From a phage, in sequence record PZ871100.1: a DNA stretch of 50,975 nt. One strand, 5' to 3'. The position numbers were made by a program, and so were the translations under genes. Positions 1 to 50,975 of the stretch are shown one piece after another (within the stretch, counting starts at the first letter, position 1; every line of letters begins with the position of its first letter). The notes beneath the pieces are model-generated. The model was not told the origin of the DNA. It saw nothing but the letters and a program-made list of their open reading frames with translations, and searched no databases.

Positions 1-522
1 ATGGCTAAAAACGTTGAGCCAGCCGTAAAGGCTTGCAATTTTAAAAAACTATATAATAAGCAATATGGCGATATAGCAAAAATGACAAAGGCGCACAAGT
101 ACACGCCGGAACAGGTATTTGATCTTGCTGTTCGTTACTTTACGTGGGCCGAGGAAAATCATATACAGGCTGCGGAAACGGCATCCTTTCAGGGTGACGT
201 ATACGAAAGCAAGATTCACAAGCCGCGAGTGTTCACCTTAAACGGATTCCGATTATTCGCTGGCCTTTCTGCTTCCGTACTTGAAAAATGGCGACGTGAG
301 CCAGGATTCAGCGAGGTTATGGACTTTATCGACGGCGTTGTTTACGAGCAAAAATTCCAGCTTGCTGCAAACAATATTGTTAACGCCGGATTCATTGGTA
401 AAGAGATCGGCATTGAAAAGCCAGCCACCGTTACCATTGAGAATAACACAAGCGCCAGCGTTGACGCTGTAACGGCGGAGGAAGTCAAAGAGGCGGTAAT
501 TGACATTCTGGAGAAGATATAA
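1..522 (+). CDS. terminase small subunit (putative)
   Basis: 173-aa ORF directly upstream of and overlapping (TAATG) the large terminase; position-based call; window starts at its ATG. Confidence 0.5.
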   Translation: MAKNVEPAVKACNFKKLYNKQYGDIAKMTKAHKYTPEQVFDLAVRYFTWAEENHIQAAETASFQGDVYESKIHKPRVFTLNGFRLFAGLSASVLEKWRREPGFSEVMDFIDGVVYEQKFQLAANNIVNAGFIGKEIGIEKPATVTIENNTSASVDAVTAEEVKEAVIDILEKI

Positions 523-2090
523 TGCTGATTTGGGAAGACTTAACAGCGGCGCAAAAACGCGCCGTTAAGGAAATGAGCGAATATTCATTCGAAAAGATGA
601 TCCGCATTTGGTTTCAGTTATTGCAAGGTCAGAAATTCTTAGGAAACTGGCATTTCAGTTACCTATGTAGCGAAGTTGAAAAAATCATCAAAGGCGAGTC
701 ACAGAATGTAATTTTCAACATAACGCCAGGTAGTGGTAAAACAGAGATATTCTCGATCCATATGTCACCTTATGCGTCATTGAAAAGTAAGAAGGTGCGA
801 AATCTTAATCTTTCGTTTAGTGATGGCCTTGTCCAGCAGAATAGCAACCGCATTAAGGAGATTATTGGTTCTCCAGAATGGCAGGAGCTATGGCCTGGAA
901 AGCTGGCAAAGGCGAGCGCAAAGGATTTGATTGTAACCGATGGCGGCAAGGTTAAATTACAAGTTAACTCGCGTTCTATCGGTGGTCAGGTTACTGGTCT
1001 GCGTGGCGGATACATGGACGATGGATTTACTGGTATGCTGGTTCTTGATGATCCAGACAAACCGGATGACATGCTTTCTAAGGTGAAGCGCGAAGCCGGA
1101 CACATGCGCCTAAAGAACACTGTTCGATCGCGTCGAATGAAGGACACCACGCCAATTGTGATGGTTCAGCAACGCCTACACGTCAATGATTCAACATGGT
1201 TCATGACAAACGGCGGCATGGGCGGCATCAAGTTTAAGGTGGTTAGTATTCCGGCGCTCGTTACTAAGGAATATCGCGAAACGCTTCCTGATTGGTTAAA
1301 GCCTGAGTTTGATCGCGATGTTTTGTCCAGTAAGCCAGTGATGATTGATGGAGTTGCTCATTATTCATTCTGGCCTGCTAAGGAAAGCGCTGAGGAATTG
1401 CTTGCGCTTCGCAATGCTGATCCGTACACGTTCGCTAGTCAGTATCAGCAACAGCCTGTTGCGCTTGGCGGTAACGTGTTTAAAACAGAGTGGTTTCAGT
1501 ATTACGGCAGCAGCGAGAAATGCACGTTACCCAAACCGGATCGCTTTGAATATACATTTATCACGGTTGATACCGCGCAGAAAACAGGGGAGCTTAACGA
1601 CTATTCCGTGATCTGTTATTGGGGGATGTATAAAGATCGTGTTTACTTCATTGATGGCGTGCGCGGAAAATGGGAAGCACCGGACCTTGAGACGAATTTT
1701 GTTGCATTCGTGAATCAGTGCTGGAAGCGCAATAAAGAATGCGGAACGTTGCGAAGGATTCATGTTGAAGATAAATCGTCTGGCACTGGATTGATTCAGA
1801 GTGCGGCGAAAAAAATCATGATCAAGATCAATCCCGTTCAGCGCGATAAAGACAAGGTTACTCGTGCAATGGACGCAGCACCAGTAATGCGCGCCGGACG
1901 CGTGGCACTTCCAGAATCGCATCCTATGATGGCTGAGATACTAGCTGAAGTTGCGGCGTTCACATTCGATGATTCGCATCCTCATGATGATATTGTTGAT
2001 AACATCATTGATGCGGTTAACATTGAAATGAACATGGCAGACGATCCGGTAGGAAGAATGAAAAAACTGGCAGGTTTGCGGAACAAATAG
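522..2090 (+). CDS. terminase large subunit
   Basis: 522 aa; N-terminal ATPase region (ITPGSGKTE) and C-terminal nuclease-like region; precedes portal. Confidence 0.85.
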   Translation: MLIWEDLTAAQKRAVKEMSEYSFEKMIRIWFQLLQGQKFLGNWHFSYLCSEVEKIIKGESQNVIFNITPGSGKTEIFSIHMSPYASLKSKKVRNLNLSFSDGLVQQNSNRIKEIIGSPEWQELWPGKLAKASAKDLIVTDGGKVKLQVNSRSIGGQVTGLRGGYMDDGFTGMLVLDDPDKPDDMLSKVKREAGHMRLKNTVRSRRMKDTTPIVMVQQRLHVNDSTWFMTNGGMGGIKFKVVSIPALVTKEYRETLPDWLKPEFDRDVLSSKPVMIDGVAHYSFWPAKESAEELLALRNADPYTFASQYQQQPVALGGNVFKTEWFQYYGSSEKCTLPKPDRFEYTFITVDTAQKTGELNDYSVICYWGMYKDRVYFIDGVRGKWEAPDLETNFVAFVNQCWKRNKECGTLRRIHVEDKSSGTGLIQSAAKKIMIKINPVQRDKDKVTRAMDAAPVMRAGRVALPESHPMMAEILAEVAAFTFDDSHPHDDIVDNIIDAVNIEMNMADDPVGRMKKLAGLRNK

Positions 2091-2120
2091 CACGAATCGA
2101 CAAACCAATATATAATCAAA

Positions 2121-2143
2121 GGCTGGTGAATCCAGCCTTTTTT
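2121..2143 (+). terminator. hairpin + T-run between terminase and portal
   Basis: GGCTGG tgaa TCCAGCC then TTTTTT, immediately followed by ATTGGAGG RBS. Confidence 0.5.
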
Positions 2144-2158
2144 ATTGGAGGAAAGATA

Positions 2159-3439
2159 ATGAGTAAATCACGAATCGTTAAGGCTGACGGCTATAACGAG
2201 ATCTTTAAAGGAGAGAATTGCAAATCGCGAGTAGAGCAACCATTCTACATGCAATCAATGCCATACAAGACACTTGCTGACTTTTACGAAAAAGACGGCC
2301 TGGCAAAAAGGGTTATTGACGTAGTACCAGAGGAAATGGTTTCCCCTGGCTTCACGGTTGACGGCGTGGCAGACGAGGCAGCATTCCGTTCTTTGTGGGA
2401 TGAGAAGCGATTGAATGCAAAAATTATTGATGCGCTTTGCTGGTCGCGTTTGTTTGGTGGATCTGCAATCATTGCTCTTGTTCAGGATGGGCGAGCGCTC
2501 AAATCACCTGTAAAGCCTGGTGCCATGTTGGAGGATGTGCGAGTTTACGATCGCTATCAGATTCGCGTTGAAGCGCGCGAAACTAATCCCCGCAAGGTTC
2601 GCTATGGTGAGCCAGTGCTTTACACTGTAACGCCAGGCGGAGACTTGCCGGAATACCAGGTACACTACACGCGCGTTTGCATTATCGACGGTGAGCGGAT
2701 ACCTAACGCAAAGCGACGCAGCAATGATGGCTGGGGTGAGTCAGTTCTTAACAAGCGACTTGTTGAGGCTATTGTTGATTATAACTATTGTGAAACATTG
2801 GCAACGCAATTATTGCGGCGTAAGCAACAGGCGGTATGGAAGGCTAAAGGACTCGCTGACTTGTGCGATGATGAGGAAGGTGTTAGCGCGGCACGCCTGA
2901 GACTTGCGCAGGTTGACGATGAGGGCGGCGTAGGCAAGGCCATTGGTATTGATGCTGAAGATGAGGAATATGATGTTCTTAACTCTGACATTAGCGGAGT
3001 TGATTCTTTTCTGGAAAAGAAAATGGATCGCATAGTTTCCCTTTCAGGTATTCATGAAATCATCCTGAAAAATAAAAACGTTGGCGGCGTTAGCGCAAGC
3101 CAAAACACGGCGCTTGAAACATTCTATAAGCTGATTGAACGAAAACGCGTTGAGGATTACAAGCCTATCCTTGAATTTCTATTGCCGTTCATCATTAGTG
3201 AGCAGGAGTGGAGCATTGAGTTTTCACCTTTGAGCGTGCCTAGCGATAAAGATCAGGCTGAAATTCTGAATAAGAATATCGACTCAATCAGCAAGGCTAT
3301 TGATGGTCAGTTCCTTGATGTTGAAGAAGCGCGAGACACGTTGCGAGCAATCGCCCCAAGCGTTAAACTAAAGGACACTAATAAAATCAAGCTGCCGGAG
3401 CCAGCGGAGCCGGAGCCAGGCACACAGGGGAATGAGTAA
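2159..3439 (+). CDS. portal protein
   Basis: ORF trimmed to ATG 2159 with GGAGG 9 nt upstream; ~426 aa, immediately downstream of TerL; acidic C-terminus. Confidence 0.75.
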   Translation: MSKSRIVKADGYNEIFKGENCKSRVEQPFYMQSMPYKTLADFYEKDGLAKRVIDVVPEEMVSPGFTVDGVADEAAFRSLWDEKRLNAKIIDALCWSRLFGGSAIIALVQDGRALKSPVKPGAMLEDVRVYDRYQIRVEARETNPRKVRYGEPVLYTVTPGGDLPEYQVHYTRVCIIDGERIPNAKRRSNDGWGESVLNKRLVEAIVDYNYCETLATQLLRRKQQAVWKAKGLADLCDDEEGVSAARLRLAQVDDEGGVGKAIGIDAEDEEYDVLNSDISGVDSFLEKKMDRIVSLSGIHEIILKNKNVGGVSASQNTALETFYKLIERKRVEDYKPILEFLLPFIISEQEWSIEFSPLSVPSDKDQAEILNKNIDSISKAIDGQFLDVEEARDTLRAIAPSVKLKDTNKIKLPEPAEPEPGTQGNE

Positions 3440-4203
3440 TGAAAGTGAAGGGCGTCGTTAAACAATGGCGCTTTCCTGAAGCAAGCGAGCGGCAATTTAG
3501 CCGCTCAATTCAGGAGGCAATTAGAGATCTTGTGGTTCTCATGCGCAAGCGAACAAAAGCGATGAAGTTTGACGCAACAGATAATGAGATCAACAGCGCA
3601 GAAGATGAAATTAACAGCCTGGCAACTGACCTTATAGCTGGCATTGTTTCAACTCTTCCTACAATCGCGTTGACCATTTATAAATTCAATGCGAAGCAGT
3701 TTATCAATGTTGCCAAGTCAACTGGCGGAAAGGATAATACGGCGGTAATTGTTTTGATCGCGGTTGGCGCTAACGCTAACGAGGATTGGTATCAGACGCT
3801 CTACGGTCAATGGCACGGGCTTACAGAATCATCGCTAAGGAAGTTGTTCACAAATATTGTGTCTGACTGGTCAACAAACATTCGCAATGCAAACTTTCGC
3901 GGAAGCGATGATAAACAGGTTAATGATCTTGCAGAAAAGAGATTTGCTGTTTATAGCTCTTGGGGCAAGACGAGATCAGAAAACATTATCGGAGCGTGGA
4001 ATAGTCGCCTGATGCGCCAGCGTCTTTATGATGCTAAGGTAACTCATTATTTCTGGCATGGAATGTTAGATGACAGAGAGCGTTTGCAACATGTATTATG
4101 GGAAGGAAAAAGAATAGCGCTTGATGCAATTCATGATTTCCCTGGTGAGCCGTGGGGTTGCCGTTGCTGGGCAATTCCAGATTGGAATAATAAAGGAGAG
4201 TGA
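3439..4203 (+). CDS. head morphogenesis protein (Mu F / SPP1 gp7-like, putative)
   Basis: 254 aa, follows portal in canonical order; ATG overlaps portal stop. Confidence 0.5.
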   Translation: MKVKGVVKQWRFPEASERQFSRSIQEAIRDLVVLMRKRTKAMKFDATDNEINSAEDEINSLATDLIAGIVSTLPTIALTIYKFNAKQFINVAKSTGGKDNTAVIVLIAVGANANEDWYQTLYGQWHGLTESSLRKLFTNIVSDWSTNIRNANFRGSDDKQVNDLAEKRFAVYSSWGKTRSENIIGAWNSRLMRQRLYDAKVTHYFWHGMLDDRERLQHVLWEGKRIALDAIHDFPGEPWGCRCWAIPDWNNKGE

Positions 4204-4206
4204 TTA

Positions 4207-5319
4207 ATGAAGGCAAAACAAAGATTTGATAGCGTCCAGGTTAAGGCGCATTTTGATGATAATGGCTTTTTAGTTGATCGCCCAATTGTGGCGAGAATTG
4301 GCTTGCAGGAGTACCGCACACCGTATGGAATCAGACGAGAGTTCCGTCCAGCGTCCGAGGTGTTCAAGGCTGATTCCCTTGCTACTTTCGCAGGTAAGCC
4401 GATCACTATCGGTCACGTCACAGTGACGCCAGATAATGCGGATCAGGTTGTTGTTGGTTCATGCGCTGGCGCTGGTGTTCCAAATGGGATTGGCGTTGAA
4501 GTTCCGTTAAGCATTTACTCAAAGCGAGCAATTGAGAGCGCAAAAAAGAAAGATACGGCTGAAATTTCAGTTGGTTACACATCAATTGATATTGATAAAC
4601 CAGGATGGGGCAACAATAAAACTGGTGATTACTTGTTTGAAGAAGACCTTAATGAAGACTGGAAGCCTGATTCTCCTGATTGGGTTAAATTTGACGCCAT
4701 TCAGACGAATATTCGTGTCAACCACATTGCGCTTGTCTTTCGTGGTCGTGCTGGCATTGCCAAATTAAATCTTGATAGTGAACAAGATTTTCCGTATAGT
4801 GACGAGGTTCTAAATGACAAAGGAGATGAGGAAATGACAGTAAAAATTAAACTTGATGGCGCGGTAGAATTTGATGTTCCAAAGGCCGTTGCTGATCATA
4901 TTGAGGCGTTAAAGGCAGATGCAAAAGCTGCAACCGAAAAAGCTGATGGCCTTGAGGCCGAGCGCGACGCCCTGAAAACTAAAGTCGATGGCATTCCGGC
5001 GCAGATTGCAGAAGCTGTTAAGAAGGCAAAGACTGACGCAGAAGAACATGCCAAGCTGGTTGCAGATGCAACTGAAATTGGCATCAAGTGTGACGGCTTG
5101 GACGCTAAAGCGATCAAGGTTGCTTACGTCAAAGAAGTCACTGGCGCTGATATTTCAGAAAAAGCCGATGCATATATTGAAACAGCTTTTGACCTTGCGA
5201 AGCAGTCTGATAAAATGGCGGCGCAGCGTAAATCTGTTAAGGGCGATTCTTTCGAATCTGGCAAGAGTGAAAAAACCGACTCCCTTGATCCTACTGCGCG
5301 TTTGAAAAAACTTAAATAA
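4207..5319 (+). CDS. capsid scaffolding protein (possible N-terminal protease-like domain, C-terminal Ala/Lys/Glu coiled coil)
   Basis: 370 aa; C-terminal half is low-complexity helical AKxAxEKA repeats typical of scaffolds; located before capsid genes. Confidence 0.5.
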   Translation: MKAKQRFDSVQVKAHFDDNGFLVDRPIVARIGLQEYRTPYGIRREFRPASEVFKADSLATFAGKPITIGHVTVTPDNADQVVVGSCAGAGVPNGIGVEVPLSIYSKRAIESAKKKDTAEISVGYTSIDIDKPGWGNNKTGDYLFEEDLNEDWKPDSPDWVKFDAIQTNIRVNHIALVFRGRAGIAKLNLDSEQDFPYSDEVLNDKGDEEMTVKIKLDGAVEFDVPKAVADHIEALKADAKAATEKADGLEAERDALKTKVDGIPAQIAEAVKKAKTDAEEHAKLVADATEIGIKCDGLDAKAIKVAYVKEVTGADISEKADAYIETAFDLAKQSDKMAAQRKSVKGDSFESGKSEKTDSLDPTARLKKLK

Positions 5320-5331
5320 GGAGAAATAAAC

Positions 5332-5844
5332 ATGGCTACAATTGGAGCAAGCTACTTTGCTGTAATGTCTCGTGCGTTACCTGGTCAGGTTTCTGACACT
5401 TCAGCTTATAATATTGATGGCGCTTGTGTTCTTGAGAATGCGGCAGGCAATCAGAATCAGTCTGTTTTTGTTGGTGTGGCGGTCCAGCATGGCGGCGTTG
5501 ACGCTATGGGCAATAAGCTAATTAAGCCGATGGCGGCAAGCGGCAAGGCTTACGGCGTTGCAATTCGATCTCACTTTCAGACAACTTCGTCTGACGGTCG
5601 AATGATTTATGAATCTGGCAGCGGAATCAACGTAATGACTGAGGGGCGTGTTTGGATGTTGACTAAAGACGCTTCCGCGCCAGCTTTCGGCACTGCAATC
5701 AAACTGTCTGATGATGGTCAGGTTGATACCACGTCTGGCACTATCGAAACAAACTGGATCGCGACTGGTGATTTCACCAAGTTTCAAGACTTGAAGCTGG
5801 TAGAGGTTCAGGTGCAAAAAGTTCCAGCAGTTTCAGCAGGTTAA
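5332..5844 (+). CDS. capsid-associated protein, paralog A (decoration/structural, putative)
   Basis: 170 aa; clear paralogy with next gene (ESGSGINVMTEGRVWMLTKDASAPAFG vs EEGDPVNVVSRGNVWCLTSESEAPEYG); RBS AAGGAG. Confidence 0.4.
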   Translation: MATIGASYFAVMSRALPGQVSDTSAYNIDGACVLENAAGNQNQSVFVGVAVQHGGVDAMGNKLIKPMAASGKAYGVAIRSHFQTTSSDGRMIYESGSGINVMTEGRVWMLTKDASAPAFGTAIKLSDDGQVDTTSGTIETNWIATGDFTKFQDLKLVEVQVQKVPAVSAG

Positions 5845-5851
5845 TAAATAT

Positions 5852-5874
5852 GGCGCTCAGTGAGCGCCTTTTTT
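5852..5874 (+). terminator. rho-independent terminator-like hairpin
   Basis: GGCGCTCA g TGAGCGCC then TTTTTT. Confidence 0.6.
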
Positions 5875-5889
5875 ATATTTGGAGTTCTC

Positions 5890-6324
5890 ATGAGTGATTA
5901 TTCAGTCATTGTTGGCGCTGAGTCGCCAGGGTGCATGGTCGATTCTTCAATAATGGTGATTAACGGATCTTTCGTGTGCGGAGATGAATTTATTGCGCCA
6001 GGTAAGATTGTGCGACTATCACATATAATAAATGGATACAAAATAGCAAGTGTTAATGGGGATCTCGTTATTGGCGTGGCAGTAAGGCCGCCGGACTCGT
6101 GCATATATGAGGAGGGCGATCCAGTTAATGTGGTTAGTCGGGGTAATGTTTGGTGCTTAACTTCTGAGAGCGAAGCGCCAGAATATGGAGATAAAGTATT
6201 TGTAACGCAAGATGGAGATGTGGCATACAGTGAAGGCGACTTGCTGATTGGTTGGATCTTTACTGGCGAACATGTAAAGGTTGATAATGATTCATATATT
6301 GTCGGGGTAAGCATTGACCCATAA
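5890..6324 (+). CDS. capsid-associated protein, paralog B
   Basis: ORF trimmed to ATG 5890 (GGAG upstream, after terminator hairpin); paralog of 5332..5844. Confidence 0.4.
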   Translation: MSDYSVIVGAESPGCMVDSSIMVINGSFVCGDEFIAPGKIVRLSHIINGYKIASVNGDLVIGVAVRPPDSCIYEEGDPVNVVSRGNVWCLTSESEAPEYGDKVFVTQDGDVAYSEGDLLIGWIFTGEHVKVDNDSYIVGVSIDP

Positions 6325-6407
6325 CACAAAATTATGTTGCACGTTTAACAAAAAATGCTATCATTGGTCCGTTACATACTAACGACCTTTATATATGGAG
6401 GAAGAAA

Positions 6408-7382
6408 ATGGAAAAAGAAAAATTTGATCAGCTAGATGCGGATATTGTTTCTAGCTATCTGGCTACTCGCGGCGTTAAAGGTGATGCGTCCGATATGGGT
6501 ATTTGGGCCGCTCAAGAACTGCATAAGATTCGCTCTAATGCTTACGAGAAAGAATATCCGGCAGGTTCAGCGCTTCGTGTATTCCCTGTAACTAATGAGC
6601 TTTCTGATACTGATAAGACTTTTGAATATCAGATGTTTGACAAAGTTGGTTACGCAAAAATTATCGCTGATTACACCGACGACCTGCCGACCGTTGACGC
6701 GCTGATGTCAAGCGAATTTGGTAAAGTATTCCGCCTGGGTAACGCGTTCTTGATCTCCATTGACGAAATCAAGGCTGGTCAGCGTACTGGTAAGAGCCTT
6801 TCCACTCGCAAGGCAAACGCAGCGCAAAACGCTCATGATCAGGAAGTTAACCGCCTGGTGTTTAAGGGTTCAAAGCCGCATAAGATTCTTTCGGTATTTG
6901 AACACCCTAACCTGACAAAGATCGTGTCAACTGGCTGGTTAAGTGCTGATGAAAACACTAAGTTCCCGCAGGCAGCATCTGATGAACTGGAAAAGGCTAT
7001 TGAAACCATTCAGACCATCACCAATGGTCAGCACCGGGCAACCAATATCTTGATTCCGCCGTCTATGCGCAAGGTTCTTTCCGTTCGAATGGAAAACACC
7101 ACTGAAAGTTATCTGGAATACTTCCAGAAACAAAACAGCGGAATCACCATCGACTCAATCGCAGAGCTTGAGGATATTGATGGCACTGGAACGAAAGGTT
7201 GCCTGGTATATGAAAAAGACCCGATGAACATGTCGATCGAAATTCCAGAAGCATTTAACATGCTTCCGGCGCAACCAAAAGATCTGCATTTCAAAGTTCC
7301 GTGCACTTCAAAATGTACTGGCCTGACGATTTACCGTCCGTTTACGCTAGTACTTATTACTGGCTTGAAAAAATCAGGTTAA
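6408..7382 (+). CDS. major capsid protein (putative)
   Basis: 324 aa, GGAGG RBS, followed by strong terminator hairpin; size and position consistent with HK97-fold MCP. Confidence 0.65.
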   Translation: MEKEKFDQLDADIVSSYLATRGVKGDASDMGIWAAQELHKIRSNAYEKEYPAGSALRVFPVTNELSDTDKTFEYQMFDKVGYAKIIADYTDDLPTVDALMSSEFGKVFRLGNAFLISIDEIKAGQRTGKSLSTRKANAAQNAHDQEVNRLVFKGSKPHKILSVFEHPNLTKIVSTGWLSADENTKFPQAASDELEKAIETIQTITNGQHRATNILIPPSMRKVLSVRMENTTESYLEYFQKQNSGITIDSIAELEDIDGTGTKGCLVYEKDPMNMSIEIPEAFNMLPAQPKDLHFKVPCTSKCTGLTIYRPFTLVLITGLKKSG

Positions 7383-7395
7383 TCGTATAACATTG

Positions 7396-7424
7396 GGGAA
7401 TCCTTAACTGGATTCCCTTTTTTA
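7396..7424 (+). terminator. rho-independent terminator after capsid gene
   Basis: GGGAATCC ttaact GGATTCCC then TTTTTT, then ATTGGAGG RBS. Confidence 0.65.
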
Positions 7425-7438
7425 TTGGAGGTTATGAA

Positions 7439-7711
7439 ATGGCTAAAGAAAAAACTGTAACGCTAAAGGTTTCCGGCGTGTGCCTTATCATTGTTGATGG
7501 TGAGCATTATCATCCAGGCAAAGAGTTTGACGTAGAAGAATCAAAATTGAAAACAAGCGCGTTTGAATATCTAATTGCAAAAGGCGATCTGGAGGTTAAA
7601 GACAACTCCGCATTGAACGAAGAAATCAAACAGAGCGCAGCAAGCAAACGTAAAAAAGACCCACGAGAGGGCAAGAGCAAAGCCGAACTTGAAGACGGCG
7701 GCATCTATTAA
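7439..7711 (+). CDS. hypothetical structural-module protein
   Basis: 90-aa ORF between terminator hairpins, RBS GGAGG. Confidence 0.4.
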   Translation: MAKEKTVTLKVSGVCLIIVDGEHYHPGKEFDVEESKLKTSAFEYLIAKGDLEVKDNSALNEEIKQSAASKRKKDPREGKSKAELEDGGIY

Positions 7712-7758
7712 TAAAGAGGGCGCTATAAGCGCCCTTTGTCATATCTGGAGGAAACACA

Positions 7759-8175
7759 ATGGTTGATGAATTTTTCACTGACGCAGAAATCACGCAGCAA
7801 ATCGTGAAATTAGCTCCACCGATGAAGCAGATTGATCCAGATTTAATGGTGGCATGGATTGGGCTTGCAAAGGAATTTGTTTGCAAGAAGCGGTTTAAAG
7901 AATCATATCCCAAAGCGGTTGCTCTTTATACGTTGCACCTTATGACGCTTGATGGAGCGATGAAACAGGAAGGGGAAAGCGTAGATAGTTACTCGCGGCG
8001 CGTGGCGTCATTTTCCCTGACTGGTGAATTTAGTCAGACATTTGATCGTGTGTCCGGCGATTCAAGCGGAAAAGAGATAAGGCAAACTCCGTGGGGTAAA
8101 ATGTATGAAACGTTAAATCGCAAAAAAGGCGGCGGATTTGGTCTTGTTACTGGATTTAGGAGACGTTGCAAATGA
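7759..8175 (+). CDS. head-tail connector/adaptor protein (putative)
   Basis: 138 aa, RBS GGAGG, position between capsid and tail genes. Confidence 0.4.
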
Positions 8176-8543
8176 ACTATAACGAGATCGCAAGAATGGC
8201 AACCGAAGGAATTAACTTCTTTAGTGATGGCAACGGTGAGTTTAAGTGCATAACGCAGCGTGGAAGCGTTGAAATCATCGGAGGCGAAGAAGTAGAAAAG
8301 CCAGAGATCAGTGTAATGATTAAGGGTTTAATTCGCTCCCCAAAAGTCCGCGAGATTGACGGCGAGACAATACGAGTAACCGATAAGTTGGGAGTTTTTA
8401 ACAATAAAGTTGAAATTAAGAACGGGTATCATATTGATGTTGATGGTGAATTATATGTTGTAGTTGAAGCAAGACCAATCAGACAAACCAATGTCACTGT
8501 TGCTTATCGGCCTATTTTGAGAAGGATTTCTGTACATGGCTAA
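8172..8543 (+). CDS. head closure / head-tail joining protein (putative)
   Basis: ATG 8172 overlaps upstream stop (ATGA); AGGAG RBS; position-based. Confidence 0.4.
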
Positions 8544-8979
8544 AAACTACACGATAAGGGAATTTCACGGCAACATTGATGCGTGGATAAACGCCGTTGA
8601 TAATGGCCTGAAAGATTGCGTGGAGTTGTTCGCCGAAAAAGTGCATACAGATCTTGTTAAGCGTTCTCCGGTAGATACTGGTCGTTACCGTGGAAACTGG
8701 CAGGTAACAGCAAATAAGCCGCCATTGTATGCGCTTAACCAGTACGATAAGCACGGCGACAAAACGATAGCGGAAGGTAAGCGAGCTATATACGCAATAT
8801 TGAGAGGTGGCGGAGCGGTAAGGGCCATTTATTTTTCAAATATGCTTATTTACGCTAACGCGCTTGAATACGGTCATTCAAAACAAGCGCCAGCGGGTGT
8901 GCTTGGTATTGTTGCCGTGAAGTTGCGTTCATATATGGCTGAAGCAATAAAAGAGTCGAGGGCTAAAAATGCACTATGA
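8536..8979 (+). CDS. tail completion/neck protein (HK97 gp10-like, putative)
   Basis: 147 aa; overlapping start; TGRYRGNW motif region; position-based. Confidence 0.4.
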   Translation: MAKNYTIREFHGNIDAWINAVDNGLKDCVELFAEKVHTDLVKRSPVDTGRYRGNWQVTANKPPLYALNQYDKHGDKTIAEGKRAIYAILRGGGAVRAIYFSNMLIYANALEYGHSKQAPAGVLGIVAVKLRSYMAEAIKESRAKNAL

Positions 8980-9367
8980 ATTAATGCTATCGGCGCGTAA
9001 GGCGCTGGCGACTGAATACGAGAGCAGATTCACGATCGCTTATGAAAACGTAGAGTTTACGCCACCTGGTGACGGTTCGCCGTGGTTAAAGTTTGACTAT
9101 GCCGAAGTTGACACAGAATACTTGTCATTGGATCGAAAATGCGTTTCATATATCGGAATGATTCAGGTTGGCATTGTGTTTCCACCAGGTTACGGAACTG
9201 ACAGGCCGCGCGTTCTAGCTAAAGAGATTGCGCAATTCTTTTACGATGGTAAAATGCTGGAGCATGGTTATATATATGAGGGTGCAAGAGTTCACAAGCC
9301 GCTCAAGAGTGAAAGCGGTTGGATTCTCCCAATAAGGTTTTATGTTCGAATTGAAACAAAGGAGTAA
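8969..9367 (+). CDS. tail terminator protein (putative)
   Basis: 132 aa immediately upstream of major tail protein. Confidence 0.35.
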   Translation: MHYELMLSARKALATEYESRFTIAYENVEFTPPGDGSPWLKFDYAEVDTEYLSLDRKCVSYIGMIQVGIVFPPGYGTDRPRVLAKEIAQFFYDGKMLEHGYIYEGARVHKPLKSESGWILPIRFYVRIETKE

Positions 9368-9372
9368 AAATT

Positions 9373-10035
9373 ATGCATTTACCAAATGGATCGCAAATTT
9401 TCGTTGAGAGCAATCGCGGAAGCGCTATTGAGGCAACGGCAGTATCAAACGCTAAAGATCCTGTATTCACCGTTGCATCTGGCGGTACTGCGTACAAGAA
9501 AGGTGATTATGTTATCATCACTGCGTCCTCCTGGGGCAAGCTGATTGATCGTGTTATGCGTGTAAAGGCTAACGGTGAAGAAACAAGCGTGACTCTTGAG
9601 GGTGTTGATACTACCGATCAGAACGTGTTCCCGACTGGCGGCACTGCATCTTTTGCCAAGATTGATGCATGGACTGAGATCCCTTGCGTTCAGGATTTGT
9701 CGCAGGACGGCGGAGAACAGCAATATTACACTTATCAGTGTTTGGCGGACGACCAGGAGCAGCAGTTACCTACCTATAAGAGCGCCGTTTCTCTGACCTA
9801 CACTTTTGCGCACGAATACGATAACGCGATCTATCCGTTACTTCGTGCAGCAGACGAATCCGGTGAAGTGACCGCGCTTCGCATGTATGTACCGAAAGCG
9901 AAAGAGATGCGTTGCTGGGCTGGTGTCCTTTCGTTTAACGAGATCCCACAAACGACCGTTAACGAAATGGAAACTGTTTCCCTGTCTGTATCCCTGAAAG
10001 GTCGATTCACCTTCCTACCTTCTCAAGTAGCATAA
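9373..10035 (+). CDS. major tail protein
   Basis: 220 aa, RBS AAGGAG, followed by strong rho-independent terminator; upstream of chaperone/tape measure. Confidence 0.6.
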   Translation: MHLPNGSQIFVESNRGSAIEATAVSNAKDPVFTVASGGTAYKKGDYVIITASSWGKLIDRVMRVKANGEETSVTLEGVDTTDQNVFPTGGTASFAKIDAWTEIPCVQDLSQDGGEQQYYTYQCLADDQEQQLPTYKSAVSLTYTFAHEYDNAIYPLLRAADESGEVTALRMYVPKAKEMRCWAGVLSFNEIPQTTVNEMETVSLSVSLKGRFTFLPSQVA

Positions 10036-10042
10036 TCACAAG

Positions 10043-10064
10043 GGGCGTTGCGCCCCTTTTTTTG
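10043..10064 (+). terminator. rho-independent terminator after major tail gene
   Basis: GGGGCG ttg CGCCCC then TTTTTTT. Confidence 0.7.
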
Positions 10065-10134
10065 TTACTGTACAATCATGCTACACGATTCATAATCAAT
10101 TCTTTTAACAAAAAGTGCTATCAAGGAGAAAGAA

Positions 10135-10452
10135 ATGTCAAAAATGAAATTGACGATTGGGCCGCTTCCTGACTTTAAATTACCAGTGAAATTTGCAATG
10201 CCTAACGGAGAAGATCAAACAATTATCTTCACAGTTCGCCACCGCAAAACAAGTGAGATTCACGAGCGCTACACGTCAGATACTCCAATGAGCGATGTTG
10301 AAATGATCACCTTCCTTGCTTCTGGTTGGAATCTTGATGATGAATTTAACGAAGAAAATATTAAACAGCTTCTTGATTACTACCCAGCAACAGCAATCGG
10401 ATTAACTAGCGCATACATGAAAGCGCTTGCTGGGCAGCGAGTAAAAAACTAA
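10135..10452 (+). CDS. tail assembly chaperone (lambda gpG-like)
   Basis: 105 aa; ends at slippery heptamer A AAA AAC; followed by -1 frame ORF. Confidence 0.7.
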   Translation: MSKMKLTIGPLPDFKLPVKFAMPNGEDQTIIFTVRHRKTSEIHERYTSDTPMSDVEMITFLASGWNLDDEFNEENIKQLLDYYPATAIGLTSAYMKALAGQRVKN

Positions 10453-10763
10453 AAAGGGCGGTTTACCTGTTTTATCAGAAACCGCCGACAGATGCAGAGC
10501 TTGAGGCCGTTGGCCTTACAAGGGCAGACTATGAAGGAGAAGATCCGCCAGAGGTTATATTTGATGAAAGCATGATGCAATCATGGGATATATTTTGCGC
10601 AATGCAAACGCAATGGAGATGTTCTGGCGGTGGCGCTTACGGATTTGATTATAATGTCTTGCCTATGCTTTTTGAGATTTACAAGGTTGAGGATCGCGAG
10701 ATGGCGCTAAACGACTTGCGAATAATGGAGCAAAAAGCACTTGAAATGATGCATTCAAAATAA
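10135..10763 (+). CDS. tail assembly chaperone frameshift product (gpGT-like), -1 slip at 10443-10449
   Basis: Frame -1 is open from 10443 to the TAA at 10761-10763 (codons read out by hand); classic position upstream of tape measure. Confidence 0.6.
10443..10449 (+). other. programmed -1 ribosomal frameshift slippery site AAAAAAC
   Basis: X XXY YYZ heptamer in zero frame 2 codons before the chaperone stop. Confidence 0.6.
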
Positions 10764-10784
10764 GCGCCTACGGGCGCTTTTTTA
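10763..10784 (+). terminator. terminator-like hairpin after chaperone ORFs
   Basis: AGCGCC tacg GGCGCT then TTTTTT. Confidence 0.55.
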
Positions 10785-10802
10785 TTACCTGGAGGATTAA
10801 TA

Positions 10803-13475
10803 ATGTCAGAACAATACGCAGGTTTGACGCTTGGGGTTGACGTTTCTCAACTCAACAATGCTGTAAAGTCTTTGCAGCAATTCAAGAAGGCAAACGACGA
10901 CGCAAAGGGGAGCGTTGAGAGTTTTGTTGATTCAGAGGTTGTTGCAAGACAAAGAGCCAAACAACTGGCTGAGGAATTGGCAAATCAGAAGCAAGAATTT
11001 AAAGCAATTCAGTCGGCAATAGATCCGACAGCAAGCAAAATGGATAAGTTGCGCCAGGCTGCGACACAGCTTGATGCGCTTTGGAAAAAAGGAATTGTGC
11101 CTGATGATACATTCTTTGAGTTAGGATCAATTCTTGAGACGCAGCAAAATAAACTGATCGCAACTAAAAAGGCACTAACTGAAGAAGGCCGCGCAGCGCT
11201 TGAGGAAGCAAAAAATAAGGCAAGAGCAGAGGCTGAGGCAAGAAAGTTCATTGCGGCATTGCAGGCGCAAGCTGACGCAGCGGAAAAAACAAAATCAGAG
11301 CTTGTAGAAATGAGAGCCGCACAACTTGGAGTTAGTGCAGAGGCCGCGCCATTTATTGCAAAAATGAAGGAGCAGGAAAAACAAGCCTCAAAACTTGGCG
11401 TTTCTATGGGGCAGTACAAGCAAGCAATGGCGCAATTGCCAATGCAGATTACTGACGTTGTTACTTCTCTTGCTTCAGGTATGCCAGTATGGATGATCGC
11501 AATCCAGCAGGGCGGGCAAATCAAGGACTCATTTGGCGGTGTTGCTAACACGTTTAAAGCGCTAATGACATTTGTCACGCCTTTAAGTGTAGGAATGACG
11601 GCGCTGACTGGTGCTCTTGGTTATGCTGCATATAATGCATACAAAGCAAATGCACAACTGAAGGAGATCACAAAAACCGTTCAGGAGGCAACTGGTCTTT
11701 CTGGTGATTTTGCGGAGCGGATTGCAACTGGAATCCAGGCGCTATCTGACAAGACAGGTGAGAGCGCCGATAATCTGGCAAAGGCATACATAAGCACTAA
11801 GGATGGAGCAACCGAGGCCATACAAAAACTCGTCGATGTTGGGTTTACCTATGACGAAGCAAAGGTAAAGGTAAACGAATACAAGAATGCATCAAGTTTT
11901 GTAAGTCTCAACAATGAGATTGCTGATCACAAAAACAAGGTTCTTGAGCTTGGCGATTCGTGGTATGAAGTCTTAAAAGCGAAGAATGATTATGCTTCAC
12001 CGTCCGGCGGGCTGTTGGGGAAAGAGCTTGGTTATGTAAATCCTATGTTGCAATTTGCGAAGAACACCTATGAGGATATAGGAAAGATCGTAAAAGATGC
12101 TAATAAGGATATGGCGGAACGAGCAGCACGCATCGACAGAGAAAATCTTTCCTTAAACAGAGTTCGAGCGGCGCAAGAGGCTTTAAACAAAGCCATAGAG
12201 GATCAGAAAAATGTAGCAAGGACAGCAGACGAAGAGTTGAAAAAACGAGCATCCGAGAACGTTGAGTTCAGGAGAAAAGAGCTTGAAGAGGCGAAGAAGG
12301 CACAGCAGCAAAAGGAGAAAGTTGGCGGAGTTGTAAAAGCACCAACAGAGCAGCTTGATAAGGAGCTATATGTGCTCAAGGCGCAACTTGAAACGCTGAA
12401 AGAGCACCGAACTGTAAATGATGTTATTTCACGCCAGAGGCAATCTTTGTGGAGTATTGAAAAGCAGATCCAGATCCTGGAGGAAGCGCAAAGCAAACGT
12501 AAGCTGACAAAAGCGGAACAGGCGTTACTAAACGAGCAAAAAACAGTTCTTGCCATGGCAAAAGAAAAGGCCGAGATAGGCGATCAGATTGTTTTGCAAC
12601 AGAGAAAGAACAAGCAATACCAGGAAGGGCTTAAATTCATTCAGCAAACATCGGATGCTATTGACGCTATGAACTTGCGACAGTCTGGAGCTACAGACCT
12701 GCAAATCCAGAGAGAGCTTGAGTTGAAGAAGTTGCGAACTGATTATGTTGCTGGCGGAGGTAGTATCGACGATGAAATTTATCAGCAGATGGAAGCAAAG
12801 CTGAAGGAGTATTACGCCACTGAGGATCAGCTTAGAAATAACTGGATTGCAGGAGCAAAAAACGCATGGGAGGTTTACGGACAAGATGCAATGGATATGT
12901 ACGGCAACGTGCAAGATATTGCAAGTGAGGCGCTCAACGGTCTAACCAACCAAATGGCTACATTCCTTGCAACAGGAAAGGCAAACTTTAAGAGCTTCGC
13001 AACGTCAATCATCCAAATGATTATCCAGATGATCACGAAGATGGTTATCTTTAATGCCATATCTGGTGCGATTGGCGGTGACACTTGGACGATTGGAAGC
13101 CTTCTTAAAAATGTTGGATTTGCAACTGGTGGATACACTGGAGACGGCGGGAAGTATGAGCCAGCAGGTGTTGTTCATAAAGGCGAGTTTGTCATGACGA
13201 AGGAGGCCACGAAGCGGATCGGAGTTGGAAATCTTTACAAAATGATGCGAGGTTATGCAAATGGCGGCGTTGTTGGCGGCACTTCATACACTGGCGGCGG
13301 AGTTTCATCTGGAGCAACAAATCTTAATATTGGCGGGATCAGCGTTGATATTAACAACGGAAGCGATCCGAAAGGGTTGGAGACTGGCGTAAAAATGATT
13401 TTCACTGATATGATTAAGCGTTCCTGTACGCAGGGTGGGGAAGTTTACGAATTTGTTATGTCTAAGCGGGGGTGA
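10803..13475 (+). CDS. tail tape measure protein
   Basis: 890 aa, long coiled-coil/Ala-Lys-Glu-rich regions, C-terminal glycine-rich region; canonical position. Confidence 0.9.
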
Positions 13476-13477
13476 TA

Positions 13478-13828
13478 GTGAAACTTGAGCAATTCAAATG
13501 GTGTACGCAAACGCAAGGAGGCGGCGGCACTATGACCACATCAAATAACGACAGGGAAATCTCATTTGGTAATGGTTACACGCAGGTTGCGTCAGGAGGG
13601 TTTAACACGGTACGCAGGGAGTTTTCCATTGTCTATGTTGGCAAGGATTACAGAAACGTTGTTGACTTCCTGAATGGACACAGGCTGAAGCCGTTTTTAT
13701 GGTTTATGCCTGACGGTCAACCTGGTCTATTCAGGGTAAAATCTGGTAGCGTTGGATTAACTCCAATATCAGCAACCGTTCAGGAAGTGAAAGCAACATT
13801 TACTGAGCAATTTACATCAATGCAATAA
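13478..13828 (+). CDS. minor tail protein (lambda gpM-like)
   Basis: GTG start proposed; N-terminus KLEQFKW...FGNGYTQVA resembles lambda M (MKTFRWK...FGDGYSQRA, recalled from memory). Confidence 0.65.
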   Translation: MKLEQFKWCTQTQGGGGTMTTSNNDREISFGNGYTQVASGGFNTVRREFSIVYVGKDYRNVVDFLNGHRLKPFLWFMPDGQPGLFRVKSGSVGLTPISATVQEVKATFTEQFTSMQ

Positions 13829-13832
13829 TTCA

Positions 13833-13856
13833 AGCCGCCTTTGTGCGGCTTTTTTA
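13833..13856 (+). terminator. terminator-like hairpin
   Basis: AGCCGC ctttgt GCGGCT then TTTTTT. Confidence 0.55.
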
Positions 13857-13889
13857 TTGATGATACAATGCACGAAAGGAGGTGCAATT

Positions 13890-14651
13890 ATGGCTAATGA
13901 AACAACAGGTCGCGCGGATCTTGAAAATTGTCTGCAAAGCCTTTACCCTGGCGAGATTATCACGCTAATTGAGATTGACGGCACAAAGTTTGGCGCAAAC
14001 ATTTACCGCATACACAATGAGAACATCTCATACACTGCGGAAGAATTATTGCAGGCGCGAGAAACTGGAGTTCTTCCGCCGAAAGAGATTACATTCCGTG
14101 GCGAGGTTTACGGCGCGCGCCCGTTTGGAATATCTGGAATCAACTTCACAAGCAACGGAAAGGCTGATAAGCCACAATTGATACTATCAAACCTTGATAG
14201 CCAGGTGAGCGCGATGATTCGCAACTTTAACGGCATGATGCAAGCTAAGGTTACAATTTGGATCACGCCAGCGGAATTAATGGGGAAAGATGGCAGCATT
14301 AAAGATGGAGCCTCAAGAAAGCTGGTTTACTACATTGAGCGCCCAAGCCATTACAATAGAATGATGGCGAAATTTGACCTGACATCGCCTTATGATATGG
14401 ATGGAATAATGATTCCTCCGCGAATAACTCAAAGCGTTTGTTATTGGGCGCAGCGTGGATGGTATCGAAGCGGAAAAGGTTGCGGATACAATGGATCGCG
14501 AATTTTTGACAAAGACAACAATCCTGTAACCGATCCATCTCAAGACTTTTGCGCCGGAACTGTAACAGCGTGCAAACTTCGTTTTGGTGCAGATAAGCAG
14601 CTTGATTTTGGCGGCGCACCAGTAGCAAGCCTGTTAAGGAGAAATCAGTGA
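13890..14651 (+). CDS. minor tail protein (lambda gpL-like)
   Basis: ATG 13890 with AAGGAGG RBS; C-terminal Cys cluster (CYW...CGYNG...C...C...C) like gpL. Confidence 0.8.
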   Translation: MANETTGRADLENCLQSLYPGEIITLIEIDGTKFGANIYRIHNENISYTAEELLQARETGVLPPKEITFRGEVYGARPFGISGINFTSNGKADKPQLILSNLDSQVSAMIRNFNGMMQAKVTIWITPAELMGKDGSIKDGASRKLVYYIERPSHYNRMMAKFDLTSPYDMDGIMIPPRITQSVCYWAQRGWYRSGKGCGYNGSRIFDKDNNPVTDPSQDFCAGTVTACKLRFGADKQLDFGGAPVASLLRRNQ

Positions 14652-15382
14652 TGATTAGTGCAAAAATAAAACTTGAAATAATGCAGCACGTAAAAGATGA
14701 ATACCCGCGCGAGGCGTGCGGGGTTATCACTCAAAAATCACGCGTGCAAAAATACCACCGCATAACCAACGTGCATGATGATCCTGAAAATCATTTTGAG
14801 ATGAACGCAATTGAATACGTTGAGGCGTGTGAAAGTGGCGAGCTTATTGCTGTTGTGCATAGCCACACTGGAGACGGGGCAAGTACAATTCCAAGCGCCC
14901 ATGATACATGCATGTGTGATGAGATGGGTGTTTCATGGGTTATTGTGTCATGGCCCGAAGGTGATATGAGAATCATTGAGCCTGAATCTCGTCCTCTGAT
15001 TGGTCGCCCGTGGTCGCTTGGGGCGTATGATTGCTGGGGGCTTATTATGGCATGGCATAAGCAACATGGCGTTATCCTGAATGATTTCAGGAAACCATAT
15101 GAATGGTGGAAGCATGAGCACGGCGAAAATCTTTACCAGGAGAATTATCTGAAAGAGGGTTTTGTTGAAACAGGAGAGCCGCCAAAACCTGGTGATATGG
15201 TTATCTTTCAGCTTTCCGCGCCAGTGTGGAATCATGCAGGCATTTATCTTGGAAACAATCAGTTGCTTCATCATGCCTTTGGCAAGTTGTCAAGGGTTGA
15301 TTTGTATTCTGGATGGTATCAGGAACATGCAAAAATGGTTTGTAGACATAAGGATCTGAAATATGACTTTGAAGGTAATTAA
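14651..15382 (+). CDS. tail assembly protein (lambda gpK-like; JAB/MPN + NlpC/P60)
   Basis: EACG and HSHTG..S..D JAMM motifs; YDCWGL and NHAGIY NlpC/P60-like motifs. Confidence 0.85.
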   Translation: MISAKIKLEIMQHVKDEYPREACGVITQKSRVQKYHRITNVHDDPENHFEMNAIEYVEACESGELIAVVHSHTGDGASTIPSAHDTCMCDEMGVSWVIVSWPEGDMRIIEPESRPLIGRPWSLGAYDCWGLIMAWHKQHGVILNDFRKPYEWWKHEHGENLYQENYLKEGFVETGEPPKPGDMVIFQLSAPVWNHAGIYLGNNQLLHHAFGKLSRVDLYSGWYQEHAKMVCRHKDLKYDFEGN

Positions 15383-15959
15383 ATTATCTGGATCTTTAGG
15401 CCGAAGATTTGGAGTATTTCATAAGCTGGCTGTTGATTCATACCCCGAAGCAATACGCGCACTATCTTCGCAGGTGGAAGGATTCAAGGACTACATGCAA
15501 AGCGAAGTAGGATCGCGAATGCGTTACGCTGTATTTGTTGACGGTAATAATGTAGGGCAGCACGATGAAAAAGCGTGGCAATGTGCAAAGGAAGTGAGGA
15601 TTATTCCAATCCCAACAGGTTCAAAGTCTGGCGGGTTGTTTCAGGTTGTTCTTGGCGCGGTTATTATGGCGACTGCATTTTTCACTGGCGGCGCTTCACT
15701 TGCGTTGATGGGTGCTTTTGCATCGTCTGCTTTCATGATGGGTGGAGCAATGGTACTTGGCGGAGTAATGCAAATGATTTCACCGCAGCAAGGCGGATCA
15801 AGATTGTCCTCGCAGTCAGCAGAAAACAAACCGTCTTATGCTTTCGGTGGCGCTGTTAACACAACGGCAGCAGGATACCCAATACCATTGCCATATGGTC
15901 AAAGGACAGTTGGGGGAGCTATCTGGTCGGCTGGCAGCTATGCAGAAGATAAGGCTTAA
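15363..15959 (+). CDS. tail assembly protein (lambda gpI-like)
   Basis: 198 aa; hydrophobic Gly/Ala/Met-rich core typical of gpI; overlaps gpK-like stop. Confidence 0.75.
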   Translation: MTLKVIKLSGSLGRRFGVFHKLAVDSYPEAIRALSSQVEGFKDYMQSEVGSRMRYAVFVDGNNVGQHDEKAWQCAKEVRIIPIPTGSKSGGLFQVVLGAVIMATAFFTGGASLALMGAFASSAFMMGGAMVLGGVMQMISPQQGGSRLSSQSAENKPSYAFGGAVNTTAAGYPIPLPYGQRTVGGAIWSAGSYAEDKA

Positions 15960-15968
15960 TATAAAAGA

Positions 15969-15993
15969 GTCGCGCGTTGCGCGGCTTTTTTTT
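15969..15993 (+). terminator. terminator-like hairpin before gpJ-like gene
   Basis: GTCGCGC gtt GCGCGGC then 8 T. Confidence 0.55.
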
Positions 15994-16038
15994 GCCCGTA
16001 TAATTCAACAAATCAAATAGCACAAAAGGTGAAAAAGC

Positions 16039-19000
16039 ATGGCTGAAAATATGATAACGGGCAGTAAGGGTGGATCATCAAAACCTTATGTGCCGAAAGA
16101 GATGGAAGATAACCTGATCTCAATCAACAAAATCAAAATCCTTCTTGCCGTTTCCGATGGTGAGTGCGATCCAGATTTCACGCTTCGCGATCTGTATCTC
16201 GATGATGTTCCGGTAATTGCAGATGATGGAACTGTTAACTATCAGGGTGTGAAAGCTGAATTTCGACCTGGAACGCAGACGCAAGATTACATCCAGGGGT
16301 TTACTGACACATCAAGCGAAGTGACGCTGGCGCGTGACATTACGACAACAAATCCTTATGTAATTTCCGTAACCAACAAAACATTATCGGCTATCAGAAT
16401 AAAAATGCTAATGCCAACAGGCATTAAGCAAGAGGATAACGGCGATCTTGTCGGCGTTAAGGTTACTTATGCTGTTGATATGGCTGTTGACGGAGACTCT
16501 TACAAAGAAGTATTGCGAGACACTATCGAAGGTAAAACGCGATCAGGTTACGACAGAAGCAGAAGGATTGACCTTCCGGCATTTAATGATCGCGTATTAC
16601 TTAGGGTTAGAAGGGTTACGGCAGACAGCACATCCTCTCGTGTTACTGATCTGATTAAACTACAAAGTTACGCTGAGGTTATTGATGCAAAATTCCGTTA
16701 TCCTCTGACTGGTCTTGTATACGTTGAATTTGACAGTGAGTTGTTCCCTAACCAGATCCCTAACATTTCAATCAAGAAGAAATGGAAGTTGATTAATGTT
16801 CCTAGCAATTACGATCCGGTAATGCGAGAGTATCACGGTTCATGGGATGGTACGTTCAAGAAAGCGTGGTCGAACAATCCGGCGTGGGTACTTTATGACA
16901 TTATCACAAACCAGCGATACGGATTAGATCAGCGAGAGCTTGGTGTACAGGTTGATAAATGGAGTCTTTACGAAGCGGCGCAATACTGCGATCAGAAAGT
17001 TCCTGGCGGGAAAGGCGGTACAGAGCCGCGTTATCTATGCGACGTTGTGATTCAAAGCCAGATTGAGGCTTATCAGCTTATTCGTGATATTTGCTCAATC
17101 TTCAGAGGCATGAGCTTTTGGAATGGAGAGAGCTTGTCAATCGTCATTGATAAGCCGCGCGATCCGTCGTACATCTTCACAAATGACAATGTTGTTGATG
17201 GTGATTTTCAGTACACAACAGCAAGTGAAAAGAGCATGTACACGCAGTGCAACGTGACGTTCGATGACGAACAAAACATGTATCAACAGGACGTAGAGGG
17301 TGTATTCGACACAGAGGCCGCATTGCGATTTGGATACAATCCTACAAGCATAACCGCGATCGGATGTACACGCAGGAGTGAGGCTAATCGGCGCGGTCGA
17401 TGGATACTAAAAACCAACTTGCGCAGCACTACGGTAAACTTTGCTACTGGACTGGAAGGCATGATCCCATCAATAGGTGATGTGATTGCTATTGCTGACA
17501 ACTTTCACAGCAGCAACCTTAAATTAAACCTATCAGGGCGCGTGATGGAAGTTTCCGGCTTGCAGGTGTTCGTTCCGTTTAAGATTGACGCGCGACCAGG
17601 TGATTTCATTATCATCAACAAGCCGGACGGAAAGCCAGTTAAGCGCACAATCTCAAAAGTAAGCGGCGACGGAAAAACCATTGAACTAAACATTGGGTTT
17701 GGGTTTGAAGTTAAACCGGATACAGTTTTTGCAATCGACCGCACTGATATTGCATTGCAGCAATACGTTGTAACGAGTATCGGCAAAGGTGATGATGATG
17801 ATGAATTTACATACTCCATCACGGCTGTTGAATATGACCCGAACAAATACGACGAGATTGATTATGGAGTAAATATTGACGACAGGCCAACTTCAATTGT
17901 CCAGCCTGACACAATGGCAGCGCCTGAAAATGTGCAAATATCCTCATACTCGCGAATTGTCCAGGGTGCAAGCGTTGAAACAATGGTTGTGTCGTGGGAT
18001 AAAGTACCTTACGCATCGCTGTATGAAATGCAATGGCGAAAAGGTGATGGCAACTGGCTGAATACACCACAGACCGCAAACAAAGAAATTGAGGTTGAAG
18101 GTATTTATTCGGGAAACTACCAGGTAAGGGTTAGATCTGTTTCTGCTTCAGGTTCTACTTCTCCGTGGTCCAGAATTGTAACAGCCTCACTGACAGGTAA
18201 GGTAGGAGAGCCAGGCGCTCCAGTTAACTTAACCGCATCCGACAATGAGGTGTTTGGCATTCGTGTTAAGTGGGGGATGCCAGAAGGGAGCGGAGACACG
18301 GCATACATTGAACTTCATCAGTCGCCAGATGGAACAGCGGAAAACTCAAGCCTGTTAACGCTGATCCCATATCCACAATATGAATACTGGCACGGTACGC
18401 TTCCGGCTGGTCATGTTGTCTGGTATAGAATCCGCAGCGTTGACAGAATCGGCAACGTTTCCGGCTGGACTGATTTTGTTAGAGGCATGGCTTCAGATGA
18501 TGTGGAGGCTGTTTTAGGTGATATTCTTGATAAGATTTTTGATACAGAAGCAGGCAAGGATCTGAAAGAGAATGCCATTGATAGCGCAAACAAAATCAAG
18601 GATCAGGCACAAAGCATCATTCAAAACGCATTGGCGAATGATGCAGACGTTAGGATTATGAGGAAGGAAAACGGAAAACGCAAAGCCGAGTTTAGACAAT
18701 CAATCCAATTGATCGCAAGTGAAACTGAAGCGCGCGTCACAGCAATGACACAACTCAAGGCTGAATTTGACGAGGAAATAACTAGCGAAGTAACGAGGCT
18801 TGATCAGGCAATTGCAACAGAATCGGAAACGCGAGCCACAGCCATTGAGGAATTGAAATCACAGATTGGAGATGATATTCAGGGGCAATTAACGAGAGTT
18901 GAGGAGGCGATTGCAAGCGAAACAGAGGCGCGCGTTTCGGCTGATACAGCATTAACAGCGAAGTTTGGAGATGTTGAATCAGCGCTGACCGAGAAACTTG

Positions 19001-19464
19001 ATTCATGGGCTGGCGTTAATGGAGTTGGCGCACAGTACGCAATGAAACTTGGATTGACATACAACGGGCAGAAGTACAGCGCCGGAATGGTCATGCAGTT
19101 ATCAAACAGCAATCAAGGGTTGATATCACAAATCCTGTTTGATGCTGGAAGATTTGCGATCATGACGAGTTCTACTGGAGGTTCGTATACATTGCCTTTT
19201 GTGGTCGAAAATAACCAAGTTTTCATTAACAGCCTGTTAGTGAAAGACGGATCAATCACAAACGCCATGATCGGTAACTTCATCCAATCAAACAATTACG
19301 TTTGGAATCAAACAGGATGGAGGCTTGATAAAAACGGCACGTTTGAAAATTATGGTTCTACTCCTGGAGAGGGAGCCATGAAAATGACAAACGAAACGAT
19401 CAGTGTTAGGGATGCAAACGGCGTTTTGCGTGTTCAGATTGGTAGGCTGACTGGTACGTGGTAA
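16039..19464 (+). CDS. central tail fiber / host specificity protein (lambda gpJ-like)
   Basis: 1141 aa directly after gpI-like gene; large multidomain protein. Confidence 0.85.
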   Translation: MAENMITGSKGGSSKPYVPKEMEDNLISINKIKILLAVSDGECDPDFTLRDLYLDDVPVIADDGTVNYQGVKAEFRPGTQTQDYIQGFTDTSSEVTLARDITTTNPYVISVTNKTLSAIRIKMLMPTGIKQEDNGDLVGVKVTYAVDMAVDGDSYKEVLRDTIEGKTRSGYDRSRRIDLPAFNDRVLLRVRRVTADSTSSRVTDLIKLQSYAEVIDAKFRYPLTGLVYVEFDSELFPNQIPNISIKKKWKLINVPSNYDPVMREYHGSWDGTFKKAWSNNPAWVLYDIITNQRYGLDQRELGVQVDKWSLYEAAQYCDQKVPGGKGGTEPRYLCDVVIQSQIEAYQLIRDICSIFRGMSFWNGESLSIVIDKPRDPSYIFTNDNVVDGDFQYTTASEKSMYTQCNVTFDDEQNMYQQDVEGVFDTEAALRFGYNPTSITAIGCTRRSEANRRGRWILKTNLRSTTVNFATGLEGMIPSIGDVIAIADNFHSSNLKLNLSGRVMEVSGLQVFVPFKIDARPGDFIIINKPDGKPVKRTISKVSGDGKTIELNIGFGFEVKPDTVFAIDRTDIALQQYVVTSIGKGDDDDEFTYSITAVEYDPNKYDEIDYGVNIDDRPTSIVQPDTMAAPENVQISSYSRIVQGASVETMVVSWDKVPYASLYEMQWRKGDGNWLNTPQTANKEIEVEGIYSGNYQVRVRSVSASGSTSPWSRIVTASLTGKVGEPGAPVNLTASDNEVFGIRVKWGMPEGSGDTAYIELHQSPDGTAENSSLLTLIPYPQYEYWHGTLPAGHVVWYRIRSVDRIGNVSGWTDFVRGMASDDVEAVLGDILDKIFDTEAGKDLKENAIDSANKIKDQAQSIIQNALANDADVRIMRKENGKRKAEFRQSIQLIASETEARVTAMTQLKAEFDEEITSEVTRLDQAIATESETRATAIEELKSQIGDDIQGQLTRVEEAIASETEARVSADTALTAKFGDVESALTEKLDSWAGVNGVGAQYAMKLGLTYNGQKYSAGMVMQLSNSNQGLISQILFDAGRFAIMTSSTGGSYTLPFVVENNQVFINSLLVKDGSITNAMIGNFIQSNNYVWNQTGWRLDKNGTFENYGSTPGEGAMKMTNETISVRDANGVLRVQIGRLTGTW

Positions 19465-19471
19465 AATCAAA

Positions 19472-19494
19472 GCGGGGCTTTTGCCCCGCATTTA
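19472..19494 (+). terminator. terminator-like hairpin after gpJ-like gene
   Basis: GCGGGGC tttt GCCCCGC then ATTTA. Confidence 0.5.
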
Positions 19495-19507
19495 TGGAGG
19501 TTTAATA

Positions 19508-19813
19508 ATGGCTGAATATGGGATCTCAACTTGGGATGCAAACGGAAAATATAATAACTACGGGATTAAGCCAGTTTCCGTTGTTGGTGTCATCAGTCTT
19601 GCCGCTGGTCAGACGAGCGGATCGTGGAGCTTTAGCATTCCAAGTGGTTTTAAGGTTGGGTATGTTGTTTCACTTGATGAAGGTGCCAGAGGAGTTGGAA
19701 GGGAAATAGTAGCATCTGGAAATACAATAAGAATTAATCCTACATCGTCAGTTGGTCCAAATAGGTATTCTTCTTCAAAGTGCGAGTTAGTTGTTTTTCT
19801 TGAGAGGGCTTAA
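19508..19813 (+). CDS. hypothetical tail-associated protein
   Basis: ATG 19508 after GGAGG; N-terminus MAEYGISTWDANGK is paralogous to the next gene. Confidence 0.4.
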   Translation: MAEYGISTWDANGKYNNYGIKPVSVVGVISLAAGQTSGSWSFSIPSGFKVGYVVSLDEGARGVGREIVASGNTIRINPTSSVGPNRYSSSKCELVVFLERA

Positions 19814-19814
19814 A

Positions 19815-20456
19815 ATGGCTGAATATGGAGCAATGTTATCATTATCAAATGGGAATCCATTTGTTACACCAAAATCAACGCCATTTTGCTTATATGGCAA
19901 GTACATTTATTCATCTTCTGGTACTTCTGCATATCATAGCGCAAGCGCAAATATACCAGTAAATCAATCTTATCCATGTATGGCATTTATAAAAACAACA
20001 AACACACAACAGCCAACCGCATTAATAGCTTACAGGAACGGTGGCAACATTTATGTAAACGGAGGCAATCCATACGGGCAATCATTTACAATGACTGTTT
20101 ATATATTTGCCATATTCCCTCAAACTCTACCAAAATATGGCATGGCTATATGGGATGCAAGCGGCAAGTTAGTTTTAACTAATGAAAGCAGGGTGCTAAC
20201 AGACCTTGTGACAATTGGTACTCCTGGTTCTTCAGGGGGAACTAATATAGATCAGACATTATCTGGTTCTTATGCCGTTTGCCCATCAAGGCTTGGTGCG
20301 GTTATAGGTATGGGTGCGTCTGACATATATACATCATGCAGGTATGATGGTTCAAGCACAAGGATAGGTGCGGCAAGGACAACTCCAGGAACAGGTTCTA
20401 TAACGAATAACGGAAATTCAATAATTGCCATCAAGACTGATATTTACGACCAATAA
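19815..20456 (+). CDS. hypothetical tail-associated protein (paralogous N-terminus, internal repeat GMAIWDASGK)
   Basis: ATG 19815; MAEYG start and second copy of the WDA-GK segment. Confidence 0.4.
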   Translation: MAEYGAMLSLSNGNPFVTPKSTPFCLYGKYIYSSSGTSAYHSASANIPVNQSYPCMAFIKTTNTQQPTALIAYRNGGNIYVNGGNPYGQSFTMTVYIFAIFPQTLPKYGMAIWDASGKLVLTNESRVLTDLVTIGTPGSSGGTNIDQTLSGSYAVCPSRLGAVIGMGASDIYTSCRYDGSSTRIGAARTTPGTGSITNNGNSIIAIKTDIYDQ

Positions 20457-20484
20457 AAAGGGGCTTTCGCCCCTTTATTTTTAT
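20455..20484. terminator. bidirectional terminator between convergent tail and lipoprotein genes
   Basis: AAAAA GGGGC tttc GCCCC TTTATTTTTATTT. Confidence 0.65.
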
Positions 20485-20712
20485 TTACAGACTGCAATCA
20501 GCGTTTTTAAAGTTGTCAATGCTTACCCACTGAAAATTAAACGGATAGCCAGCCTTAACAAGAGTTCGATCGCCAACTCGTTTTACTCCAAAAATAGCAA
20601 CTGAATACTGCATGCCGCTATTTTCATAAATACCCGTGCATTCACGCTTAGGCATATTTGCGCAACCAGTCAGGGCAACGGCTGCAATCAAAACGGCGAT
20701 TAACTTTTTCAT
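20485..20712 (-). CDS. small lipoprotein, Cor-like superinfection-exclusion candidate
   Basis: 75 aa; signal peptide with lipobox LTGC; convergent with tail genes; own promoter unit. Confidence 0.55.
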   Translation of the reverse strand: MKKLIAVLIAAVALTGCANMPKRECTGIYENSGMQYSVAIFGVKRVGDRTLVKAGYPFNFQWVSIDNFKNADCSL

Positions 20713-20743
20713 CTTTGCGTCTCCTTCGTTGTTGTTGGTTGCA

Positions 20744-20787
20744 ACTATACACGATCTTGCGGTTGGCGTTTAGCAAAAAGTGCTATT
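20744..20787 (-). promoter_or_regulatory. conserved-box promoter-like unit driving Cor-like lipoprotein gene
   Basis: Minus-strand reading AATAGCACTTTTTGCTAAAC then 17 nt then TATAGT (plus 20744-20749). Confidence 0.55.
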
Positions 20788-20899
20788 CTTGTTCTTTTTG
20801 TTATCCGGTGTTCTCAAATCTGCGGAGTCTTAAATTTAGCTCAAAAAGCGAACAACAATAGAGCGCAATACATACAGATAAATATATATACATACATAT

Positions 20900-21050
20900 A
20901 AATCAATAAGTTAGTAGTATATATATTCATGTTTGTTCTTTATTGTTATCTATGTTTTGTGTGATTTTGTGTGTCTGGTGATTTTTCTGTGGTTATGCAT
21001 GTGTCATTGGTTATATGTGTCTATATATCTATATCCGGCGCAAATTGAGG
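20900..21050. repeat. GT-rich noncoding element A (homolog of 42403-42600)
   Basis: Shares exact 16-mer AAATCAATAAGTTAGT (20900-20915) and diverged GT-rich tract with element B. Confidence 0.6.
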
Positions 21051-21156
21051 AACAAGAGAACAAAAGATAACAAAGATATTTATCAATCACTTACATGTAA
21101 GTTTTGTTATCTAAGTTGGTTATAACGTTATTAGAACAGAAAAAACAAAATAACTA

Positions 21157-21184
21157 TTGACTAAACGCATCAAATAGCTACAAT
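21157..21184 (+). promoter_or_regulatory. sigma70-like promoter (TTGACT - 16 nt - TACAAT) upstream of exonuclease gene
   Basis: -35 at 21157-21162, -10 at 21179-21184, about 30 nt upstream of the ATG. Confidence 0.5.
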
Positions 21185-21213
21185 GCAGAAATACCAACCA
21201 ATGAGGGCAAATC

Positions 21214-22275
21214 ATGAATAAGTTTATGGCGTACACCAGCGAAGAAATGAGCAATGAGCTTTATCACGATCCAGAAGCGTTGACGGCTGATTATGTTAGT
21301 GGATCAAGCCTTGCAGAGATTTACAGCACATGCCCGGCAGCGTGGAAGTTCAAGCCGCGTGAAGATAAGAGCAAGGCGCTAGTTTTCGGTACGCAGTCGC
21401 ATACCAACTTTGAAAGCAAGGAGCTTTTCGAAAAAACCTACCGCCGTGCACCAGCGCCAGAAGACTTTAAGGATCTGATAACCAGCCAAACGGCGCTTGC
21501 TGCAAAGCTAAAATCATTTGGCCTGAAAGGTACAACAGGAAAGACTTACCCTGAACTTATAAAAATGTTGGTTGACTGCGGAGAAGACCTTAACGTTATG
21601 TGGTTAATCGACATGATCGCAGAAAGCCAGGCCAGGGCCGATGGGGTTCAGTTAATCGAAGCTAAAGATTACGATGCGTGCGTGGCAATGCGCCAGGTTC
21701 TTGAATCAATACCGGAACATAACGCATGTATGAATAGCAAGACGGCACAACGTGAATTATCGTTGTTCGGTGAAATCAACGGCGTAAAAGTCAAAGTGCG
21801 ATGCGATCACGTTGACGTAACAAAGAATGTGACAGCAACTCTGATTGATGGTTACGATGAAAAAGGTCAGCCGATTTGCCGCGATATTATTTATCCAGAA
21901 GCTATTGTGATCACTGACTACAAAACAACAATGAGCGCTAATCCGGTTGAGTTTATGCGCCTGGCTTACAATCACGGCTATTATTTGAAAATGGCGTTGC
22001 AATGTGATTTATTCAGAAAAGCGTATCCAGAAGAAAAGCGACCTATAGTTGTTCGACTGTTAGCGCAAGAGAAGAAAGAGCCTTATTTGCCGTTGGCTTT
22101 CCGCATGAACAGCGAGCAATTGAAGATCGGGCGCATTCAGTACATGAGCGTAATTAACCAGTTTGCCATGTGCCAGCAACATGACGTTTGGCCTTCGTAT
22201 TCAAACGGCGAGCCGGAGGTTTGCCTTGATACTCCTGATTGGGTGCGACGCCAGTTTAAGCAATATCTTATTTAA
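21214..22275 (+). CDS. PD-(D/E)XK-type exonuclease (RecE/YqaJ-like, putative)
   Basis: 353 aa; D...ITDYKTT motif; immediately upstream of ERF and SSB; sigma70-like promoter upstream. Confidence 0.5.
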   Translation: MNKFMAYTSEEMSNELYHDPEALTADYVSGSSLAEIYSTCPAAWKFKPREDKSKALVFGTQSHTNFESKELFEKTYRRAPAPEDFKDLITSQTALAAKLKSFGLKGTTGKTYPELIKMLVDCGEDLNVMWLIDMIAESQARADGVQLIEAKDYDACVAMRQVLESIPEHNACMNSKTAQRELSLFGEINGVKVKVRCDHVDVTKNVTATLIDGYDEKGQPICRDIIYPEAIVITDYKTTMSANPVEFMRLAYNHGYYLKMALQCDLFRKAYPEEKRPIVVRLLAQEKKEPYLPLAFRMNSEQLKIGRIQYMSVINQFAMCQQHDVWPSYSNGEPEVCLDTPDWVRRQFKQYLI

Positions 22276-22284
22276 ACAGCACAA

Positions 22285-22318
22285 ATAGCTAAACAAATGA
22301 AAAATGCGGTGTTATAAT
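22285..22318 (+). promoter_or_regulatory. variant box-like element with TATAAT inside a hairpin
   Basis: AAATAGCTAAACAAATGAAAA then GCGGTG TTATAAT TCACCGC; upstream of gene 22357. Confidence 0.35.
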
Positions 22319-22356
22319 TCACCGCATAAGTTAACAACAAGCGTAAGGAAATAAAC

Positions 22357-22635
22357 ATGGAAAACAAACAAGTGTCAGAGGTAGCAGTTCATATCAATAA
22401 TTTTGCAACTGGCATGGCTATGTTGCTTCGTGACTTTGTGGCGCCGCTTGATCCAGCGGCAGGCGCAGAAGAAATGGAGTACATCAGAAAAGTAATGGAT
22501 GCAGTCGATAACGTCGTACTTGTTGCAACAATGAGCGAAGACAACGAGGAAGCAATCAAGGCGGTAAAAGAAAGTTCTGATCGCATGATGGAAAATCTGA
22601 TTAAATTACACACCAAAGAAGAAACAAAACATTAA
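22357..22635 (+). CDS. hypothetical protein
   Basis: 92-aa acidic ORF with AAGGAA RBS. Confidence 0.4.
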   Translation: MENKQVSEVAVHINNFATGMAMLLRDFVAPLDPAAGAEEMEYIRKVMDAVDNVVLVATMSEDNEEAIKAVKESSDRMMENLIKLHTKEETKH

Positions 22636-22680
22636 CAGCAATAAGGCGGCGAAAGCCGCCATTAATTACGGGAATTAATC

Positions 22681-23337
22681 ATGAAACTATCAGAGCAATT
22701 CGACAAGGTTTTACCAGCACTGCATAAGGCGCGTAGTTTGTTTGTAAAGGTGAAGAAGGATAAGCAAAATACGCACCTTAAAAACCGTTACGCAACGCTT
22801 GATGCCGTACTTGATGCAATCACTCCAGCATTGAATGATAACGAGCTAATGTTGATGCAGGACATGATTGAAAGCGAACAACCAAACAGAATCAAGGTTG
22901 AGACAACCGTTCTTCATGTTTCCGGTCAGTGGGTGAAATTTTACGCAGAGCTACCAATCGTTAAAAACGACCCTCAAGGTGTCGGATCTGCATTCACATA
23001 CGCGCGTCGATATGCAGCAGCAGCAGCATTTGGCTTAAGCCAGGCAGACGATGACGCACAGATTGCCGTTAAATCCGCAAACGACTGGAAGCGTGACATT
23101 GAGAAATGCGAAAGCGTAAACGAATTACAAGAAGTGCTCAAATCAGCATGGAAGGCAAGCGATCCGGCAAGCAAGCAGGTAATTAAAGAGCATTACGAAA
23201 AGCGCAAGGCAGAACTTGAGATCGGAAAAGCACGAGGATTTAATCCAGCGCAACCAAAACAAAATCTTGCCGATCAAGACGTTGACACAAAAAACGACGA
23301 GCAAGTAAAATCACAAAGCATAACTGATTTTGAATAA
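22681..23337 (+). CDS. ERF-family single-strand annealing protein
   Basis: [13 protein letters not shown] and [18 protein letters not shown] motifs characteristic of ERF. Confidence 0.75.
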
Positions 23338-23381
23338 TTGACATGGGGCGCTTGCGCCCCTTTCTTACAGGAGAATAAATA

Positions 23382-23822
23382 ATGCATATTATTACTGGTG
23401 AGATCCGAAAAGAGCCGCGAGTAAAGCAAATGCCTAACGGCAGCACGCTTTATGTGGTTGAACTTTCAGAGCGATACAAAGATAAAGATGGAAATTGGCA
23501 ATATACAAACTACAGTTTCTTTTTTAATGCCAAAACAGAAGGTCTTAATGGTTGGTATGCTGAGGCGTTCCAGGTTGGAAAGGTTATTTCTGTATCTTGC
23601 GACACGCTGCGCATAGAAACGCGTGAATATAACGGAAAGATGTATTCAAGTTTATTGCCTGGTGGATTCGCAAATCTTATATTCAGCCAGCGCGGAGAAG
23701 GCCAGCCGCAACAGCAACAACAAGGAGGATGGGGCCAGCCACAGCAACAGAATCAACAGCAACAACAACCCAAACAAAGCAATCAACCTCCTATGGACTT
23801 TGACGACGACATTCCTTTCTGA
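23382..23822 (+). CDS. ssb: single-stranded DNA-binding protein
   Basis: OB-fold N-terminus, Gln/Gly-rich linker, acidic tail MDFDDDIPF. Confidence 0.9.
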   Translation: MHIITGEIRKEPRVKQMPNGSTLYVVELSERYKDKDGNWQYTNYSFFFNAKTEGLNGWYAEAFQVGKVISVSCDTLRIETREYNGKMYSSLLPGGFANLIFSQRGEGQPQQQQQGGWGQPQQQNQQQQQPKQSNQPPMDFDDDIPF

Positions 23823-23827
23823 TCAAC

Positions 23828-23850
23828 AAAGGGGCATTACGCCCCTTTTT
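23828..23850. terminator. bidirectional terminator between ssb and convergent minus block
   Basis: AAA GGGGC attac GCCCC TTTTT. Confidence 0.65.
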
Positions 23851-24094
23851 CACTTTCAGCGATTCCAAGCACGGCAATAACCTTGACAGCAATTCGCTTT
23901 GCAAGTTCAGTTTGATTCGCGTTCAGCTTTCCGGTGGTCATTATTGACAACATTCCGCTCATACTTCCAAGACCGTTAAAATCTGACATTGCCGATTTCA
24001 TGATTGATATTGGTGAATGACCTTCATCAGCTATTGTGTGCGCTCTCTCTGACAGGTCTTTAACTACCTGATCAATTCCTTCACTTTTCGTCAT
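23837..24094 (-). CDS. hypothetical protein
   Basis: 85-aa ORF with AAGGAAAA RBS, last gene of the minus block. Confidence 0.35.
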   Translation of the reverse strand: MTKSEGIDQVVKDLSERAHTIADEGHSPISIMKSAMSDFNGLGSMSGMLSIMTTGKLNANQTELAKRIAVKVIAVLGIAESEKGA

Positions 24095-24572
24095 TTGCTT
24101 TTCCTTCAGTAGTTGATTGCTGTTCTGGCATTATAGGCCACGGGCTAATTGATTCCCTTTCTGCTACTGGTTTTTCAGGTTCAATACCTAAAAACTTTCC
24201 TACAAACTCACCAACAAAATTTGAGCTATCGCTTACATAAACATGCATCCTGTCTAGATCTGCAACCGTAACGCTATTTGGTGCGATCATGATCCTCTGT
24301 TGGTGAAAACCGATATACATCACATTTGCCGGACGCTCAATAGTTCCCATATTTGGCGCAATTACGCCCATTATCCAACAATAATGAATGTTGCCATCAA
24401 GCGGCTCACATCCAGCGTTAAGCCAGTTTACTTTCTGGTGTGGGAATGCCATTGATGAATCAGTAGCATCACGCCGCAACGACCATTTAACGCCTCCAAT
24501 CTCAATGATTTGTTTTGGCCTCATTCCGTTGAATTGAGTCACGCCAGCGCCATTTTGATTAATGTTTTGCAT
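24081..24572 (-). CDS. hypothetical protein
   Basis: 163-aa ORF, RBS AAGGTGA. Confidence 0.45.
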   Translation of the reverse strand: MQNINQNGAGVTQFNGMRPKQIIEIGGVKWSLRRDATDSSMAFPHQKVNWLNAGCEPLDGNIHYCWIMGVIAPNMGTIERPANVMYIGFHQQRIMIAPNSVTVADLDRMHVYVSDSSNFVGEFVGKFLGIEPEKPVAERESISPWPIMPEQQSTTEGKANDEK

Positions 24573-24586
24573 ATCGGTTCACCTTG

Positions 24587-24910
24587 TTACATTGATTTCA
24601 TTTTACGCAATGCGCAGACACAAGCGGCAGCAAGATCGGTTAATTCTTTCTCAATGCCATGATGCGATCCGTCTGCCTTTTCGGTCATTAGCTCTTTGTA
24701 TTCCATTTCTACAATCGACATTAAGCCGCCAGGCTTGTCAATGTGCGCGTCCCAGGTCTTAGGATGGTGCTTAGTTCTTTCAATAACACTTCCCATAACT
24801 GCATCATGTTCATGATCTCGATCATAATCTCTATCATGGCCATTTCCTCCAATTACTACTCGCGGCAAATGCACGCGTGGTAAATGATAGCCAGCGACAC
24901 GAATTTTCAT
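24587..24910 (-). CDS. hypothetical His/Asp-rich protein (tandem HLPRV)
   Basis: 107 aa; GAGGA RBS immediately after terminator hairpin; HLPRVHLPRV and DRDYDRDHEHD. Confidence 0.45.
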   Translation of the reverse strand: MKIRVAGYHLPRVHLPRVVIGGNGHDRDYDRDHEHDAVMGSVIERTKHHPKTWDAHIDKPGGLMSIVEMEYKELMTEKADGSHHGIEKELTDLAAACVCALRKMKSM

Positions 24911-24926
24911 GAGTATATCCTCTTAT

Positions 24927-24949
24927 AAAAAAGCGCCCCGAAAGGCGCT
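24927..24949 (-). terminator. terminator-like hairpin after glycine-rich protein gene
   Basis: Minus strand AGCGCC tttcgg GGCGCT then TTTTTT, then RBS of next gene. Confidence 0.55.
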
Positions 24950-24959
24950 TGATTTATTA

Positions 24960-25661
24960 TCAGCCGCAACAGCCAGTAGGCGGAGTCTGCGGAGTAGGCA
25001 ACTTGAAGTTTACCAATTGCTCTACCTGGTTGATTTTGCAATTCAGTGCGGCGGTCTGGTTTGCCTGAGATAGAGCAAATCGCGCCTCCTGCAACTGAGC
25101 TTTCATATCGCAAATCAATACAGCCTGAGAATCAGCGAACTGTTGACGCATCAGATCTCGCGTTGCGTTACCTTGTCGCTCAATGTTCAGGTTTGTCTCG
25201 CAGCAACATCTCTCGGCTGCAATCTGTGCCTGATAGGAACGCTCAAGAGCATTAACATCAGCAGCATTAATCGCAGCAACTGTCTGGTTAGTACCGCTAA
25301 CAATCGCGGTATTCAGTCCGGCGAAACCTTGCACCGATGCAAGCAGGCTTTGCGTATTCTGGCTGGTAATGCCGTTAAAGGTTGATGCTGCGGAGCGCTC
25401 AACGGTAAGGTTTGTTGAGTTTTGGCCTTGCAGAGTTTGCAGACCCAGGTTGTTTACGCCTGTCTGGATGTTATTAATACCATCAAGAACAGCGTTAGCA
25501 CCGACAGCAACAGCAGCACCATCACCACCATAACCACCACGACCATTAAAGCCGTTACCAAACCATGAACCAATCAGGCCGCCAACAGCACCACCAAGTC
25601 CAGCCGCGCCAGCTTCGCCACCAAAACCACCACCAGTAGGGAGTAAAGTCATATCTGACAT
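24960..25661 (-). CDS. glycine-rich protein with CCC / CCG cysteine clusters (function unknown)
   Basis: ATG 25661 with AGAGGA RBS; ~60-aa Gly-rich N-terminus, Gln/Asn/Thr-rich middle, CCCETN and C-terminal GCCG. Confidence 0.6.
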   Translation of the reverse strand: MSDMTLLPTGGGFGGEAGAAGLGGAVGGLIGSWFGNGFNGRGGYGGDGAAVAVGANAVLDGINNIQTGVNNLGLQTLQGQNSTNLTVERSAASTFNGITSQNTQSLLASVQGFAGLNTAIVSGTNQTVAAINAADVNALERSYQAQIAAERCCCETNLNIERQGNATRDLMRQQFADSQAVLICDMKAQLQEARFALSQANQTAALNCKINQVEQLVNFKLPTPQTPPTGCCG

Positions 25662-25838
25662 AGTAAATTCCTCTTTGACGTTAAAAAAAATTAAAAAAGT
25701 TTGCAACATTTATGTTACGACAAAGAGTATGCGCCTAACTGTCGGGAATAGATATAAATCATTTGTAAGCGATATGTAAGCAACTGGCATAAAGACGAAA
25801 AAAGCGCAGCCTGAGCCGCGCCTTTTGATTATTTTTTG

Positions 25839-27425
25839 TTAATTATCAGAAGTTTTATTCTTGTTGATAAATGCAGAAACAACAGCTTTCAGTTCTTCAA
25901 CCTCCTTTTCAAGATTTGAAACAATCTCTTTAAATTCGCTAATCTCATTCTCAAGAGCTAATACCTTGTTAGAGCTGTAAACGAATGCAGAACACAAATC
26001 CATCAACAGCACGTTACTATCAAGAGTCAGCACATCGTCTGTATACCCGATTTCCTTTCTGTCGACTACTACCTCGTTCCCGTCCTCGTCCACCCCCTTG
26101 ATGTCCTCATAGATGGCGTAACCAGGCAGCAAATGCACGTATTCCGGGTCAATCCTTGCCAGGTCCTGCGCGATAAGGCCGTATCGCTGTACGTCCGACT
26201 CCTTATACTTGAACATTGCCGGAAGCCATTGACGAACGCGGTTGTAGCTTTCCTCGCCGTCAGTGTATTGGATTTCTTTTTTAAGGTCGCGGTCCGATAG
26301 CGGCGCTTTCTGGAACTCGTTAACCGAAGGTTTGACGGAGTTACCACTAATCAGCCTTTGGTCTGGCATGAAGCGGAATAGCGCCTCACTATAACCATCC
26401 TTCCACACGTGGACACGGTAGTCCGATAAGTGGGTATCGCCGCCCCTAACCAAGCCAGATCGCGTCCAATCCGTGTACCACTTATGCATCGTCTGCCCAG
26501 CCCAACTATCAATCCCGAAAGACGCGTTAGATAGAATCAAACCGTTTCTTTCGACATCATTGAAGGTTAGCGATTCGCCTCCGTTCAGGCGGAGCGATGC
26601 GTGCTTAACGTTACTATCGTCGCCAACCCCTAGATTGGCGCGTGCCGCCGCTGCCGTTGTTGCTGCCGTGCCGCCTTTTTCGATGGGAACGGTGTTCTCC
26701 GTAGCTACAGACCCCAAACCAAGATTAGTGCGCGCCTCCGATTTATCCGCCAGCCCTGCCAGGTTGTCGGTTTTAGTTAGCAGGTTGCCTGGGTTTACGC
26801 TTTGCGCCCATTGCTCGGCATTAATTTCAGATTGCTTTGCGTTGACTTCAGAAGTTTTAGATTTTGTTTCCGATAACTTTGCTGCATCCTCAGATGATTT
26901 AGCTGCATTCTTCGATGCAAGTGCTTCTGACGCTGAATTGCTTGCGTTTGTCTCAGAAGTCTTCGCGGCGACCTCTGACAATTTGGCCTTATCCTCTGAT
27001 GACTTCGCTTCATTTTTACTGGCCTCAGTTTTAGCGGTGTTTTCCGCCACCTGATCAACCATCACCTTAAACGCTTCCCAATCAAACGTTTTGAAAAATT
27101 CAATAGCTTCCTCGATCTGAGTTTCTTTGCTTTGATAGTAACGCAGCGTTTCCGCAACATCTTGCGCCAGGCCGTCAACAGTGATTGAGTCATGCAGCAA
27201 AATAATGTAGTTACTTCGCCCAATTTCAGCGCCGCCAGTTGTGATGGCGCGGATTTGTGTATCGCTGATAACTTCACTGATCACAGCCGCTTGAAATGGT
27301 GCATCAATGAAAAAGATTGTTGCACCAGGGCGAATGAGTGTTAGTTGCTCTCGCCATTTTGTGTCGTATCCAGTGATATAACCTTGCGCGTCCATTGACG
27401 CTTGTCCGGTTCTGTAAATTGCCAT
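25839..27425 (-). CDS. tail fiber protein with C-terminal intramolecular chaperone (peptidase S74-like) domain
   Basis: ATG 27425 with GGGAGA RBS; Ser/Ala/Lys repeat region, NLGLG/NLGVG motifs, C-terminal chaperone-like region (RYGLIAQDL..., coiled coil). Confidence 0.8.
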   Translation of the reverse strand: MAIYRTGQASMDAQGYITGYDTKWREQLTLIRPGATIFFIDAPFQAAVISEVISDTQIRAITTGGAEIGRSNYIILLHDSITVDGLAQDVAETLRYYQSKETQIEEAIEFFKTFDWEAFKVMVDQVAENTAKTEASKNEAKSSEDKAKLSEVAAKTSETNASNSASEALASKNAAKSSEDAAKLSETKSKTSEVNAKQSEINAEQWAQSVNPGNLLTKTDNLAGLADKSEARTNLGLGSVATENTVPIEKGGTAATTAAAARANLGVGDDSNVKHASLRLNGGESLTFNDVERNGLILSNASFGIDSWAGQTMHKWYTDWTRSGLVRGGDTHLSDYRVHVWKDGYSEALFRFMPDQRLISGNSVKPSVNEFQKAPLSDRDLKKEIQYTDGEESYNRVRQWLPAMFKYKESDVQRYGLIAQDLARIDPEYVHLLPGYAIYEDIKGVDEDGNEVVVDRKEIGYTDDVLTLDSNVLLMDLCSAFVYSSNKVLALENEISEFKEIVSNLEKEVEELKAVVSAFINKNKTSDN

Positions 27426-27483
27426 GCGTTTTCTCCCATGTTGCATGTTAATGTCAATGCAGATAATAGCATTTGATAAGGCC

Positions 27484-27506
27484 AAAAAAAACCCCGCAAT
27501 GCGGGG
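27484..27506 (-). terminator. terminator after primase gene
   Basis: Minus strand CCCCGC att GCGGGG then 8 T. Confidence 0.65.
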
Positions 27507-27524
27507 TAAAAGTAGCAGTGACAT

Positions 27525-28457
27525 TTAGAGAAGAGATTCAGGTTTATAAACCTTCCTCTCTATCCCTTGCCTGTAATTATCATTAATCGGCATCATAATT
27601 TCAAGTCCTCTTTCCTCGGCAGCAATGATCGCGTCACGATCTGTGCTCTTACAGACAACTCGCATTCTTCTGTTGCCTTTATACCTGTAAGCTACAATCT
27701 CAATGTTAGTTGCATCAAAGCAGGCCCAAACCTCTTGACCAGTTGCAAGGTGAATATGTTGCGCATCAATCCAGTCAACGCAAAGATAGATCGTCTTATC
27801 TGTGCTTCCTGTTCTCACAACCGACCCGCGCGTGTAGTCCTTTGCGAGAAAAGACCGTTTACCTTCTTCATCAATGAAAAGCACATTGCACATTTCATCA
27901 TCAATCTCATCTGAGTGTACCATGTGACAAGGTAGCGCGTGAATGTATCTACCATCTTTTACGCCGCAATCATAATGACCATCTTCAGGCGGGTATATTC
28001 CTTCATATGTGCTTAACGGCGTTCGATTAAATTTTAGTGTTTTTGACATAACGCGCTCGCAGCATTCATGGCTTGCCTGTTTACCAAACGAATAACCAGA
28101 ATCACGAGATACTCGCTTATTTGCCTTGATTCTATAGTCCTGCGGAACTTTTCCAAGAAAGCGACCCAAAATATTGATCACTTCGCTGTAAGGTTCTCCG
28201 GTTAGCTTCATGATCCAACCAATTCCAGTATCATTACCGCACACGTTGCAGATCGCACCGCCATCGCCTTTTTTATCGCCAAGTTTATCTGTCCACCTGA
28301 ATCGATCTTTTCCGCCGCAGTGGGGGCAAGATTGATGCTTGCCGTTAAAAACTTCATTTGGAAGACCGCAAATACTTTGTAGCGCCTCACGCCATAATCC
28401 TTGCATATATGGGAGAACATCTTCCTTTTGATAAACCATAAAGTTTTCGTTGTTCAT
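27525..28457 (-). CDS. DNA primase (zinc-binding CPxCGG type)
   Basis: ATG 28457 with GAGGTG RBS; CPHCGGKDRFRW...CNVCGN zinc-ribbon; followed by terminator. Confidence 0.65.
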   Translation of the reverse strand: MNNENFMVYQKEDVLPYMQGLWREALQSICGLPNEVFNGKHQSCPHCGGKDRFRWTDKLGDKKGDGGAICNVCGNDTGIGWIMKLTGEPYSEVINILGRFLGKVPQDYRIKANKRVSRDSGYSFGKQASHECCERVMSKTLKFNRTPLSTYEGIYPPEDGHYDCGVKDGRYIHALPCHMVHSDEIDDEMCNVLFIDEEGKRSFLAKDYTRGSVVRTGSTDKTIYLCVDWIDAQHIHLATGQEVWACFDATNIEIVAYRYKGNRRMRVVCKSTDRDAIIAAEERGLEIMMPINDNYRQGIERKVYKPESLL

Positions 28458-28512
28458 ATGCACCTCAAACAAAAAAGCCTGACAGATGATAACATCATGA
28501 CAGGCATTGTTT

Positions 28513-28986
28513 TTAGCAATTAGTGCTTTCAGGTTTATACAGGAATCCGCCAGGTTCATAATCTGACATTCTTACCACTCGCAACATTTCACGCTTATCA
28601 CATCTCTTTGTGAGCGGTTTTCCATTGGAATCAAATCGCAGATCTGGACGGCAGAATGAAGCGCGATAACCTTGACAGCCATACTTTTTATAATCATTGT
28701 GCACCTTTTGAGCGCCAGCGGCTGAAATCATACCGCGAACTCGCCACTGATTTACAGTTTGCTGGCTAACGTTAAGACGTTTTGCCATTGCTGACACACT
28801 TCCGTAATACTCAATAAGGATGTCAAGGCGTGCTTTTAGTCCGGCTCGCACTTCATCTTTTAAAACATAGTATCCTGTAGGGCGCTTGCGCTTCTTCTTG
28901 TCCTTGCCTCGTCTTGTTCCGTTATTGCCATTAATTGTGCGCTTGTCAATCTTTCCTGTTGATACTGCGATTCGTTGTTCTTTCAT
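28513..28986 (-). CDS. helix-turn-helix DNA-binding protein (putative regulator)
   Basis: 157 aa; basic N-terminus KDKKKRKRP; HTH-like SVSAMAKRLNVSQQTVNQW; heads the minus replication block. Confidence 0.5.
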   Translation of the reverse strand: MKEQRIAVSTGKIDKRTINGNNGTRRGKDKKKRKRPTGYYVLKDEVRAGLKARLDILIEYYGSVSAMAKRLNVSQQTVNQWRVRGMISAAGAQKVHNDYKKYGCQGYRASFCRPDLRFDSNGKPLTKRCDKREMLRVVRMSDYEPGGFLYKPESTNC

Positions 28987-28999
28987 TATTCATTCTCCA

Positions 29000-29042
29000 A
29001 TAGCATTTTTTGTTAAACGATGATTTAATGATTGTGTATTAT
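29000..29042 (+). promoter_or_regulatory. conserved-box promoter-like unit (box ATAGCATTTTTTGTTAAACG + 17 nt + TATTAT), helicase operon
   Basis: Box 29000-29019, -10-like hexamer 29037-29042; divergent from HTH gene. Confidence 0.55.
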
Positions 29043-29075
29043 ACACGCCAAATGGCATTACTCAAAGGTTTTAGA

Positions 29076-31121
29076 ATGATTCCAAACATTGAAAAGCAAA
29101 TATCAGCACTTGGCGAAGCGGTAATTAAATCCATTCAGGAGAGATTCACTGTTGGCGATATTGTGCCTTACCCTTACCAGTGCGTTGCATACGCTGAGAT
29201 CGCAAAGCGTATGAAAAATTATGAGCATCCATTCTTTGTTAAAGCGTCCGTATCTGCTGGCAAAACATTGATGTTTGCAATGGTTGCTCACCAGTGCCGG
29301 AAAATGGGCTTGAAAATGATGGTCCTTGCTCGCCAGGCTGAGATTGTAGATCAGGATTCTGAAGAGATAACAAATCTTGGTGTGCCGAACTCCATCTATT
29401 GTGCAGGACTGAAGACAAAAAGCGCATACTTTCCGATCGTTGTTGGTTCTGAGGGAACTGTAGTTAATGGACTGTTTAAAGCGCTTGGCGACTATGTTCC
29501 GCACGTTATCGGGATTGACGAATGTCACCAGGTGGATTGGGAAGACCTTGCCGACGCAATAGAGAAAGACGAATCATTTTTACAAATGACGACGAAGAAA
29601 GGCGAAAAAGTACCAAATCCAGATTATGACATAACAAAGGGAAGCAGGAACAGAAATACAGAGTTCCTGATTGGTGAGGATGGCTTGCCAATAGAGGGAA
29701 CAGGCCGCACACAATACACTGTCATTATCATGGAAATGATGCGCCGCTGCAGGAAAGCATATGGCCATGAACTGCGCATATTTGGCATGACTGGATCGGA
29801 GTTTCGCGGCGTAGTCCCGATCTTGGTAGAAGACAAAAAACAGAAAGGATTCTGGCGTGAACAGGTTACTAATATTGACACCAACTACCTGATCAAATTC
29901 GGTTCTGTTGTGCCAACAAATTTTGGCGACGTTGGCGATCTAGGGTATGACCTTTCAGAGTTTGAGGCATCCAGTGAGGATGGGGTTGCAGACTTTGACG
30001 CTAAAACGCTTCGCAGGATGGAACAAAAAATTCATGAAGAAGCGACCATGACAAAGCGCATCATGGCGAAAGTTCACGAGATCTGTAAAAACCGTAACGG
30101 CGTACTTGTGACATGTGCAGGAGAAAGGCATTGCAAAGAGGCTTCGGCGGCGTTGCCGCCTGGAACGACTTACAGGATCATTACTGGTAAGACTGGCGAT
30201 AACCAGCGCAAGGAGTGGTTGAAAGAAGCATACGAGGGAAAGGTTAAATACATCTTCCAGGTGCAGGCGCTAACTACTGGCGTTAACGTGCCGTTTTGGG
30301 ATACGTCTGTTATTCTGCGTAAGATTGGATCTCTTACGTTGCTGATTCAGCTTTTAGGGCGCGGAATGCGACTACTTAAGAAGTGGCATAAGGAGCAAGG
30401 ATTCCAGAAAGATGATCATCTCGTCATGGATTTTTCAGGAACGATGGACGAGCTGGGTGAGCTTTATTTTGATCCGATACTGGAACAGGCGCAGCACCAG
30501 AAGCGATTCAGAAATGGTAAAGATCCGAAGCCTTGTCCTGTTTGCGGAACTCTTAACAGCTATTATGCTCGTCGTTGTATGCACGTAGACGAAAACGGCA
30601 ACAGATGCGAGTGGTTCTTTAAATTCAGGACATGTGATGATCAGATTGACCCGCGCACTAAAAAGATTATTCATCGCGGTTGCGGAACTAAGAATGATAT
30701 TGCGGCCAGGGTATGCAGACATTGCGACATGTCATTGATTGACCCTAACGAGAAGTTAAGCGGAAAGCACTACACAAAAAACGACTGGTTCCAAGTGCAA
30801 TCTTTCGCGGTTGATATGACGAAAAACCAGAAAGGGATAATATTTAATTATGAGCTTTCCGATGGCATAGATACTTTCAAGGCGAGAGAGATATTTTTCC
30901 CTGAGTCTGAGAGCCAAATTTGCCGCGCAAAATGGCGAAGCGTTGCTCTTAAGCATATACCGGATCGCCGTGTCGCTGGTATGGTGGCGAGCTATCGCAA
31001 TGCGCGTAAAATCATGCAATATGTGAATCACATCATGCCGCCATCGCGTGTGACTCACCGCAAGACTAGCAAGGGCGAAGATAATTTGTACAAGAAGGAA
31101 TTTAATTATGGCAATGACTGA
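29076..31121 (+). CDS. SF2 helicase (DECH box) with C-terminal Cys-rich zinc-finger-like region
   Basis: Walker A-like SAGKTL, DECH motif GIDECHQ, C-terminal CPVCG...C...C clusters; start ambiguous (29052 or 29076). Confidence 0.75.
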   Translation: MIPNIEKQISALGEAVIKSIQERFTVGDIVPYPYQCVAYAEIAKRMKNYEHPFFVKASVSAGKTLMFAMVAHQCRKMGLKMMVLARQAEIVDQDSEEITNLGVPNSIYCAGLKTKSAYFPIVVGSEGTVVNGLFKALGDYVPHVIGIDECHQVDWEDLADAIEKDESFLQMTTKKGEKVPNPDYDITKGSRNRNTEFLIGEDGLPIEGTGRTQYTVIIMEMMRRCRKAYGHELRIFGMTGSEFRGVVPILVEDKKQKGFWREQVTNIDTNYLIKFGSVVPTNFGDVGDLGYDLSEFEASSEDGVADFDAKTLRRMEQKIHEEATMTKRIMAKVHEICKNRNGVLVTCAGERHCKEASAALPPGTTYRIITGKTGDNQRKEWLKEAYEGKVKYIFQVQALTTGVNVPFWDTSVILRKIGSLTLLIQLLGRGMRLLKKWHKEQGFQKDDHLVMDFSGTMDELGELYFDPILEQAQHQKRFRNGKDPKPCPVCGTLNSYYARRCMHVDENGNRCEWFFKFRTCDDQIDPRTKKIIHRGCGTKNDIAARVCRHCDMSLIDPNEKLSGKHYTKNDWFQVQSFAVDMTKNQKGIIFNYELSDGIDTFKAREIFFPESESQICRAKWRSVALKHIPDRRVAGMVASYRNARKIMQYVNHIMPPSRVTHRKTSKGEDNLYKKEFNYGND

Positions 31122-31527
31122 TAAAGGCGATTATCTGGAGTTTTACGAAAGAGATCCGACAGATACGCTAAAAGAGGAATCGCACCAGATCGGGGCGTTT
31201 CAATGGTTGACTTATGCATACCCTGAATTGCTGGCATGGCATACGAAAAACGAGGGCGACAAGGGGATCGCTACAGCAATGATGGATCAGCAAGCTGGGC
31301 TTGTTAAGGGCGTAAGTGATTTTATCATCCTGATTGGATTAAAAGGCCGTTACCCGTTCGCGGCAATTGAGATGAAGCGCGTCAATAAGTCCGGCAAGGG
31401 TAAGGCTTCACCAGTCAGCAAAGAGCAAAAAGCCTTCTTGCGACGTGTGCGTGAGCTTGGCGGATTCGCCGCCGTAACATACGGATATAAGCAATTCATG
31501 ATCGCTGTAGAATACATGATGAAATAG
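31108..31527 (+). CDS. VRR-NUC domain nuclease
   Basis: 139 aa; SDFIIL...AIEMKR...KEQKAF motif arrangement of PD-(D/E)XK VRR-NUC. Confidence 0.65.
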   Translation: MAMTDKGDYLEFYERDPTDTLKEESHQIGAFQWLTYAYPELLAWHTKNEGDKGIATAMMDQQAGLVKGVSDFIILIGLKGRYPFAAIEMKRVNKSGKGKASPVSKEQKAFLRRVRELGGFAAVTYGYKQFMIAVEYMMK

Positions 31528-31567
31528 CACTTTTTGTTAAAACAGGCGCGAAGGATTGCGCCATAAT
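31524..31567 (+). promoter_or_regulatory. conserved-box promoter-like unit upstream of Dam-like gene
   Basis: Box ATAGCACTTTTTGTTAAAAC 31524-31543, inverted repeat GGCGCG...CGCGCC in spacer, CATAAT 31562-31567; upstream stop TAG inside box. Confidence 0.6.
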
Positions 31568-31601
31568 AACACCAGTTCAACAAGCAACAGGTAATTAAGA
31601 A

Positions 31602-32303
31602 ATGAGCAAAGAAACCGAAGTGACATTTGAACAAATAGAACGCGAAACATTCATTGGCAATGCTCTTGCTACTGGTGGTCATTACCAGGCTGTTAAACCA
31701 AATCAATATTTCAAAGTGACTGGCAACCGCTATAACGGCAGCAATACGCCGGACGTTGTGCGCGATTTGTGGTCTACGCCGTCTGAGGTTGTCACATGGA
31801 TGGAAAGCGAATACGGTGATTATGACATCGACGCGGCTGCAAGCAAAGAAAATTCTGTATGTGAAAAATTCTACAGCAAGGAAACAAATTGCTTAAAGCG
31901 TTGGTGGGGTAGTAACAAGCATATATGGCTGAATCCGCCGTACAGCAATATAACGCCTTTCGTTAAGAAAGCGATTGAGCAAATGGAGCACAATAACCAG
32001 ATCGACATTCTGTTACCTTGCGACACATCTACAGGATGGTTTTATGAGGCACAACAGAAAGCAGCGGAAATTATCTGGATCACTGGCGAAGTTTATCAGG
32101 AGGAAGGAACAGAATATTCCCGCACAGGACGCCTTGCGTTTACCTCGGCTCTTACAGGTAAACCAGTGCAGGGCAACAACAAAGGAAGCGTTATTTTCAT
32201 CATGCGCGAACTTAAAGAAGGTGAGCAGCAGAAAACGCGATACGTTAAAATCAGCGACATTTGCCCTTCGGTGGCAGACCGTCGCGCACGGAAACGGAGC
32301 TAA
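31602..32303 (+). CDS. DNA N6-adenine methyltransferase (phage Dam-like)
   Basis: 233 aa; catalytic NPPYS motif (WLNPPYSN). Confidence 0.7.
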   Translation: MSKETEVTFEQIERETFIGNALATGGHYQAVKPNQYFKVTGNRYNGSNTPDVVRDLWSTPSEVVTWMESEYGDYDIDAAASKENSVCEKFYSKETNCLKRWWGSNKHIWLNPPYSNITPFVKKAIEQMEHNNQIDILLPCDTSTGWFYEAQQKAAEIIWITGEVYQEEGTEYSRTGRLAFTSALTGKPVQGNNKGSVIFIMRELKEGEQQKTRYVKISDICPSVADRRARKRS

Positions 32304-32307
32304 AGCC

Positions 32308-32565
32308 ATGCAAAAAGAAAGAAGCATTTATTTAAATGAAACTGGAAAGTGGTTGTTATTTCGCGCTATGGTATGCGATGCACTTGATAAAAACCCTAAC
32401 GTGAAAAAGATGATTGATTGCGATCCGTGGGAATTTTCAAGCGCATTAGATATGAGCTTTGAGGAGACAAAAAAACTACCGCTTGAAAAATGGAGCGAGC
32501 AAATCAGAAATGACATGCAAGAATTTGTCGATTCGTGGAATTTTCAGCACGGAATGATCCACTAA
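32308..32565 (+). CDS. hypothetical protein
   Basis: 85 aa from ATG 32308; stop TAG embedded in promoter box. Confidence 0.4.
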   Translation: MQKERSIYLNETGKWLLFRAMVCDALDKNPNVKKMIDCDPWEFSSALDMSFEETKKLPLEKWSEQIRNDMQEFVDSWNFQHGMIH

Positions 32566-32608
32566 TAGCACTTTTTGTTAAAACGCCCGACCTTGTGTCG
32601 GGCATAAT
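32565..32608 (+). promoter_or_regulatory. conserved-box promoter-like unit
   Basis: Box 32565-32584, spacer inverted repeat GCCCGAC...GTCGGGC, CATAAT 32603-32608, leader CATCAAAACGA. Confidence 0.6.
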
Positions 32609-32640
32609 TATTTCATCAAAACGAACAAGAGGAAAATAAA

Positions 32641-32820
32641 ATGGTTGTTTACGATCCACGCGCTTTTAAAATTGCTCAAGAAGTTTCACGCGAATCTGTT
32701 GCTGGCGGTTCGGTTAACGGCTATCAGTTTGATTGGTCGGCAGCAATGACCCTGCTTAAGGTTGCATATGGTCACGCGCCAATTGAAACAGCGGAGGAAT
32801 ATTATAAGCATGAAGGTTGA
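32641..32820 (+). CDS. hypothetical small protein (59 aa)
   Basis: Below ORF-track cutoff; ATG 32641 with AGAGGA RBS downstream of promoter unit. Confidence 0.4.
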   Translation: MVVYDPRAFKIAQEVSRESVAGGSVNGYQFDWSAAMTLLKVAYGHAPIETAEEYYKHEG

Positions 32821-33052
32821 ACAAGGTAGGCAGGCCGTATGGGATCACGCAAAGGAATGCGGGATAGCAGAAGACATAGCCAGGATAGCGAAATATTTTG
32901 ATATTGCTGACATAAGCATTATCAGCGGCGACAAAATGACATTTCTCAATGAACGACCGCGCAAGATGCATCGCGTACCAGCAATACCAACAAAGATTGA
33001 TTTCAAAGAGGCTATGGCGAAAATTCGCGAGCCGCGCAAATACTACAAATGA
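32810..33052 (+). CDS. hypothetical protein
   Basis: ATG 32810 with GGAGGA RBS; 80 aa. Confidence 0.4.
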   Translation: MKVEQGRQAVWDHAKECGIAEDIARIAKYFDIADISIISGDKMTFLNERPRKMHRVPAIPTKIDFKEAMAKIREPRKYYK

Positions 33053-33150
33053 GGATTATTATCATGTGGCGTTTGTTACTTTTGCCCTTACCTGTTATGA
33101 TGGCGATCTCTATTGTATATGTTGTCATAATGAGATAAGGAGAATTTTTG

Positions 33151-34266
33151 ATGAAGCAAATCAAAATCACAGATGAACAATTTATCAATGAGCGCAAGCA
33201 GGGAAAGACATATAAGCAGATCGCTAGTGAGTATGGCATGAACGTTCGCAGCATTGAGCGACGCGCGGCACGATTAGCAAAGCAAGGTAAAGTTACAACC
33301 ATCGGATCACCTGGTTTTGGTGTTACTGGAGAATCAAAGCTAATTGATAAAGATGGCAATGTGGTTATGACATGGATTAAGACAAGCAAAGACCGCGAAC
33401 AGTTAGAAGCATTAATGCAGGCCGCTATGGATGCATTTAGCGAAGAGGTTCCTCGACTTGATCCACAGCCAGAATCACAAAAGAATTATAGCGAGACGCT
33501 ATCACTGTATCCGATCTTTGACATGCACTTGGGCGCAATGGCGCATAAGCATGAATGCGGCGAGAATTGGGATACAGCAACAGCAGAGCGCGTAATGAAT
33601 AATTTCATTGATTATTCCATCCAGTGTGCGCCGGATAGTGAAAAAGCTGTTTTGCTGATTGGTGGTGATATGCTTCACAGCGACGGACTGGAAGCGGTGA
33701 CACCTGCAAGCGGTCACGTATTGGATCAAGATAGTAGATATGCAAAACTTGTTTATGTTGCCATCCGGTCAGTGCGTCGAGCAATTACAAAGCTGTTATC
33801 AAAACACAAAAACGTCGAGATTCAGATCATTGAAGGCAACCACGACCAAAGCGGCATGATCTGGTTGCGCGCAGCAATGGCGGCAGCATATGAGAATGAG
33901 CCACGAGTGCATGTTGATGTGTCTCCGCGAGTGGTTCATCACACACAATATGGCAAAACGTTCCTGGCATACCATCACGGGCATACTATCCGCAAACCTG
34001 AAACATTGCTAATGATGTGCGCGGCAGACTGGCGCGAAGACTTCGGCAATTCAAAAATGATGTATGCTCACGTAGGGCACTGGCATCATCAAACAGTAAC
34101 TGAAACAAGCCTGGGAATTGTTGAAGTGCATAGCACTATGGCGGCAAAAGATGCATATGCTGCGCGCGGTGGATGGCGTTCTCGTCGCCGTGCGGCTGTT
34201 ATTGTTTATGATAAAGAATACGGAGAAGTAGGGCGATTTATGCATTATCCAGAAATGGCTGGTTGA
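33151..34266 (+). CDS. HTH domain fused to calcineurin-like metallophosphoesterase
   Basis: N-terminal HTH-like KTYKQIASEYGMNVRSIERRAARL; phosphoesterase motifs DMHLG, GGDMLHSDG, EGNHDQ. Confidence 0.6.
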   Translation: MKQIKITDEQFINERKQGKTYKQIASEYGMNVRSIERRAARLAKQGKVTTIGSPGFGVTGESKLIDKDGNVVMTWIKTSKDREQLEALMQAAMDAFSEEVPRLDPQPESQKNYSETLSLYPIFDMHLGAMAHKHECGENWDTATAERVMNNFIDYSIQCAPDSEKAVLLIGGDMLHSDGLEAVTPASGHVLDQDSRYAKLVYVAIRSVRRAITKLLSKHKNVEIQIIEGNHDQSGMIWLRAAMAAAYENEPRVHVDVSPRVVHHTQYGKTFLAYHHGHTIRKPETLLMMCAADWREDFGNSKMMYAHVGHWHHQTVTETSLGIVEVHSTMAAKDAYAARGGWRSRRRAAVIVYDKEYGEVGRFMHYPEMAG

Positions 34267-34309
34267 ACTTTTAATCATTAAAATATAAATATAAATCATC
34301 AATTTAATT

Positions 34310-34339
34310 GGGCGTGGCATTTTGCTTCGCCCTTTTTTT
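34310..34339 (+). terminator. terminator-like hairpin before lysis cassette
   Basis: GGGCG...CGCCC hairpin then TTTTTTT. Confidence 0.5.
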
Positions 34340-34412
34340 ATTCCTTTTTGTGCGTTCAATGGTTAGGATACAATCAATTAATTGTTGACTTTTATCTACA
34401 GGAGATCTAATC

Positions 34413-34628
34413 ATGAAAGATTTTTTAAACGCTGCAACTTCCGGCACTGGCGGCGCGTCAATCACTGGCGCGGTAACTGGTCAAACAACTATTGCAATAG
34501 CCAGCTTCGTTTTGATGGCTGCATTTGGTATGTGGGGCGCTTATCTTCGCTGGCGTGATAGTAAGGCGCTACGTGACGCGCTTGAATGCGGTGATATTAA
34601 GAAAGCTATTGAGATCAGAGGTAAATAA
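34413..34628 (+). CDS. holin (putative, single TM)
   Basis: 71 aa; one hydrophobic helix; charged C-terminus; directly upstream of endolysin with ATGA overlap. Confidence 0.6.
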
Positions 34629-35116
34629 TGAGTATAAAACAAAGAGTGACAGCTGCGGCTTTTGGCGTTGCTCTTGCCCTTACTTCTCCGCTACTGGAGG
34701 AAATAGAAGGAGTAAAACATAAGCCGTACAAAGATATTGCTGGGATATGGACGGTTTGCGCCGGAATAACTGGACCTGACGTAATACCAGGCAAAACGTA
34801 CACACAGAGAGAGTGCGATGCGCTACTGGCAAAGCATATCAAGATCGCAAAGGATGAAGTTGATAAACGTGTGAAGGTTGAGATTCCTGATACAATGCGC
34901 GCAGCGATGTATTCATTCACATACAATGCTGGCACTGGTGCTTTTAGAAATTCAACCATGCTTAAGCTGATTAATAACGGTCGTTATATGGAAGCGTGCA
35001 ATCAGTTATGGCGATGGACAAAATACACCAATCCAAAAACAGGAAAGAAAGAAACGTCTAAAGGACTGCGCAACCGCCGCGCGGTGGAATTTAAATATTG
35101 CATTAAGGATCTGTAA
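34628..35116 (+). CDS. endolysin (phage lysozyme, GH24-like)
   Basis: 162 aa; [26 protein letters not shown] signature region. Confidence 0.8.
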
Positions 35117-35118
35117 TC

Positions 35119-35517
35119 ATGAGAAAGTTATCAGCAATCGCGATCGCTGTTATTTTGTCTGGATGTTCAAGCGTTACGCCACTGACCGGATTAATCGGTA
35201 GTAAGCCGGAAATCACAGCACAGGCAGGAGCGGAGAACGTAAAGCAGACCGTTGGCGTTACCGCAAAGCAGGACACCAGCACGAAACAGGAAACTACAAT
35301 AAAGGAATCTGCGGTTGATAAGGTGGACACTTCCAGCAAGAAGGATTTCACTACGTCAACCATTCAGGCAAACACCATCAAGGCTGATAAAATCCAGGTT
35401 GTGCAGGGTGAGCAAAGGAAGTGGTACGATCCTATAATCTATTGCGCTGCAATTTTCAGTGGTCTTTTGACTATGCTTTACTTTTCCTACCGCAAAGATA
35501 ACAAAAAGGAGGCTTAA
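35119..35517 (+). CDS. unimolecular spanin (T1 gp11-like)
   Basis: 132 aa; N-terminal lipobox ILSGC and C-terminal TM helix; last gene of lysis cassette. Confidence 0.7.
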   Translation: MRKLSAIAIAVILSGCSSVTPLTGLIGSKPEITAQAGAENVKQTVGVTAKQDTSTKQETTIKESAVDKVDTSSKKDFTTSTIQANTIKADKIQVVQGEQRKWYDPIIYCAAIFSGLLTMLYFSYRKDNKKEA

Positions 35518-35533
35518 CGCCTCCTTTATTTTT
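35508..35533. terminator. terminator at end of lysis cassette (convergent junction)
   Basis: GGAGGC ttaac GCCTCC then TTTATTTTTAT; spanin stop codon in loop. Confidence 0.55.
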
Positions 35534-35750
35534 ATGCATCGGGCCATTCGTGGGAATGGTTTGTTAATTGTTGGTTTTCTTGAAACTCAATATCGTAATT
35601 ACCAGCCATCACGCGCATTGCCATGTTTTCAACATATTCTACAGCTTGCTCACGAGTCAATGAGTCGGCTGGGAACTTTGTAGGAATTTCAGTAGTAGTT
35701 CCGTTTTCATGCTTGACAACCAGCGCCACGGTGAAAAATTTGTTGCTCAT
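35532..35750 (-). CDS. hypothetical protein
   Basis: 72 aa; preceded by promoter unit and conserved leader. Confidence 0.45.
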   Translation of the reverse strand: MSNKFFTVALVVKHENGTTTEIPTKFPADSLTREQAVEYVENMAMRVMAGNYDIEFQENQQLTNHSHEWPDA

Positions 35751-35786
35751 GGTAACTTCCTTTTGTTGTTTCGTTTCGATGAAACA

Positions 35787-35830
35787 AATATACCCGATAC
35801 GAGATCGGGAGTTTTAACAAAAAGTGCTAT
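35787..35830 (-). promoter_or_regulatory. conserved-box promoter-like unit
   Basis: Minus-strand box (plus 35811-35830), spacer inverted repeat CCCGAT...ATCGGG, TATATT (plus 35787-35792), leader CATCGAAACGA. Confidence 0.6.
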
Positions 35831-35947
35831 TCAATACGCTTTACAGTAACCAACAAAACGCCGTCCTCATCACACAAATTATGCTCTGATATATCAAGCG
35901 CTCGCATGTCAGAATGAATGAGCGTTAACATTGCGTGCATGAAGTCG

Positions 35948-36340
35948 TCATGTGAGATTGAACTTACGGCGCAGAACTTCAATATTTTGTCTATTAGCAT
36001 TTGACGTAAACAATTCTTCATCGCTCATTTCTCCGATCCTTAAAACATCCCTTACCCATTCGTTTTGCATACCTTCCAGACTGTAAAGTTCAAACGAGAA
36101 AGGTCGATTTGCAGACCCTTTCTTACACCAGAACTTTCCACCAACTCCATCAAGATAACCAGCGGTCATCATTCTTGCGCAAAACTCTTTTGAAACGGCG
36201 GTTGCAAACATTCTCGGCGTAAATCCTGCGGCCCTTGCGAGCCGCTCACATTCTCTATGCTGAAATATAAATTTTGCGATATGTTGACGTGTAAACCATT
36301 CGAATGACTCACACCAGCGATACAGATCCAGAAGAAACAT
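35948..36340 (-). CDS. hypothetical protein
   Basis: 130 aa; start 2 nt after the upstream stop. Confidence 0.45.
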   Translation of the reverse strand: MFLLDLYRWCESFEWFTRQHIAKFIFQHRECERLARAAGFTPRMFATAVSKEFCARMMTAGYLDGVGGKFWCKKGSANRPFSFELYSLEGMQNEWVRDVLRIGEMSDEELFTSNANRQNIEVLRRKFNLT

Positions 36341-36342
36341 AA

Positions 36343-37926
36343 TTACCCCAGCAATGTTGGATTTACGAAAACAACGCCATTAATCACACAAATATAATTT
36401 CTTTCTTCAAGCATCGGCAGCAGTTGCGTTTCCATACGCTTCATTACGCCAGCCTGACCAACAAACGGCTTAACTTTTCGTGCAGCCTCATATATGGCGC
36501 GAACATTCAAGATTCCCTTGTTAGCCTTACCGTGTCGAGTGATAATCTCGATTAGTTTACCCATTTCAGCATCATCACCAGCATAGCCAGAAGCGTTGGC
36601 GGCGCTAATGTATGTTTTGCTCAACTCGCTAAACATCAGCAGTGCTTCCTGAACGGTTTCAACCTCAATCTCTTTCGACTTTTGAGGGTATCCGCCAGGA
36701 TTAAACCAATTGCGGATAGTGTGCAAAACCGAAGCAATCCTGATCACCTGCTTATCCATTTTGCCAAGCGCACCGCGCAGCATTGTATGCGAATACTTTC
36801 CGCCATCGGCAAGGTGCGGTTCCATCTCCTGACGAGCCATGTTAAGAACTCGCATTGCGGATTTGCTGATCTTAAGCTGGATGTTTGATTCACTCATGAT
36901 GTTATGGATCAGCTTGAAATATTGGCTTTTCAGTTCTCCATCAACAGGTTCATAAGTAGAATCACCGTTATCATCAACAAACTTTCTACGGCCTAAAAAT
37001 GATTCCTCACGCACAAGCAAATAACGCTCACTTACACCGATACCGCGAGATCCTGCATCCATGATGGCATTGATTGTTTCATCCTGGGCAATTACCGCCA
37101 TACAGCCAAGAGCTTTAAAACTCATATTGTTGTCAGCGTTTGCACGAGCTATAGAAACATGACCATGATCCCATGCTTTTAGCACAAGTTCGCTGTTGGT
37201 TTTACGTTCGCTATTGGCATATGTCAGACCTAAAAGGCTGTTAATACTTGTTGCCTCGTCTGAAATCACAGCAAAGTTACCCTGGCGATTGTTGATTCTT
37301 GCAAGTCCTTCCGGCGTTGTGTCGGACACAGGGAAAACGATGTCACACATCTTTTCCAGTTTTTCTTCCAGATCTTCTTTCTCCTGGTACAGGGATTCCA
37401 TATCAGCGCCGGAGCGCTCGCTTTTCATCTCTTTTGCAAGACCTGCCAACTTTGCCTGAATCTTTTTTCTTTCCTTCTTTCTCTGATCGTTAATTCTTTC
37501 CACTTCTGCAACCATTGGAGCAAGTGCCAGGCTGTTAACGGCAGATTTACCAGTTGAAGGAGGCTGGCTTGTGACAACATAAAGAGCGGTCGGCTGATCC
37601 GTTCCGTGATACTCAACAGTGAAGCGTCCAAGCATTGCAGCAGACACACATCCGATAAAATGCATATATGCCGATGATTCAGGAAATTGAACAGATCGAG
37701 CAATATTGCGCGCCAGCTTACCAACAATATCAACATCATTGCCGAGAGAAATTACAGGGTAGCGATCGTTTCCGTTATTAACATCATTAACCTCACCCCA
37801 AAAGCTGGACGATTGACGGTATCCGTTTGCCTGAATGGACACGCGCACAGGAGACAATCCTTGTGCATCAGCTAATTCGATAATTTGTTTTGGTGTTAGT
37901 TTATTGGTTTCAAACGAAAAATTCAT
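36343..37926 (-). CDS. P-loop NTPase, replication-associated (DUF3987-like, putative)
   Basis: ATG 37926 with AAGGAG RBS; Walker A-like PPSTGKS; acidic coiled region; own promoter unit. Confidence 0.4.
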   Translation of the reverse strand: MNFSFETNKLTPKQIIELADAQGLSPVRVSIQANGYRQSSSFWGEVNDVNNGNDRYPVISLGNDVDIVGKLARNIARSVQFPESSAYMHFIGCVSAAMLGRFTVEYHGTDQPTALYVVTSQPPSTGKSAVNSLALAPMVAEVERINDQRKKERKKIQAKLAGLAKEMKSERSGADMESLYQEKEDLEEKLEKMCDIVFPVSDTTPEGLARINNRQGNFAVISDEATSINSLLGLTYANSERKTNSELVLKAWDHGHVSIARANADNNMSFKALGCMAVIAQDETINAIMDAGSRGIGVSERYLLVREESFLGRRKFVDDNGDSTYEPVDGELKSQYFKLIHNIMSESNIQLKISKSAMRVLNMARQEMEPHLADGGKYSHTMLRGALGKMDKQVIRIASVLHTIRNWFNPGGYPQKSKEIEVETVQEALLMFSELSKTYISAANASGYAGDDAEMGKLIEIITRHGKANKGILNVRAIYEAARKVKPFVGQAGVMKRMETQLLPMLEERNYICVINGVVFVNPTLLG

Positions 37927-37953
37927 TGGTGATAACTCCTTTTTGATGCGGCA

Positions 37954-37997
37954 ATAATACCGCACCAATGCTACCCGCATTTAACAAAAAATGCTAT
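37954..37997 (-). promoter_or_regulatory. conserved-box promoter-like unit upstream of P-loop NTPase gene
   Basis: Minus-strand ATAGCATTTTTTGTTAAAT, 18 nt, TATTAT (plus 37954-37959). Confidence 0.55.
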
Positions 37998-38215
37998 TTG
38001 ATCCGCTCTATGCTAACTAAGATTTTTTCTGGTTCCTTTGCACTATGGCAATGCGCGGTTACAGAATCAACAAAATCAAAGTAAAGTGATTTGTGATATG
38101 AGAATCCAATCAGCCACCCAACCATCGTTTTCTTTATTGGCCTGACTATATCGCCAGGCTTAAAGGTTTTTGTTGCCGAATGAGTCACCTTATAGCGATG
38201 TTCAGCCTTGATCAC
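37994..38215 (-). CDS. hypothetical protein (GTG start)
   Basis: GTGA overlap with upstream stop. Confidence 0.3.
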   Translation of the reverse strand: MIKAEHRYKVTHSATKTFKPGDIVRPIKKTMVGWLIGFSYHKSLYFDFVDSVTAHCHSAKEPEKILVSIERIK

Positions 38216-38598
38216 TTATACATAGCCTCAAACAAATGACAGCCACCAGCGGAAAATCCAACTTCTTCGCGGTACAGCGTCCAGCGGTCGCCAGCTTCAT
38301 CAAACACATAACCAGCAACAGCGCCAAGCGCGCGGCCTTGCTCAATCTGGTAGCGCTTTCCTTCTTTGAAATGCTTTTTGCAAGGGATCTTGTGATCTAC
38401 AAAGGTGCATTTAATTGTTTTTGTCTTGATATGACGATAGTCAGACTCAACCGCGTTTTGCCACTTGCTACCATTTGTAATGCTCTTTACCTGGAATTGT
38501 TCCAACTCGATCACATCATCGCTACCAGCAATTTTTTCGTATACGGTTTTATAGCGCCCGTTCATCAAAACGTTGGTTTTATTGCAGATAACTTTCAT
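38212..38598 (-). CDS. hypothetical protein
   Basis: 128 aa; AAGGAG RBS; promoter unit upstream. Confidence 0.45.
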   Translation of the reverse strand: MKVICNKTNVLMNGRYKTVYEKIAGSDDVIELEQFQVKSITNGSKWQNAVESDYRHIKTKTIKCTFVDHKIPCKKHFKEGKRYQIEQGRALGAVAGYVFDEAGDRWTLYREEVGFSAGGCHLFEAMYK

Positions 38599-38629
38599 CG
38601 TTTATTTCTCCTTTCGTTTCGGTGAAATG

Positions 38630-38673
38630 ATTATGCCAGGCTTTTACACCTGGCTTTTAACAAAAAGTGCTAT
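38630..38673 (-). promoter_or_regulatory. conserved-box promoter-like unit
   Basis: Minus-strand box (plus 38654-38673), spacer inverted repeat GCCAGG...CCTGGC, CATAAT (plus 38630-38635), leader CACCGAAACGA; methyltransferase-like stop TAG in box. Confidence 0.6.
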
Positions 38674-39380
38674 TTTGCGTTTGCTTCAAAGACGGCGCGA
38701 GCAAAGCCGCGCGGAGTGAGGGAGCGGATCATCTTTGTGCGCGATGATTTTCCGCCAGTTTTGGCCCAACCAGGATTATCCTTGTCACCCTCTTTCGGAA
38801 GGATTGTTGAGCGCGGAGGAATAACAAATCCGTTTCCAGTCCAAAGGCATGTTTTCTTAAAGTACCGATCCCGCGCCGGAATAATATCAGGGAAGTCGGG
38901 ATGCTTATCATCTTCCTGCAGATAGCCAGCATAATCGCACGGATGGAACGTATAATCAGGCTTACGCCATAACGTTGACAGCTTGCCTACAGGATTTTCG
39001 ATCATGTAAGGAACGCCGAAATAATCAGCGATATGCGCCGCGATTCTGCAAGTGTCGGCGGCCTCATCCTGGAAAGAGGGATTCTCAAGGCGTTTTTTGG
39101 ACCAATGGCGAGATCCGCTATTTGCAAGGTCAGTGCACGGCGGAAATGCCATAATGAAATCAGGCTTGCCCCAATTTTCAAGTTTTGCGGTATATTTGAA
39201 TAGCTCATCAATCCACACATTAACGTAAAAAATATTATCATGGATTATGCGCACTGATTGGTAATCTCCATGATCTGCATCATCGTAATTAAAGCAAATG
39301 CATTTATATCCAGCATCAGCCCAATCTTTAACGGCTTTACCAGATCCATCAAACAAAGAGAATATTAAACCTTTATACAT
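38670..39380 (-). CDS. DNA C5-cytosine methyltransferase-like protein (putative)
   Basis: Motif I-like FSLFDGSG, motif IV-like FPPCTD, motif VI-like MIENPVG; stop TAG inside promoter box. Confidence 0.5.
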   Translation of the reverse strand: MYKGLIFSLFDGSGKAVKDWADAGYKCICFNYDDADHGDYQSVRIIHDNIFYVNVWIDELFKYTAKLENWGKPDFIMAFPPCTDLANSGSRHWSKKRLENPSFQDEAADTCRIAAHIADYFGVPYMIENPVGKLSTLWRKPDYTFHPCDYAGYLQEDDKHPDFPDIIPARDRYFKKTCLWTGNGFVIPPRSTILPKEGDKDNPGWAKTGGKSSRTKMIRSLTPRGFARAVFEANAK

Positions 39381-39389
39381 TTCATCACC

Positions 39390-39614
39390 TCAAAACGGAA
39401 AGCATCTAGGGCAGTTCGGATCAAAATTGCAACCACAATCATTAACAATCATGGTTGGATCTGCAAATGCAGCGCCGCATTCATGGTCCATATCCATTTC
39501 ACCCAACGCATCATCAAGCGTCCTGATTTTATATGCGACCTCAAGCGCGGCCTCTTTATTCAGTCCGGCATCTTCTGCTTTTTGCAGTCGCTCAAAAAAA
39601 CCGTCTTGACTCAT
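39390..39614 (-). CDS. hypothetical Cys-rich protein
   Basis: 74 aa; C-terminal DHECG...DCGCNFDPNCPRC; 9 nt upstream of methyltransferase-like gene. Confidence 0.4.
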   Translation of the reverse strand: MSQDGFFERLQKAEDAGLNKEAALEVAYKIRTLDDALGEMDMDHECGAAFADPTMIVNDCGCNFDPNCPRCFPF

Positions 39615-39724
39615 TTAATAAACTCCTTAACAACAGCAAGAATAATCACAAGCCCAGCAGTAAAAACAAGCAAACCGACAAGGCCAATCATAACACCAAA
39701 TAAAATATCAAGCGCCTTAATCAT
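39611..39724 (-). CDS. small membrane peptide (37 aa)
   Basis: Not in ORF track; MIKALDILFGVMIGLVGLLVFTAGLVIILAVVKEFIK; ATGA overlap with downstream gene. Confidence 0.35.
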   Translation of the reverse strand: MIKALDILFGVMIGLVGLLVFTAGLVIILAVVKEFIK

Positions 39725-39771
39725 TTATTCACCATTGATAAAATGGGAGGCGGCAACCTCCCATTGATTAA

Positions 39772-39999
39772 TCATACAGCCTTCCAGCTTTCAATAAACA
39801 TGCTGTTTTCTTCCAGAAGTTTAATCAATTCTTCGCGCGTATATTTGCGGATTTTACTACCTGGATGTGAGCCAACAACAAACACACCTTTACCACTCGT
39901 GATGGTTAACTGGTTGATTCCGCAAGATTTATCCATTTTCACGGCGACGCGGTGATGTGCATCAACAGTGTGCATGATGTTAGTGACTTTAGCTTTCAT
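39772..39999 (-). CDS. hypothetical protein
   Basis: ATG 39999 with GAGGA RBS and promoter unit upstream; 75 aa. Confidence 0.45.
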   Translation of the reverse strand: MKAKVTNIMHTVDAHHRVAVKMDKSCGINQLTITSGKGVFVVGSHPGSKIRKYTREELIKLLEENSMFIESWKAV

Positions 40000-40029
40000 T
40001 ATGCAATCCTCATTATATTTGGTTTGGTA

Positions 40030-40072
40030 ACTATACCAGGTTTGAGAAATATTGTTTAGCAATTCGTGCTAT
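40030..40072 (-). promoter_or_regulatory. conserved-box promoter-like unit (variant ATAGCACGAATTGCTAAAC)
   Basis: Minus-strand box (plus 40054-40072), 18 nt, TATAGT (plus 40030-40035). Confidence 0.55.
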
Positions 40073-40173
40073 AAGTTGAAATAGCTATGGCGCTTTGCTC
40101 GCTTGCCGTCTCCGCCATAATGATCATTTGCAACAGCTACCATCCAGGAATTATGGAATATTATTAGCTTCAT

Positions 40174-40455
40174 CTAATTAATGCCAACAACGTTAAAACT
40201 TACAGCTTTTGTTGCGCTAAATACATACGCTTCAACAGCCTCACCAAATACACGAATTTTTCCATAGCCGTACTGCGCATTCATATTGCGCCAAACCGTC
40301 CTGTTAGAGCAGAACGCGTTACCAGTCTTGATAAGATTATCCATCTCTTTTCTTAGATCATGATAATCAAGCCAAAATCTATAAGCGCGTTGTTTAATGA
40401 GTTTCGCTTTGATTGTTTCGGCTGAGTTTTTAAAATCGCTGTTTTTGTAGGCCAT
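40174..40455 (-). CDS. hypothetical protein
   Basis: 93 aa; TAATG overlap with upstream gene. Confidence 0.4.
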   Translation of the reverse strand: MAYKNSDFKNSAETIKAKLIKQRAYRFWLDYHDLRKEMDNLIKTGNAFCSNRTVWRNMNAQYGYGKIRVFGEAVEAYVFSATKAVSFNVVGIN

Positions 40456-40649
40456 TACACAACCTCCATAATAGTATTGAATCCACGCAGTTTGAAAGCA
40501 TTTCCATGTTTAACAACGTTCCATGTCAGGCCGGAGTGATACGCAACCATATCCTCAAGATCAATGGTGATGATAGCGCCTTTTTTAAAGATTCCTTTCT
40601 CGTGAGTGGTGTCACGCTGTACAACTTTAACATCAACTTGATTTTCCAT
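40455..40649 (-). CDS. hypothetical protein
   Basis: 64 aa; promoter unit and conserved leader (CATCGACAACGA...GAGGA) upstream. Confidence 0.45.
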   Translation of the reverse strand: MENQVDVKVVQRDTTHEKGIFKKGAIITIDLEDMVAYHSGLTWNVVKHGNAFKLRGFNTIMEVV

Positions 40650-40680
40650 TTTTAAATCCTCGTTCGTTGTCGATGCGCTT

Positions 40681-40724
40681 AATATACCAATCAGAGGCGC
40701 ATAGGTTTTAACAAAAAGTGCTAT
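40681..40724 (-). promoter_or_regulatory. conserved-box promoter-like unit
   Basis: Minus-strand box (plus 40705-40724), 18 nt, TATATT (plus 40681-40686), leader CATCGACAACGA. Confidence 0.55.
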
Positions 40725-41011
40725 TCAACAACAGATCCAGTTAAAGAGATAAGTGCTCTTGTGATCTTGTGTCTGCGATACTGACGCGCAACAACCGGAA
40801 GATTTTCACCGCTCTGATGACCCAAACAGATCGGCAACTCACCCTCAAGAGAGCGGAAGCCGCCAAATTCAAGATCCCGCACTGGCTTTGAGCGCCACGC
40901 TTCAATAAATCCGCGTTCGTCACGAGTGATATAGCGGTATATGTTAGGGAGGGGCAATTGTATCCCCTCAAAATCCACGGTATCGGTATAGCTGTAAAAC
41001 TTAGAACTCAT
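40721..41011 (-). CDS. hypothetical protein
   Basis: ATG 41011 with GGAG RBS; 96 aa. Confidence 0.4.
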   Translation of the reverse strand: MSSKFYSYTDTVDFEGIQLPLPNIYRYITRDERGFIEAWRSKPVRDLEFGGFRSLEGELPICLGHQSGENLPVVARQYRRHKITRALISLTGSVVE

Positions 41012-41153
41012 AGTCAACAACTCCAAATTCGTTAACAATTTGCGCCTTATAGAAGCCGCCATTTTTCGCAAGGTTGTAGCATGCCGCCACAGTTTCAAAT
41101 TCGCGCACTTCCGGCTTGCTGTTTTCGTGTTCCCAGGTAATCAGAGTAACCAT
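41001..41153 (-). CDS. hypothetical small protein (50 aa)
   Basis: Not in ORF track; GAGGA RBS; leader near-identical to that of 40455..40649. Confidence 0.35.
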   Translation of the reverse strand: MVTLITWEHENSKPEVREFETVAACYNLAKNGGFYKAQIVNEFGVVDYEF

Positions 41154-41186
41154 TTTTAAATCCTCGTATTCGTTGTCGATGTGTGT

Positions 41187-41230
41187 AATGTACAGGAATA
41201 CGAGGATTGAGTTTTAACAAAAAGTGCTAT
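41187..41230 (-). promoter_or_regulatory. conserved-box promoter-like unit
   Basis: Minus-strand box (plus 41211-41230), 18 nt, TACATT (plus 41187-41192), leader CATCGACAACGA. Confidence 0.5.
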
Positions 41231-41497
41231 TTAGTCCAGGAATTCGATTTCGCGCTCGCCAGTTAACGGATCTTTGATCCAGAATCCGAGCGCCTCACCG
41301 TAAATGCCGCCATAGAATCCAAGCGCCGACAGATCCTCACCTTTAACAAATACCAGATCACCGCTACGGCTTACGTGAGACACGTTAACGATAACCGGAA
41401 ATGTGCGGTTTTTAAATGCAGGCCGCAGGACGTAGCATCCATTGTTAAGCAGTCGTGCTTTGCGTTTCACCGGAATAGGTGCATTGATTCGCGCCAT
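41231..41497 (-). CDS. hypothetical protein
   Basis: ATG 41497 with AAGGAG RBS; 88 aa. Confidence 0.4.
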   Translation of the reverse strand: MARINAPIPVKRKARLLNNGCYVLRPAFKNRTFPVIVNVSHVSRSGDLVFVKGEDLSALGFYGGIYGEALGFWIKDPLTGEREIEFLD

Positions 41498-41510
41498 CTT
41501 TATTTCTCCT

Positions 41511-41756
41511 TCATTGTTGATCGTGTTTAACGGCAATCAGAACATCACAGGACTCGTTAATGAATTTAGCCATGCGCTTATCATCACCAACAGGTATTAG
41601 CGCATTAAACTCGCGTTTGCTACTGAATACCGTCACTTTATGAAATGATGCGAACGGCATCGACGGGAACTCTACTGTTTGCGTCAGTATACGCAATCCC
41701 ATCTTTTTGGCCCTTACTTGGGCCTCAGCGAGTTCAAAATCCACTTCATTAATCAT
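41511..41756 (-). CDS. hypothetical protein
   Basis: 81 aa; ATGA overlap with upstream gene. Confidence 0.4.
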   Translation of the reverse strand: MINEVDFELAEAQVRAKKMGLRILTQTVEFPSMPFASFHKVTVFSSKREFNALIPVGDDKRMAKFINESCDVLIAVKHDQQ

Positions 41757-42025
41757 TTCTTGATCTCCTCAGCAATAAACTTCAGGACTTTGCGCAAAAA
41801 CACTTCATTATTGATGGTCGCTGGCAATTCTTCTTTTACTTCTTGCGGCAGGTAAACGTTGCCATGCCAGGTTAAGCAATCGTAGTTGATACGATAAGAG
41901 CAAAGCCACTCGCAATCGTTATCCGCTTCCCAAATGCAGAGTTGCAGAACATCGCCGAAATTCTCAACAGTCAGGTCCAGACCATGACGCTTGGCGAAAT
42001 TGAAAGTGGTTTTGCTGATGTTCAT
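41753..42025 (-). CDS. hypothetical protein
   Basis: 90 aa; AGGAG RBS; promoter unit and conserved leader upstream. Confidence 0.45.
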   Translation of the reverse strand: MNISKTTFNFAKRHGLDLTVENFGDVLQLCIWEADNDCEWLCSYRINYDCLTWHGNVYLPQEVKEELPATINNEVFLRKVLKFIAEEIKK

Positions 42026-42064
42026 TTGCTTTCTCCTGATTGGTATCTCGTTTCGATGTATGCA

Positions 42065-42107
42065 TTATGACAAATACAGTCAGGCACGTTTTAACAAAAA
42101 GTGCTAT
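42065..42107 (-). promoter_or_regulatory. conserved-box promoter-like unit (first of the minus small-gene block)
   Basis: Minus-strand box (plus 42088-42107), 17 nt, CATAAT (plus 42065-42070), leader CATCGAAACGA. Confidence 0.6.
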
Positions 42108-42402
42108 TTGCTGACTGGTCATTATTCCATATATTCCATTAATCAGGAATAACAGGAATAACTCATTCGCGATCACCTGGATTGGGAGACTTTGAGTTTG
42201 GTCAATTTTAATCAAGTGATTAACTTTTTGTGTGGAGGGGATAGAGAAACGCGATCCTCTCGCACCCTTTCCGGCAATCCTGGCGCGCAACATGTTCATT
42301 ATGTTTCCAGCCGTTCACGCAAATAAGCCTCCGCAGTTCTTCCACGTTTCATGCTGTCATGCACACAAAAGAAACAATGTAAAATCTATATAAATACACA
42401 TT

Positions 42403-42600
42403 AAATCAATAAGTTAGTTATATATGTATTTATATTTGTTTCTTATTGTTCTTGTTGTGTGATGGTTATTGGTATATGTTGCGATTTTTGTGTTGGTGGA
42501 TATTGATTGTTTATTGTTCGATTTGGTTGATGATTATGGTTGCTCATGGTTGCGTATGATTCTTGATGTATTTATGTATATATCCGCGAAAATTCGCGAA
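42403..42600. repeat. GT-rich noncoding element B (homolog of 20900-21050)
   Basis: 16-mer AAATCAATAAGTTAGT at 42403-42418, GT-rich tract, inverted repeat CGCGAA aa TTCGCG near 3-prime end. Confidence 0.6.
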
Positions 42601-42707
42601 CAGCCACACAGCCAAAAAACATGATGAGGATTCTTTTGAAATCATGCACTTAACTGCGAATTTTGTTTCCGCGCAATCTCCACACGTATAGCGAACAATT
42701 AGAACGC

Positions 42708-42737
42708 TTGACATAGGCGCGGCGTGGTGGCAACATT
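42708..42737 (+). promoter_or_regulatory. possible sigma70-like promoter (perfect TTGACA, weak -10) with adjacent inverted repeat
   Basis: TTGACA 42708-42713; weak -10 CAACAT/AACATT about 17-18 nt downstream; GGTGG...CCACC inverted repeat overlaps. Confidence 0.3.
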
Positions 42738-42774
42738 GCAACCACCAAAAACAGAGCAAATAGGAGTTACACCC

Positions 42775-43236
42775 ATGACCATGACAAGCAAGGAATTTTG
42801 CGATATGTTGCGAGTTAATGCAGCCTCACTAGCTAACGGGGATGTTAGCGAACTGCAAATCAAGGAGCTTGACTTGCAATGTAATATTGCGCCGGAAGAC
42901 TTGAGGAAAATTAACGCCTCATACATCCGAACGATTATGAATCGAACGCCGGAGGTGAAAGCCGTTGGCGTGGTGAAGGTTGAACGCGTTCGAGGCGATG
43001 CTGACATTCCTGATTGTTATCGCGTAACAATTAACCAGAATCCAAAGCGCCGCTTGCTGACAGATGAAGAACTGCCAAAACTTGAAAGTAAGTGGCGAGC
43101 AAAGTTTATTGCTCAACTGCTTAAAACACAGCCGCGAATCAGCGATCTGGAAGGTGAGCGCCTGGAAGGTGCGGCAATCGCACTTGAGCGAATGAATGAA
43201 ATGCTTAACGATATGGTAAAGATGGAGGATGAATAA
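42775..43236 (+). CDS. hypothetical protein (first gene after noncoding region B)
   Basis: ATG 42775 with AGGAG RBS; 153 aa. Confidence 0.45.
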   Translation: MTMTSKEFCDMLRVNAASLANGDVSELQIKELDLQCNIAPEDLRKINASYIRTIMNRTPEVKAVGVVKVERVRGDADIPDCYRVTINQNPKRRLLTDEELPKLESKWRAKFIAQLLKTQPRISDLEGERLEGAAIALERMNEMLNDMVKMEDE

Positions 43237-43496
43237 TGACTAAGGCATTAATTGGAGTTTTGATTGCAATCGCTACCCTGACCGGATGCGAAAAGGCATC
43301 GGAATCAACGGTTGTAGCAGGCGTGGAGTCAGATTTCAAAGTCGGTCGCCTGTTCACTGTTGACGGATGCACAGCATACAGATTCTATGATAACGGTCGC
43401 GCGATCTATTACACCAATTGCAAAGGCGCAACGAATAGCACGCGCAACAGCGGAAAGTACATAATGCACCAGCAAGTCACAACAGATATTGAATAG
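43236..43496 (+). CDS. small lipoprotein (second Cor/Llp-like candidate)
   Basis: 86 aa; signal peptide and lipobox LTGC; GGAGG RBS; TAATG overlap. Confidence 0.5.
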   Translation: MTKALIGVLIAIATLTGCEKASESTVVAGVESDFKVGRLFTVDGCTAYRFYDNGRAIYYTNCKGATNSTRNSGKYIMHQQVTTDIE

Positions 43497-43536
43497 CACT
43501 TTTTGTTAAAACGCCAGGTGCGAATCCTGGCATAAT
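43493..43536 (+). promoter_or_regulatory. conserved-box promoter-like unit
   Basis: Box 43493-43512, spacer inverted repeat GCCAGG...CCTGGC, CATAAT 43531-43536, leader CATCGAAACGA. Confidence 0.6.
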
Positions 43537-43569
43537 AGCCTCATCGAAACGAGATTGAGGAAAACAAAA

Positions 43570-43755
43570 ATGGCACGTCGCATCACCAAAGACCTTAAAG
43601 TCCTGAACAAAGAAAACGTAGTTAAAATCCTGGTTATCTGGGGATACAACGAAGAAGCAGCAAAGCAGAAGGTAGAGGCAGGTTATGACCTGGCTGTAAA
43701 AGCAATGCCAAACGACGACGCAAAAGGCATTGCAAACTATGTGGCTTTCTTTTAA
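43570..43755 (+). CDS. hypothetical protein
   Basis: 61 aa from ATG 43570; GAGGAAAA RBS after promoter unit. Confidence 0.4.
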   Translation: MARRITKDLKVLNKENVVKILVIWGYNEEAAKQKVEAGYDLAVKAMPNDDAKGIANYVAFF

Positions 43756-43770
43756 TTAGCAGGTGAATAA

Positions 43771-43956
43771 ATGAAAACGAAATTAGTCCATAAATCAGAA
43801 ATCAAGATCGGCGATACTGTGATTCACAACGGCGAGCTTAGAACGGTTGGCAAAGAGTCAATAAGCCACGATGAATTTATGGGGATCTTGTTGTTCGGTG
43901 ACTCTTATCGTCTTGGTTATAAAATGGTTGAGCTTGTGGAAGAGGTAAAATTCTAA
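43771..43956 (+). CDS. hypothetical protein
   Basis: 61 aa; RBS AGGTGA. Confidence 0.4.
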   Translation: MKTKLVHKSEIKIGDTVIHNGELRTVGKESISHDEFMGILLFGDSYRLGYKMVELVEEVKF

Positions 43957-44000
43957 ATAGCACTTTTTGTTAAAACTTAAAAACGATAACCAGGCATAAT
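43957..44000 (+). promoter_or_regulatory. conserved-box promoter-like unit
   Basis: Box 43957-43976, 18-nt spacer, CATAAT 43995-44000. Confidence 0.55.
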
Positions 44001-44054
44001 AAATCACATAGGGCGGCACGGCGTCGCCCGGTAAACCAATCAGGAGAAAGCACC

Positions 44055-44945
44055 ATGTTAAAACTTGCTGACATTAAATTCCCGATCACCTTCGAATCTC
44101 GCGGCGTTGGTCATTTCATGTTTACCGATGAGAAGACATGCACTAAGTTTAACGAATACGGAAGTCCAAACGCTTCAACAATGGAGGTTGAACACTTCAT
44201 TGAAGCGCACAATAAACACTACAACTCACTCAGAGACTACGGTTACGCAATGCCAGGATACACATGTTTTCACTACAAGCCATATAAGGGTCAGGTGTTA
44301 CCAGTGCGCTCACCGGAACGCGCAGAGATTCCGATGGTCAATATGAAAACGTGCGACTATAAAAAATTGTGGTGCTTAAGCGTGGATAACATCAAGTATC
44401 CGATCGTATTCCGCACGGTTGGTAACTCAACGATTCGCTATACGTCACCAGACAACGGCGTTTATAGCGATGGTCAGAAATCAGAGTTGAAAGTTGATTT
44501 CTTTGTCAATGGTCACAACAAATTCAATCCACACAATGAAGAAGATAAGGTGTACTACGTGGAAGATATTACAAAACACTTGTTTGGAGAAACACCATTC
44601 GGCTACGGGAAGACGTCAATTCAACAAATCATTGGCGAGGAGATCCACAAGGCAGCCGTTGAAATGAAAGCGCCTGGAGGCTGGCGTATTGATAAGAGCG
44701 CCTTTGCTTATCAAGAAATCGTAACGCAGGGCGCTATTGAAGACATGCCAGTTGCCGCCACGCTAAAAGGCGTTCAGCTTGATGACGGCGTGTGGTATGA
44801 ATTAACAGCTAAGCCAAAGACGATCGAGATTCATGATGATGTTGTTATTCTTCTGCTTCATTACGGTAGCGCAAAAAACCGTGCCGTTGCTGGCGAGATT
44901 AGCATCAAGCGCGGAACGATGGTTAAGTGGAAGGTGAAAGTGTAA
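44055..44945 (+). CDS. hypothetical protein with internal tandem duplication
   Basis: 296 aa; two similar ~100-aa segments (IKFPITFESRGVG / IKYPIVFRTVGNS; EHFIEAHNKH / DFFVNGHNKF); AGGAG RBS. Confidence 0.5.
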   Translation: MLKLADIKFPITFESRGVGHFMFTDEKTCTKFNEYGSPNASTMEVEHFIEAHNKHYNSLRDYGYAMPGYTCFHYKPYKGQVLPVRSPERAEIPMVNMKTCDYKKLWCLSVDNIKYPIVFRTVGNSTIRYTSPDNGVYSDGQKSELKVDFFVNGHNKFNPHNEEDKVYYVEDITKHLFGETPFGYGKTSIQQIIGEEIHKAAVEMKAPGGWRIDKSAFAYQEIVTQGAIEDMPVAATLKGVQLDDGVWYELTAKPKTIEIHDDVVILLLHYGSAKNRAVAGEISIKRGTMVKWKVKV

Positions 44946-44988
44946 ATAGCACGAATTGTTAAAACTCAAATGTGGGGCCAGGTATAAT
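44946..44988 (+). promoter_or_regulatory. conserved-box promoter-like unit (variant box ATAGCACGAATTGTTAAAAC)
   Basis: Box 44946-44965, TATAAT 44983-44988 inside inverted repeat GGCC...GGCC. Confidence 0.55.
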
Positions 44989-45018
44989 GGCCTCACTTTC
45001 AATGAAGGAGATAAAACT

Positions 45019-45249
45019 ATGTACATTAACAAGAAGATGAAATGCATTTCCGTTAACTATGGTTGCGCTGGCATGTTCAAGCCTGGCGAAATCTATATGG
45101 CGCAAAAGTTGAAATCATCAACCGGATCCTTTTACGTTAGTAATAGTAAGGGGCATCGCATGTTCCTGAACGGTGGTGAAGGTACTAATGTTATGGCACA
45201 CGCTATGGTAATTGCTGAATTTGAGGAAGTGAAAGATGAAAACAAATAA
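45019..45249 (+). CDS. hypothetical protein
   Basis: ATG 45019 with AAGGAG RBS after promoter unit. Confidence 0.4.
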   Translation: MYINKKMKCISVNYGCAGMFKPGEIYMAQKLKSSTGSFYVSNSKGHRMFLNGGEGTNVMAHAMVIAEFEEVKDENK

Positions 45250-45457
45250 GCGCGTCAAGCACAGGTTTACTGATAACCACGGCGACGCGATCGATGTATA
45301 CAAGTTCGGCGATCGCGTTTTTATTGACGGCACGTTTGAAGGTGGGAGCAGTCCGGATTTTAGGTCGATACTCACCGTTGACCAGGTGCGAAAGCTGGCG
45401 GATAAGTTAAATGATCTGGCAGATGAAATCGAATACAAGCAAATTCATTTTAATTGA
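45236..45457 (+). CDS. hypothetical protein
   Basis: 73 aa; GAGGAAG RBS. Confidence 0.4.
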   Translation: MKTNKRVKHRFTDNHGDAIDVYKFGDRVFIDGTFEGGSSPDFRSILTVDQVRKLADKLNDLADEIEYKQIHFN

Positions 45458-45468
45458 TAGGTTTGATA

Positions 45469-46008
45469 ATGAAAAAATACGAATTTGAACTTTGGGGCAG
45501 CAAATACCATTTTTCAACGAGCAAGCCGATTGTTATCGTTGACCTGGACGGAACGTTATCAGACGGAACGCATCGCTTACACCTTCTTCCGACAGAAGAT
45601 TTGCACCTTACAGAAAGCTGGTCTGAGTTCAATAAGGCGGCTGTTGGCGATTCGCCGATTAAGAGCACGGTTGCAGTGGTTAACGGTTTGTGGATGTCAG
45701 GATTTGCCATCGTTATCCTGACCGGACGCAGCGATGAAGTGATGGAGGACACCTGCAAATGGCTTAACGAAAACGGCATCAAGTACGATGCGTTAATCAT
45801 GCGCCGCAAGGAAGACAATCGCAAAGACACAATAATCAAAGAGGAAGTCTTGCGCGCTATCGGACTGGAAAACATTGTGTGCGCTTTTGATGATTCTCCG
45901 AACGTGGTTAAGCACTTCCGCAGCCTGGGAATCACAACCTATCAGGTAACGGAATACGACAAGCCACATAATCATATCCAATCGCATGGCGTGGAGGAAT
46001 TGAAATGA
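45469..46008 (+). CDS. HAD-superfamily phosphatase (nucleotidase or polynucleotide 3-phosphatase-like)
   Basis: Motif I IVIVDLDGTL (DxDxT), later ILTGR and FDDSPN motifs. Confidence 0.6.
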   Translation: MKKYEFELWGSKYHFSTSKPIVIVDLDGTLSDGTHRLHLLPTEDLHLTESWSEFNKAAVGDSPIKSTVAVVNGLWMSGFAIVILTGRSDEVMEDTCKWLNENGIKYDALIMRRKEDNRKDTIIKEEVLRAIGLENIVCAFDDSPNVVKHFRSLGITTYQVTEYDKPHNHIQSHGVEELK

Positions 46009-46166
46009 CATGGATTCTATTTGTGATTATCACAAGCTACAATTCAGCCGCAATTGAGTCTCGCGAGTTCCACGGTGAATCAAGATGTCAGGCCGCGAGA
46101 GAGCAAGTAATTTTGCATATGTCAGATAACGATAAAGAAGTTGAAGTATTCTGTGTTCGTAAATAG
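46005..46166 (+). CDS. hypothetical small protein (53 aa, hydrophobic N-terminus)
   Basis: Not in ORF track; ATGA overlap with phosphatase stop; stop TAG inside promoter box. Confidence 0.35.
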   Translation: MTWILFVIITSYNSAAIESREFHGESRCQAAREQVILHMSDNDKEVEVFCVRK

Positions 46167-46206
46167 CACTTTTTGCAAAAACAGATTATCGGGCTTGCTG
46201 TATAGT
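46163..46206 (+). promoter_or_regulatory. conserved-box promoter-like unit (variant ...TTGCAAAAAC)
   Basis: Box 46163-46182, TATAGT 46201-46206, inverted repeat GGGCTT...AAGCCC. Confidence 0.55.
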
Positions 46207-46236
46207 AAGCCCATCTACAAAAACGAGGATTAAATC

Positions 46237-46500
46237 ATGGTTAATAAAGTTGAGTTTTTCAAAGCGGTAGACAAGATTGACGGCGCGCCAAGTTTCTTTG
46301 CTATCCATTCCATTGACGGCGAAGACGTTGCATACAACGTGATTAGTCGAGACGGTATATCAAAACTTAGTGACCTGGTGGGTTATATTGTGGCGAACGG
46401 GAAATGTGCATGGCCCGATTCACCACGAGAGCCGCGCCGCCGCGACATGCAAAATCCAGTTCTGCTTTACACTCTGGTAATTGAAGGAGTCAACAAATGA
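46237..46500 (+). CDS. hypothetical protein
   Basis: 87 aa; GAGGA RBS after promoter unit. Confidence 0.4.
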   Translation: MVNKVEFFKAVDKIDGAPSFFAIHSIDGEDVAYNVISRDGISKLSDLVGYIVANGKCAWPDSPREPRRRDMQNPVLLYTLVIEGVNK

Positions 46501-46682
46501 TTTGGTTACTTGTATTTTTAGTGGTTTTCTTTTATATTTCAGGCTTATTCATCTTCCGAGCGCTGGTGAAAACATGCGATTGCACTGATAAAGATCAGCC
46601 TCTTGTTCTGATGTTCTGGTTTGTGTGGTTTTGGGTGGCGCTTTACCAGATTGTACGGGATGAAAGCGGCTTTAAGTGGTGA
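46497..46682 (+). CDS. small membrane protein (2 predicted TM)
   Basis: 61 aa; two hydrophobic helices; ATGA overlap. Confidence 0.4.
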   Translation: MIWLLVFLVVFFYISGLFIFRALVKTCDCTDKDQPLVLMFWFVWFWVALYQIVRDESGFKW

Positions 46683-46876
46683 TTCTTACTATAGCGCATT
46701 CACGCAGTGCGCTATGTTGAGATAACAACATGAGATCATGAAGATGCGAAACTTCGAAAAAATCGTATCCAAGAAGAAGCGATACAGCTACTACGAGCAC
46801 CAAGAGATGAATCAACGCTATCGCAAAAAGCGCCAGCGAAAAGGTAAAAATTCCAGTAAACATGGAGAAAATCAAT

Positions 46877-47467
46877 ATGAAACGCGACATTATCATTCTT
46901 AACGGACCGCCAGGAGTTGGCAAAGATACGCTTGCGGCATACTTAACTGGCCATCGTTACGCAGCCGTTAAAGCGTCGTTTAAGCAACCGATGTTTGATA
47001 TTGCATTCTCCATGCTTGGCGTTTACCTATATGACGAGTTCATTGATCTGTATAACGACCGCGAGCAGAAAGAAAAGCCTCAAGCAATCTTGCAAGGCAA
47101 GTCTCCGCGACAATTCATGATCTGGATTAGCGAAGAAGTCATGAAGCCAGCTTTTGGCGAGCAATATTTTGGGAATCGCATGGTTGAGCAAGTACACGAG
47201 ATGTACAGAGATTTAGCTGTTGTAATTAGTGATGGCGGATTCCCTGAAGAAATCAAACCGCTCGTTAAGGCAGGCCATGAAGTGCACATTTGCCGACTGC
47301 ATCGCGAAGGATTCACGTTTGATGGCGATTCGCGAAACTATATTGACCTGAACGGATACCATCACCGAGTCAAGCATTACGACTTCACAATGATTGATGG
47401 CGAGCCAGAAAAGACTGTTGACGAGATCATCAAAACGGTGCAGTGGAAACACACAAAGATTGAATAG
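46877..47467 (+). CDS. P-loop nucleotide kinase (dNMP kinase or polynucleotide kinase-like)
   Basis: ATG 46877 with GGAG RBS; Walker A NGPPGVGKDT. Confidence 0.55.
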   Translation: MKRDIIILNGPPGVGKDTLAAYLTGHRYAAVKASFKQPMFDIAFSMLGVYLYDEFIDLYNDREQKEKPQAILQGKSPRQFMIWISEEVMKPAFGEQYFGNRMVEQVHEMYRDLAVVISDGGFPEEIKPLVKAGHEVHICRLHREGFTFDGDSRNYIDLNGYHHRVKHYDFTMIDGEPEKTVDEIIKTVQWKHTKIE

Positions 47468-47507
47468 CACGAATTGCTAAAAGCGGGGCGCAATGCCTCG
47501 CTATAAT
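47464..47507 (+). promoter_or_regulatory. conserved-box promoter-like unit (variant ATAGCACGAATTGCTAAAAG)
   Basis: Box 47464-47483, TATAAT 47502-47507. Confidence 0.55.
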
Positions 47508-47537
47508 GCAAACACCAATCAACGAGAGGAAATCATC

Positions 47538-47939
47538 ATGGTAGAGTTAAACAACATCCGCATTGGAACAAAATTTCGCGTAACCTGGGCAGATAAATAT
47601 TGCGGAGTTAGCAAGGGCCAGGTTGTTACTGTGGATAGTATTTATCGCGGATGCAGCAAAGACTTTCGCCGCCCACGCATCACGAATGGCTATATCATTA
47701 CTCGCCGTTTTGGCTTTGATCATTATTGCGTAGTGGCGACTCAAGGAGTTTTGATTGAGCTTCAGCGAATCAGCGATCATCGCGGCTGTCATGTCAAAAC
47801 AACGAAGATACCATCTCAGCGATCGCGATACGATGCGCGCAGGATGCGCAGGCTTGCACGAAACGCGATCAAGTTCAAAAAGCATGGTGGTAACTTTTAC
47901 CGAATGTACAAAGGGATTGCGCGAAATGCTGGAAAATAA
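47538..47939 (+). CDS. hypothetical protein (basic C-terminus)
   Basis: ATG 47538 with GAGAGGAAA RBS after promoter unit; 133 aa. Confidence 0.4.
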   Translation: MVELNNIRIGTKFRVTWADKYCGVSKGQVVTVDSIYRGCSKDFRRPRITNGYIITRRFGFDHYCVVATQGVLIELQRISDHRGCHVKTTKIPSQRSRYDARRMRRLARNAIKFKKHGGNFYRMYKGIARNAGK

Positions 47940-48057
47940 CAACAACGCAACAAATCCAAAGCCGCCATTTGATTTTCATGAAATCATGATTGTGTTATTC
48001 TTGATTCTCTTAGTTGTTTATTCAGTGAGGGCCGCAATATGGTTTTTAATGCACTAA
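47926..48057 (+). CDS. small membrane peptide (43 aa)
   Basis: Not in ORF track at this start; hydrophobic helix IMIVLFLILLVVYSV. Confidence 0.25.
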   Translation: MLENNNNATNPKPPFDFHEIMIVLFLILLVVYSVRAAIWFLMH

Positions 48058-48302
48058 AACGAATCTTTAAACCTGAATACCGGATCGTTGCTTGCACAGA
48101 ATGCAAGATTTATTATCTGCAACGCCGCCGCGTTATTAGTGGGGATTGGGAATATCTGACTGATGATGCTTTCGGCTTTTGGGCTATGGAGTTCAATAGC
48201 TACAGCGAAGCGCGTGAATACGCTAAAAAGTTGCACAAGTTCAGACCTTACAAGCTGCGTTTGCTGGTTGTCAAAAAATGCGATGTGTGGGATCACGAAT
48301 GA
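48039..48302 (+). CDS. hypothetical protein
   Basis: 87-aa ORF. Confidence 0.35.
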   Translation: MVFNALKRIFKPEYRIVACTECKIYYLQRRRVISGDWEYLTDDAFGFWAMEFNSYSEAREYAKKLHKFRPYKLRLLVVKKCDVWDHE

Positions 48303-48478
48303 AAAGAGTAATTATCATTTTTATTGCCATTATCGCTGGTTGCTACCTGGCTTATAATTATAGCGGCATTGTTGAGTCAATCGGCGGATTGATTATCTTC
48401 ATGGCTGGCGGGTATGCTGGCTATTGTGATGGATTCGAAAACGGAAAGCGTTACATGCTGACCGGAAAAAAGAAGTAA
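48299..48478 (+). CDS. small membrane protein
   Basis: ATG 48299 in ATGA overlap; two hydrophobic segments. Confidence 0.35.
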   Translation: MKRVIIIFIAIIAGCYLAYNYSGIVESIGGLIIFMAGGYAGYCDGFENGKRYMLTGKKK

Positions 48479-48521
48479 TGTTAACCGCGCCGCTTCGGTG
48501 GCGCTAAAAGGAGGAAACAAA

Positions 48522-48809
48522 ATGGCTAAAAGCAATCGTAAAATGTTGATTAACGCATTCGAAAAGGCGGCGCTTGAGCGTGGTTGGAATGACTCATTTC
48601 ACACAGCAAACTGTATCCGCCATTACGGATTCAAGAATTGCCGATCCTGGGCGCGTGAAATGGCTTCATGGTATGATCTTGATGCGCATTACCTTGATAT
48701 GGATTGCGCCCTTGTTGAAATGATTGAGCAGGCCGCACTAGAGGATCGACCATTAACGCAATCTGATTTTGACGATTTTGTGCGCGATGAAATTTATTAT
48801 ATGAGCTAA
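48522..48809 (+). CDS. hypothetical protein
   Basis: ATG 48522 with AAGGAGG RBS; 95 aa; stop adjacent to promoter box. Confidence 0.4.
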   Translation: MAKSNRKMLINAFEKAALERGWNDSFHTANCIRHYGFKNCRSWAREMASWYDLDAHYLDMDCALVEMIEQAALEDRPLTQSDFDDFVRDEIYYMS

Positions 48810-48852
48810 TAGCACTTTTTGTTAAAACTTCCGCGAGGGCATTTGTTAAAGT
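48809..48852 (+). promoter_or_regulatory. conserved-box promoter-like unit
   Basis: Box 48809-48828, 18-nt spacer, weak hexamer TAAAGT 48847-48852, leader TTGAAGCGAAACAGAGGAAA. Confidence 0.45.
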
Positions 48853-48884
48853 GTCCTCATTGAAGCGAAACAGAGGAAATCAAA

Positions 48885-49097
48885 ATGAAAATTCGAATCA
48901 CCAAGGTTGACATTGACCGCAACGACGGAAGCATTACCCTTGAGCAATGCGGGTTTAAAGTTGGTGACATTGTAGATGTTGACGGATTCTTTCGCGATGG
49001 TTCTTACTGCGTGTTGGCAATCCGCAACACGGAAGAAATTCGAATCGGTGATAACATCGGCGTAAACCATGACGAATGCGAGGTAGTAGAAGAATGA
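48885..49097 (+). CDS. hypothetical protein
   Basis: 70 aa; AGAGGAAA RBS after promoter unit. Confidence 0.4.
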   Translation: MKIRITKVDIDRNDGSITLEQCGFKVGDIVDVDGFFRDGSYCVLAIRNTEEIRIGDNIGVNHDECEVVEE

Positions 49098-49402
49098 TCA
49101 CGATTAACCTTTCAGAAGAACAAGCAAAGAAACTCCTGCACGCTGTAGGTTCTCGTGCACTTTGCGGATCAACTGATGAAATGATTATTGATCATGAGGT
49201 TGCAAGAGAGCTTTTTACTCAGCTTGATCAAAAATTCTCACCACGTCCGACTGACGCGGCAGAAACTGCAAAATGGCTTGCTGAGAATGGATACACGGCT
49301 TTAAAAGTTCACAACTGGAAACGAAAGCGCAAAAAGACTATTGATCGTGTATCTGGTGTTGTTTCTCGCTGCATTATGGTTGATGTGGAGAAATTAAAAT
49401 GA
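49094..49402 (+). CDS. hypothetical protein
   Basis: ATG 49094 in ATGA overlap; 102 aa. Confidence 0.4.
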   Translation: MITINLSEEQAKKLLHAVGSRALCGSTDEMIIDHEVARELFTQLDQKFSPRPTDAAETAKWLAENGYTALKVHNWKRKRKKTIDRVSGVVSRCIMVDVEKLK

Positions 49403-49710
49403 TTTACATTCACACTTACGGGATCGGGAAGTTTGCCAACAAGCAGATCCGAAATATTCACGACACGCTCGACGATGCTAAAGCACAGCAACGCGTTTTG
49501 GGTGGTGTAATTCAGGCTTTTGAGCCTGTGGAAGATATTGAGCACCGCGAGCATTTAAAAGATGTTGTCATTGATGAGATCTCTTGCTTGATTGATGATA
49601 TGACAAATCACGGGCCTGGTTCTCCGTGGGAAGAAGCCGGATCGACGGAGTGGGATTGCGCTAAAGTTGCAACGCTTAACAAATTTCGTGAGTTGCTCGA
49701 CGATTTTTAA
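49399..49710 (+). CDS. hypothetical protein
   Basis: 103 aa; followed by terminator-like hairpin. Confidence 0.4.
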   Translation: MIYIHTYGIGKFANKQIRNIHDTLDDAKAQQRVLGGVIQAFEPVEDIEHREHLKDVVIDEISCLIDDMTNHGPGSPWEEAGSTEWDCAKVATLNKFRELLDDF

Positions 49711-49780
49711 TTAAAATTGAATGCCTCATACAGCGAACAGGACGCATTTTGACGAGGCATTTTTAAGGTAAGGTGATTCA

Positions 49781-49909
49781 ATGGATAACTACATAAAACC
49801 GTCGCAGTGGTGCTCACAGAAGCAAGAGGAAGCATTAGAACGCGGCGACACTGAAACGGCAATGCACTATTTCGAAATGTACAACTTGTGGAAGGGTAGA
49901 GGTCTGTAA
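49781..49909 (+). CDS. hypothetical small protein (42 aa)
   Basis: Not in ORF track; AAGGTGA RBS; TAATG overlap with next gene. Confidence 0.3.
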   Translation: MDNYIKPSQWCSQKQEEALERGDTETAMHYFEMYNLWKGRGL

Positions 49910-50139
49910 TGTTTGGAATGAACGAGGCACAATTCAACGCTGCAAAACGCCAGGCTAAGAAGTGCGGCGAGGCAATGAAGGCGGATGTTGAAAAGCGCGG
50001 GAAGTATGTTGATGAAGTTATGAAGGGCATTATTGCCGAACATTATCAGCCAGTTGCGCCAATGCTGACAATCACCCAATTCATCTGGTTGTGTGGTTAT
50101 CTTCGCGGGAGATGGGGAAGCGCATTTGACCGCGAATGA
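49909..50139 (+). CDS. hypothetical protein
   Basis: 76-aa ORF. Confidence 0.4.
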   Translation: MFGMNEAQFNAAKRQAKKCGEAMKADVEKRGKYVDEVMKGIIAEHYQPVAPMLTITQFIWLCGYLRGRWGSAFDRE

Positions 50140-50229
50140 TTGACAACGATTTCCTGATTGGATAGCATATCAATCGTTTACATAAGAGCGGCTAAGGCCG
50201 AACGGGTGGCGCGGTTGCCACGCAACAAC

Positions 50230-50271
50230 GGCGATATGCAGGTTTTTACCGTAAGACGTATCGCCTTTTTT
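50230..50271 (+). terminator. terminator-like hairpin
   Basis: GGCGATA...TATCGCC then TTTTTT. Confidence 0.5.
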
Positions 50272-50283
50272 ATAGGTGAATAT

Positions 50284-50517
50284 ATGGAAAAGTACAAATT
50301 AACTTTCATGTTTGATGGCATGGTGATGAATCCAATAAATGGTTACGCTTGCAATAGCTTTTCTGTTACCGTGAATGAGGATGGAATTGATGATGATGGT
50401 AAATTTATTCGAATAGGTGATTACATTTATCCTATTCACAATATCAATTGCATCAAGCGCGAGATTGTTAATGATGAAGTACAAAGTAAAGCTGACAATC
50501 AGACGAATTGGGCGTAA
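50284..50517 (+). CDS. hypothetical protein
   Basis: ATG 50284 with AGGTGA RBS just after terminator-like hairpin; 77 aa. Confidence 0.35.
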   Translation: MEKYKLTFMFDGMVMNPINGYACNSFSVTVNEDGIDDDGKFIRIGDYIYPIHNINCIKREIVNDEVQSKADNQTNWA

Positions 50518-50659
50518 TTGCTCTTCATGCAAACAAATTTTTGAATGTGAGGTTGAAGCGCGCGGAGAGCTTGAGGCAGCAGCAAGAGCAAAAGAGTTGT
50601 CCGGCGCTAATCAAGACACTCACCAGTTTTCAATAGATCTTGTAAGGAAAATATCATGA
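50471..50659 (+). CDS. hypothetical protein
   Basis: 62 aa; stop in ATGA overlap with next gene supports reality. Confidence 0.35.
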   Translation: MMKYKVKLTIRRIGRNCSSCKQIFECEVEARGELEAAARAKELSGANQDTHQFSIDLVRKIS

Positions 50660-50895
50660 GTTCTGTAATTATTGGTTTGGTTTCTTTAATCATTGGTGTT
50701 CTAATCGGCTTTGTTGCTGTATCTTTCGTGGTGGCTGTTGGCGTTCGCTATAAGTCAAAAAAGGGTGAATTTGCTTTAGCGTTTTGGGATGAAGAGCAGA
50801 AAGTTTGGCAGGTTCGCGGTCACTATTTATCAATCGGTGGCAGGATTCACAGCACTATGAAAACAAATCCAGAGAAAGTAAAATACAAGTATTGA
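50656..50895 (+). CDS. small membrane protein (N-terminal TM)
   Basis: 79 aa; N-terminal hydrophobic helix; followed by strong terminator. Confidence 0.45.
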   Translation: MSSVIIGLVSLIIGVLIGFVAVSFVVAVGVRYKSKKGEFALAFWDEEQKVWQVRGHYLSIGGRIHSTMKTNPEKVKYKY

Positions 50896-50902
50896 CCAAC
50901 TA

Positions 50903-50924
50903 CCCGCCAAATGGCGGGTTTTTT
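50903..50924 (+). terminator. rho-independent terminator at right end of window
   Basis: CCCGCC aaat GGCGGG then TTTTTT. Confidence 0.7.
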
Positions 50925-50975
50925 ATTGCCTGCAATTTGTCTATAATGATGCTTTGTTATAAAGGAGGGCGCATT

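Follow-up and report, generated by a model that had tools for sequence, protein, structure and literature searches.

What does a short repeat do inside the structural operon of a T1-like phage, where two of its copies run against the direction of transcription? The window analysed here, the whole 50,975-nucleotide stretch of PZ871100.1, comes from such a phage (Drexlerviridae; 98% identity to Shigella phage SFP17). T1 is a classic phage, and T1-like phages are common therapy candidates and laboratory contaminants. For phage TLS a 21-nt intergenic repeat, aaATAGCACnnnTTGnTAAAA, has been described that points the way transcription runs, precedes start codons by about 76 nt and has a function that its authors list as an open question (PMC11447400, 2024). 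The box in the window belongs to the same sequence family. The searchable literature on T1-like phages was searched for transcription, 5'-end or binding data and none were found.

Results and discussion

The box family pattern ATAGCACNNNTTGNTAAA occurs 22 times in the whole window at up to two mismatches, against 0.67 expected from Markov shuffles, and the 18-mer ATAGCAYTTTTTGTTAAA gives 17 matches at up to three mismatches (0.23 expected). Only two of the 22 copies oppose local transcription, the others all being co-oriented with genes. These two, at 6344–6361 and 10104–10121, are exact minus-strand matches to ATAGCAYTTTTTGTTAAA, which confirms the reversed boxes that the initial annotation had placed at 6343–6361 and 10102–10121. 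It had also described truncated forward copies at 2087 and 16017; the sites exist, but as degenerate full-length boxes with two and three mismatches. The scan for chance partial matches that it had suggested gave a divided answer. The heptamer ATAGCAC alone is at chance frequency (4 outside boxes, 5.5 expected), as is a single match with three mismatches (7.2 expected), but both sites are shown to be real by their recurrence between the same genes in other genera. The features of all these sites are collected in Table 1.

Table 1 Boxes, predicted promoter elements and associated features in the window
Feature	Position	Strand	Remark
Degenerate G-type box ATAGCACGAATCGACAAA	2087–2104	+	2 mismatches; TAG at 2088–2090 is the large terminase stop codon
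TATAAT (2111–2116) and terminator hairpin (2118–2140)	2111–2140	+	Ahead of portal RBS
-35 hexamer TTGCAC, predicted capsid promoter	6337–6342	+	3/6 match to consensus
Reverse box, ATAGCATTTTTTGTTAAA on minus strand	6344–6361	-	About -27 to -10 of predicted capsid promoter
Extended -10, TGcTATCAT	6356–6364	+	TGCTAT is the reverse complement of box ATAGCA
Leader hairpin GGTCCGTTA...TAACGACC	6366–6387	+	Between predicted promoter and capsid RBS
Intrinsic terminator after major tail gene	10040–10058	+	
TACAAT, predicted -10 of chaperone/tape-measure promoter (cTGTAnAAT)	10071–10076	+	
TAGCAT, -10 of predicted minus-strand box promoter	10078–10083	-	Predicted start about 10071
Reverse box ATAGCACTTTTTGTTAAA	10104–10121	-	1 nt before chaperone RBS (AAGGAG)
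TATAAT, predicted promoter of gpJ-like gene	15999–16004	+	After terminator 15971–15983
Degenerate box ATAGCACAAAAGGTGAAA	16017–16034	+	3 mismatches; contains Shine-Dalgarno; ends 4 nt before ATG
Candidate box-binding protein, 157 aa	28513–28986	-	Cro-type helix-turn-helix, residues 54–91
Box (29000–29017) and shared -10 region (29037–29043)	29000–29043	+	Box centre about -41 of predicted helicase promoter

All four late-operon copies are intergenic (between called ORFs), the one at 2087 touching only the terminase stop codon, and late-operon copies are found running with transcription as well as against it. Compared with the TLS consensus they have 0–1 mismatch at 6344 and 10104 (both minus), two at 2087 and three at 16017; the TLS table lists the gpJ copy as DR8 and the capsid copy as DR7 on the negative strand (PMC11447400). 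The published orientation rule is obeyed at 2087 and 16017 and broken by the capsid and chaperone copies, which lie on the minus strand of a plus-strand operon. The spacing rule of about 76 nt is broken too, the box ending 46 nt before the plus-strand ATG of the capsid gene, 13 nt before that of the chaperone gene and 4 nt before that of the gpJ-like gene. Among the late-operon copies a -10 at 20 nt is present for the chaperone copy alone, and that on the minus strand.

The ordinary copies have a fixed architecture: one 18-base box serves some 20 early and middle promoters of this phage. In six genomes a -10 hexamer (A2, T6) was found 19–21 nt from 102 of 106 co-oriented boxes, at exactly 20 nt in 84, with a flat random control. 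The box spans -50 to -33, centred at about -42, at extended -10 promoters with no -35. This numbering takes the inverted-repeat centre as box position 9 and a conserved CA, 7 nt after the -10, as the start at position 51; every start site given here is a prediction from the -10 position. The -35 position reads AAAAC, G stands at -14 in 77% of box promoters and TGn is present in 41 of the 106. The core of the box is an inverted repeat, TAGCA-N5-TG(C/T)TA (a perfect repeat of this kind, 5 bp within an 18-mer, is expected by chance with a probability of about 2%). Its best-conserved part is ATAGCAC (1.6–2.0 bits; G4, C5 and A6 invariant), and A1, C7, T11, A17 and A18 are conserved asymmetrically, so the box is not a simple symmetric operator. 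The -42 register and the inverted-repeat core, like the embedding in late promoters described below, are not described in the TLS paper (PMC11447400).

With the starts predicted as above, position of the box, extended -10 and missing -35 hexamer together give the layout of a class II activator-dependent promoter, in which the binding site is centred near -41.5 and overlaps the -35 region. Sites of that class include the one bound by lambda cI at OR2 for PRM and those of Mu Mor and C, centred near -43.5. The box promoters resemble such phage promoters in having a dyad-like site near -42, a -10 that can be recognised, no hexamer at -35 and, as candidate binder, a small phage helix-turn-helix protein. 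As with lambda cI, one protein would act in two ways, activating from -42 and repressing wherever its site overlaps the core of a promoter. They differ from the lambda and Mu sites in their strongly conserved asymmetric flanks, in numbering about 20 per genome and in belonging to a virulent phage.

The capsid copy lies upstream of the capsid RBS (GGAGG, 6397–6401), although the wording "just upstream" was loose, 35 nt and a hairpin lying between. Read on the plus strand the region gives TTGCAC, 16 nt and TGcTATCAT, which fits a sigma-70 extended -10 promoter (TTGNNN, a spacer of 16–18 nt, TGn and a -10 with A2 and T6), and it is the reverse box that supplies the spacer and the TGn-TAT of this predicted promoter. 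The layout TTGNNN, 16 nt, TGcTATNNT precedes the capsid gene in 11 of 14 relatives (Drexlerviridae from six genera) and recurs in all 45 IMG/VR contig matches, one per genome, always 41–60 nt before a capsid homologue of 48–99% identity. All 44 capsid-upstream copies examined fit the promoter pattern, with TTG at this exact position, and a scan that left TTG open found no capsid copy without it. The -10 hexamers of the 44 were TATCAT (18), TATTAT (15) and TATATT (11), all with A2 and T6; among 119 boxes generally the base needed for a reverse -10 occurs in just 22%, no more often than by chance. Even the spacer positions that sigma-70 leaves unread do not vary. Rtp, Rogue1 and NJR15 have no intact capsid box, yet carry a sigma-70 promoter at the same place. 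The predicted promoter was not flagged by a simple promoter scan of the window. The arms of the leader hairpin co-vary among relatives; in this window it is weak (-6.6 kcal/mol, z -0.4), and the corresponding hairpin of TLS appears in the TLS paper as terminator T35 (PMC11447400).

The antisense control that the initial annotation had considered for such copies was rejected for the capsid copy. Seven of eight distinct minus-strand hexamers lack the -7 T and scores are at background level; there is no usable minus-strand -10, and the copy forms the core of a predicted plus-strand sigma-70 promoter instead.

The chaperone copy was found where it had been described, directly before the RBS. The TAGCAT noted earlier at 18 nt from a 20-mer is correct and equals 20 nt after the 18-mer. 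The copy covers about +21 to +38 of the predicted chaperone leader. For the predicted minus-strand promoter its centre falls at -42, and transcription from that promoter would run backwards into the terminator and the major tail gene. TAnnnT stands exactly 20 nt from the reverse box in 20 of 20 distinct relatives, with ten different hexamers and free spacer sequence, and TGn accompanies it in 16 of the 20; in relatives without the box the hexamer occurs in none of four. Position weight matrix scores of this -10 (4.3–7.2) fall in the top 0.6% of background. The clade of this window lacks the TGn and scores 4.3, against a median of 10.9 for canonical promoters. On the plus strand most relatives have a TGTAnAAT-like -10 directly after the terminator, whether or not they carry a reverse box, and the Rogue1 record has an annotated extended -10 promoter at this place. 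IME-JL8 carries the other box type here (GAATTGC), a switch that keeps box identity. The copy is missing in several genera (Tlsvirus, Nouzillyvirus, Rogunavirus) and is thus dispensable.

An antisense transcript from this copy, as first proposed, finds support in the complete and conserved minus-strand promoter. Its supposed end near 10040 does not: a terminator-like site behind the 10040–10058 hairpin was looked for on the minus strand and not found, so the RNA need not end there. It is conceivable, though we think it rather unlikely, that such RNA is the main point, either as a regulator that targets the major tail mRNA at its 3' end or as a short RNA reaching to the reversed terminator, and not through competition on the DNA. 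Apart from the promoter itself, this would be in keeping with a predicted start 13 nt before the reversed terminator hairpin, a 72-nt 5' segment that folds at -21.6 kcal/mol and the lack of an ORF downstream. However, in T1 few U residues follow the reversed hairpin, and in the window no terminator was flagged on the minus strand, so that this reading fixes neither the length nor the target of the RNA, and the transcribed part conserves nothing beyond the plus-strand terminator and -10. Nor are the capsid, gpJ, portal and tail-fibre copies accounted for, which have no -10 on the box strand.

The remaining late copies are also tied to predicted promoters. The portal copy lies at about -36 to -19 of a TATAAT promoter, and PeterMerian and K50evo17 have perfect boxes at this place, likewise 6 nt before TATAAT. 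This TATAAT and its hairpin are kept by 12 of 12 relatives, irrespective of the box. In this window the portal copy is decaying. The copy before the gpJ-like gene falls at about +7 to +24 of the predicted leader, with the same layout in 12 of 14 relatives. In T1 and Rtp a reversed box covers -2 to +16 of the predicted tail-fibre promoter, and in T1 a box lies across the terS -10.

The product of 28513–28986, earlier named as a possible binder, is a reasonable candidate, having a Cro-type helix-turn-helix and a box in its own leader. It matches Xylella prophage Cro (5w8y, E 2e-5) and PHROG 2856, and among proteins annotated as "transcriptional regulator" it alone is shared by all five complete relatives. 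The box at 29000–29017 lies also at about +15 to +32 of the predicted regulator-gene leader, the regulator promoter (TTGAGT, 16 nt, TATAAT) being predicted on the strand opposite the helicase promoter. This layout is kept in T1, TLS, Rtp, Rogue1 and NJR15. Wietzorrek et al. reportedly proposed in J Bacteriol in 2006 that Rtp52, the homologue of this regulator, binds conserved inverted repeats upstream of Rtp genes. The proposal matches the TAGCA-N5-TGCTA core found here; it is not known to have covered reverse or late-operon copies.

Promoters that fire in both directions from opposed -10 elements, one on each strand, were reportedly described by Warman et al. in Nature Microbiology in 2021; in the symmetric form the -10 elements overlap and the starts are about 18 bp apart. 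The regulator/helicase pair is similar, its -10 hexamers overlapping (TATTATA) and its predicted starts lying about 18 bp apart, and at the chaperone site two -10 hexamers are likewise opposed within a short region. The chaperone site differs in that its hexamers are adjacent, with predicted starts about 12 bp apart, and in having a box in one direction only.

Sequence, positions, spacing and conservation are observed; from them we infer transcription start sites, protein binding, the identity of the binder and the sign of its effect, as follows. The box may be a promoter-linked operator, an activating site at -42 whose late copies occlude or compete with RNA polymerase, a reading to which we give an even chance. 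The reversed and degenerate late-operon copies are conserved sites within predicted late-gene promoters, where they probably time capsid and tail expression. The earlier suggestion of a protein-binding site with a late-gene role fits the positions of all of them, including the degenerate forward copies. Protein bound there could not activate the late gene and would instead hinder polymerase; on the capsid copy it would block the sigma-70 promoter. The chaperone copy would be a complete box promoter pointing backwards, with a -10 directly beside that of the chaperone promoter. Open complexes predicted at the two promoters overlap and exclude each other. An active reverse promoter would yield antisense or divergent RNA and keep transcription of the chaperone and tape-measure genes low, in an arrangement that repeats the regulator/helicase layout. 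One DNA-binding protein, probably the Cro-like product of 28513–28986, would thus activate at -42 and restrain late promoters.

It is possible, but doubtful, that this one protein and about 22 boxes run the whole temporal programme. Replication and recombination genes would be activated from -42 in the middle phase; structural genes would be restrained from the capsid spacer, the gpJ and tail-fibre leaders and the portal core; and at the chaperone gene and its own gene the protein would flip polymerase between opposed promoters sharing one -10 region. If true, this would answer the published question of what the 21-nt repeats do. An early activator that also represses late promoters would need a release mechanism, which the model leaves unexplained. 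The vague repeat of a classic phage is turned into a specific, cheaply testable model, in which ordinary copies keep a fixed -42 register and exceptional ones are embedded in predicted capsid and tail promoters across genera. Compact promoter/terminator modules and the predicted polymerase-flipping switch could also aid engineering of T1-like phages.

It is improbable that host RNA polymerase alone reads the box, as a UP-like or distal -35-like element with no dedicated protein; the capsid copy would then be just an A/T-rich spacer and the chaperone copy an ordinary constitutive divergent promoter. The UP-element idea was raised by the TLS authors (PMC11447400), TTTT-N3-AAAA resembles a UP-element core, TTGNTA resembles a -35 hexamer and the 41 promoters with TGn could fire unaided. 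A UP element is A/T-rich, spans -59 to -38, is read by alpha-CTD and has no GC-rich core, whereas the box lies at -50 to -33 and its best-conserved block, ATAGCAC, contains GC. TTGNTA, at 22 nt from the -10, is too far for sigma-70, and all 18 bases are kept in the capsid spacer, though polymerase reads only the TGn.

The TLS authors also suggested a comparison with mycobacteriophage L5 (PMC11447400), whose stoperators, like the boxes, are numerous short asymmetric intergenic sites mostly in one orientation. That a phage repressor blocks elongating polymerase at the boxes according to orientation, the reverse copies stopping antisense transcription, is nevertheless very improbable. The fixed distance of about 20 nt to an extended -10 marks them, unlike L5 stoperators, as promoter parts; the late copies have both orientations and virulent phages do not need genome-wide silencing.

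There is equally little reason to expect that the late copies act as RNA, in a 5' UTR beside the RBS, on translation or stability. The chaperone, gpJ and regulator-gene copies do directly abut an RBS, and on the forward strand a 5-bp stem is possible, with G4 paired to C14 or U14. Against this, the RNA of a forward copy is not that of a reverse copy, the predicted start lies downstream of the capsid and portal copies, folding of the chaperone leader is not significant (z 0.18), there is no Rfam match, and the IME-JL8 switch preserves the identity of a DNA box and no RNA fold.

Finally, it is highly unlikely that the copies are functionless relics of recombination or module shuffling, for which identical 18–21 bp repeats at gene boundaries would be plausible sites and of which the forward box with an inserted gene at the chaperone position of Rtp, or the state of the portal copy, might be taken as signs: exact position and sequence are kept across genera whose capsid proteins are about 50% identical and whose flanks have diverged, and the chaperone box and its minus-strand -10 are present or absent together.

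Results and discussion

The window derives from a T1-like siphophage (Drexlerviridae, Hanrivervirus-like), since bases 6000-12000 share 96-98% identity with Shigella phage SFP17 and Escherichia phages haarsle, aalborv and vojen. The structural operon lies on the + strand, from 1 to about 20 kb. The box ATAGCAYTTTTTGTTAAA occurs 17 times in the window at ≤3 mismatches (0.23 expected) and the family pattern ATAGCACNNNTTGNTAAA 22 times at ≤2 mismatches (0.67 expected). Only two of these 22 copies run against the local genes, those at 6344-6361 and 10104-10121 (-), which the initial annotation had singled out as reversed; both are exact matches.

The repeat family itself is already known. In the 2024 re-annotation of phage TLS the same element was described as a 21-nt direct repeat, aaATAGCACnnnTTGnTAAAA, with 18 copies between genes, placed about 76 nt ahead of start codons and said to lie "in the direction of transcription"; it was noted in T1, Rtp and Rogue1 as well, and its function was left as an open question, for which stoperators, enhancer sites and UP elements were offered tentatively (PMC11447400). 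In Table S1 of that work the capsid and gpJ copies appear without comment as DR7 (negative strand) and DR8, respectively (PMC11447400). Text and table disagree on orientation, as DR7 (15044-15024, negative strand) lies between + strand genes, upstream of the major head gene (PMC11447400). The accessible literature was found to contain neither the -42 register of the box, nor a reverse copy embedded in the capsid promoter, nor opposed promoters conserved at the chaperone gene, and the literature searched yielded no transcriptomics or binding studies on T1-like phages.

Canonical box promoters

Box copies were collected from the window, T1, TLS, Rtp, Rogue1 and Klebsiella phage NJR15 (n = 119). 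A -10 hexamer with A at position 2 and T at position 6 was found 19-21 nt after the box in 102 of the 106 co-oriented copies, and at exactly 20 nt in 84, while random positions gave a flat distribution. G is present at -14 in 77% and the full TGn in 41/106. Seven nucleotides after the -10 there is a conserved CA, the first bases of the conserved CATCGAAACGA. This initial transcribed sequence (C 62%, A 78%, followed by a stretch rich in A) is common to the box promoters of the six genomes and occupies positions 50-60 from the canonical box start, e.g. 32614-32624. With the predicted start assigned to the A of the CA, the box spans -50 to -33, and AAAAC stands where a -35 would be. At the heart of the box is an inverted repeat, TAGCA-N5-TG(C/T)TA, with its centre at -42 and asymmetric bases, also conserved, on either side. 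Class II activator-dependent promoters, such as those of lambda cI at PRM and Mu Mor/C, have this geometry, in which a dyad-like site at -42 is combined with an extended -10 and the -35 is missing. A simple sigma-70 scan was set aside, having found 28 promoters against 33.6 expected, i.e. zero enrichment; it missed the capsid promoter because TTGCAC matches at only 3/6 positions.

A strong hairpin (≤ -6 kcal/mol) lies between box and start in 68% of copies, compared with 22% in shuffles, and the median MFE after canonical boxes is -11 vs. -3.8 kcal/mol in shuffles. The hairpins are G+C-rich and end at or wrap the -10 (e.g. 32565-32620, 38600-38673 (-) and 43493-43550), and several are annotated as terminators in the T1 record. 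The box and hairpin modules look like terminators with a built-in promoter: read-through RNA would carry the whole hairpin, but RNA begun at the module's own promoter would not. At the primase gene (28455-28529, -) the -10 TATCAT is inside the terminator hairpin, and at the portal (2111-2140, +) and capsid (6359-6387, +) genes the predicted start is inside the 5' arm of the downstream hairpin; local transcripts would therefore escape the terminator that stops upstream ones.

Late-operon copies

Whichever way they point, all late-operon copies are found inside a late promoter or shortly after it, and none is at its -42. The + strand starts of the late promoters are predicted near 2123, 6371, 10083 and 16011.

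Features of the late-operon and regulator box sites, with promoter elements as predicted
Feature	Position	Strand	Description	Basis
Capsid promoter	6337-6342 (-35); 6356-6364	+	-35 TTGCAC, 16-nt spacer, TGcTATCAT	sequence
Portal gene site	2087-2104 (box)	+	box after terminase stop, ends 6 nt before TATAAT, about -36..-19	
gpJ-like gene site	15999-16004 (TATAAT); 16017-16034 (box)	+	terminator, TATAAT, box at about +7..+24 containing Shine-Dalgarno sequence	
Chaperone + strand -10	10071-10076	+	TACAAT	
Chaperone minus-strand -10	10078-10083	-	TAGCAT, one base away from + strand -10	
Box between HTH and helicase genes	29000-29017		centre about -41 of predicted helicase promoter	
HTH gene promoter	29060-29065 (-35)		TTGAGT-16-TATAAT, near-consensus	
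Overlapping HTH gene and helicase -10s	29037-29043		TATTATA	

At the capsid gene the reversed box makes up the spacer and the TG as well as the TAT with which the -10 begins. The copy spans about -27 to -10 of the predicted promoter, which is a repressor-type position. Fourteen relatives, sampled by capsid similarity, were surveyed, and 11 have the reversed box upstream of the capsid gene (Tunavirus, Sertoctavirus, Tlsvirus, Warwickvirus, Hanrivervirus and Nouzillyvirus). All nine with an intact box have TTG in the same position and a complete -10. In Shigella phage 2019SD1 the box is one base short, giving a shorter spacer; in K50evo17 a 1-nt insertion breaks ATAGCAC and TATCAT is kept at 17-nt spacing; in NJR15 the box is degenerate and TTGACG-16-TATTCT is retained; Rtp and Rogue1 have no box and a sigma-70 promoter in the same place. 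The 2019SD1 box reads gtttaacaaaaatgctat, and its record has single-base homopolymer deletions relative to close relatives at 4650-4780 and 8950-9050, a terminator one base short and displaced gene starts, which looks like sequencing error, not biology.

In IMG/VR the capsid signature was present in 45 contigs, once per ~50 kb contig and always 41-60 nt before a capsid homologue (48-99% identity). A scan without the TTG requirement returned no capsid-upstream copy lacking TTG. The base that completes the reverse -10 occurs in 22% of boxes generally, which is chance level. The part of the spacer at box positions that sigma-70 does not read is TTTAACAAAAA; the 11 unread spacer bases are invariant while the flanks diverge, and they must therefore be constrained by something other than polymerase.

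The initial annotation suggested that the 10.1 kb copy could drive an antisense transcript, and a minus-strand promoter is supported there; at the capsid site it is not. For the capsid copy the -7 T is missing from the minus-strand hexamer at the 20-nt register in 7/8 distinct sequences and the PWM score is at background, so that an antisense promoter was ruled out. A minus ORF of 143 aa (5898-6329) begins just 32 nt from the box start, and was rejected as a hidden gene as it is antisense to a conserved + strand gene. A TAACAYAAAA tract (6318-6336, +; minus register 36-41 after the box) is conserved upstream of the capsid -35. Read on the minus strand it has a conserved TGnTA exactly where an extended -10 would stand for the reversed box, again lacking the -7 T. 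The tract could serve the capsid promoter as an UP-like element, or be a minus-strand -10 that has been crippled. A lambda-Q-like reading, in which an antiterminator would load at the spacer box, closely followed by a terminator-like hairpin, was also considered and set aside: the T-run after the hairpin is not in all relatives, the predicted start falls within the 5' arm and a Q-like protein is not evident.

At the chaperone site, the TAGCAT spacing had been given correctly, 18 nt from a 20-mer box being 20 nt from the 18-mer. Where the reverse box occurs, 6/6 reference phages and 20/20 distinct IMG/VR sequences have a minus-strand TAnnnT at a distance of exactly 20 nt, as ten different hexamers, with TGn in 16/20; the spacers are invariant in length and unrelated in sequence. 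The PWM scores (4.3-7.2) rank within the best 0.6% of background but do not reach the median of canonical promoters, 10.9. None of four box-less phages has TAnnnT at the corresponding position. As the register is conserved with the box and absent without it, the predicted minus-strand promoter is well supported. In IME-JL8 this site carries the other box type (GAATTGC), and it is thus the identity of the box that is kept.

On the + strand, most relatives have a TGTAnAAT-like -10 after the major-tail terminator, and the Rogue1 record annotates an extended -10 promoter there. A different + strand promoter for the chaperone gene, TGTACA-16-CATAAT (10069-10096), was rejected since CATAAT is unconserved and cTGTAnAAT is conserved in relatives. 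The predicted starts, about 10071 (-) and about 10083 (+), diverge by about 12 bp; the open complexes would overlap and so only one would probably form at a time. The predicted minus RNA starts 13 nt before the reversed terminator hairpin. From ~10071 it contains no ORF, only an 8-codon frame, and no hidden minus-strand gene was found for either reverse copy. There is also no flagged terminator, so the RNA may continue antisense into the major tail gene. An antisense, RNA-centred role at 10.1 kb is possible, but would leave the other box copies unexplained. A leader element acting at the RNA level is not supported, the chaperone leader giving no Rfam match and no significant fold.

The forward copies at 2087 and 16017 had been described as truncated; they are instead full-length boxes with 2 and 3 mismatches, respectively. 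The earlier concern that partial matches might occur at chance frequency is justified for the heptamer ATAGCAC, found outside full boxes in the window 4 times against 5.5 expected, and heptamer enrichment was accordingly dropped as support for truncated copies. A 3-mismatch box match alone is likewise at chance level (7.2 expected). Both copies are nevertheless real, since the same gene boundaries carry copies in other genera. The gpJ layout of terminator, TATAAT and box is found in 12/14 relatives; at the portal site PeterMerian and K50evo17 have perfect boxes and the second half-site has decayed in the window. In T1 and pSf-2 a box overlies the terS -10. In T1 and Rtp the tail-fibre -10 is followed after 4-5 nt by a reversed box, which spans about -2 to +16 and has no -10 on its own strand. 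These copies (T1 34902-34919, Rtp 33762-33779) are directly before the RBS. In the window the primase and tail-fibre ORFs abut (27524/27525), and so a counterpart is missing.

A candidate binding protein and a model

The 157-aa product of 28513-28986 (-) has a Cro-type helix-turn-helix (Xylella prophage Cro, 5w8y, E 2e-5; 3bd1, E 3e-4), sub-threshold Pfam matches to P22_Cro and YdaS, and a match to PHROG 2856, "transcriptional regulator". It is alone among annotated regulators in being found in each of the five complete relatives. Cro proteins are dimers that bind pseudo-palindromic operators. Rtp52, which we take to be the homologue in Rtp, was reportedly proposed in the Rtp genome paper (2006) to bind conserved inverted repeats upstream of genes, and a regulator-binding role for the repeat may have been proposed before.

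The box beside the regulator gene is also at about +15 to +32 in that gene's leader, next to its RBS. The opposed arrangement of HTH and helicase genes is conserved in T1, TLS, Rtp, Rogue1 and NJR15, and the HTH gene -35, on the minus strand, is located inside the helicase leader (29037-29065). At 10.1 kb the chaperone gene occupies the regulator gene's place in this module of box and opposed promoters.

From the observed sequences, positions and conservation, and with start sites as predicted, we infer binding, the probable binder and the sign of control as follows. A single DNA-binding protein would recognise the box and, where it binds at -42, switch on about 20 middle promoters; at the capsid, portal, terS and tail-fibre sites it would occlude the promoter; at the gpJ site it would sit in the leader; and at the chaperone gene and the regulator's own gene it would divert polymerase to the opposed promoter. 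Expression of the structural genes would then be delayed or tuned. Judged on sequence, the late-operon copies appear with high confidence to be selected regulatory DNA, while we give this scheme of activation and restraint about an even chance of being correct. An UP-like element contacted by polymerase only is hard to reconcile with a conserved core that contains GC, or with the capsid promoter, whose spacer is invariant, and stoperators are at odds with the rigid -10 register. The pattern of conservation is not what functionless relics would give.

In the Rtp record the place of the reverse chaperone box is taken by a forward box promoter (16303-16380); it drives rtp34, an additional gene that has been inserted after the major tail gene and before the chaperone gene. 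Box sites may be points of insertion or exchange for accessory genes. The box also often supplies or adjoins the stop codon of the upstream gene: A is directly before the box in 76%, frequently as TAA or TGA, and the large terminase ORF ends at the TAG in ATAGCAC (2088-2090).

Follow-up and report, generated by a model that had tools for sequence, protein, structure and literature searches.

Does a phage that carries two small lipoprotein genes block two receptors? The question is raised by a 50,975-nt stretch of phage DNA (PZ871100.1; "the window" hereafter denotes this whole sequence) from a T1-like, Hanrivervirus-like coliphage of the Drexlerviridae, ~95% identical to phage vojen. The original prediction placed one gene at 20485-20712 on the minus strand (ORF1) and the other at 43236-43496 on the plus strand (ORF2), and clean translations with an LTGC lipobox are indeed obtained from both. 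Both also pass the PROSITE lipoprotein rule PS51257, and the two are unrelated as claimed: profile-profile comparison (hhalign) pairs 18 columns, spanning the signal peptide and lipobox alone. The proposal that both are receptor-blocking, Cor/Llp-like lipoproteins stands for ORF1, on the strength of HMM, motif, and synteny evidence, and for ORF2 is not supported by homology, cysteine arrangement, fold, location, or co-occurrence. We put at roughly three in four the probability that these are two unrelated phage lipoproteins with different jobs, ORF1 being Cor and ORF2 a DUF4884-type lipoprotein.

By itself, a lipobox is weak evidence for a lipoprotein gene in this window: across six frames, with every start codon allowed, nine ORFs match PS51257, where mononucleotide shuffles yield ~1. 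Of the nine, five are internal or antisense. ORF1 and ORF2 can be regarded as real lipoprotein genes because of family conservation; the lipobox cysteine is invariant among 11 Cor sequences (the ORF1 family) and among 94 relatives of ORF2, and dN/dS values, mostly 0.13-0.46 across the two genes, indicate purifying selection on both.

A third bona fide lipoprotein gene, missed by the original prediction, lies at 35119-35517 (plus strand) and encodes a unimolecular spanin (u-spanin) with an LSGC lipobox (Cys16) and a C-terminal transmembrane segment (C-terminal sequence ...IIYCAAIFSGLLTMLYFSY; phrog_1804, E = 3.2e-50). It completes a lysis cassette (34413-35517) that also contains holin (34413-34628) and endolysin (34628-35116) genes, and its 105 N-terminal residues are 87% identical to a FritzSarasin protein annotated as a u-spanin. 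The unimolecular spanin gp11 of T1 (47% identity) has the same lipobox, transmembrane segment, and position after holin and endolysin. Phage proteins with a lipobox therefore need not be exclusion proteins.

ORF1 encodes a predicted superinfection-exclusion outer-membrane lipoprotein of 75 aa, beginning MKKLIAVLIAAVALTGC and preceded by an AAGGAG Shine-Dalgarno sequence 7 nt upstream; lipobox Cys17 is followed by Ala-Asn, with Asp absent at +2. The whole-protein HMM NCBIfam NF047972 scores it at 70.1 bits (cut-off 31; E = 1.1e-19), and PHROG 1119 matches with an E-value of 3.7e-29. Cor of T1 shares 55% identity with it and Cor of phi80 38%; ES18 Cor also matches. An alignment of 11 Cor sequences, including those of T1, phi80, and ES18, is invariant at Cys17, at the Cys25 and Cys73 columns, and in the AGYPF motif; Cys24, Cys72, and A54-G-Y-P-F58 of ORF1 all fall within invariant columns. 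Compared with the Cor proteins of T1, phi80, N15, HK022, and ES18, ORF1 has the same length (75 aa), lipobox, two further cysteines, motif, and gene placement after J and two small genes, and differs by sequence divergence only. Near-identical genes in GenBank are already labelled Cor. The reading of ORF1 as a predicted Cor-type exclusion lipoprotein is fully supported.

The host-recognition locus that contains cor begins with a J-like tail tip protein gene (16039-19464, plus strand; a 1141-aa ORF), the product of which is 69% identical to T1 J, 90% to FritzSarasin J, and 99% to the vojen tail protein. The extended cor cassette opens with a small gene (19508-19813, plus strand, with its start codon following the vojen annotation) that resembles gp22 of N15 and phi80 (phrog_557, E = 1.7e-29); its product is 61% identical to that of the T1 gene downstream of J, and its position is that of PHI80_22 in phi80. 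The second gene (19815-20456, plus strand) resembles gp23 of N15 and phi80, a "membrane associated protein" (phrog_425, E = 1e-67; 55% identity to the T1 homologue); no homologue was found in FritzSarasin or JeanPiccard, which carry other receptor modules. A predicted bidirectional hairpin terminator at 20457-20476, with an 8-bp stem (AAAGGGGC...GCCCCTTT) and T-runs on both strands, separates this gene from the convergent cor. The order of these four genes is identical in T1 and phi80; cor runs opposite to the tail operon in this phage and in T1, and in the same direction in phi80. The three-gene cor cassette has been reported in 10 BASEL phages, every one a FhuA user (PMC13164509), in agreement with the original assignment of ORF1 to a T1-like, FhuA-dependent phage, for which HMM membership, conserved motifs, and synteny also speak. 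FhuA specificity of this Cor is suggested by synteny and by such correlations in the literature. Cor itself is already known and brings nothing new; its presence confirms a FhuA-type host-recognition cassette in this phage, and the receptor can therefore be predicted.

Directly upstream of cor, at 20744-20787 on the minus strand, lies a promoter-like repeat (AATAGCACTTTTTGCTAAAC ... TATAGT). The 21-mer it contains occurs 17 times against 0 expected by chance, with a −10-like hexamer at a constant +20 offset. An exact copy of the 21-mer immediately follows ORF2 (43492-43540, plus strand), with a GCCAGG...CCTGGC hairpin (−11.3 kcal/mol) and CATAAT at +20; a TAG within this copy is the ORF2 stop codon, and the next gene downstream begins at 43570. 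The repeated intergenic element probably works as a promoter, in which case cor would have its own copy to drive transcription opposite to that of the tail operon. It is the promoter-like sequences that point to early timing for both cor and ORF2.

The mechanism by which ORF1 would act on FhuA is suggested by work on T5 Llp and on other Cor proteins. The Llp-FhuA mechanism has been described, and a disulfide is common to Llp and Cor (PMC9586334). When the Cor profile was compared with the PDB, the top match, at a weak E-value of 0.004, was T5 Llp (8a60_B), from the FhuA-Llp complex (8A60). The two share a lipoprotein design, a disulfide that ties the termini together, and, probably, action on FhuA from the periplasm. 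However, ORF1 is only ~20% identical to Llp, the relationship is remote, and the Pfam model PF24052 (Phage_lipoprotein) scores ORF1 at 13.6 bits, below its threshold of 27 and matching the signal peptide alone. By this analogy, a Cys24-Cys72 disulfide would join both ends of Cor, which may bind FhuA at its periplasmic face (plug) and lock the receptor in a state unusable by phage tail tips. Cor would thereby exclude superinfecting FhuA-dependent phages and spare progeny from loss on cell debris.

The J locus and ORF2 (86 aa; N-terminus MTKALIGVLIAIATLTGC) are separated by 23 kb; ORF2 comes second in the first rightward early operon. A σ70-like promoter candidate for this operon can be read at 42708-42736 on the plus strand (TTGACA, 17 nt, CAACAT); a consensus scan missed it because its −10 is weak. 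The first gene (42775-43236, plus strand) encodes a DUF7174 protein (PF23796, 148.5 bits; phrog_4841), the stop codon of which overlaps the ORF2 start in TAATG, with GGAGGA upstream of ORF2. ORF2 would be translationally coupled, in an operon beside the physical genome end. The predicted protein contains lipobox Cys18, internal Cys45 and Cys62, and a core of RLFTVDGCTAYRFYDNGRAIYYTNC. Against Pfam PF16225 (DUF4884) it scores 26.0 bits at full length and 27.0 bits for the mature part, short of the gathering score (30). The same model is matched over the conserved core, with E ≤ 0.01 (best 8.9e-8), by each of the 94 aligned relatives, and precomputed annotations place PF16225 on every ORF2 homologue. 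PHROG 6360 matches ORF2 at 4e-11, and near-identical genes in Henu8 and JLBYU phages are labelled "DUF4884 domain-containing protein." Pfam describes DUF4884 as mainly Bacteroides proteins; the ORF2 branch, also small lipoproteins sharing the model core, is instead carried by phages of Proteobacteria. In total, 206 relatives were found, and cluster representatives at 50% identity number 1434; the lipobox cysteine and the internal cysteine pair are invariant in the family. ORF2 dN/dS is 0.13-0.21 in two of three pairs; the closest pair, of low divergence, gives 0.70. An AF2 model of moderate confidence (pLDDT 78.5, pTM 0.55) predicts six beta strands, and none of the solved folds searched matched this meander; the mature part would be a 69-residue, disulfide-braced beta meander.

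These features mark ORF2, on sequence criteria, as a probable DUF4884-like lipoprotein unrelated to Cor or Llp. Nothing of its mature domain is paired with ORF1 by hhalign, and searches of NCBIfam and PHROGs with ORF2 did not match the Cor family. A Cor/Llp-type disulfide tying the termini does not fit the conserved cysteines, which lie mid-domain and 17 residues apart, and the model gave no fold match to Llp; with T5 Llp, ORF2 has in common its nature as a small lipoprotein and nothing else. Nor does it adjoin, or appear to be inherited with, a receptor-binding module. In a handful of complete genomes, ORF2 occurs alongside three different receptor modules and is missing from T1, which has Cor. 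FritzSarasin, without Cor and with a lipoprotein of its own in a different receptor locus, carries ORF2 at 87% identity; the LptD phage JeanPiccard, which also lacks Cor, carries it at 54%. A lambdoid prophage of Pantoea carries its relative in the nin region, and on unrelated phage contigs relatives lie within arrays of small early genes; no relative was beside tail genes or a receptor-binding module in the neighbourhoods examined, and a search for relatives on plasmids found none. The presence of ORF2 is uncoupled from receptor type, and the gene moves with early genes rather than with receptor modules. The proposal of two receptor-blocking lipoproteins is therefore half supported, with ORF1 as Cor and ORF2 as a member of an unrelated family.

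ORF2 might still be a second receptor blocker, binding the periplasmic face of another outer-membrane protein such as BtuB, LptD, TolC, or a porin and excluding heterologous competitors for the same cell. Its small size, predicted early expression and outer-membrane location, and predicted disulfide recall the general design of Llp and Cor, every Drexlerviridae genome examined contains several small lipoproteins, and receptor blocking of this kind is established for TonB-dependent transporters (PMC9586334). However, the known receptor-specific lipoproteins in the genomes compared are exchanged along with the receptor module, whereas ORF2 is conserved alike (86-87%) in Henu8, which has Cor, and FritzSarasin, which does not. 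Family members also occur in phages of Pseudomonas, Xanthomonas, Serratia, Erwinia, and Pantoea, whose receptors differ, as well as of Escherichia and Salmonella. Given the lack of homology or fold similarity to Cor/Llp and the absence of receptor-binding modules from the neighbourhoods described above, we consider a receptor-blocking role unlikely.

The breadth of Gram-negative hosts across the family points to a universal target, and a short tether at the predicted inner leaflet of the outer membrane would be compatible with an envelope or lysis accessory. Acting from the side of the outer membrane, such a protein would bind a lytic transglycosylase, Lpp/Pal/OmpA, or peptidoglycan, and would thereby make the envelope more stable or tune lysis-from-without or the timing of lysis. 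The lambda nin region, the counterpart of the site of the Pantoea prophage relative, is transcribed during lytic growth only. Yet ORF2 lies outside a lysis cassette that is itself complete, with holin, endolysin, and its own u-spanin, and spanin and lysozyme-inhibitor families are unmatched; as an o-spanin in particular, ORF2 was rejected (O_Spanin_T7 scores it at 11.9 bits; cut-off 25). Such a role seems quite improbable. Slightly more doubtful still is an early anti-defence or host-takeover protein that counters surface defences of the host or its resident prophages (among the latter, for example, exclusion proteins of the Cor, Llp, or TraT type) or silences a sensor of outer-membrane stress such as RcsF; ORF2 does sit in the first early operon among other uncharacterised early genes, and its family is carried almost entirely by phages, but PADLOC and known anti-defence families gave no match, and the argument is one from position alone. 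That one or both lipoboxes arose by chance, in ORFs non-functional as lipoprotein genes, is effectively refuted by conservation: although the PROSITE rule also matches the five internal or antisense ORFs and ORF1 falls slightly under the Pfam LPAM_1 cut-off (19.6 against 20), the invariant cysteine, purifying selection, good ribosome-binding sites, and strong family matches of both genes argue against it.

We return to ORF2 as a DUF4884-type lipoprotein whose job probably differs from that of Cor. Since it belongs with early genes rather than receptor modules, and its family extends across many Gram-negative hosts, ORF2 would most likely bind, during lytic growth, an envelope component that is conserved and faces the periplasm, and not the phage's own receptor. 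More tentatively, DUF4884 may represent a large uncharacterised class of early phage outer-membrane lipoproteins that act on such a component; if so, their action could amount to receptor-independent superinfection exclusion or to envelope takeover, distinct from the Cor/Llp mechanism. Overall the finding is an ordinary one, comprising a known Cor and, in DUF4884, a modest lead. Annotation of ORF2 as an exclusion protein by analogy is unwarranted. The family is small, highly conserved, and easily expressed, making it a cheap target for phenotype screens, and its partner, once known, would reveal other effects that phages exert on the envelope of a Gram-negative cell within minutes of infecting it.

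Both predicted genes are present in the window on the strands proposed for them and translate as given. ORF1 (20485-20712, minus strand) encodes a protein of 75 aa, MKKLIAVLIAAVALTGC-ANMPKREC...DCSL, its ATG preceded at 7 nt by AAGGAG; a bidirectional hairpin terminator (20457-20476) separates ORF1 from the upstream gene, which converges on it. ORF2 (43236-43496, plus strand) encodes 86 aa, MTKALIGVLIAIATLTGC-EKASES..., and has GGAGGA upstream; the stop of the gene before it and its own ATG overlap (TAATG), suggesting that the two are translationally coupled. Both products match the PROSITE lipoprotein rule. By itself this rule is weak evidence in the window, where nine ORFs (any start, six frames) match it as compared with about one in shuffles, and where internal or antisense ORFs account for five of the nine. 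The lipobox predictions nevertheless hold, and ORF1 and ORF2 are validated as lipoprotein genes, because the lipobox cysteine is conserved across each family; this conservation rules out a chance lipobox in either gene. Values of dN/dS are 0.13-0.46, the exception (0.70) being a single very closely related pair that differs at few sites. The two proteins are also unrelated, as had been stated: profile-profile comparison of ORF2 with an alignment of Cor, the family to which ORF1 belongs, pairs the signal peptide and lipobox alone.

A systematic scan recovered a third lipoprotein, overlooked in the original prediction: a unimolecular spanin (35119-35517, plus strand; 132 aa, lipobox LSGC, C-terminal transmembrane segment; phrog_1804, E 3e-50) whose gene directly follows those of the holin (34413-34628) and endolysin (34628-35116) and completes the lysis cassette. 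A 59-aa ORF (48299-48478, plus strand; MKRVIIIFIAIIAGCYLAY...; phrog_14912, of unknown function) carries a lipobox-like IAGC followed by a second hydrophobic segment; a lipoprotein is less likely here than a small membrane protein.

The window is a virulent T1-like coliphage. Nucleotide searches with 2-kb stretches around ORF1 and ORF2 matched approximately 130-160 phage records, the closest being Escherichia phages vojen, Henu8, aalborv, damhaus, and aaroes (93-96% nucleotide identity over these stretches); the vojen and Henu8 records are annotated as Drexlerviridae, Tempevirinae, Hanrivervirus. Gene order follows the convention of the BASEL phage collection (terminase, head, tail, J, recombination, replication, lysis, early genes), and the FritzSarasin genome is colinear with the window. 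About 20 GenBank records (MG065636-MG065687) titled "Campylobacter phage", with Campylobacter jejuni as stated host, are 94% identical to the window over the tested regions 19500-21500 and 42500-44500; these records probably represent T1-like coliphages, either mislabelled or present as contaminants.

The proposal that ORF1 is a Cor-type exclusion lipoprotein is well supported by family scores, invariant residues, and synteny. ORF1 scores 70.1 bits (cut-off 31) on the NCBIfam equivalog model NF047972, "phage exclusion lipoprotein Cor", and matches PHROG 1119 with E 3.7e-29. In tblastn searches it is 92-99% identical to annotated Cor genes of vojen, Henu8, aalborv, and others, and 55%, 40%, and 38% identical to Cor of T1, ES18, and phi80, respectively. 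An alignment of 11 Cor sequences, among them those of T1, phi80, ES18, and two BASEL phages, contains invariant columns at the lipobox Gly-Cys, a Cys 8 residues later, a GYPF motif (with a near-invariant Ala before it), and a Cys 3 residues from the C-terminus; ORF1 retains every one of them. A search of PDB sequences with ORF1 alone gave no meaningful match. The top PDB match of the Cor-alignment profile was Llp, the FhuA-blocking lipoprotein of T5 (8a60_B; weak, E 0.004), in agreement with the published identity of approximately 20% between Llp and Cor, which extends to the disulfide (PMC9586334). Between the J-like tail tip gene (J; 16039-19464, plus strand) and cor lie two small genes, at 19508-19813 (phrog_557) and 19815-20456 (phrog_425), which share 61% and 55% identity with their positional counterparts in T1 and correspond to phi80 gp22 and gp23. 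This three-gene cor cassette occurs in ten BASEL phages, all ten of which use FhuA, and in an AF3 model KanT1 Cor docks on FhuA from the periplasmic side, matching the placement of Llp in the crystal structure (PMC13164509). The FhuA mechanism proposed for ORF1 would be inherited from these studies of Llp and Cor, and as such is well founded. Cor itself is textbook, and is already annotated in near-identical genomes.

The distribution of ORF2 is distinct from that of Cor. Scoring of Cor, the cassette genes, and ORF2 by tblastn in three complete genomes showed that T1 contains Cor and both cassette genes and no ORF2 homologue (E < 0.01). FritzSarasin lacks Cor and the cassette and carries an ORF2 homologue with 87% identity; three unrelated minus-strand genes follow its J, including its own lipoprotein, bas04_0025. 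JeanPiccard, the terminal receptor of which has been mapped to LptD (PMC8594841), likewise lacks Cor and the cassette, with ORF2 54% identical and a lipoprotein, bas02_0025, after J. Additionally, ORF2 is 86% identical in Cor-positive Henu8, level with Cor-negative FritzSarasin, and has a homologue (rtp3) in Rtp, a predicted LptD phage (PMC8594841). Within the genomes compared, these data suggest that exchanges of the receptor module carry the receptor-specific lipoprotein along, while ORF2 stays with the early region. Phages with other receptor modules thus each encode a small lipoprotein of their own beside the J-downstream genes (FritzSarasin 20776-21045 and JeanPiccard 20665-20895, both minus strand); that of FritzSarasin has a Cor/Llp-like cysteine layout (lipid Cys, Cys 13 residues later, Cys beside the C-terminus), though with no detectable homology to Cor past the signal peptide.

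Beyond Drexlerviridae, ORF2 relatives appear in phages of Pseudomonas (Dolphis), Xanthomonas (X1, BUDD), Serratia (MTx, MyoSmar, WR01), Erwinia, and Pantoea. One relative, in a Pantoea chromosome, belongs to a lambdoid prophage, in whose nin region it is flanked by the P replication gene on one side and ninH/ninE/ninG on the other, and in four other metagenomic or genomic contexts relatives lie inside long arrays of small unknown genes; in none of the contexts inspected do they adjoin tail genes. A plasmid search matched no relatives. A genome-contig scan returned four loci, all in Pseudomonas, which are no measure of prevalence since the back-translated pattern was very strict.

The surroundings of the two genes suggest expression apart from the tail genes. 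Approximately 600 nt of noncoding, GT-rich, repeat-like sequence (42110-42700) separates divergent early operons and may be a pac or genome-end region; at the equivalent place, the T1 record has its physical genome end and the start of a 2.8-kb terminal repeat. The first gene after this stretch encodes DUF7174 (42775-43236), and the second is ORF2. A perfect TTGACA at 42708 and, 17 nt beyond it, a weak -10 (CAACAT) form a candidate immediate-early promoter of the host type. A promoter-like 21-mer, AATAGCACTTTTTGTTAAAAC, occurs in 17 copies in the window, nine of them exact (chance expectation 0), including 20768-20787(-), 31523-31543, 32564-32584, 35811-35831(-), 38655-38674(-), 42088-42108(-), 43492-43512, 43956-43976, and 48808-48828; FritzSarasin has 19 copies, T1 10, and JeanPiccard 7. 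Fifteen of the 17 are co-oriented with the next gene, and many overlap the TAG stop of the previous one; the ORF2 stop codon is itself supplied by the copy serving the next gene. Most copies are followed by a -10-like hexamer at a fixed +20, a conserved CATCGAAACGA leader, a Shine-Dalgarno sequence, and ATG. The spacer forms a variable GC hairpin in five or six copies, and the distance of 22 nt from TTGTTA to the hexamer indicates that the element is not a canonical sigma-70 promoter.

The copy at 20768-20787 lies directly upstream of cor, with TATAGT at 20749-20744. The only copies within the plus-strand structural operon (6343-6362 and 10103-10122) are inverted, intergenic—one before the major capsid gene, the other after the major tail gene—and without a -10-like hexamer; their role when read in the plus-strand direction may be a different one, such as attenuation. 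This arrangement suggests that cor is expressed with non-structural rather than tail genes, which would parallel T5 llp, expressed early according to Decker et al. (1994) as cited in PMC11990801. A literature search on Drexlerviridae transcriptomics yielded nothing concerning either gene. A further small lipoprotein gene was observed in T1, which is without DUF4884. Located at 2099-2272, in the first early gene block and within the 2.8-kb repeat annotated at the genome terminus, it encodes an unrelated lipoprotein of 57 aa (lipobox VSGC), and its stop codon falls within a 21-mer copy. This locus may accept different small early lipoproteins as exchangeable cargo.

ORF2 belongs to a catalogued family and is already present in near-identical genomes, where it is annotated as "DUF4884 domain-containing protein" or "hypothetical". 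In the literature searched, mentions of DUF4884 were confined to annotation tables. It scores 26-27 bits against Pfam DUF4884, just under the gathering score of 30, and matches PHROG 6360 (unknown function) with E 4e-11. Profile searches recovered 206 relatives from a 5.8-billion-protein set and, from a 1.84-billion representative set, 1434 cluster representatives at E <= 1e-3 (410 at E <= 1e-10), mostly of 76-120 aa among the matches listed. In the family alignment, a short, variable linker joins the invariant lipobox Cys to a highly conserved core, (R/K)LFTVDGCT(A/V)YRFxDxGRxxY(Y/F)TNCxG, in which Cys45 and Cys62 (precursor numbering) are invariant; no conserved Asp occupies the position following the lipid Cys, and sorting to the outer membrane is accordingly predicted under the standard +2 rule. 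An AF2 model from 94 sequences (pLDDT 78.5) is a six-strand antiparallel meander whose BFVD matches are DUF4884 or unnamed lipoproteins only. Foldseek comparison of a 28-sequence model (pLDDT 67.5) with the PDB found no significant neighbour (best E 1.0), and a PDB search with the ORF2 profile found nothing meaningful. In aalborv (NC_049829.1, 36116-36319), an unannotated homologue matches residues 19-86 only and may have lost its signal peptide, which would make it a natural knockout.

The two-lipoprotein exclusion reading therefore stands for ORF1 and is unsupported for ORF2. That ORF2 blocks a specific receptor in the manner of Cor or Llp is possible but unlikely: only its signal peptide and lipobox align with Cor, and its gene is uncoupled from the receptor module. 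Weaker still are a role in lysis or envelope stability, with an o-spanin specifically rejected on family score and location, and an anti-defence role, PADLOC having returned no match among the window lipoproteins or their neighbours. The lambda nin region is transcribed during lytic growth only. Given an early gene kept across receptors and hosts, with a prophage relative in that region, the most economical reading is that ORF2 would be made early and would bind some conserved part of the envelope while the phage develops lytically; it could plausibly act in "lytic conversion" or in a form of exclusion that does not depend on the receptor. While the combined finding of two lipoproteins is ordinary, its residual interest lies in DUF4884 as a large family of putative early phage lipoproteins.

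Follow-up and report, generated by a model that had tools for sequence, protein, structure and literature searches.

Two paralogous non-coding modules with phased box arrays and IHF-type sites in a T1-like phage: candidates for a replication origin or an early-promoter control region

A non-coding module lies between cor and the recombination genes

The window, by which we mean the whole stretch of DNA analysed here (record PZ871100.1, 50,975 bp), comes from a Hanrivervirus-like (T1-like) phage. The leftward cor gene (20712..20485, minus strand) and the rightward gene for a RecE-like exonuclease (21214..22275, plus strand) are separated by a non-coding gap of 501 bp, in agreement with the roughly 500 bp reported between cor and the recombination module in a preliminary description made from the sequence alone. 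That description delimited an element, here called A, at 20860-21213. Its left boundary was set too far to the right: the homologous module begins at about 20789, 70 bp further left, and element A makes up the right two thirds of a non-coding module of about 370 bp (20789-21156). The element had also been equated with a G+T-rich tract, which is real but constitutes the least conserved part of the larger module. The features at this locus, from left to right, are as follows.

20770..20788, minus strand: copy of the T1-like 21-nt direct repeat (reverse complement GAATAGCACTTTTTGCTAA), upstream of cor
20789..20815, plus strand: box array 1 (forward), TTGTTCTTTTTGTTATCCGGTGTTCTC; triple phased TGTT, at 20790, 20799 and 20809
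20848..20877, plus strand: box array 2 (reverse, AACA boxes), GCGAACAACAATAGAGCGCAATACATACAG; degenerate in the window copy
20878..20931, plus strand: A+T-rich TATATA segment with IHF-type site 1, an exact match to WATCAANNNNTTR
20932..20959, plus strand: box array 3 (forward), TTTGTTCTTTATTGTTATCTATGTTTTG; triple phased TGTT, at 20934, 20944 and 20953
20957..21035, plus strand: G+T-rich, C-poor tract, defined by composition and ending in TATATATCTATATC
21035..21046, plus strand: conserved G+C motif, CCGGCGCAAATT; ..CG.A..T in at least 85% of copies
21047..21075, plus strand: box array 4 (reverse), GAGGAACAAGAGAACAAAAGATAACAAAG; minus-strand phased pair at 21072
21081..21093, plus strand: IHF-type site 2, TATCAATCACTTA; exact consensus match
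21101..21154, plus strand: promoter-proximal boxes, GTTTTGTTATC (forward, 21101-21111) and TAGAACAGAAAAAACAAAATAAC (reverse, 21132-21154)
21157..21184, plus strand: sigma70-type promoter TTGACT-16-TACAAT of the recE-erf-ssb operon; 10/12 positions match

The module is duplicated and occurs as a pair in T1-like phages

When 20860-21213 was compared with the whole window by blastn, a single region stood out (42382-42493; 76.5% identity over 115 nt, E 3.9e-16), all other matches having E values of 0.05 or higher. The similarity between A and a second element, B, that had been proposed from inspection is thereby borne out by alignment. An nhmmer profile built solely from A homologues matches B elements in other genomes along almost the entire profile (L055, E 6e-36; L066, E 1e-30), while the B element of the window is matched in two pieces with E of about 1e-16 each. 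On this sequence homology, A (20860-21213) and B are paralogues across the whole module; element B (42293-42707), the paralogue of module A, lies 21.5 kb away in the same orientation and is composed of the following features.

42293..42318, plus strand: box array 1 (forward), TGTTCATTATGTTTCCAGCCGTTCAC
42362..42379, plus strand: box array 2 (reverse), CACACAAAAGAAACAATG
42384..42434, plus strand: TATATA segment with IHF-type site 1, AATCAATAAGTTA at 42404-42416
42435..42461, plus strand: box array 3 (forward), TTTGTTTCTTATTGTTCTTGTTGTGTG
42463..42583, plus strand: G+T-rich tract of 121 nt (T 51%, G 26%, A 17%, C 5%)
42584..42621, plus strand: G+C motif followed by box array 4 (reverse), CCGCGAAAATTCGCG and GAACAGCCACACAGCCAAAAAACA
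42640..42652, plus strand: IHF-like site 2, AATCATGCACTTA; differs from the core consensus at one position
42660..42713, plus strand: promoter-proximal boxes and a -35-like TTGACA (42708-42713), ATTTTGTTTCC and GCGAACAATTAGAACGC

An exact word common to A and B does exist as described, though it is a 17-mer (TAAATCAATAAGTTAGT, at 20898-20914 and 42401-42417) rather than a 16-mer, and it is located outside the G+T-rich tract, in the A+T-rich spacer to its left.

Database searches recovered homologues of A in 149 and of B in 134 phage records, every one of them T1-like, confirming that related phages carry the elements; the two are found as a pair across the Tempevirinae, with a module size of about 370-420 bp. 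Similar DNA was absent from 72,556 plasmids searched with both modules. The conservation counts given below refer to 29 aligned A and B copies. For collecting B loci, anchoring on the downstream gene, which is variable, yielded 4 loci only, whereas the helicase gene proved a workable anchor. The preliminary description had assigned the two elements to the two divergent transcription junctions, yet the genome has three; a search of the third (28987-29076) revealed no box arrays.

Phased boxes, IHF-type sites and low duplex stability

In each module, TGTT/AACA boxes form five or six short arrays. Neighbouring boxes are one helical turn (9-10.5 bp) from each other, and the arrays alternate in orientation. 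The positions of these boxes are retained in the profile: GTT occupies columns 14 and 24 in 97-100% of the 29 copies (array 1) and columns 139, 149 and 158 in 79-97% (array 3), while AAC is found at columns 65 and 74 in 72-76% (array 2) and at columns 255 and 274 in 86% and 52%, respectively (array 4). The promoter-proximal boxes show up in the profile as GTT (columns 311 and 332) and AAC (columns 340 and 349). Together the two gaps have 8 phased TGTT pairs, compared with 0.25 +/- 0.5 in shuffled sequences and 15 in the other 49.7 kb. The invariant core of a box measures only 3-4 nt, and part of the phasing could come from intrinsic DNA curvature of T/A tracts.

Two IHF-type sites are present per module, at the places where the arrays diverge. 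Site 1 of module A (AATCAATAAGTTA, 20901-20913) forms the core of the 16/17-mer common to B, and this core is retained in 17/29 copies. Site 2 (ATCAnnnnCTTA) is kept across the A copies; over all copies a relaxed consensus is found in 14/29 and the exact core in 7/29. Whereas the chance expectation for exact WATCAANNNNTTR matches over the whole genome is 4.6, the observed total is 11, and four of these fall within the two gaps (1.25 kb), all on the plus strand (20901, 21081, 42210 and 42404). Phased TGTT pairs, conserved box positions and IHF-core matches together support, at the level of sequence, the earlier suggestion of binding-site arrays, and we regard the identification of the modules as putative arrays of this kind as well supported. 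A motif resembling the G+C motif, CGGCGTAAAAT, also occurs between arrays 1 and 2 in most relatives.

The alternating orientation also generates inverted repeats. Array 1 of module A is an inverted copy of 21056-21074 (84% complementary), and array 2 of module B is the left arm of a 40-nt inverted repeat (42362-42401 / 42422-42461; 75% complementary). A conserved hairpin or cruciform around the 17-mer was considered and rejected, as RNAalifold gave a negative result and the inverted repeat stems from the inverted box arrays and TATA runs.

Modules A and B are also the two least stable duplex windows of the genome at both 80 and 150 nt, about 5 sd from the mean. In the nearest-neighbour calculation for 80-nt windows, the minimum is in A (-1.006 at 20878; genome mean -1.362, sd 0.071) and the second lowest value is in B (-1.015 at 42367). 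The equivalent sites in T1 (210 and 29999) are likewise the two global stability minima of that genome. T1 shares the module layout and has its own box, TGTWACA, of which 6 copies are found in the two equivalent regions and 0 elsewhere in its 48.8 kb. Such a lineage-specific box points to a phage-encoded protein as the probable binder.

The G+T-rich tract is conserved in composition and strand

The tract lies between arrays three and four, and at the position originally described for it (20957-21035) it does have the reported G+T-rich, C-poor composition (T 52%, G 24%, A 15%, C 9%). The most G+T-rich 150-nt windows of the 50,975 bp are those of B (0.79 at 42426) and A (0.69 at 20901); the G+T excess is weaker in T1 (0.68). 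Over the 29 copies, T exceeds A in 29 and G exceeds C in 26. Tract length varies between 75 and 145 nt and shows no preference for multiples of three; pairwise identity is 0.44 in the tract, against 0.68 in the part containing the boxes and IHF-type sites. The composition and strand of the tract are thus kept while its sequence is not. As the strand bias is maintained without a conserved sequence, reading frame or length, the data agree with either a function or an exposure to mutation at the level of single-stranded DNA. If the tract does act at that level, it would clearly exemplify a DNA element of which strand composition alone is conserved. In the record of phage 2019SD1 (L044), an apparent insertion in the tract consists of recE fragments, which point to a rearranged or misassembled record, and we treated this record as uninformative.

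The variable length and frame bear on whether the tract encodes a small hydrophobic membrane peptide, such as the product of a 45-aa ORF at 20933-21070. Open reading frames are present in both elements (45 aa in A, rich in F, L, V and C; 51 aa in B), and some database records annotate hypothetical proteins here. Nevertheless, the longest ORF varies from 1 to 66 aa over the 29 copies, with varied starts and frames, on which ground we rejected this candidate; the peptides have no sequence in common, no Shine-Dalgarno sequence is present, and the ORF in A starts with TTG. Their hydrophobicity is a consequence of T-rich codons, and we consider a coding function barely credible.

Non-coding RNA genes, another of the functions initially suggested, find no backing in Rfam, promoter and terminator scans or RNAalifold. 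The elements might specify a GU-rich plus-strand RNA, or a C-rich, G-poor antisense RNA able to load Rho; a minus-strand transcript of the tract would indeed be C/A-rich, G-poor and rut-like, and single sequences fold into a long hairpin around the shared 17-mer (z = -3.1 for the minus strand of B). Folding energies on the other three of four strands are nonetheless ordinary (z = -0.4 to -0.9), the window has 0 Rfam matches at gathering thresholds, no sigma70-like promoter or intrinsic terminator was detected inside either element on either strand, and RNAalifold identified zero conserved pairs in 19 diverse copies. An RNA function is very improbable on these grounds.

Both modules abut sigma70-type promoters

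The canonical promoter noted earlier just downstream of A, TTGACT-16-TACAAT, is confirmed at 21157-21184, with agreement at 10/12 positions; the sequence TATTGACT is invariant among A copies. For phage TLS only three intergenic sigma70 promoters are listed, P01 (by B), P51 (by A, the equivalent of the window promoter at 21157-21184) and P57 (of the regulator/primase operon), so that two of the trio adjoin modules. The -10 element of the B promoter is weak in the window copy and was not called in the promoter scan; its TLS counterpart, P01, is a good promoter.

This arrangement raises the alternative that the modules are the upstream control region of early sigma70 promoters, with a replication role unneeded. 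A regulator such as the Cro-like helix-turn-helix (HTH) protein, expressed from the third early promoter, would, together with IHF, occupy the boxes. The resulting assembly would switch on two rightward promoters, that of the recE operon and that of the early genes at 42775, or turn them off at a later stage; the G+T-rich tract would serve as a spacer, either flexible or curved. Promoter control through upstream regions assisted by IHF has precedents. In both modules the last boxes lie directly against the -35 element (21154 and 21157 in A; 42707 and 42708 in B), module and promoter are separated by a constant distance in the A copies, and the encoded Cro-like HTH protein differs in its recognition helix between T1 and the window phage, as do the boxes. 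On the other hand, about 370 bp with at least 14 boxes and two IHF sites is a large investment for one promoter, and the TGTT/AACA boxes are absent from the -35 to -10 core of the A promoter, the position expected for a repressor. No module accompanies the third sigma70 promoter, the retained strand composition of the spacer would be meaningless for double-stranded promoter DNA, and the two most meltable sites of both the window genome and T1 are left unexplained. We consider such a control region a serious but somewhat unlikely alternative. It may also be observed that the module ends at two of the three canonical sigma70 promoters, a position that a promoter-control role explains equally well.

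A possible replication origin in two copies

The module is the best candidate so far for a T1-like replication origin or early-promoter control region. Of these, we tentatively favor an iteron/IHF-type replication origin present in two copies, that is, a nucleoprotein assembly site, which we hold to be quite possible though by no means probable. A putative origin, one of the functions proposed in the preliminary description, fits best among these, in line with the melting minima of the window genome and of T1. Two equivalent origins per genome would be unusual, which counts against an origin, as do the short invariant core of the boxes, the restriction of the exact IHF core to a part of the copies, the weaker G+T excess of T1 and the lack of DnaA boxes. 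Cumulative GC skew was discarded as an origin signal because it merely tracks gene orientation.

In the mechanism that we propose, a phage-encoded protein would bind the box arrays along one helix face, and IHF would fold these arrays onto one another. The divergent transcription units on either side may, through negative supercoiling, help the TATATA and G+T-rich region to melt, after which the T/G-rich strand would be kept single-stranded so that the initiator can contact it, the helicase can load or priming can occur; this would explain why strand composition is kept and sequence is not. In addition, this complex might determine how active the sigma70 promoter 2 bp beyond the last box is. 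Two candidate box binders are the 545-aa DUF3987 helicase (36343-37980, minus strand), with a winged helix predicted in its last ~80 residues, and the 157-aa Cro-like HTH protein (28513-28986, minus strand), whose gene lies directly upstream of that for a P4-alpha-type primase.

The layout of the putative origin can be compared with that of phage P4, whose alpha protein attaches to type-1 repeats via a winged helix at its C-terminus and depends on both ori and crr. In the P4 record, TGTTCACC type-1 repeats lie 10-11 bp apart in both of these elements. Like them, the T1-like modules are two separated cis elements with boxes 10-11 bp apart in both orientations and an A+T-rich flank; several T1-like boxes read TGTTCAC, and a CCGGCG...AAT motif (CCGGCG.AAAT in the T1-like module) followed by AACA boxes is found in both systems. 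The phage primase and the P4 alpha primase domain are homologues (BLASTP E 5e-12). The T1-like primase and helicase are, in contrast, separate proteins, and the helicase is of the DUF3987 type rather than alpha-like; no homology between the helicase and P4 alpha was detected. Its C-terminus has a predicted fold that matches winged helices in general; in hhalign against the P4 alpha origin-binding domain it scored a probability of 0.3%, with no sequence homology detected, and a PDB profile search with this segment was uninformative. P4 elements also have neither a G+T strand-asymmetric spacer nor annotated IHF sites, and the T1-like boxes are more degenerate. The best E values of the combined A and B nhmmer profile against P4 were 19-35, without a match to ori or crr, so the parallel with P4 is one of layout only.

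Iteron origins (lambda ori, oriV of the pSC101/RK2 type and the left half of E. coli oriC) resemble the modules in combining phased repeats, an IHF bend (predicted for the modules) and an A+T-rich region of low stability. DnaA, like the Rep proteins of plasmids, keeps hold of one strand of the unwinding element, and in oriC and the iteron plasmids the initiator holds one specific, T-rich strand; an initiator acting in this way would account for a spacer kept only in strand composition. The modules differ from these origins in that DnaA boxes are absent (as is a GATC cluster), the boxes are far shorter than the 17-22-bp iterons and form alternating inverted arrays, and the module is duplicated. 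A more elaborate proposal is a two-copy origin of new design, in which alternating arrays of minimal, lineage-specific boxes and IHF bends would wrap the DNA and the spacer, defined by its T/G-rich, C-poor strand composition, would serve as a single-stranded landing pad for the phage helicase or primase; we view this version as doubtful and rather unlikely. If true, selection in the tract, as an element for unwinding or loading, would act on strand composition rather than sequence, and the A/B pair would work together in the manner of P4 ori and crr.

Central IHF sites with opposed box arrays are also features of P1 parS, lambda cosB and P1 pac, where the bend joins the arms on one complex. 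P1 pac and lambda cosB join repeated boxes to an IHF site, and RecA prefers G+T-rich DNA. Module B resembles these sites further in being near the assigned pac end, whereas the window phage is lytic and lacks a ParB-type gene. Conceivably, B is part of the pac recognition region and A a secondary site, or the tracts are favoured pairing sequences by which the adjacent RecE/Erf system promotes the formation of concatemers. The T1 and TLS records start at the assigned pac end, 100-250 bp left of module B (PMC11447400); in T1, the 2.8-kb terminal repeat includes module B, and module A adjoins the recombination genes. Nevertheless, a single pac site is known in T1 and TLS while the module is duplicated, and the flank at the assigned pac end (42114-42290 in the window) is unique to B and outside the A/B homology, making a packaging or recombination function improbable. 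A Chi or Chi-like hotspot was rejected as well: the one exact Chi site of the genome lies outside A and B, and B contains only a 1-mismatch site.

The modules in the context of T1-like phage biology

T1 belongs to the seven classical T phages, and phages of its type often contaminate laboratories and fermentations. Genome papers report no identified origin for them, and recent ones list control of the infection cycle as an open question (PMC7718038, PMC11447400). Our literature search found no transcriptome, origin mapping or module description, though the genome papers on T1 (2004) and Rtp (2006) might mention them. The two short, sharply bounded and highly structured modules described here are paired family-wide, show features characteristic of an origin or master control region, and are candidate targets for phage resistance and candidate parts for T1-like vectors.

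A further repeated non-coding element of these genomes is the T1-like 21-nt direct repeat, aaATAGCACnnnTTGnTAAAA in the TLS paper (PMC11447400). Its ATAGCAC motif occurs 20 times in the window, and one copy of the repeat is located to the left of each module (20770-20788 and 42089-42110); no ATAGCAC was found inside 20789-21156 or 42293-42707, placing the copies outside the A/B homology. Like the modules, the repeat is non-coding and occurs in the same genomes, and its 3' half, TTTTTGTTA, resembles a single box. It differs in consisting of one 21-mer, which precedes about 20 genes and is invariably oriented along transcription, and in being conserved between T1 and the window phage, whereas the module boxes differ between the two.

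Genome and gene setting

The window holds the complete genome of a T1-like phage (Drexlerviridae, Tempevirinae, Hanrivervirus-like), and over 20700-21230 it shares 97.7% identity with Shigella phage pSf-1 and 90-94% with many Hanrivervirus records. About 18 'Campylobacter phage' records (MG065636-MG065680) are also 92-94% identical to this coliphage across the region; these are T1-like genomes, and probably mislabelled or contaminants. The genes and promoters that matter here are as follows.

20712 to 20485, minus strand: cor, left of the 501-bp gap with element A
21157-21184: promoter TTGACT-16-TACAAT, present as the preliminary description had it
21214 to 22275: RecE-like exonuclease gene, right of that gap, with erf and then ssb downstream
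27525-28559, minus strand: primase
29065 to 29038, minus strand: sigma70-like promoter TTGAGT-16-TATAAT at a third divergent junction (28987-29076), serving the Cro-like HTH/primase operon
42025 to 41753: first gene of the leftward block that includes the DUF3987 helicase, left of the ~750-bp gap with element B
from 42775: rightward early genes, right of that gap

At the third junction, ATG 29077 is the probable start of the SNF2-like helicase, in place of the mechanically listed TTG 29010.

Elements A and B are paralogous modules

Element A had been paired with B through overall similarity and a shared 16-mer. The similarity is well above chance, as blastn of A against the window returned B at E 3.9e-16 and everything else at E no better than 0.05, and homologues are present in related phages (149 records for A, 134 for B). 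The shared word is in fact a 17-mer (TAAATCAATAAGTTAGT), with copies 21,503 bp apart. Using loci taken from viral contigs (44 anchored on the exonuclease gene, 51 on the helicase gene), we made a profile from ten A copies and searched it against B copies of other genomes. The matches covered nearly the full length of the profile (E down to 6e-36), and in every case their orientation put A and B in the same direction, so the resemblance goes beyond similar tracts: A and B are paralogous modules of ~370-420 bp (20789-21156 and 42293-42707). Nineteen B and ten A copies were then aligned to the profile.

Conserved boxes surround a spacer kept only in composition

The G+T-rich, C-poor tract of A is real (20957-21035: T 52%, G 24%, A 15%, C 9%) and has a counterpart in B (42463-42583: T 51%, G 26%, A 17%, C 5%), the two holding the most G+T-rich windows of the genome. 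Throughout the Tempevirinae a G+T-rich maximum (0.76-0.84 per 100 nt) keeps a constant distance of ~290 nt from the start of the exonuclease gene. Among the 29 copies, however, the tract has no conserved sequence: its length runs from 75 to 145 nt, and its pairwise identity is 0.44 (0.30 by chance at tract composition) versus 0.68 for the box/IHF part. What persists is a same-strand bias, with T>A in 29/29 copies and G>C in 26/29. A peptide gene is among the less likely readings; A does contain a 45-aa hydrophobic ORF, but the longest ORFs of the 29 copies range from 1 to 66 aa and neither frame, start nor length is kept, so it is not a gene. Some B tracts (e.g. L060, L070, L061 and L058, four of the fetched loci) carry a short G+C palindrome (GGGGTAT..ATACCCC, GGGGCACCCCC) that is missing from the A copies and from the window. 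In Shigella phage 2019SD1 (MT360681, 2466-2680), exonuclease coding fragments interrupt the module A tract, and neither the promoter nor the start of the exonuclease gene is present; the record is apparently misassembled or comes from a rearranged genome.

The conserved part of the module consists instead of short boxes, whose core is TGTT on one strand and AACA on the other. Profile columns 14/24, 65/74, 139/149/158, 255/274, 311/332 and 340/349 retain GTT or AAC, so that the boxes lie 9-10.5 bp apart, in arrays of alternating orientation. From left to right, the module comprises forward boxes, a G+C motif (CGGCGTAAAAT in most relatives), reverse boxes, a TATA run, IHF-type site 1, a TATATAT run, three forward boxes, the G+T tract, a second TATATAT run, CCGGCGCAAAT, three reverse boxes, IHF-type site 2, a forward box, reverse boxes and the -35 hexamer. 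The two gaps contain 8 phased TGTT pairs, compared with 0.25 +/- 0.5 in shuffles and 15 in the other 49.7 kb, which bears out the earlier suggestion of binding-site arrays. The 16-mer first reported includes AATCAATAAGTTA, which fits the IHF core consensus WATCAANNNNTTR exactly; exact matches number 11 in the genome (4.6 expected), and 4 of the 11 lie in the two gaps, all on the plus strand. Across the genome, duplex stability over 80-nt windows is lowest in A (-1.006 kcal/mol per step) and second lowest in B (-1.015); the mean is -1.362 and the sd 0.071.

Noncoding RNA genes had also been proposed. Each copy does fold as a long A+T-rich hairpin around an IHF-type site, but the inverted repeat exists because the box arrays are inverted, and folding energies are ordinary in three of four strands. 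Rfam gave no match in the window, RNAalifold predicted no conserved pair in 19 diverse copies, and no promoter or terminator was found inside either element; an RNA gene is thus a less likely reading.

The layout extends to T1 and TLS

T1 (Tunavirinae) shows the same arrangement at its two equivalent junctions: its two global duplex-stability minima (210 and 29999) are these sites, and all 6 copies of its own heptamer TGTWACA in 48.8 kb fall within the two gaps. The Tempevirinae profile matches the T1 B-equivalent weakly (E 0.0065). A layout that is conserved, filled with boxes specific to each lineage, points to a candidate binder that would be a phage-encoded, sequence-specific protein and not a host factor.

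The SU57 paper (PMC7718038) found no origin, and the TLS paper (PMC11447400) reports a lack of origin-type repeats. The latter lists only three intergenic sigma70 promoters (Table S1): P01 directly right of module B, P51 directly right of A, and P57 for the regulator/primase operon. It also reports, without assigning it a function, the 21-nt direct repeat aaATAGCACnnnTTGnTAAAA (PMC11447400). We find about 20 copies, always oriented with the downstream gene: 20770-20788 (-) and 42089-42110 (-), flanking both modules at left outside the A/B homology, 29000-29018 (+), and ~17 more ATAGCAC sites. Its TTG lies ~21 nt from the nearest -10-like hexamer (29037), too far for a standard -35, and the repeat has the look of a phage-factor site rather than an ordinary sigma70 promoter.

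Left of module B lie the following features.

42114-42290: stretch with its T1 counterpart at 48765-48836 plus 1-80
42122-42161: inverted repeat TTATTCCATATATTCC / GGAATAACAGGAATAA, conserved in T1
within 42114-42290: G-rich motif gtgtggaggggatagag (T1 tgtgagaggggggat)
42210: further exact IHF core
41964-42299, minus strand: mechanical 111-aa ORF overlapping the direct repeat, the inverted repeat and an IHF-type site; probably no gene

The TLS and T1 records begin at the pac end assigned to them, 100-250 bp to the left of module B and within the equivalent of 42114-42290, so the pac cleavage region is probably in this stretch; the 2.8-kb terminal repeat of T1 includes module B. A packaging or recombination role for the modules themselves is less likely.

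Candidate proteins and likeness to P4

The primase carries the zinc ribbon of primase-helicases and aligns to the P4 alpha primase domain (E 5e-12). Just upstream is the gene for a 157-aa protein with a Cro-like helix-turn-helix, which shares 60% identity with T1 ST23 but departs from it at several places in the recognition helix. In the 545-aa DUF3987 helicase, we predict with moderate confidence that the last ~80 residues form a winged helix. The predicted fold resembles many winged-helix domains, including those of Orc/Cdc6 and MCM. In sequence, the helicase C-terminus is unrelated to the origin-binding domain of P4 alpha. Residues about 460-545 (36346-36600, minus) match phrog_7327, of unknown function (E 4e-37); the predicted winged helix thus seems to make up a PHROG family in its own right as well.

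In the P4 GenBank record both ori and crr, cis elements separated by about 4.8 kb, carry the annotation 'ori type 1 repeats'. We read these as TGTTCACC, spaced 10-11 bp in both orientations. Several T1-like boxes are TGTTCAC, and P4 ori has CCGGCGAAT followed by AACA-type boxes. The likeness is of layout and box core only, and the module profile did not detect P4.

A possible replication origin or promoter control region

The module is non-coding, conserved and present twice, and it combines short phased boxes with IHF-consensus sites and with the DNA that melts most readily in the genome. It stops at a sigma70 promoter, and its central spacer is kept only in strand composition. Since double-stranded DNA has no strand identity, T and G kept on one strand without sequence suggest that the strands are separated there. 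Such separation could either serve a function (initiator contact, helicase loading, priming) or leave a mutational trace (deamination of the exposed strand).

A replication origin, one of the readings first proposed, fits best, and we favor it tentatively on its sequence features: phased boxes, IHF sites, low stability, location between divergent units, the strand-composition spacer and the lack of another origin candidate. The strongest rival, somewhat less probable, is that the modules are upstream control regions of the early promoters at which they end; the two readings are compatible, not exclusive.

We found no description of the modules in the searchable literature, a scope that the 2004 T1 and 2006 Rtp genome papers fall outside. 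The type of element, an iteron/IHF origin or promoter control region, is already known. What appears new is the design, in which minimal boxes form alternating arrays, the spacer is kept in composition only and the module exists as two paralogues.

Follow-up and report, generated by a model that had tools for sequence, protein, structure and literature searches.

The window analysed here is the whole stretch of 50,975 nucleotides of phage DNA in sequence record PZ871100.1. It encodes a protein of 233 amino acids (g1), whose ATG start (25661-25659) and TGA stop (24962-24960) were read from the minus strand and bear out the coordinates, 24960-25661, of the preliminary description. That description had also placed g1 directly downstream of the tail-fibre gene, and the gene carrying the Peptidase_S74 domain, at 25839-27422, indeed lies 177 nt away. 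Three further genes (g2, g3 and g4) follow g1 on the same strand. The features at and around g1 are as follows.

25799..25826, minus strand: intrinsic terminator upstream of g1, closing the tail-fibre transcript; a T-run follows its 12-bp stem
25703..25735, minus strand: candidate promoter/operator of g1; -10-like CATACT (25726-25731) and degenerate palindrome GTAACATAAATGTTGC (25703-25718)
25668..25675, minus strand: ribosome-binding site AAGAGGAA, 6 nt 5' of the ATG, read from the sequence
24960..25661, minus strand: g1 coding sequence, 233 aa, member of PHROG 9288 (open reading frame and sequence, PHROG match, homologues, dN/dS)
24931..24950, minus strand, with the plus strand also flagged: intrinsic terminator directly 3' of g1, from the terminator scan

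The ribosome-binding site is strong and is kept in phages KarlJaspers and JakobBernoulli. It had been proposed that g1 sits between a terminator and a promoter of its own. The terminators are there, two of them on the same strand bracketing the gene, and an equivalent one is annotated 3' of gp07, the g1 homologue of phage Sasha. The promoter fared less well, as a scan of the gap at 25662-25798 for the sigma-70 consensus revealed none and only the -10-like CATACT stands as a candidate. The regions upstream of the Sasha and CAjan homologues carry better copies of both elements, TATACT/TATGCT and GTAACCnnnnGGTTAC, which align with CATACT and GTAACATAAATGTTGC. Neither motif has a second copy anywhere else in the window. 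The terminator at 24931-24950 is likely an attenuator ahead of g2-g4. Judged from the flanking terminators and the upstream element common to Sasha and CAjan, g1 appears to lead a cassette with its own expression signals.

Family, conservation and neighbouring genes

The g1 protein matches PHROG 9288 with an E value of 5.8e-124, residues 1-233 aligning to positions 1-234 of the 234 in the profile. By this match g1 is a typical member of a family that is already catalogued, unnamed and without an assigned function. The earlier statement that no known family fits otherwise holds. Searches against Pfam, NCBIfam, PADLOC and the PDB sequence profile gave nothing significant (best PA2201_N, E 0.04, and Psb31, E 0.033), and Foldseek found 0 matches for the g1 model in the PDB. 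The defence families of PADLOC gave 0 matches for g1-g4 at E up to 1. The g1 sequence appears to fall outside every known family tested for membership and is already in the databases as a hypothetical protein, the label given in GenBank to proteins 93-99% identical to it in dozens of phage genomes. Only two functional labels were found for members of PHROG 9288, 'putative sugar-binding protein' and 'putative lateral tail fiber chaperone'. In phage KurtStettler the latter is attached to a fusion ORF with a Peptidase_S74 domain inside it. Neither label should spread to the family.

Homologues of g1 number 230 in 90% clusters and form 112 clusters at 50% identity, with a shared architecture. They are found in T1-like, 9NA-like, Seurat-like, PY100-like and T5-like phages (remnants only in the last), and further in gut-metagenome phages, in sipho- and podophages of C. 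perfringens and in one crAss-like phage. The bacterial hosts belong to three phyla, Proteobacteria, Firmicutes and Bacteroidota. The dN/dS values of g1 against its relatives, 0.016-0.19, indicate that it is under strong purifying selection, and the ORF is intact in 32 of the 34 IMG/VR loci. The gene is nevertheless dispensable, since JakobBernoulli carries a natural nonsense codon at Q78 and other phages carry fusions (KurtStettler, 2019SD1), truncations (PLYYY01, SHIN8) or a pseudogene (polluks). Phage P0121 is a g1/g3 deletion hybrid. A literature search for virion proteomes of phages carrying g1 (Hanrivervirus, Seuratvirus, 9g and vB_YenS_P400) returned no data.

The three genes downstream of g1 are:

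24587..24910, minus strand: g2, 107 aa, PHROG 9157; His/Asp-rich N-terminal half, two-helix C-terminal half with E70-x-x-E73...E89-x-x-D92
24081..24572, minus strand: g3, 163 aa, PHROG 8329; beta-rich, two conserved Cys, without a recognisable fold
23837..24094, minus strand: g4, 85 aa, PHROG 7239; small Met-rich helical protein

The order g1-g2-g3-g4 is kept in 33 of the 34 IMG/VR loci, whereas a Peptidase_S74 fibre gene lies upstream of g1 in 18. PHROGs 9288, 9157, 8329 and 7239 follow each other in identical order on one strand in the window, Sasha, CAjan and Yersinia phage vB_YenM_12. The tail fibre is not a constant neighbour of g1, but the three downstream genes are. A lateral-fibre or receptor-binding gene directly precedes g1 in Hanrivervirus, Seuratvirus and Epseptimavirus. 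The cassette lies away from the fibre genes in Sashavirus and the Yersinia PY100-like phages; in Sasha, vB_YenM_12 and C. perfringens phage CPD1 it is found among non-structural genes with no fibre gene upstream, and in gut phages and the crAss-like phage cr53_1 it adjoins holin/lysis genes. The position of g1 borders replication and recombination genes. The four genes make up a dispensable cassette, with g1 in first place, that is passed between unrelated phages. The strict synteny of g1 with g2-g4 could reflect co-inheritance instead of a physical complex. The cassette of CAjan has an extra fifth gene, which is Cys-rich.

The acidic residues E70, E73, E89 and D92 of g2 are conserved. A g2 profile matched PDB entry 2p06 (AF_0060) with an E value of 0.006, g2 having no match in Pfam. 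We take 2p06 to be a member of the MazG-like all-alpha NTP pyrophosphatase superfamily. The g2 gene is annotated as 'putative pyrophosphatase' in JLBYU09 and KurtStettler, and its predicted product is probably such an enzyme. The N-terminal halves of g2 contain runs of histidine, HHHHHYHHGHH in Sasha and HHHVHHHHY in L060.

The partners in the gut-phage cassettes are different: a C1q/BclA-like head, a ferritin-like protein, DUF7841 and small Met/Gln-rich proteins. Alignment with hhalign of the enterobacterial g2-g4 to these neighbour families gave no relationship, and a literature search on DUF7841 returned no papers. The gene next to the gut-phage g1 homologue encodes a Cys-rich head resembling C1q and the BclA C-terminal domain (profile matches to 9H38 at E 8.5e-6, BclA at 4e-4 and C1q at 1e-3), 9H38 being the structure of F-BclA-CTD (PMC12357932). 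In the gut-phage cassette, the protein encoded second after the g1 homologue weakly matches ferritin, at a sub-significant E value of 0.008.

Architecture of the protein

The composition of g1, computed anew, is as first described, with a Gly-rich N-terminus, a Gln/Asn/Thr-rich middle and CCC and C-terminal Cys clusters, and the cysteine features are conserved rather than due to chance. Residues 1-55 are 38% Gly and residues 56-150 are rich in A/N/Q/T. The protein is acidic, with 11 K+R, and has no DNA-binding domain. From N- to C-terminus the following segments and sites were distinguished.

25614..25661, minus strand: residues 1-16, conserved acidic N-terminal peptide MSDMTLLPTGGGFGGE, without Lys/Arg; M1, M4, L6 and P8 invariant in the alignment
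25557..25613, minus strand: residues 17-35, weakly hydrophobic glycine zipper AGAAGLGGAVGGLIGSWFG, proposed membrane anchor; Kyte-Doolittle mean ~1.2
25497..25556, minus strand: residues 36-55, Gly/aromatic-rich linker (NGFNGRGGYGGDG...), with the first basic residue after the anchor (alignment)
25008..25496, minus strand: residues 56-218, predicted helical rod, Q/N/T/A-rich; AF2 helices 56-68 and 80-218, pLDDT 50-83
25200..25208, minus strand: CCC motif, Cys152-154, inside ERCCCETNLNIER; in 119 of 120 close full-length homologues
25110..25112, minus strand: Cys184 (LICD motif), in 119 of 120 full-length homologues
25038..25040, minus strand: Cys208, co-varying with the C-terminal Cys pair (homologue alignment)
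24963..25007, minus strand: residues 219-233, tail FKLPTPQTPPTGCCG rich in Pro/Thr, with vicinal Cys231-232 (24966-24971) at its end

An acidic N-terminal flank with few or no K/R is shared by most of 87 family members; in g1, 11 residues of the acidic peptide precede GG. The best 17-residue window of g1 has a Kyte-Doolittle value of 1.18, against 2-3 at the same position in distant homologues. In these and the gut-phage homologues a true hydrophobic helix takes the place of the glycine zipper, and K/R usually comes after it. The linker was modelled by AF2 with low confidence and without regular structure.

The AF2 model of g1 is a monomer with one long helix, of low confidence (pLDDT 57). The predicted rod helix of ~140 residues would be roughly 20 nm long. 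Hydrophobicity has a period of ~3.67 residues at 56-150 and none at 150-218, where heptad periodicity is weak, and the period is only weakly informative. The motif QGFAGLNTAI of the rod occurs in 1-4 copies in relatives. The CCC motif persists as CCCETNRNID in most distant homologues, and among the 120 full-length homologues Cys208 and the terminal CC are both present in 81 and both absent in 34, with 0 discordant cases and 5 unscorable for Cys208. The extreme C-terminus of g1 reads ...PTPQTPPTGCCG, and the tails of relatives are Cys/Gly-rich or else Thr/Ala/Pro-rich.

Proposed role and alternatives

We tentatively interpret g1 as a putative oligomeric, Cys-stapled helical stalk, anchored in the host membrane and scaffolding the cassette partners from the cytoplasmic side. 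As part of the same reading, to which as a whole we assign a probability of about 0.4, g1 would be the signature subunit of a mobile accessory cassette and not a tail-fibre component. The N-terminal segment would insert in the host cytoplasmic membrane and leave its short acidic end outside, an orientation suggested by the only nearby basic residue coming after the hydrophobic segment. On the cytoplasmic side the rod may oligomerise, probably as a trimer, and be stapled at its cysteine sites through disulfides or metal. It would serve as an abundant scaffold for partner proteins, and the terminator 3' of g1 would put the expression of g2-g4 below that of g1. These partners look cytoplasmic, since a search for signal-peptide-like N-termini in g2-g4 and the gut-phage partner sequences found none. 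The benefit to the phage would be conditional; exclusion of superinfecting phages, counter-defence or control of nucleotides at the membrane, and the timing of lysis are the candidates.

Several observations speak against a membrane protein of this kind. The anchor of g1 itself is weakly hydrophobic, the annotators of Sasha noted transmembrane domains for other genes and none for gp07, and the charge bias for an N-out/C-in topology amounts to one or two residues. A Q/N/T/S-rich, poorly charged rod with a Pro/Thr tail resembles extracellular or fibre proteins more than a cytoplasmic coiled coil. Many cysteines would also be unexpected under reducing conditions, except as metal ligands.

A serious though less likely alternative, which the same composition would suit, is that g1 is the stalk of an accessory virion fibre. 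In that case a trimeric coiled-coil rod would be built in the cytoplasm with its Gly-rich hydrophobic N-terminus buried in the particle, the Cys sites would lock the chains after release, and a separate tip head would be provided by the C1q/BclA-like protein in gut phages and perhaps by g3 here. A rod of the predicted length, the trimeric head encoded next to it in the gut-phage cassettes, partners without signal peptides (as expected if the virion assembles in the cytoplasm) and the position of g1 behind lateral-fibre or receptor-binding genes in three groups of phages are all consistent with this. So is the Gly-Cys-Cys end that follows a Pro-rich stretch, reminiscent of the cystine knot between the chains of collagen III. 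However, g1 is encoded by phages with unrelated particles (sipho-, myo- and podoviruses and a crAss-like phage), which would offer no common docking site for a portable fibre, and the cassette is found among non-structural genes in Sasha, vB_YenM_12 and CPD1. A true transmembrane-type helix, as in the distant homologues, would be odd in the fibre of a membrane-less tailed phage, and the cassette in the window has a probable MazG-like enzyme among its partners instead of a head domain. Loss or breakage of g1 in viable phages also argues against a fibre, although lateral fibres too are dispensable in the laboratory. The structure prediction and homology check that the preliminary description had proposed were both run and gave no confident homology to a fibre segment; none of the fibre families in Pfam, NCBIfam, PHROG or the PDB profile was matched, the PHROG tape-measure family giving only E 0.32. 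The earlier suggestion of a fibre-associated structural protein is weakened by the closer linkage of g1 to g2-g4 and by the missing fibre homology, and it survives to the extent that the long predicted rod, with a C1q/BclA-type head next to it in distant relatives, could be a stalk. The other earlier suggestion, a host-directed effector, would agree with the membrane-anchored stalk that we favour.

It is rather improbable that g1 is exported or acts in the envelope, either as a disulfide-linked periplasmic strut with a signal-anchor(-release) N-terminus (superinfection-exclusion or spanin-like), or as a glycine-zipper channel (holin-, toxin- or bacteriocin-like). Signal-anchor-release domains and glycine-zipper channels typically have N-terminal segments that are weakly hydrophobic and rich in Gly/Ala, the length of the rod is near the width of the periplasm, and the Pro/Thr tail and co-varying cysteines would suit an oxidising compartment. 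The proximity of holin/lysis genes in gut phages and cr53_1, the annotation of the cr53_1 homologue as 'spike protein/glycoprotein', and weak, non-significant PDB-profile likenesses to the fusion-peptide region of influenza HA2 (E 1.1) and the glycine zipper of SlyB (E 4.4) point the same way. The acidic N-terminal flank, however, is devoid of the basic residues of Sec signal-anchors, and g1 neither contains nor adjoins a gene for a lipoprotein partner. Elsewhere in the phage genome there are already a holin, an endolysin and a u-spanin, located at 35.8-36.9 kb in KarlJaspers (~96% nucleotide identity over the region). Homologues in phages of the monoderm C. perfringens argue for a role that is not specific to the periplasm or outer membrane. 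Moreover, g1 matched neither Rz (Pfam, PHROG) nor the holin families of Pfam, nor, at E up to 10, the Pfam families Gly-zipper_Omp, Gly-zipper_YMGG, Rick_17kDa_Anti and YtxH. Genes for an exporter or immunity are absent, as is a typical double-glycine leader, and the partners have no signal peptides.

Still less probable is a cytoplasmic metal or redox module, in which the CCC motif and the Cys208/terminal-CC set of g1, the His-rich g2 and the ferritin-like or Cys-rich partners in relatives would bind or buffer metal. The invariant or co-varying Cys sites, the His runs of g2 in Sasha and L060, the fifth gene of CAjan and the weak ferritin match in gut phages would fit such a module, but this evidence is compositional throughout, no metal-binding family was matched and the ferritin match is sub-significant. 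A MazG-like nucleotide pyrophosphatase, its acidic motif binding Mg2+, would account better for the conserved half of g2, and the anchor and long rod of g1 would be left unexplained. Finally, the idea of a chance ORF or mis-annotation without a real protein product, to which the low-complexity Gly-rich N-terminus and the unmatched characterised families might lead, is refuted by the low dN/dS, the intact ORF in nearly all IMG/VR loci, the strong ribosome-binding site and the shared architecture across 112 clusters and three host phyla.

Three more specific candidates were rejected. An i-spanin does not fit, as there is no second minus-strand ORF of at least 40 aa inside g1, g2 lacks a lipobox, a u-spanin is present and phages of monoderm hosts also have homologues. 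For a class II bacteriocin or microcin, 233 aa is far too long, the 11-residue acidic N-terminus before GG compares with a leader of ~15-25 aa, and the genes beside it encode a probable MazG-like protein and uncharacterised products, not an exporter or immunity protein. A type IV pilin-like signal (G|FxxxE) was dropped on account of the acidic leader, inconsistent spacing and lack of homology.

Returning to the membrane-anchored stalk, we suggest with some reservation that the g1 family may represent an undescribed class of phage cassette, consisting of an N-terminal anchor, a Cys-stapled helical stalk and exchangeable partners, and that it could work either as a new kind of membrane-tethered machine (exclusion, counter-defence, lysis or assembly control) or as a new, portable virion appendage. 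Should the four genes act as one functional unit, they would form a widespread phage module that is still uncharacterised. Strong conservation combined with easy loss and exchange between unrelated particles and hosts is a pattern typical of genes acting on the host or on competing phages, and such genes most often yield new biology (exclusion, counter-defence, lysis control). Carriers are present in the BASEL collection of E. coli phages, KarlJaspers (Bas06) with g1 intact and JakobBernoulli (Bas07) as a natural nonsense mutant.

Comparison with known systems

The arrangement proposed for g1 recalls several known systems. Like the BclA, F-BclA and C1q fibres it would begin with an anchoring segment, continue as a long rod and close with a Cys-rich junction, and in the gut-phage cassettes a head is encoded next to it. 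Unlike these, g1 has a predicted alpha-helical stalk in place of collagen GXY repeats, and the head, missing from the cassette in the window, is a polypeptide of its own. In g1 there is neither an exosporium leader nor sequence homology to BclA.

The GxxxG-type hydrophobic N-terminal segment AGAAGLGGAVGGLIGSWFG resembles that of glycine-zipper proteins (SlyB/PCP, YtxH-like proteins and bacteriocins), whereas g1 lacks both lipobox and leader and differs in the rest of its architecture. In common with i-spanins of the lambda Rz type, g1 would have a membrane segment at its N-terminus, a predicted long helical domain, conserved cysteines that could bond between chains and a Pro-rich end, but it lacks a gene for an outer-membrane lipoprotein partner and lies outside the lysis cassette.

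Bitopic proteins of the phi29 p16.7 type have an N-terminal transmembrane helix, a coiled coil and a cytoplasmic functional end. No homology of g1 to p16.7 was detected, and g1 differs from it in being acidic, with few basic residues and no DNA-binding domain. The likeness lies in the topology proposed for g1, in its putative role as a scaffold at the cytoplasmic face of the membrane, and in its location bordering replication and recombination genes.

Gene structure and expression signals

The open reading frame of the preliminary description was confirmed; it lies on the minus strand, from an ATG at 25661-25659 to a TGA stop at 24962-24960, and encodes 233 aa. The product, here called g1, begins with MSDMTLLPTGGGFGGEAGAAGLGG and ends with PTPQTPPTGCCG. 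Its Gly-rich N-terminus (38% Gly in residues 1-55), A/N/Q/T-rich middle (56-150) and CCC cluster (152-154) were all confirmed, as was its position behind the tail-fibre gene, which lies 177 nt upstream and contains a Peptidase_S74 intramolecular-chaperone domain.

Features around g1
25839-27422, minus strand, tail-fibre gene
25826-25799, minus strand, intrinsic terminator before g1 (terminator scan)
6 nt 5' of the ATG, minus strand, ribosome-binding site of g1, AAGAGGAA (read from the sequence)
24950-24931, minus strand, intrinsic terminator after g1 (terminator scan)
24587-24910, minus strand, g2, PHROG 9157
24081-24572, minus strand, g3, PHROG 8329
23837-24094, minus strand, g4, PHROG 7239; small, Met-rich and helical

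The gene had been placed between its own terminator and promoter. The terminators were borne out, whereas a sigma-70 scan of the gap between the fibre gene and g1 found no promoter. The gap holds the -10-like sequence CATACT together with a degenerate palindrome, and both align with clearer copies (TATACT; GTAACCnnnnGGTTAC) 5' of the homologues in Salmonella phage Sasha and Seuratvirus CAjan. From this alignment we infer a candidate upstream promoter element. A terminator is likewise annotated after the Sasha homologue, and such a terminator would raise the abundance of g1 over g2-g4. The one at 24931-24950 was flagged on both strands, with a convincing T-run only on the minus strand, and the plus-strand SSB gene has a separate terminator of its own at 23828-23848. 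The mechanically called tail-fibre frame starts at 27524 (minus strand), but a strong terminator (27507-27491) falls within the 27422-27524 extension, and the N-terminus read from the ATG at 27422 (MAIYRTGQASMD) matches that of the fibre in IMG/VR locus L054. The true start is therefore probably 27422.

Conservation and loss of g1

The window is approximately 95-96% identical to Hanrivervirus genomes (Drexlerviridae, Tempevirinae), among them herni, damhaus, JakobBernoulli (Bas07) and KarlJaspers (Bas06), and shares the gene order of KarlJaspers wherever compared. Nineteen GenBank records labelled "Campylobacter phage" (host C. jejuni) also match this stretch. Four of these (MG065636, MG065637, MG065669 and MG065675) show ~95% (nucleotide) or 98% (protein) identity to the E. 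coli Hanrivervirus of the window, and the records look either wrongly labelled for host or contaminant. A 75-aa ORF (20485-20712, minus strand), ~0.9 kb downstream of the end of the J-like tip gene as placed in KarlJaspers, encodes a lipoprotein signal and lipobox (MKKLIAVLIAAVALTGC); its product is probably an exclusion lipoprotein of the Cor/Llp type, which would block the receptor.

PHROG 9288 is matched over the full length of g1 (E 5.8e-124), and 230 homologues were found in a 90%-identity collection (E below 1e-3). In an exhaustive profile search the family fell into 112 clusters at the 50% identity level, almost all of 200-290 aa and sharing the layout. With a dN/dS of 0.016-0.19 against relatives, g1 is a real gene and not a chance ORF. 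It is no discovery as such, being already in the databases as a hypothetical protein and an unnamed PHROG. Of 120 full-length homologues, 119 have the CCC cluster and 119 have Cys184. The terminal Cys pair is found together with Cys208 in 81 and is missing along with it in 34, with no discordant case; this perfect co-variation indicates that the three cysteines form one functional site.

The gene is dispensable. In JakobBernoulli a CAA to TAA change at codon 78 (Gln78; 25428-25430 in the window) splits the homologue into two annotated CDSs, and this phage is a natural null mutant of g1, ready for use. Phages PLYYY01 and SHIN8 retain only the last ~75 residues, and Epseptimavirus (T5-like) genomes carry broken remnants 3' of the receptor-binding gene. 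In the metagenomic variant P0121 (11 contigs), g1 (...CCCETNLNIER) is joined to g3 (PVNVMY...) at a shared IER microhomology, a deletion hybrid that has lost the g1 C-terminus, the whole of g2 and half of g3. In two independent fusions the g1 N-terminus has been attached to the last helix of a Peptidase_S74 chaperone domain, with loss of the intergenic terminator and candidate promoter: in KurtStettler bas22_0024 (L003 3981-5513) at residue 17, in frame through to the g1 C-terminus, and in Shigella phage 2019SD1 (L067 5386-6021) at residue 5, breaking off after about residue 75. The label "lateral tail fiber chaperone" on this family originates in these fusions. Taken with an intact ORF in 32 of the 34 IMG/VR loci carrying close homologues, the broken copies are what characterises an accessory gene that is useful under some conditions only.

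A cassette with exchangeable partners

Downstream of g1, the genes g2, g3 and g4 keep their order in several phages that are unrelated to each other, namely Sasha, CAjan and Yersinia phage vB_YenM_12. In Sasha the cassette is flanked by the terminase and portal genes and adjoins a homing-endonuclease-like gene; in vB_YenM_12 it is located amid early genes. The four genes are complete in 33 of the 34 loci, and an upstream Peptidase_S74 fibre gene is present in just 18. Judged by gene order, the conserved context of g1 is the cassette, not the fibre. Seuratvirus cassettes have a fifth small gene, encoding a Cys-rich protein of 67 aa (MCGNTNRCC...CNC; CAjan, L006 5782-5985), which the window lacks.

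The N-terminal half of g2 is His/Asp-rich, with His runs such as HHHHHYHHGHH in Sasha, and its conserved half forms two helices with E70-x-x-E73...E89-x-x-D92. Some GenBank records label it "pyrophosphatase". A weak profile match to PDB 2p06 (AF_0060; E 0.006) supports this MazG-like label without proving it. We regard g2 as a probable MazG-like nucleotide pyrophosphatase that carries a metal-binding extension. The same two halves are combined in the homologues of L005, L042 and L060.

Profile and reciprocal tblastn searches linked g1 to gut-metagenome phage contigs and prophages, including those of Dialister, Phascolarctobacterium, Megasphaera and Clostridia, to cultured C. perfringens phages (CPD1 and others), and to gp66 of the crAss-like phage cr53_1, annotated "spike protein/glycoprotein". 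Where g1 has its glycine zipper, these distant homologues have a strongly hydrophobic helix (Kyte-Doolittle 2-3) with Gly-rich flanks. They retain an acidic N-terminal flank in which Lys/Arg are nearly lacking, keep CCC as CCCETNRNID and end in tails that are Cys/Gly-rich (GCGNCGC) or Thr/Ala-rich. Their partners differ from g2-g4 and are equally constant (>40 loci).

Members of the second cassette
Upstream partner, ~150 aa, Q-rich
Small partner, ~70 aa, Met/Gln-rich
g1 homologue
Downstream Cys-rich, C1q/BclA-CTD-like head; profile matches to the F-BclA C-terminal head (PDB 9H38; PMC12357932) at E 8.5e-6, BclA at 4e-4 and C1q at 1e-3
Further partner, either weakly ferritin-like (E 0.008) or a DUF7841 protein (E 1.7e-22)

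No relationship to g2-g4 was found for these partners by hhalign, which makes g1 the constant element and its partner sets exchangeable. The second cassette was seen in L009-L033, L069-L114, L115 (CPD1) and L116 (cr53_1), often with a sigma-70 region-4 regulator upstream, and between lysis and replication modules. In cr53_1 (L116 4461-5833), gp66 and gp65 show in-frame stop codons under table 11, consistent with stop-codon reassignment in that lineage.

A proposed membrane-anchored stalk and its alternatives

Our tentative reading, to which we give a probability of about 0.4, is that g1 is an oligomeric, Cys-stapled helical stalk, anchored in the host membrane and serving its cassette partners as a scaffold at the cytoplasmic face. 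The real hydrophobic helix of the relatives argues for anchoring through the N-terminal segment, the flanking charges weakly favour an N-out/C-in orientation, and every partner lacks a signal peptide, as would be expected of proteins held in the cytoplasm. Since the cassette is portable across unrelated particles and host phyla, it probably acts on something universal, e.g. the cytoplasmic membrane. Its own expression signals and ready loss also fit a membrane stalk. The stalk may serve in exclusion, in counter-defence or the control of nucleotides by way of g2, or in the timing of lysis or assembly.

An accessory virion fibre is less likely, but is the main alternative. Here g1 would be a trimeric rod built in the cytoplasm that bears a head made as a separate protein, in gut phages the C1q-like one, and its cysteines would lock the chains together once released. 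A composition resembling that of fibres and the presence of a C1q-like neighbour speak for it, as does the location, in three phage groups, behind a fibre or receptor-binding gene. The helix of transmembrane type, the absence of a docking site common to all particle types and the non-structural gene context in Sasha, vB_YenM_12 and CPD1 speak against it. The preliminary description had also suggested a fibre-associated protein; Pfam, PHROG and PDB profile searches gave no homology to a fibre segment. We consider an exported or periplasmic strut or channel improbable, and a metal-handling module more so.

With regard to known systems, g1 gave no match to a characterised family, as first proposed: searches of Pfam, NCBIfam, PADLOC and PDB sequence profiles were all non-significant, and no known defence protein was matched in PADLOC. 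The structure prediction that had been called for (AF2) gave a low-confidence monomer with a single long helix (80-218) and an unstructured N-terminus, for which Foldseek returned 0 matches in the PDB. A spanin was rejected, as there is no lipoprotein partner gene, phages that infect monoderm hosts also have homologues and the spanin is encoded elsewhere; KarlJaspers (~96% identical over the g1 region) has its holin, endolysin and u-spanin at another site. A bacteriocin-type peptide was rejected on size, leader and gene context. In a literature search we saw no description of a single anchor-stalk protein that occurs, with interchangeable sets of partners, in phages infecting three bacterial phyla. 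As no membership test placed it in a known system, g1 appears, on its sequence, to fall outside the known kinds of system, and its likeness to the influenza HA2 fusion-peptide region (E 1.1) and the SlyB glycine zipper (E 4.4), both non-significant in the PDB profile search, may be read as analogy only.

Follow-up and report, generated by a model that had tools for sequence, protein, structure and literature searches.

A repeated promoter box in a T1-like phage matches the class II marbox of host MarA-family activators, and the adjoining Cro-like protein is disfavoured as its reader

In phage T4 (MotA/AsiA, at middle promoters) and in phage Mu (Mor and C), an early phage protein works with a box that takes the place of the -35 element upstream of a sigma70 -10 hexamer. 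On the host side, the class II marbox is the asymmetric 20-bp site of the monomeric, two-HTH activators MarA, SoxS and Rob (RamA in Klebsiella and Salmonella), and the classical marbox consensus reads AYnGCACnnWnnRYYAAAYn. At class II promoters the soxbox has its centre at -41.5 (PMC9638938). In the absence of inducers Rob, which contacts -47G and -45A, is said to be inactive through sequestration, and MarA and SoxS are inducible (PMC9178005). In the T1-like phages, a 21-nt repeat was catalogued in the 2024 re-annotation of TLS, where its function was left open; a stoperator, enhancer or UP element was suggested, no binding protein was named, and similar repeats were found to occur in T1, Rtp and Rogue1 as well (PMC11447400).

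The window, meaning the whole stretch of DNA that was analysed (50,975 nucleotides; PZ871100.1), is a near-complete genome of a T1-like phage (Drexlerviridae, Hanrivervirus). The gene under study (28513..28986, minus strand; 157 aa, ATG), a core gene of T1-like phages referred to here as the HTH gene, forms a one-gene unit between an SF2 helicase gene to its right on the plus strand (29076..31121; 681 aa; Pfam ResIII and Helicase_C; PHROG 16) and a DNA primase gene to its left on the minus strand (27525..28457; Pfam Zn_Ribbon_Prim; likely start ATG 28457, RBS GAGGTG), each neighbour having a separate box promoter. An alternative primase start at 28559 is disfavoured, since the primase promoter sits downstream of that position and homologues are called at 308-311 aa. 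An earlier, sequence-only reading had described the HTH gene as divergent from the helicase gene across an 89-bp intergenic region; the open reading frame and the helicase ATG at 29076 bear this out, and the region (28987-29075) is of the size claimed. The divergent helicase/HTH/primase arrangement recurs in 843 phage records and 44 IMG/VR loci, and homologues of the HTH protein form 118 protein clusters, every one of them on contigs of ~50 kb.

The box is repeated throughout the window: GCANNWWNTGNNAAA has 21 exact matches against 1.68 +/- 1.36 in shuffled sequence, and the classical marbox consensus, with at most one mismatch allowed, also has 21, against 1.39 expected. A -10-like hexamer follows at 17-18 nt in 19/21 copies, compared with 4.4% of random positions; the longer spacing is found in 15 of these promoters and the shorter in 4. 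The box promoters lack a functional -35 hexamer at 16-18 bp from the -10; a whole-genome sigma70 scan caught no more than two of them, solely via hexamers within the box (TTAAAA, TAAACA). Beyond the helicase and primase promoters described below, box promoters were located for a small lipoprotein-like gene (20767..20786, minus; 17 nt, TATAGT) and a Dam methylase gene (31524..31543, plus; 18 nt, CATAAT), upstream of a DUF3987 helicase-like gene (37978..37997, minus), and at 22276..22295 (plus; ACAGCACAAATAGCTAAACA, 17 nt, TATAAT) and 32565..32584 (plus; 18 nt, CATAAT). The cassette promoters carry the box at 35811..35830, 38654..38673, 40053..40072, 40705..40724, 41211..41230 and 42088..42107 on the minus strand, and on the plus strand at 43493..43512, 43957..43976, 44946..44965, 46163..46182, 47464..47483 and 48809..48828, the copies at 44946 and 47464 being of a GAA subtype. 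Two backward boxes, at 6342 and 10102, were considered as class I marboxes for downstream plus-strand genes and rejected, because the 46 nt and 13 nt that separate them from the respective start codons leave too little room for a promoter.

Comparison with MarA sites gave a consistent picture. The published MarA search pattern gcannwwntgnnaaa (PMC12052159) has 21 exact matches in the window, against 1.68 +/- 1.36 in shuffles. When a position weight matrix was built from 31 E. coli MarA ChIP-seq sites (PMC5684230), the boxes scored 14.8-19.4 bits, where the ChIP sites themselves reach at most 19.0 (median 11.4), and the 21 top-scoring 15-mers of the window were the boxes. The boxes lie in forward orientation, overlapping the -35 position, 17-18 bp upstream of the -10 hexamer; in the MG1655 micF promoter a marbox is likewise followed, after 18 nt, by TAGAAT. 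Counted from predicted transcription starts, the boxes are centred near -41.5, and their G4 and A6 fall at -47 and -45, where Rob makes its contacts. The box cannot be told apart from a class II marbox by its sequence, its orientation or its spacing to the -10, and on its letters it is a consensus site of that class and not a phage-private operator.

The conservation of the box is asymmetric. Its most conserved positions are G4, C5, A6 and G13 (about 1.8-1.9 bits); G4 is present in 99% of copies, whereas its dyad partner, position 14, is C in 48% and T in 41%, and in the second dyad pair T2 (67%) is set against A16 (96%). Some boxes are nevertheless perfect TAGCA-N5-TGCTA dyads. Two other identities were tried and rejected. 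The TTGTTA of the box is too distant for a sigma70 -35 element, with 21-22 bp between it and the -10. Read as part of a sigma54 promoter, TAGCAC-N3-TTGC is 2 nt shorter than the pattern TGGCAC-N5-TTGC, has AG for GG, and is accompanied by a sigma70 -10 at fixed distance.

In the helicase-HTH intergenic region, the helicase promoter consists of a forward marbox (ATAGCATTTTTTGTTAAACG, 29000..29019, plus strand), an exact match to the MarA pattern, and a -10 TATTAT (29037..29042) 17 nt after it. This box scores 14.8 bits on the MarA matrix, is 14/15 identical to the verified MarA site ypeC and is conserved in 44 loci; the heptamer TATTATA is conserved in most clades. The RBS of the HTH gene, GGAGAA (28993..28998, minus strand; TTCTCC on the plus strand), was previously said to overlap the box. 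Two nucleotides are indeed shared with a 23-nt box drawn at 28997-29019, but the RBS merely abuts the conserved 20-nt core at a distance of 1 nt, so adjacency is the better word. That adjacency is kept in all 40 distinct related intergenic sequences except one misassembled record.

The HTH gene has a predicted sigma70 promoter of its own (29038..29065, minus strand), in which TTGAGT (29065-29060) and TATAAT (29043-29038) are separated by 16 nt; it scored 10/12 in the promoter scan, with a predicted start at about 29031, and its -35 is weak in several clades. An equivalent promoter, P57, was predicted independently by the TLS authors as one of just three sigma70 promoters in that phage (PMC11447400). 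Its -10 overlaps the helicase -10 region, of which it is the reverse complement, so that polymerase sitting on one promoter would exclude occupation of the other. With the predicted start, the helicase box would fall within the HTH leader, at about +13 to +32, and an activator bound there would favour the helicase direction. The earlier suggestion that the gene is placed for autoregulation is compatible with this arrangement, in which a sigma70-type promoter with a -10 overlapping that of the helicase and a box in the leader would permit it. No HTH-protein operator conserved across clades was found in the compared intergenic sequences; the sole candidates are short inverted repeats in the promoter spacer, which differ from clade to clade: GCCA-N2-TGGC in this phage, CGCA-N4-TGCG in the Klebsiella phages and, in TLS, ATGCC-N6-GGCAT. 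The palindrome GTGTATTATACAC was ruled out as a conserved operator, as just the heptamer TATTATA is kept across clades, and GCCAAATGGC was ruled out as an operator common to another promoter, its second copy at 50906 being a terminator stem.

On the other side of the gene, the primase-promoter box (AAAGCACTAATTGCTAAAAA, 28510..28529, minus strand) overlaps the last HTH-gene codons (S-T-N-C-stop) and has the highest matrix score in the window, 19.4 bits; its 15-nt core (28512-28526) is the published consensus marbox gcactaattgctaaa (PMC5684230). The primase -10, TATCAT (28486..28491, minus), lies 18 nt after the box and inside the loop of a hairpin (28477-28505) that is followed by T6 (28471-28476). 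This element (28471..28505, minus strand), read from the sequence and unflagged at 28477-28505 by a simple terminator scan, may act like a terminator at which HTH transcription ends; it is interleaved with the elements of the primase promoter.

That the HTH gene encodes a protein of DNA-binding type, as had been proposed, is upheld at the level of structure prediction. The protein matches PHROG 2856, "transcriptional regulator", over aa 4-144 (E = 3.3e-78), and over aa 55-89 it falls just under the Pfam cut-offs for YdaS_toxin (29.8 bits, cut-off 30) and under that for P22_Cro (25.2 bits, cut-off 30.2). An AF2 model (pLDDT 85.8) places a Cro-type all-alpha HTH domain at aa about 40-105 (28672..28869, minus strand), and the nearest structures to this modelled core are Cro repressors. 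The domain is flanked by a basic N-terminal arm, DKRTxNGNNGTRRGxDKKxRK (aa 14-34; 28885..28947, minus), predicted to be unstructured (pLDDT about 60), with invariant columns D14, R16, N19-N22, R26, G27, D29 and R33 among 31 sequences, and by a conserved C-terminal extension with the motif FCRPDLxFD; a structure search with the arm and the extension returned no fold match. The predicted recognition helix, SQQTVNQWRV (aa 75-84, coinciding with an AF2 helix; 28735..28764, minus), is by contrast among the least conserved segments of the protein. Phages that share the box consensus carry SHQTIQQWRK, SIQVVQQWRK, GTQVVNEWVK, THGCIEQCVK, THGAVRWWLA or CCRLTNAYRL at this position. Across 15 phage lineages the box consensus is constant while the HTH proteins are 46-100% identical and their recognition helices differ, and the DNA-reading residues are neither conserved nor co-varying with the box.

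A distant comparison was provided by Dibbivirus AAM37, a myovirus of Pantoea, in which identical box promoters, with a spacing of 18 nt, number at least 9. AAM37 keeps only a 73-aa core of the HTH protein, from which the N-terminal arm is absent; the gene for this homologue overlaps the primase start codon, and the AAM37 helicase-HTH intergenic region has no box. The phage also encodes a MarA/RamA-like gene of its own, the product of which lacks, in a pairwise alignment, the MarA base-contact residues W42, Q45 and R46. A cascade in AAM37 from this activator gene to the boxes is weakened by two degenerate box promoters upstream of the MarA-like gene itself.

The match of the box to the MarA/SoxS/Rob site suggests that the host, rather than the phage HTH protein, probably activates the cassette promoters, and we give roughly even chances to the full reading in which host MarA, SoxS or Rob reads the box while the HTH protein regulates, in the manner of Cro, locally or within the replication module. 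A pre-existing or induced MarA-family protein would then bind the roughly 19 box promoters and recruit sigma70 RNA polymerase, and the box would not be read by the HTH protein, whose gene would be expressed from the ordinary sigma70 promoter TTGAGT-16-TATAAT, predicted to be among very few in the genome. By analogy with Cro proteins at divergent promoters, the HTH protein would most likely repress or modulate transcription through clade-specific sequences of the shared control region, thereby regulating itself and tuning helicase and primase transcription, or might target other replication-module DNA. Several observations count against this reading: no conserved operator for the HTH protein was found in the compared intergenic sequences, and the -35 of its promoter is weak in several clades; the HTH gene is among the few with a canonical sigma70 promoter, a trait to be expected if the phage made its own activator early; base-contact residues are missing from the MarA-like protein of AAM37; and a few database records with identical boxes list non-enterobacterial hosts (Vibrio, Pseudomonas, Campylobacter). 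Moreover, with Rob sequestered and MarA and SoxS inducible, such dependence seems risky for a very fast virulent phage, which leaves room for a replacing or activating phage factor; a phmmer search with MarA of all six-frame open reading frames of the window gave nothing below E = 2, and Pfam found no MarA-type DNA-binding domain in ten cassette proteins. The sequence-only reading had made the HTH protein a candidate regulator of the cassette promoters, possibly acting on the box. In its developed form, an early HTH protein, probably a dimer on the partial dyad TAGCA-N5-TGYTA, would activate the promoters of the helicase, primase and cassette genes, much as Mu Mor/C or T4 MotA activate theirs, and repress itself, as the box lies in its own leader. 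It is the only conserved annotated regulator of the family, and about three transcription units, its gene among them, have a canonical sigma70 promoter; box promoters without a -35 call for an activator, unstressed cells have MarA, SoxS and Rob at low level or sequestered, some boxes have the perfect dyad, and the invariant basic arm could contact the A/T-rich box centre. The claim is nevertheless set aside, and we hold it to be distinctly unlikely: the box is a marbox in sequence, orientation and spacing, its asymmetry (G4 99% against C14 48%) does not appear to fit the symmetry expected from the oligomeric state of the protein, the recognition helix is poorly conserved where the box is invariant, the fold is Cro-like and not Mor/C-like or MotA-like, and AAM37 has the same promoters with a truncated HTH protein and no adjoining box. 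Direct binding of the box by the HTH protein is thus disfavoured on computational grounds.

Another reading removes the protein from transcription: as a DNA binder of the replication module, recognising an origin or assisting the primase or helicase, it would owe its position to co-inheritance with their genes. The helicase/HTH/primase synteny is conserved across the Drexlerviridae and is found again in a myovirus genus unrelated to them, with the 73-aa homologue overlapping the start codon of the primase; no other origin-binding protein is annotated, and the invariant arm together with FCRPDLxFD suggests a conserved protein or DNA partner. Against these stand the Cro repressors as nearest structures, and no origin or iteron array was linked to the protein. 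We regard this reading as unlikely, and it is compatible with the host-activator reading rather than exclusive of it. It is also conceivable that the box needs no factor at all, serving RNA polymerase as a UP-like or displaced -35-like element or forming a stoperator-like roadblock, with its likeness to a marbox coincidental. The T-tract and TAAAA of the box resemble A/T-rich UP subsites, TTGTTA lies within it, and T1-like phages thrive in unstressed laboratory cultures. UP elements, enhancers or stoperators are also what the TLS authors proposed (PMC11447400). We consider this improbable, as G4, C5, A6 and G13 are marbox recognition elements and not UP-element features, TTGTTA is too far from the -10 for a -35, and the micF geometry combined with top matrix scores would be improbable by chance.

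It is a little short of an even bet that the virulent phages of the T1 family run most of their early and replication transcription through about 20 class II marboxes, so that host MarA, SoxS and Rob (or RamA) gate their development. If so, a large, therapeutically used phage family would be wired to the regulon that drives multidrug efflux in its hosts; mar-, sox- or ram-constitutive multidrug-resistant strains, or exposure to bile, salicylate or oxidants, would raise phage gene expression, with a bearing on phage-antibiotic synergy and host range. The Cro-like HTH protein, made from an activator-independent promoter, would be the phage's counterweight at the helicase/primase control region, and its annotation as a transcriptional regulator should not be taken to mean regulator of the cassette promoters. 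A literature search found nothing tying marboxes to phage promoters, or MarA, SoxS or Rob to growth of T1-like phages. The marbox reading offers a concrete, testable hypothesis for the T1-like 21-nt repeat listed as unexplained in 2024 (PMC11447400).

The box described here is the 21-nt direct repeat of TLS, T1, Rtp and Rogue1 (aaATAGCACnnnTTGnTAAAA; PMC11447400), at the same positions: the helicase box, the primase box and the HTH promoter have their TLS counterparts in DR11, DR10 and P57, respectively. Its identity with the marbox and its fixed distance to the -10 are not mentioned in the TLS paper (PMC11447400). For the HTH protein, the all-alpha Cro proteins (P22 Cro, N15 Cro, Xfaso1 Cro; Pfam P22_Cro and YdaS) are a close known system. 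Unlike them, it adds two stretches with no structural match, an invariant basic arm of 40 aa and a conserved C-terminal extension of 50 aa, comes from a strictly virulent phage without a partner repressor, has no palindromic operator in view, and scores just under the Pfam cut-offs. It has no sequence or fold similarity to T4 MotA/AsiA or Mu Mor/C, and, in contrast to those systems, the box here matches the site of a host activator and the DNA-reading helix of the phage protein does not co-vary with it. There is also a close likeness to the class II promoters of E. coli (micF, lpxC P2, rfaY P1), which share the 20-bp asymmetric marbox with GCAC and YAAA elements about one helical turn apart, a forward box overlapping the -35 position, the lack of a canonical -35 and, in micF, the 18 nt to the -10. 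Those promoters depend on MarA, SoxS or Rob, as the phage boxes, by their sequence and geometry, probably do. The phage boxes differ in being far more uniform than chromosomal marboxes, in a spacer that often holds a GC hairpin and is then followed by the conserved leader ATCGAAACGA, and in forming the dominant promoter type of a virulent phage genome, at about 19 per 51 kb.

The 3.7 kb around the HTH locus are 96-97% identical to the Escherichia/Shigella phages EC147, damhaus, aalborv and pSf-1 (Drexlerviridae, Tempevirinae, Hanrivervirus), in which the HTH ORF is labelled 'putative transcriptional regulator' and is flanked by 'DNA primase' and 'helicase'; the window is about one genome in length. 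The gene is present in 843 phage records, with hosts that are almost all Enterobacterales. The HTH ORF (28513-28986, minus strand, 157 aa) and the helicase ORF (first ATG with an RBS at 29076, plus strand) leave a spacer of 89 bp (28987-29075), and these ORF ends confirmed the divergent arrangement described in the sequence-only reading. That reading also had the RBS of the HTH gene overlapping the box ahead of the helicase; the RBS, GGAGAA (28998-28993, minus strand), shares 2 bases with the 23-nt box as drawn there, but merely abuts the conserved 20-nt core, ATAGCATTTTTTGTTAAACG (29000-29019). The box did prove to be a true repeat family, with 19-21 copies by the definition used, nearly all co-oriented with the downstream gene.

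The classical 20-bp marbox consensus is AYnGCACnnWnnRYYAAAYn; allowing at most one mismatch, this consensus gave 21 matches versus 1.39 expected. The pattern gcannwwntgnnaaa, used by the Grainger laboratory for MarA sites (PMC12052159), returned 21 exact matches in the window versus 1.68 +/- 1.36 in shuffles. A1, Y2, C7, Y14 and Y15 of the boxes also fit the classical consensus, although this pattern does not impose them, and the variable triplet at box positions 8-10 coincides with the uncontacted spacer of the marbox. On a weight matrix derived from 31 E. coli MarA sites that ChIP-seq had mapped (Table 1, PMC5684230), the phage boxes scored 14.8-19.4 bits; for these ChIP sites themselves, the leave-one-out median was 11.4 bits and the highest score 19.0. 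The best 21 15-mers of the whole window were the boxes. One copy (28512-28526) reproduces the published marbox consensus, gcactaattgctaaa, without a mismatch, and the helicase box matches the verified ypeC MarA site at 14 of 15 positions (PMC5684230). These comparisons argue strongly that MarA-family proteins would be able to bind the boxes. Within the late operon, the portal gene is closely preceded by another marbox-like site, ATAGCACGAATCGACAAAC (2087-2105, plus strand), which scored 13.6 bits on the matrix.

A -10-like hexamer (CATAAT, TATAAT, TATATT and similar) follows 19 of the 21 boxes, at 18 nt in 15 and at 17 nt in 4, compared with 4.4% of random positions. These promoters have no -35 at the proper spacing and are therefore activator-type. 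The textbook class II promoter is micF; in MG1655 it consists of the marbox ACAGCACTGAATGTCAAAAC, 18 nt and TAGAAT, a layout that the phage box promoters share. With a predicted start ~7 nt past the -10, the computed box positions agree with the Rob contacts at -47G and -45A in the published structure (PMC9178005) and with the class II soxbox centred at -41.5 (PMC9638938).

Other elements accompany the box promoters. At many, a conserved leader, ATCGAAACGA(A), starts ~6-8 nt past the -10 (43543-43552, plus strand; 42057-42048 and 35780-35771, minus strand; also in L046, a Vibrio phage Vc1 locus, L047 and L065, an IMG/VR contig); it is followed by GAGGA and ATG, is conserved in distant T1-like phages and is probably the transcript 5' end. 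Strong GC hairpins of unrelated sequence occupy 7 of ~19 promoter spacers (including 31541-31562, 32582-32603, 43510-43531, 47481-47502 and 38656-38635, the last on the minus strand), at -7.5 to -14 kcal/mol versus -2 to -4 in shuffles; at other box promoters, hairpins enclose the -10. Such hairpins may serve as insulators or terminators that are interleaved with the promoter of the next gene. Two good boxes (6342-6361 and 10102-10121, minus strand) lie antisense within the plus-strand structural operon, one ahead of the major capsid gene, the other ahead of a gene at 10135; the former is conserved in Vc1 (L046 5711-5730) and in TLS (DR7). Plus-strand promoters after these boxes were ruled out for lack of room, and the boxes may be promoters of antisense RNA or serve as roadblocks. 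Ahead of the late operon (small terminase at position 1), 50903-50947 holds a terminator, then TATAAT (50942-50947) with neither a -35 nor a box; at this site, a proper extended -10 (TGCTATAAT) is present in Vc1 and Motto.

The sole minus-strand -10-like element that the promoter scan found in the 89-bp spacer is TATAAT (29043-29038), with TTGAGT (29065-29060, minus strand) 16 nt from it. Since this predicted HTH-gene -10 is the reverse complement of the region of the helicase -10, TATTAT (29037-29042, plus strand), the two promoters would be mutually exclusive for polymerase; the heptamer TATTATA is retained in most clades, and more distant ones have an equivalent near-palindromic -10. The helicase box falls at ~ +13 to +32 of the predicted HTH leader. 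At the other end, the primase-side marbox (28529-28510, minus strand) overlaps the final E-S-T-N-C-stop codons of the HTH gene, an overlap that may explain the persistence of an 'ST(N/D)(C/S)' tail in homologues with different linkers. After a further 18 nt comes TATCAT, which occupies the loop of a hairpin ending in T6, such that the primase promoter and what looks like the terminator of the HTH unit appear interleaved. The primase probably starts at 28457 rather than 28559: the ATG at 28457 is favoured by the marbox promoter and an RBS, yields 310 aa and is so called in Vc1 and metagenomic relatives. With the start annotated in relatives (27525-28559), 47 nt of the primase ORF would lie within the HTH gene. 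Judged from these elements, the HTH gene appears to be a one-gene, sigma70-driven unit between two marbox promoters of replication genes.

The adjacency of gene and box had suggested that the HTH protein might act on the box. The protein matches PHROG 2856 (E = 3e-78) and, over aa 55-89 and just below cut-offs, Pfam YdaS_toxin and P22_Cro. Its N-terminal 35 residues are predicted to be unstructured, yet hold the family's most invariant motif, DKRTxNGNNGTRRGxDKKxRK; the C-terminal extension GYRASFCRPDLRFDxNGK is conserved among homologues, and no structural match to it was found. Few segments vary as much as the predicted recognition helix (aa 75-84; variants SQQTVNQWRV, SHQTIQQWRK, SIQVVQQWRK, GTQVVNEWVK, THGCIEQCVK, THGAVRWWLA, CCRLTNAYRL), whereas the box consensus is constant across the genomes bearing these variants. 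A Cro dimer would, moreover, need symmetry at positions where the box lacks it (G4 in 99%, C at position 14 in just 48%), and in the Pantoea myovirus AAM37 the homologue is cut to a 73-aa core, overlapping the primase start, with no box in the helicase-HTH spacer, though predicted box promoters stand elsewhere in that genome. Together these argue against the HTH protein as box reader, which we consider unlikely. A purely replicative role for this protein encoded between primase and helicase is on the doubtful side. A search for its operator yielded only leads, namely short inverted repeats, specific to single clades, in the spacer of the HTH promoter. Two long non-coding, repeat-rich regions (~20790-21110 and 42300-42700), which share a 92-nt AT-rich direct repeat (20899-20990 and 42402-42493, 73% identity), are candidates for origins or for cis elements of another kind, and the protein may target them.

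The window has no gene for a MarA-like protein: a phmmer search with MarA, the query verified against PDB entry 1BL0, gave nothing below E = 2. A box that acts independently of any factor is improbable. Enterobacterales possess MarA, SoxS, Rob and RamA (PMC12052159, PMC5684230), and we infer that this family supplies the factor used in vivo. Against host activators, Rob is described as sequestered without inducers, and MarA and SoxS as inducible (PMC9178005). The HTH gene is moreover among the very few activator-independent units (window scan; TLS table); since an early phage activator would look activator-independent, its sigma70 promoter also weighs against them. A few records listing Vibrio, Pseudomonas or Campylobacter hosts bear identical boxes; these host labels are doubtful, but still a caveat to the host-activator reading. 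Twenty 'Campylobacter phage' records (MG065669, MG065675, MG065640 and others) are 96-100% identical to E. coli T1-like phages at the HTH region, and their labels, like those of 'Pseudomonas phage Motto' and 'Vibrio phage Vc1', look unreliable. The combined reading, in which host activators would be the readers of the boxes and the HTH protein, a Cro-like regulator acting locally or on the replication module, would not read them, has about an even chance of being correct.

AAM37 (Dibbivirus, outside Drexlerviridae) has at least 9 promoters with an identical box and 18-nt spacing, and encodes gp49, a 136-aa AraC-type protein (L050, the AAM37 locus, 14901-15311) whose best matches are MarA and RamA; of 50,697 phage records, only 10 carry a gene of this kind. 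The association is suggestive, although in a pairwise alignment gp49 does not retain the base-contact residues of MarA, and two degenerate boxes precede its gene. The genus (AAM37, PSKM and Xanthomonas phage DIBBI) pairs T1-type marbox promoters with a MarA/RamA-like protein. A viral contig of 174,436 bp from IMG/VR holds one complete cassette of the T1 type, made up of a box, 18 nt, TATAGT, the ATCGAAAC leader and a small ORF (L065 10063-10085, minus strand), which suggests transfer of promoter-gene cassettes from one phage family to another.

Both the HTH gene and the repeat are already known and annotated. An equation of the T1-family repeat with a class II marbox was not found in the searchable literature, from which most subscription journals are absent. 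Should it be confirmed, a virulent phage family would be putting a known promoter class to a new use, and the question of repeat function left by the TLS and T1 annotations would be answered. The 2024 TLS re-annotation describes a 21-nt direct repeat, aaATAGCACnnnTTGnTAAAA, in 18 intergenic copies ~76 nt upstream of start codons, reports the same type in T1, Rtp and Rogue1, proposes a stoperator, enhancer or UP element with the binding protein unnamed, and lists just three sigma70 promoters in TLS, including P57 on the minus strand (Supplementary Table S1; PMC11447400). P57 is the promoter of the HTH-gene orthologue, DR11 the helicase-side box and DR10 the primase-side box; all three match elements of the window, and the HTH/helicase/primase layout is therefore family-wide.
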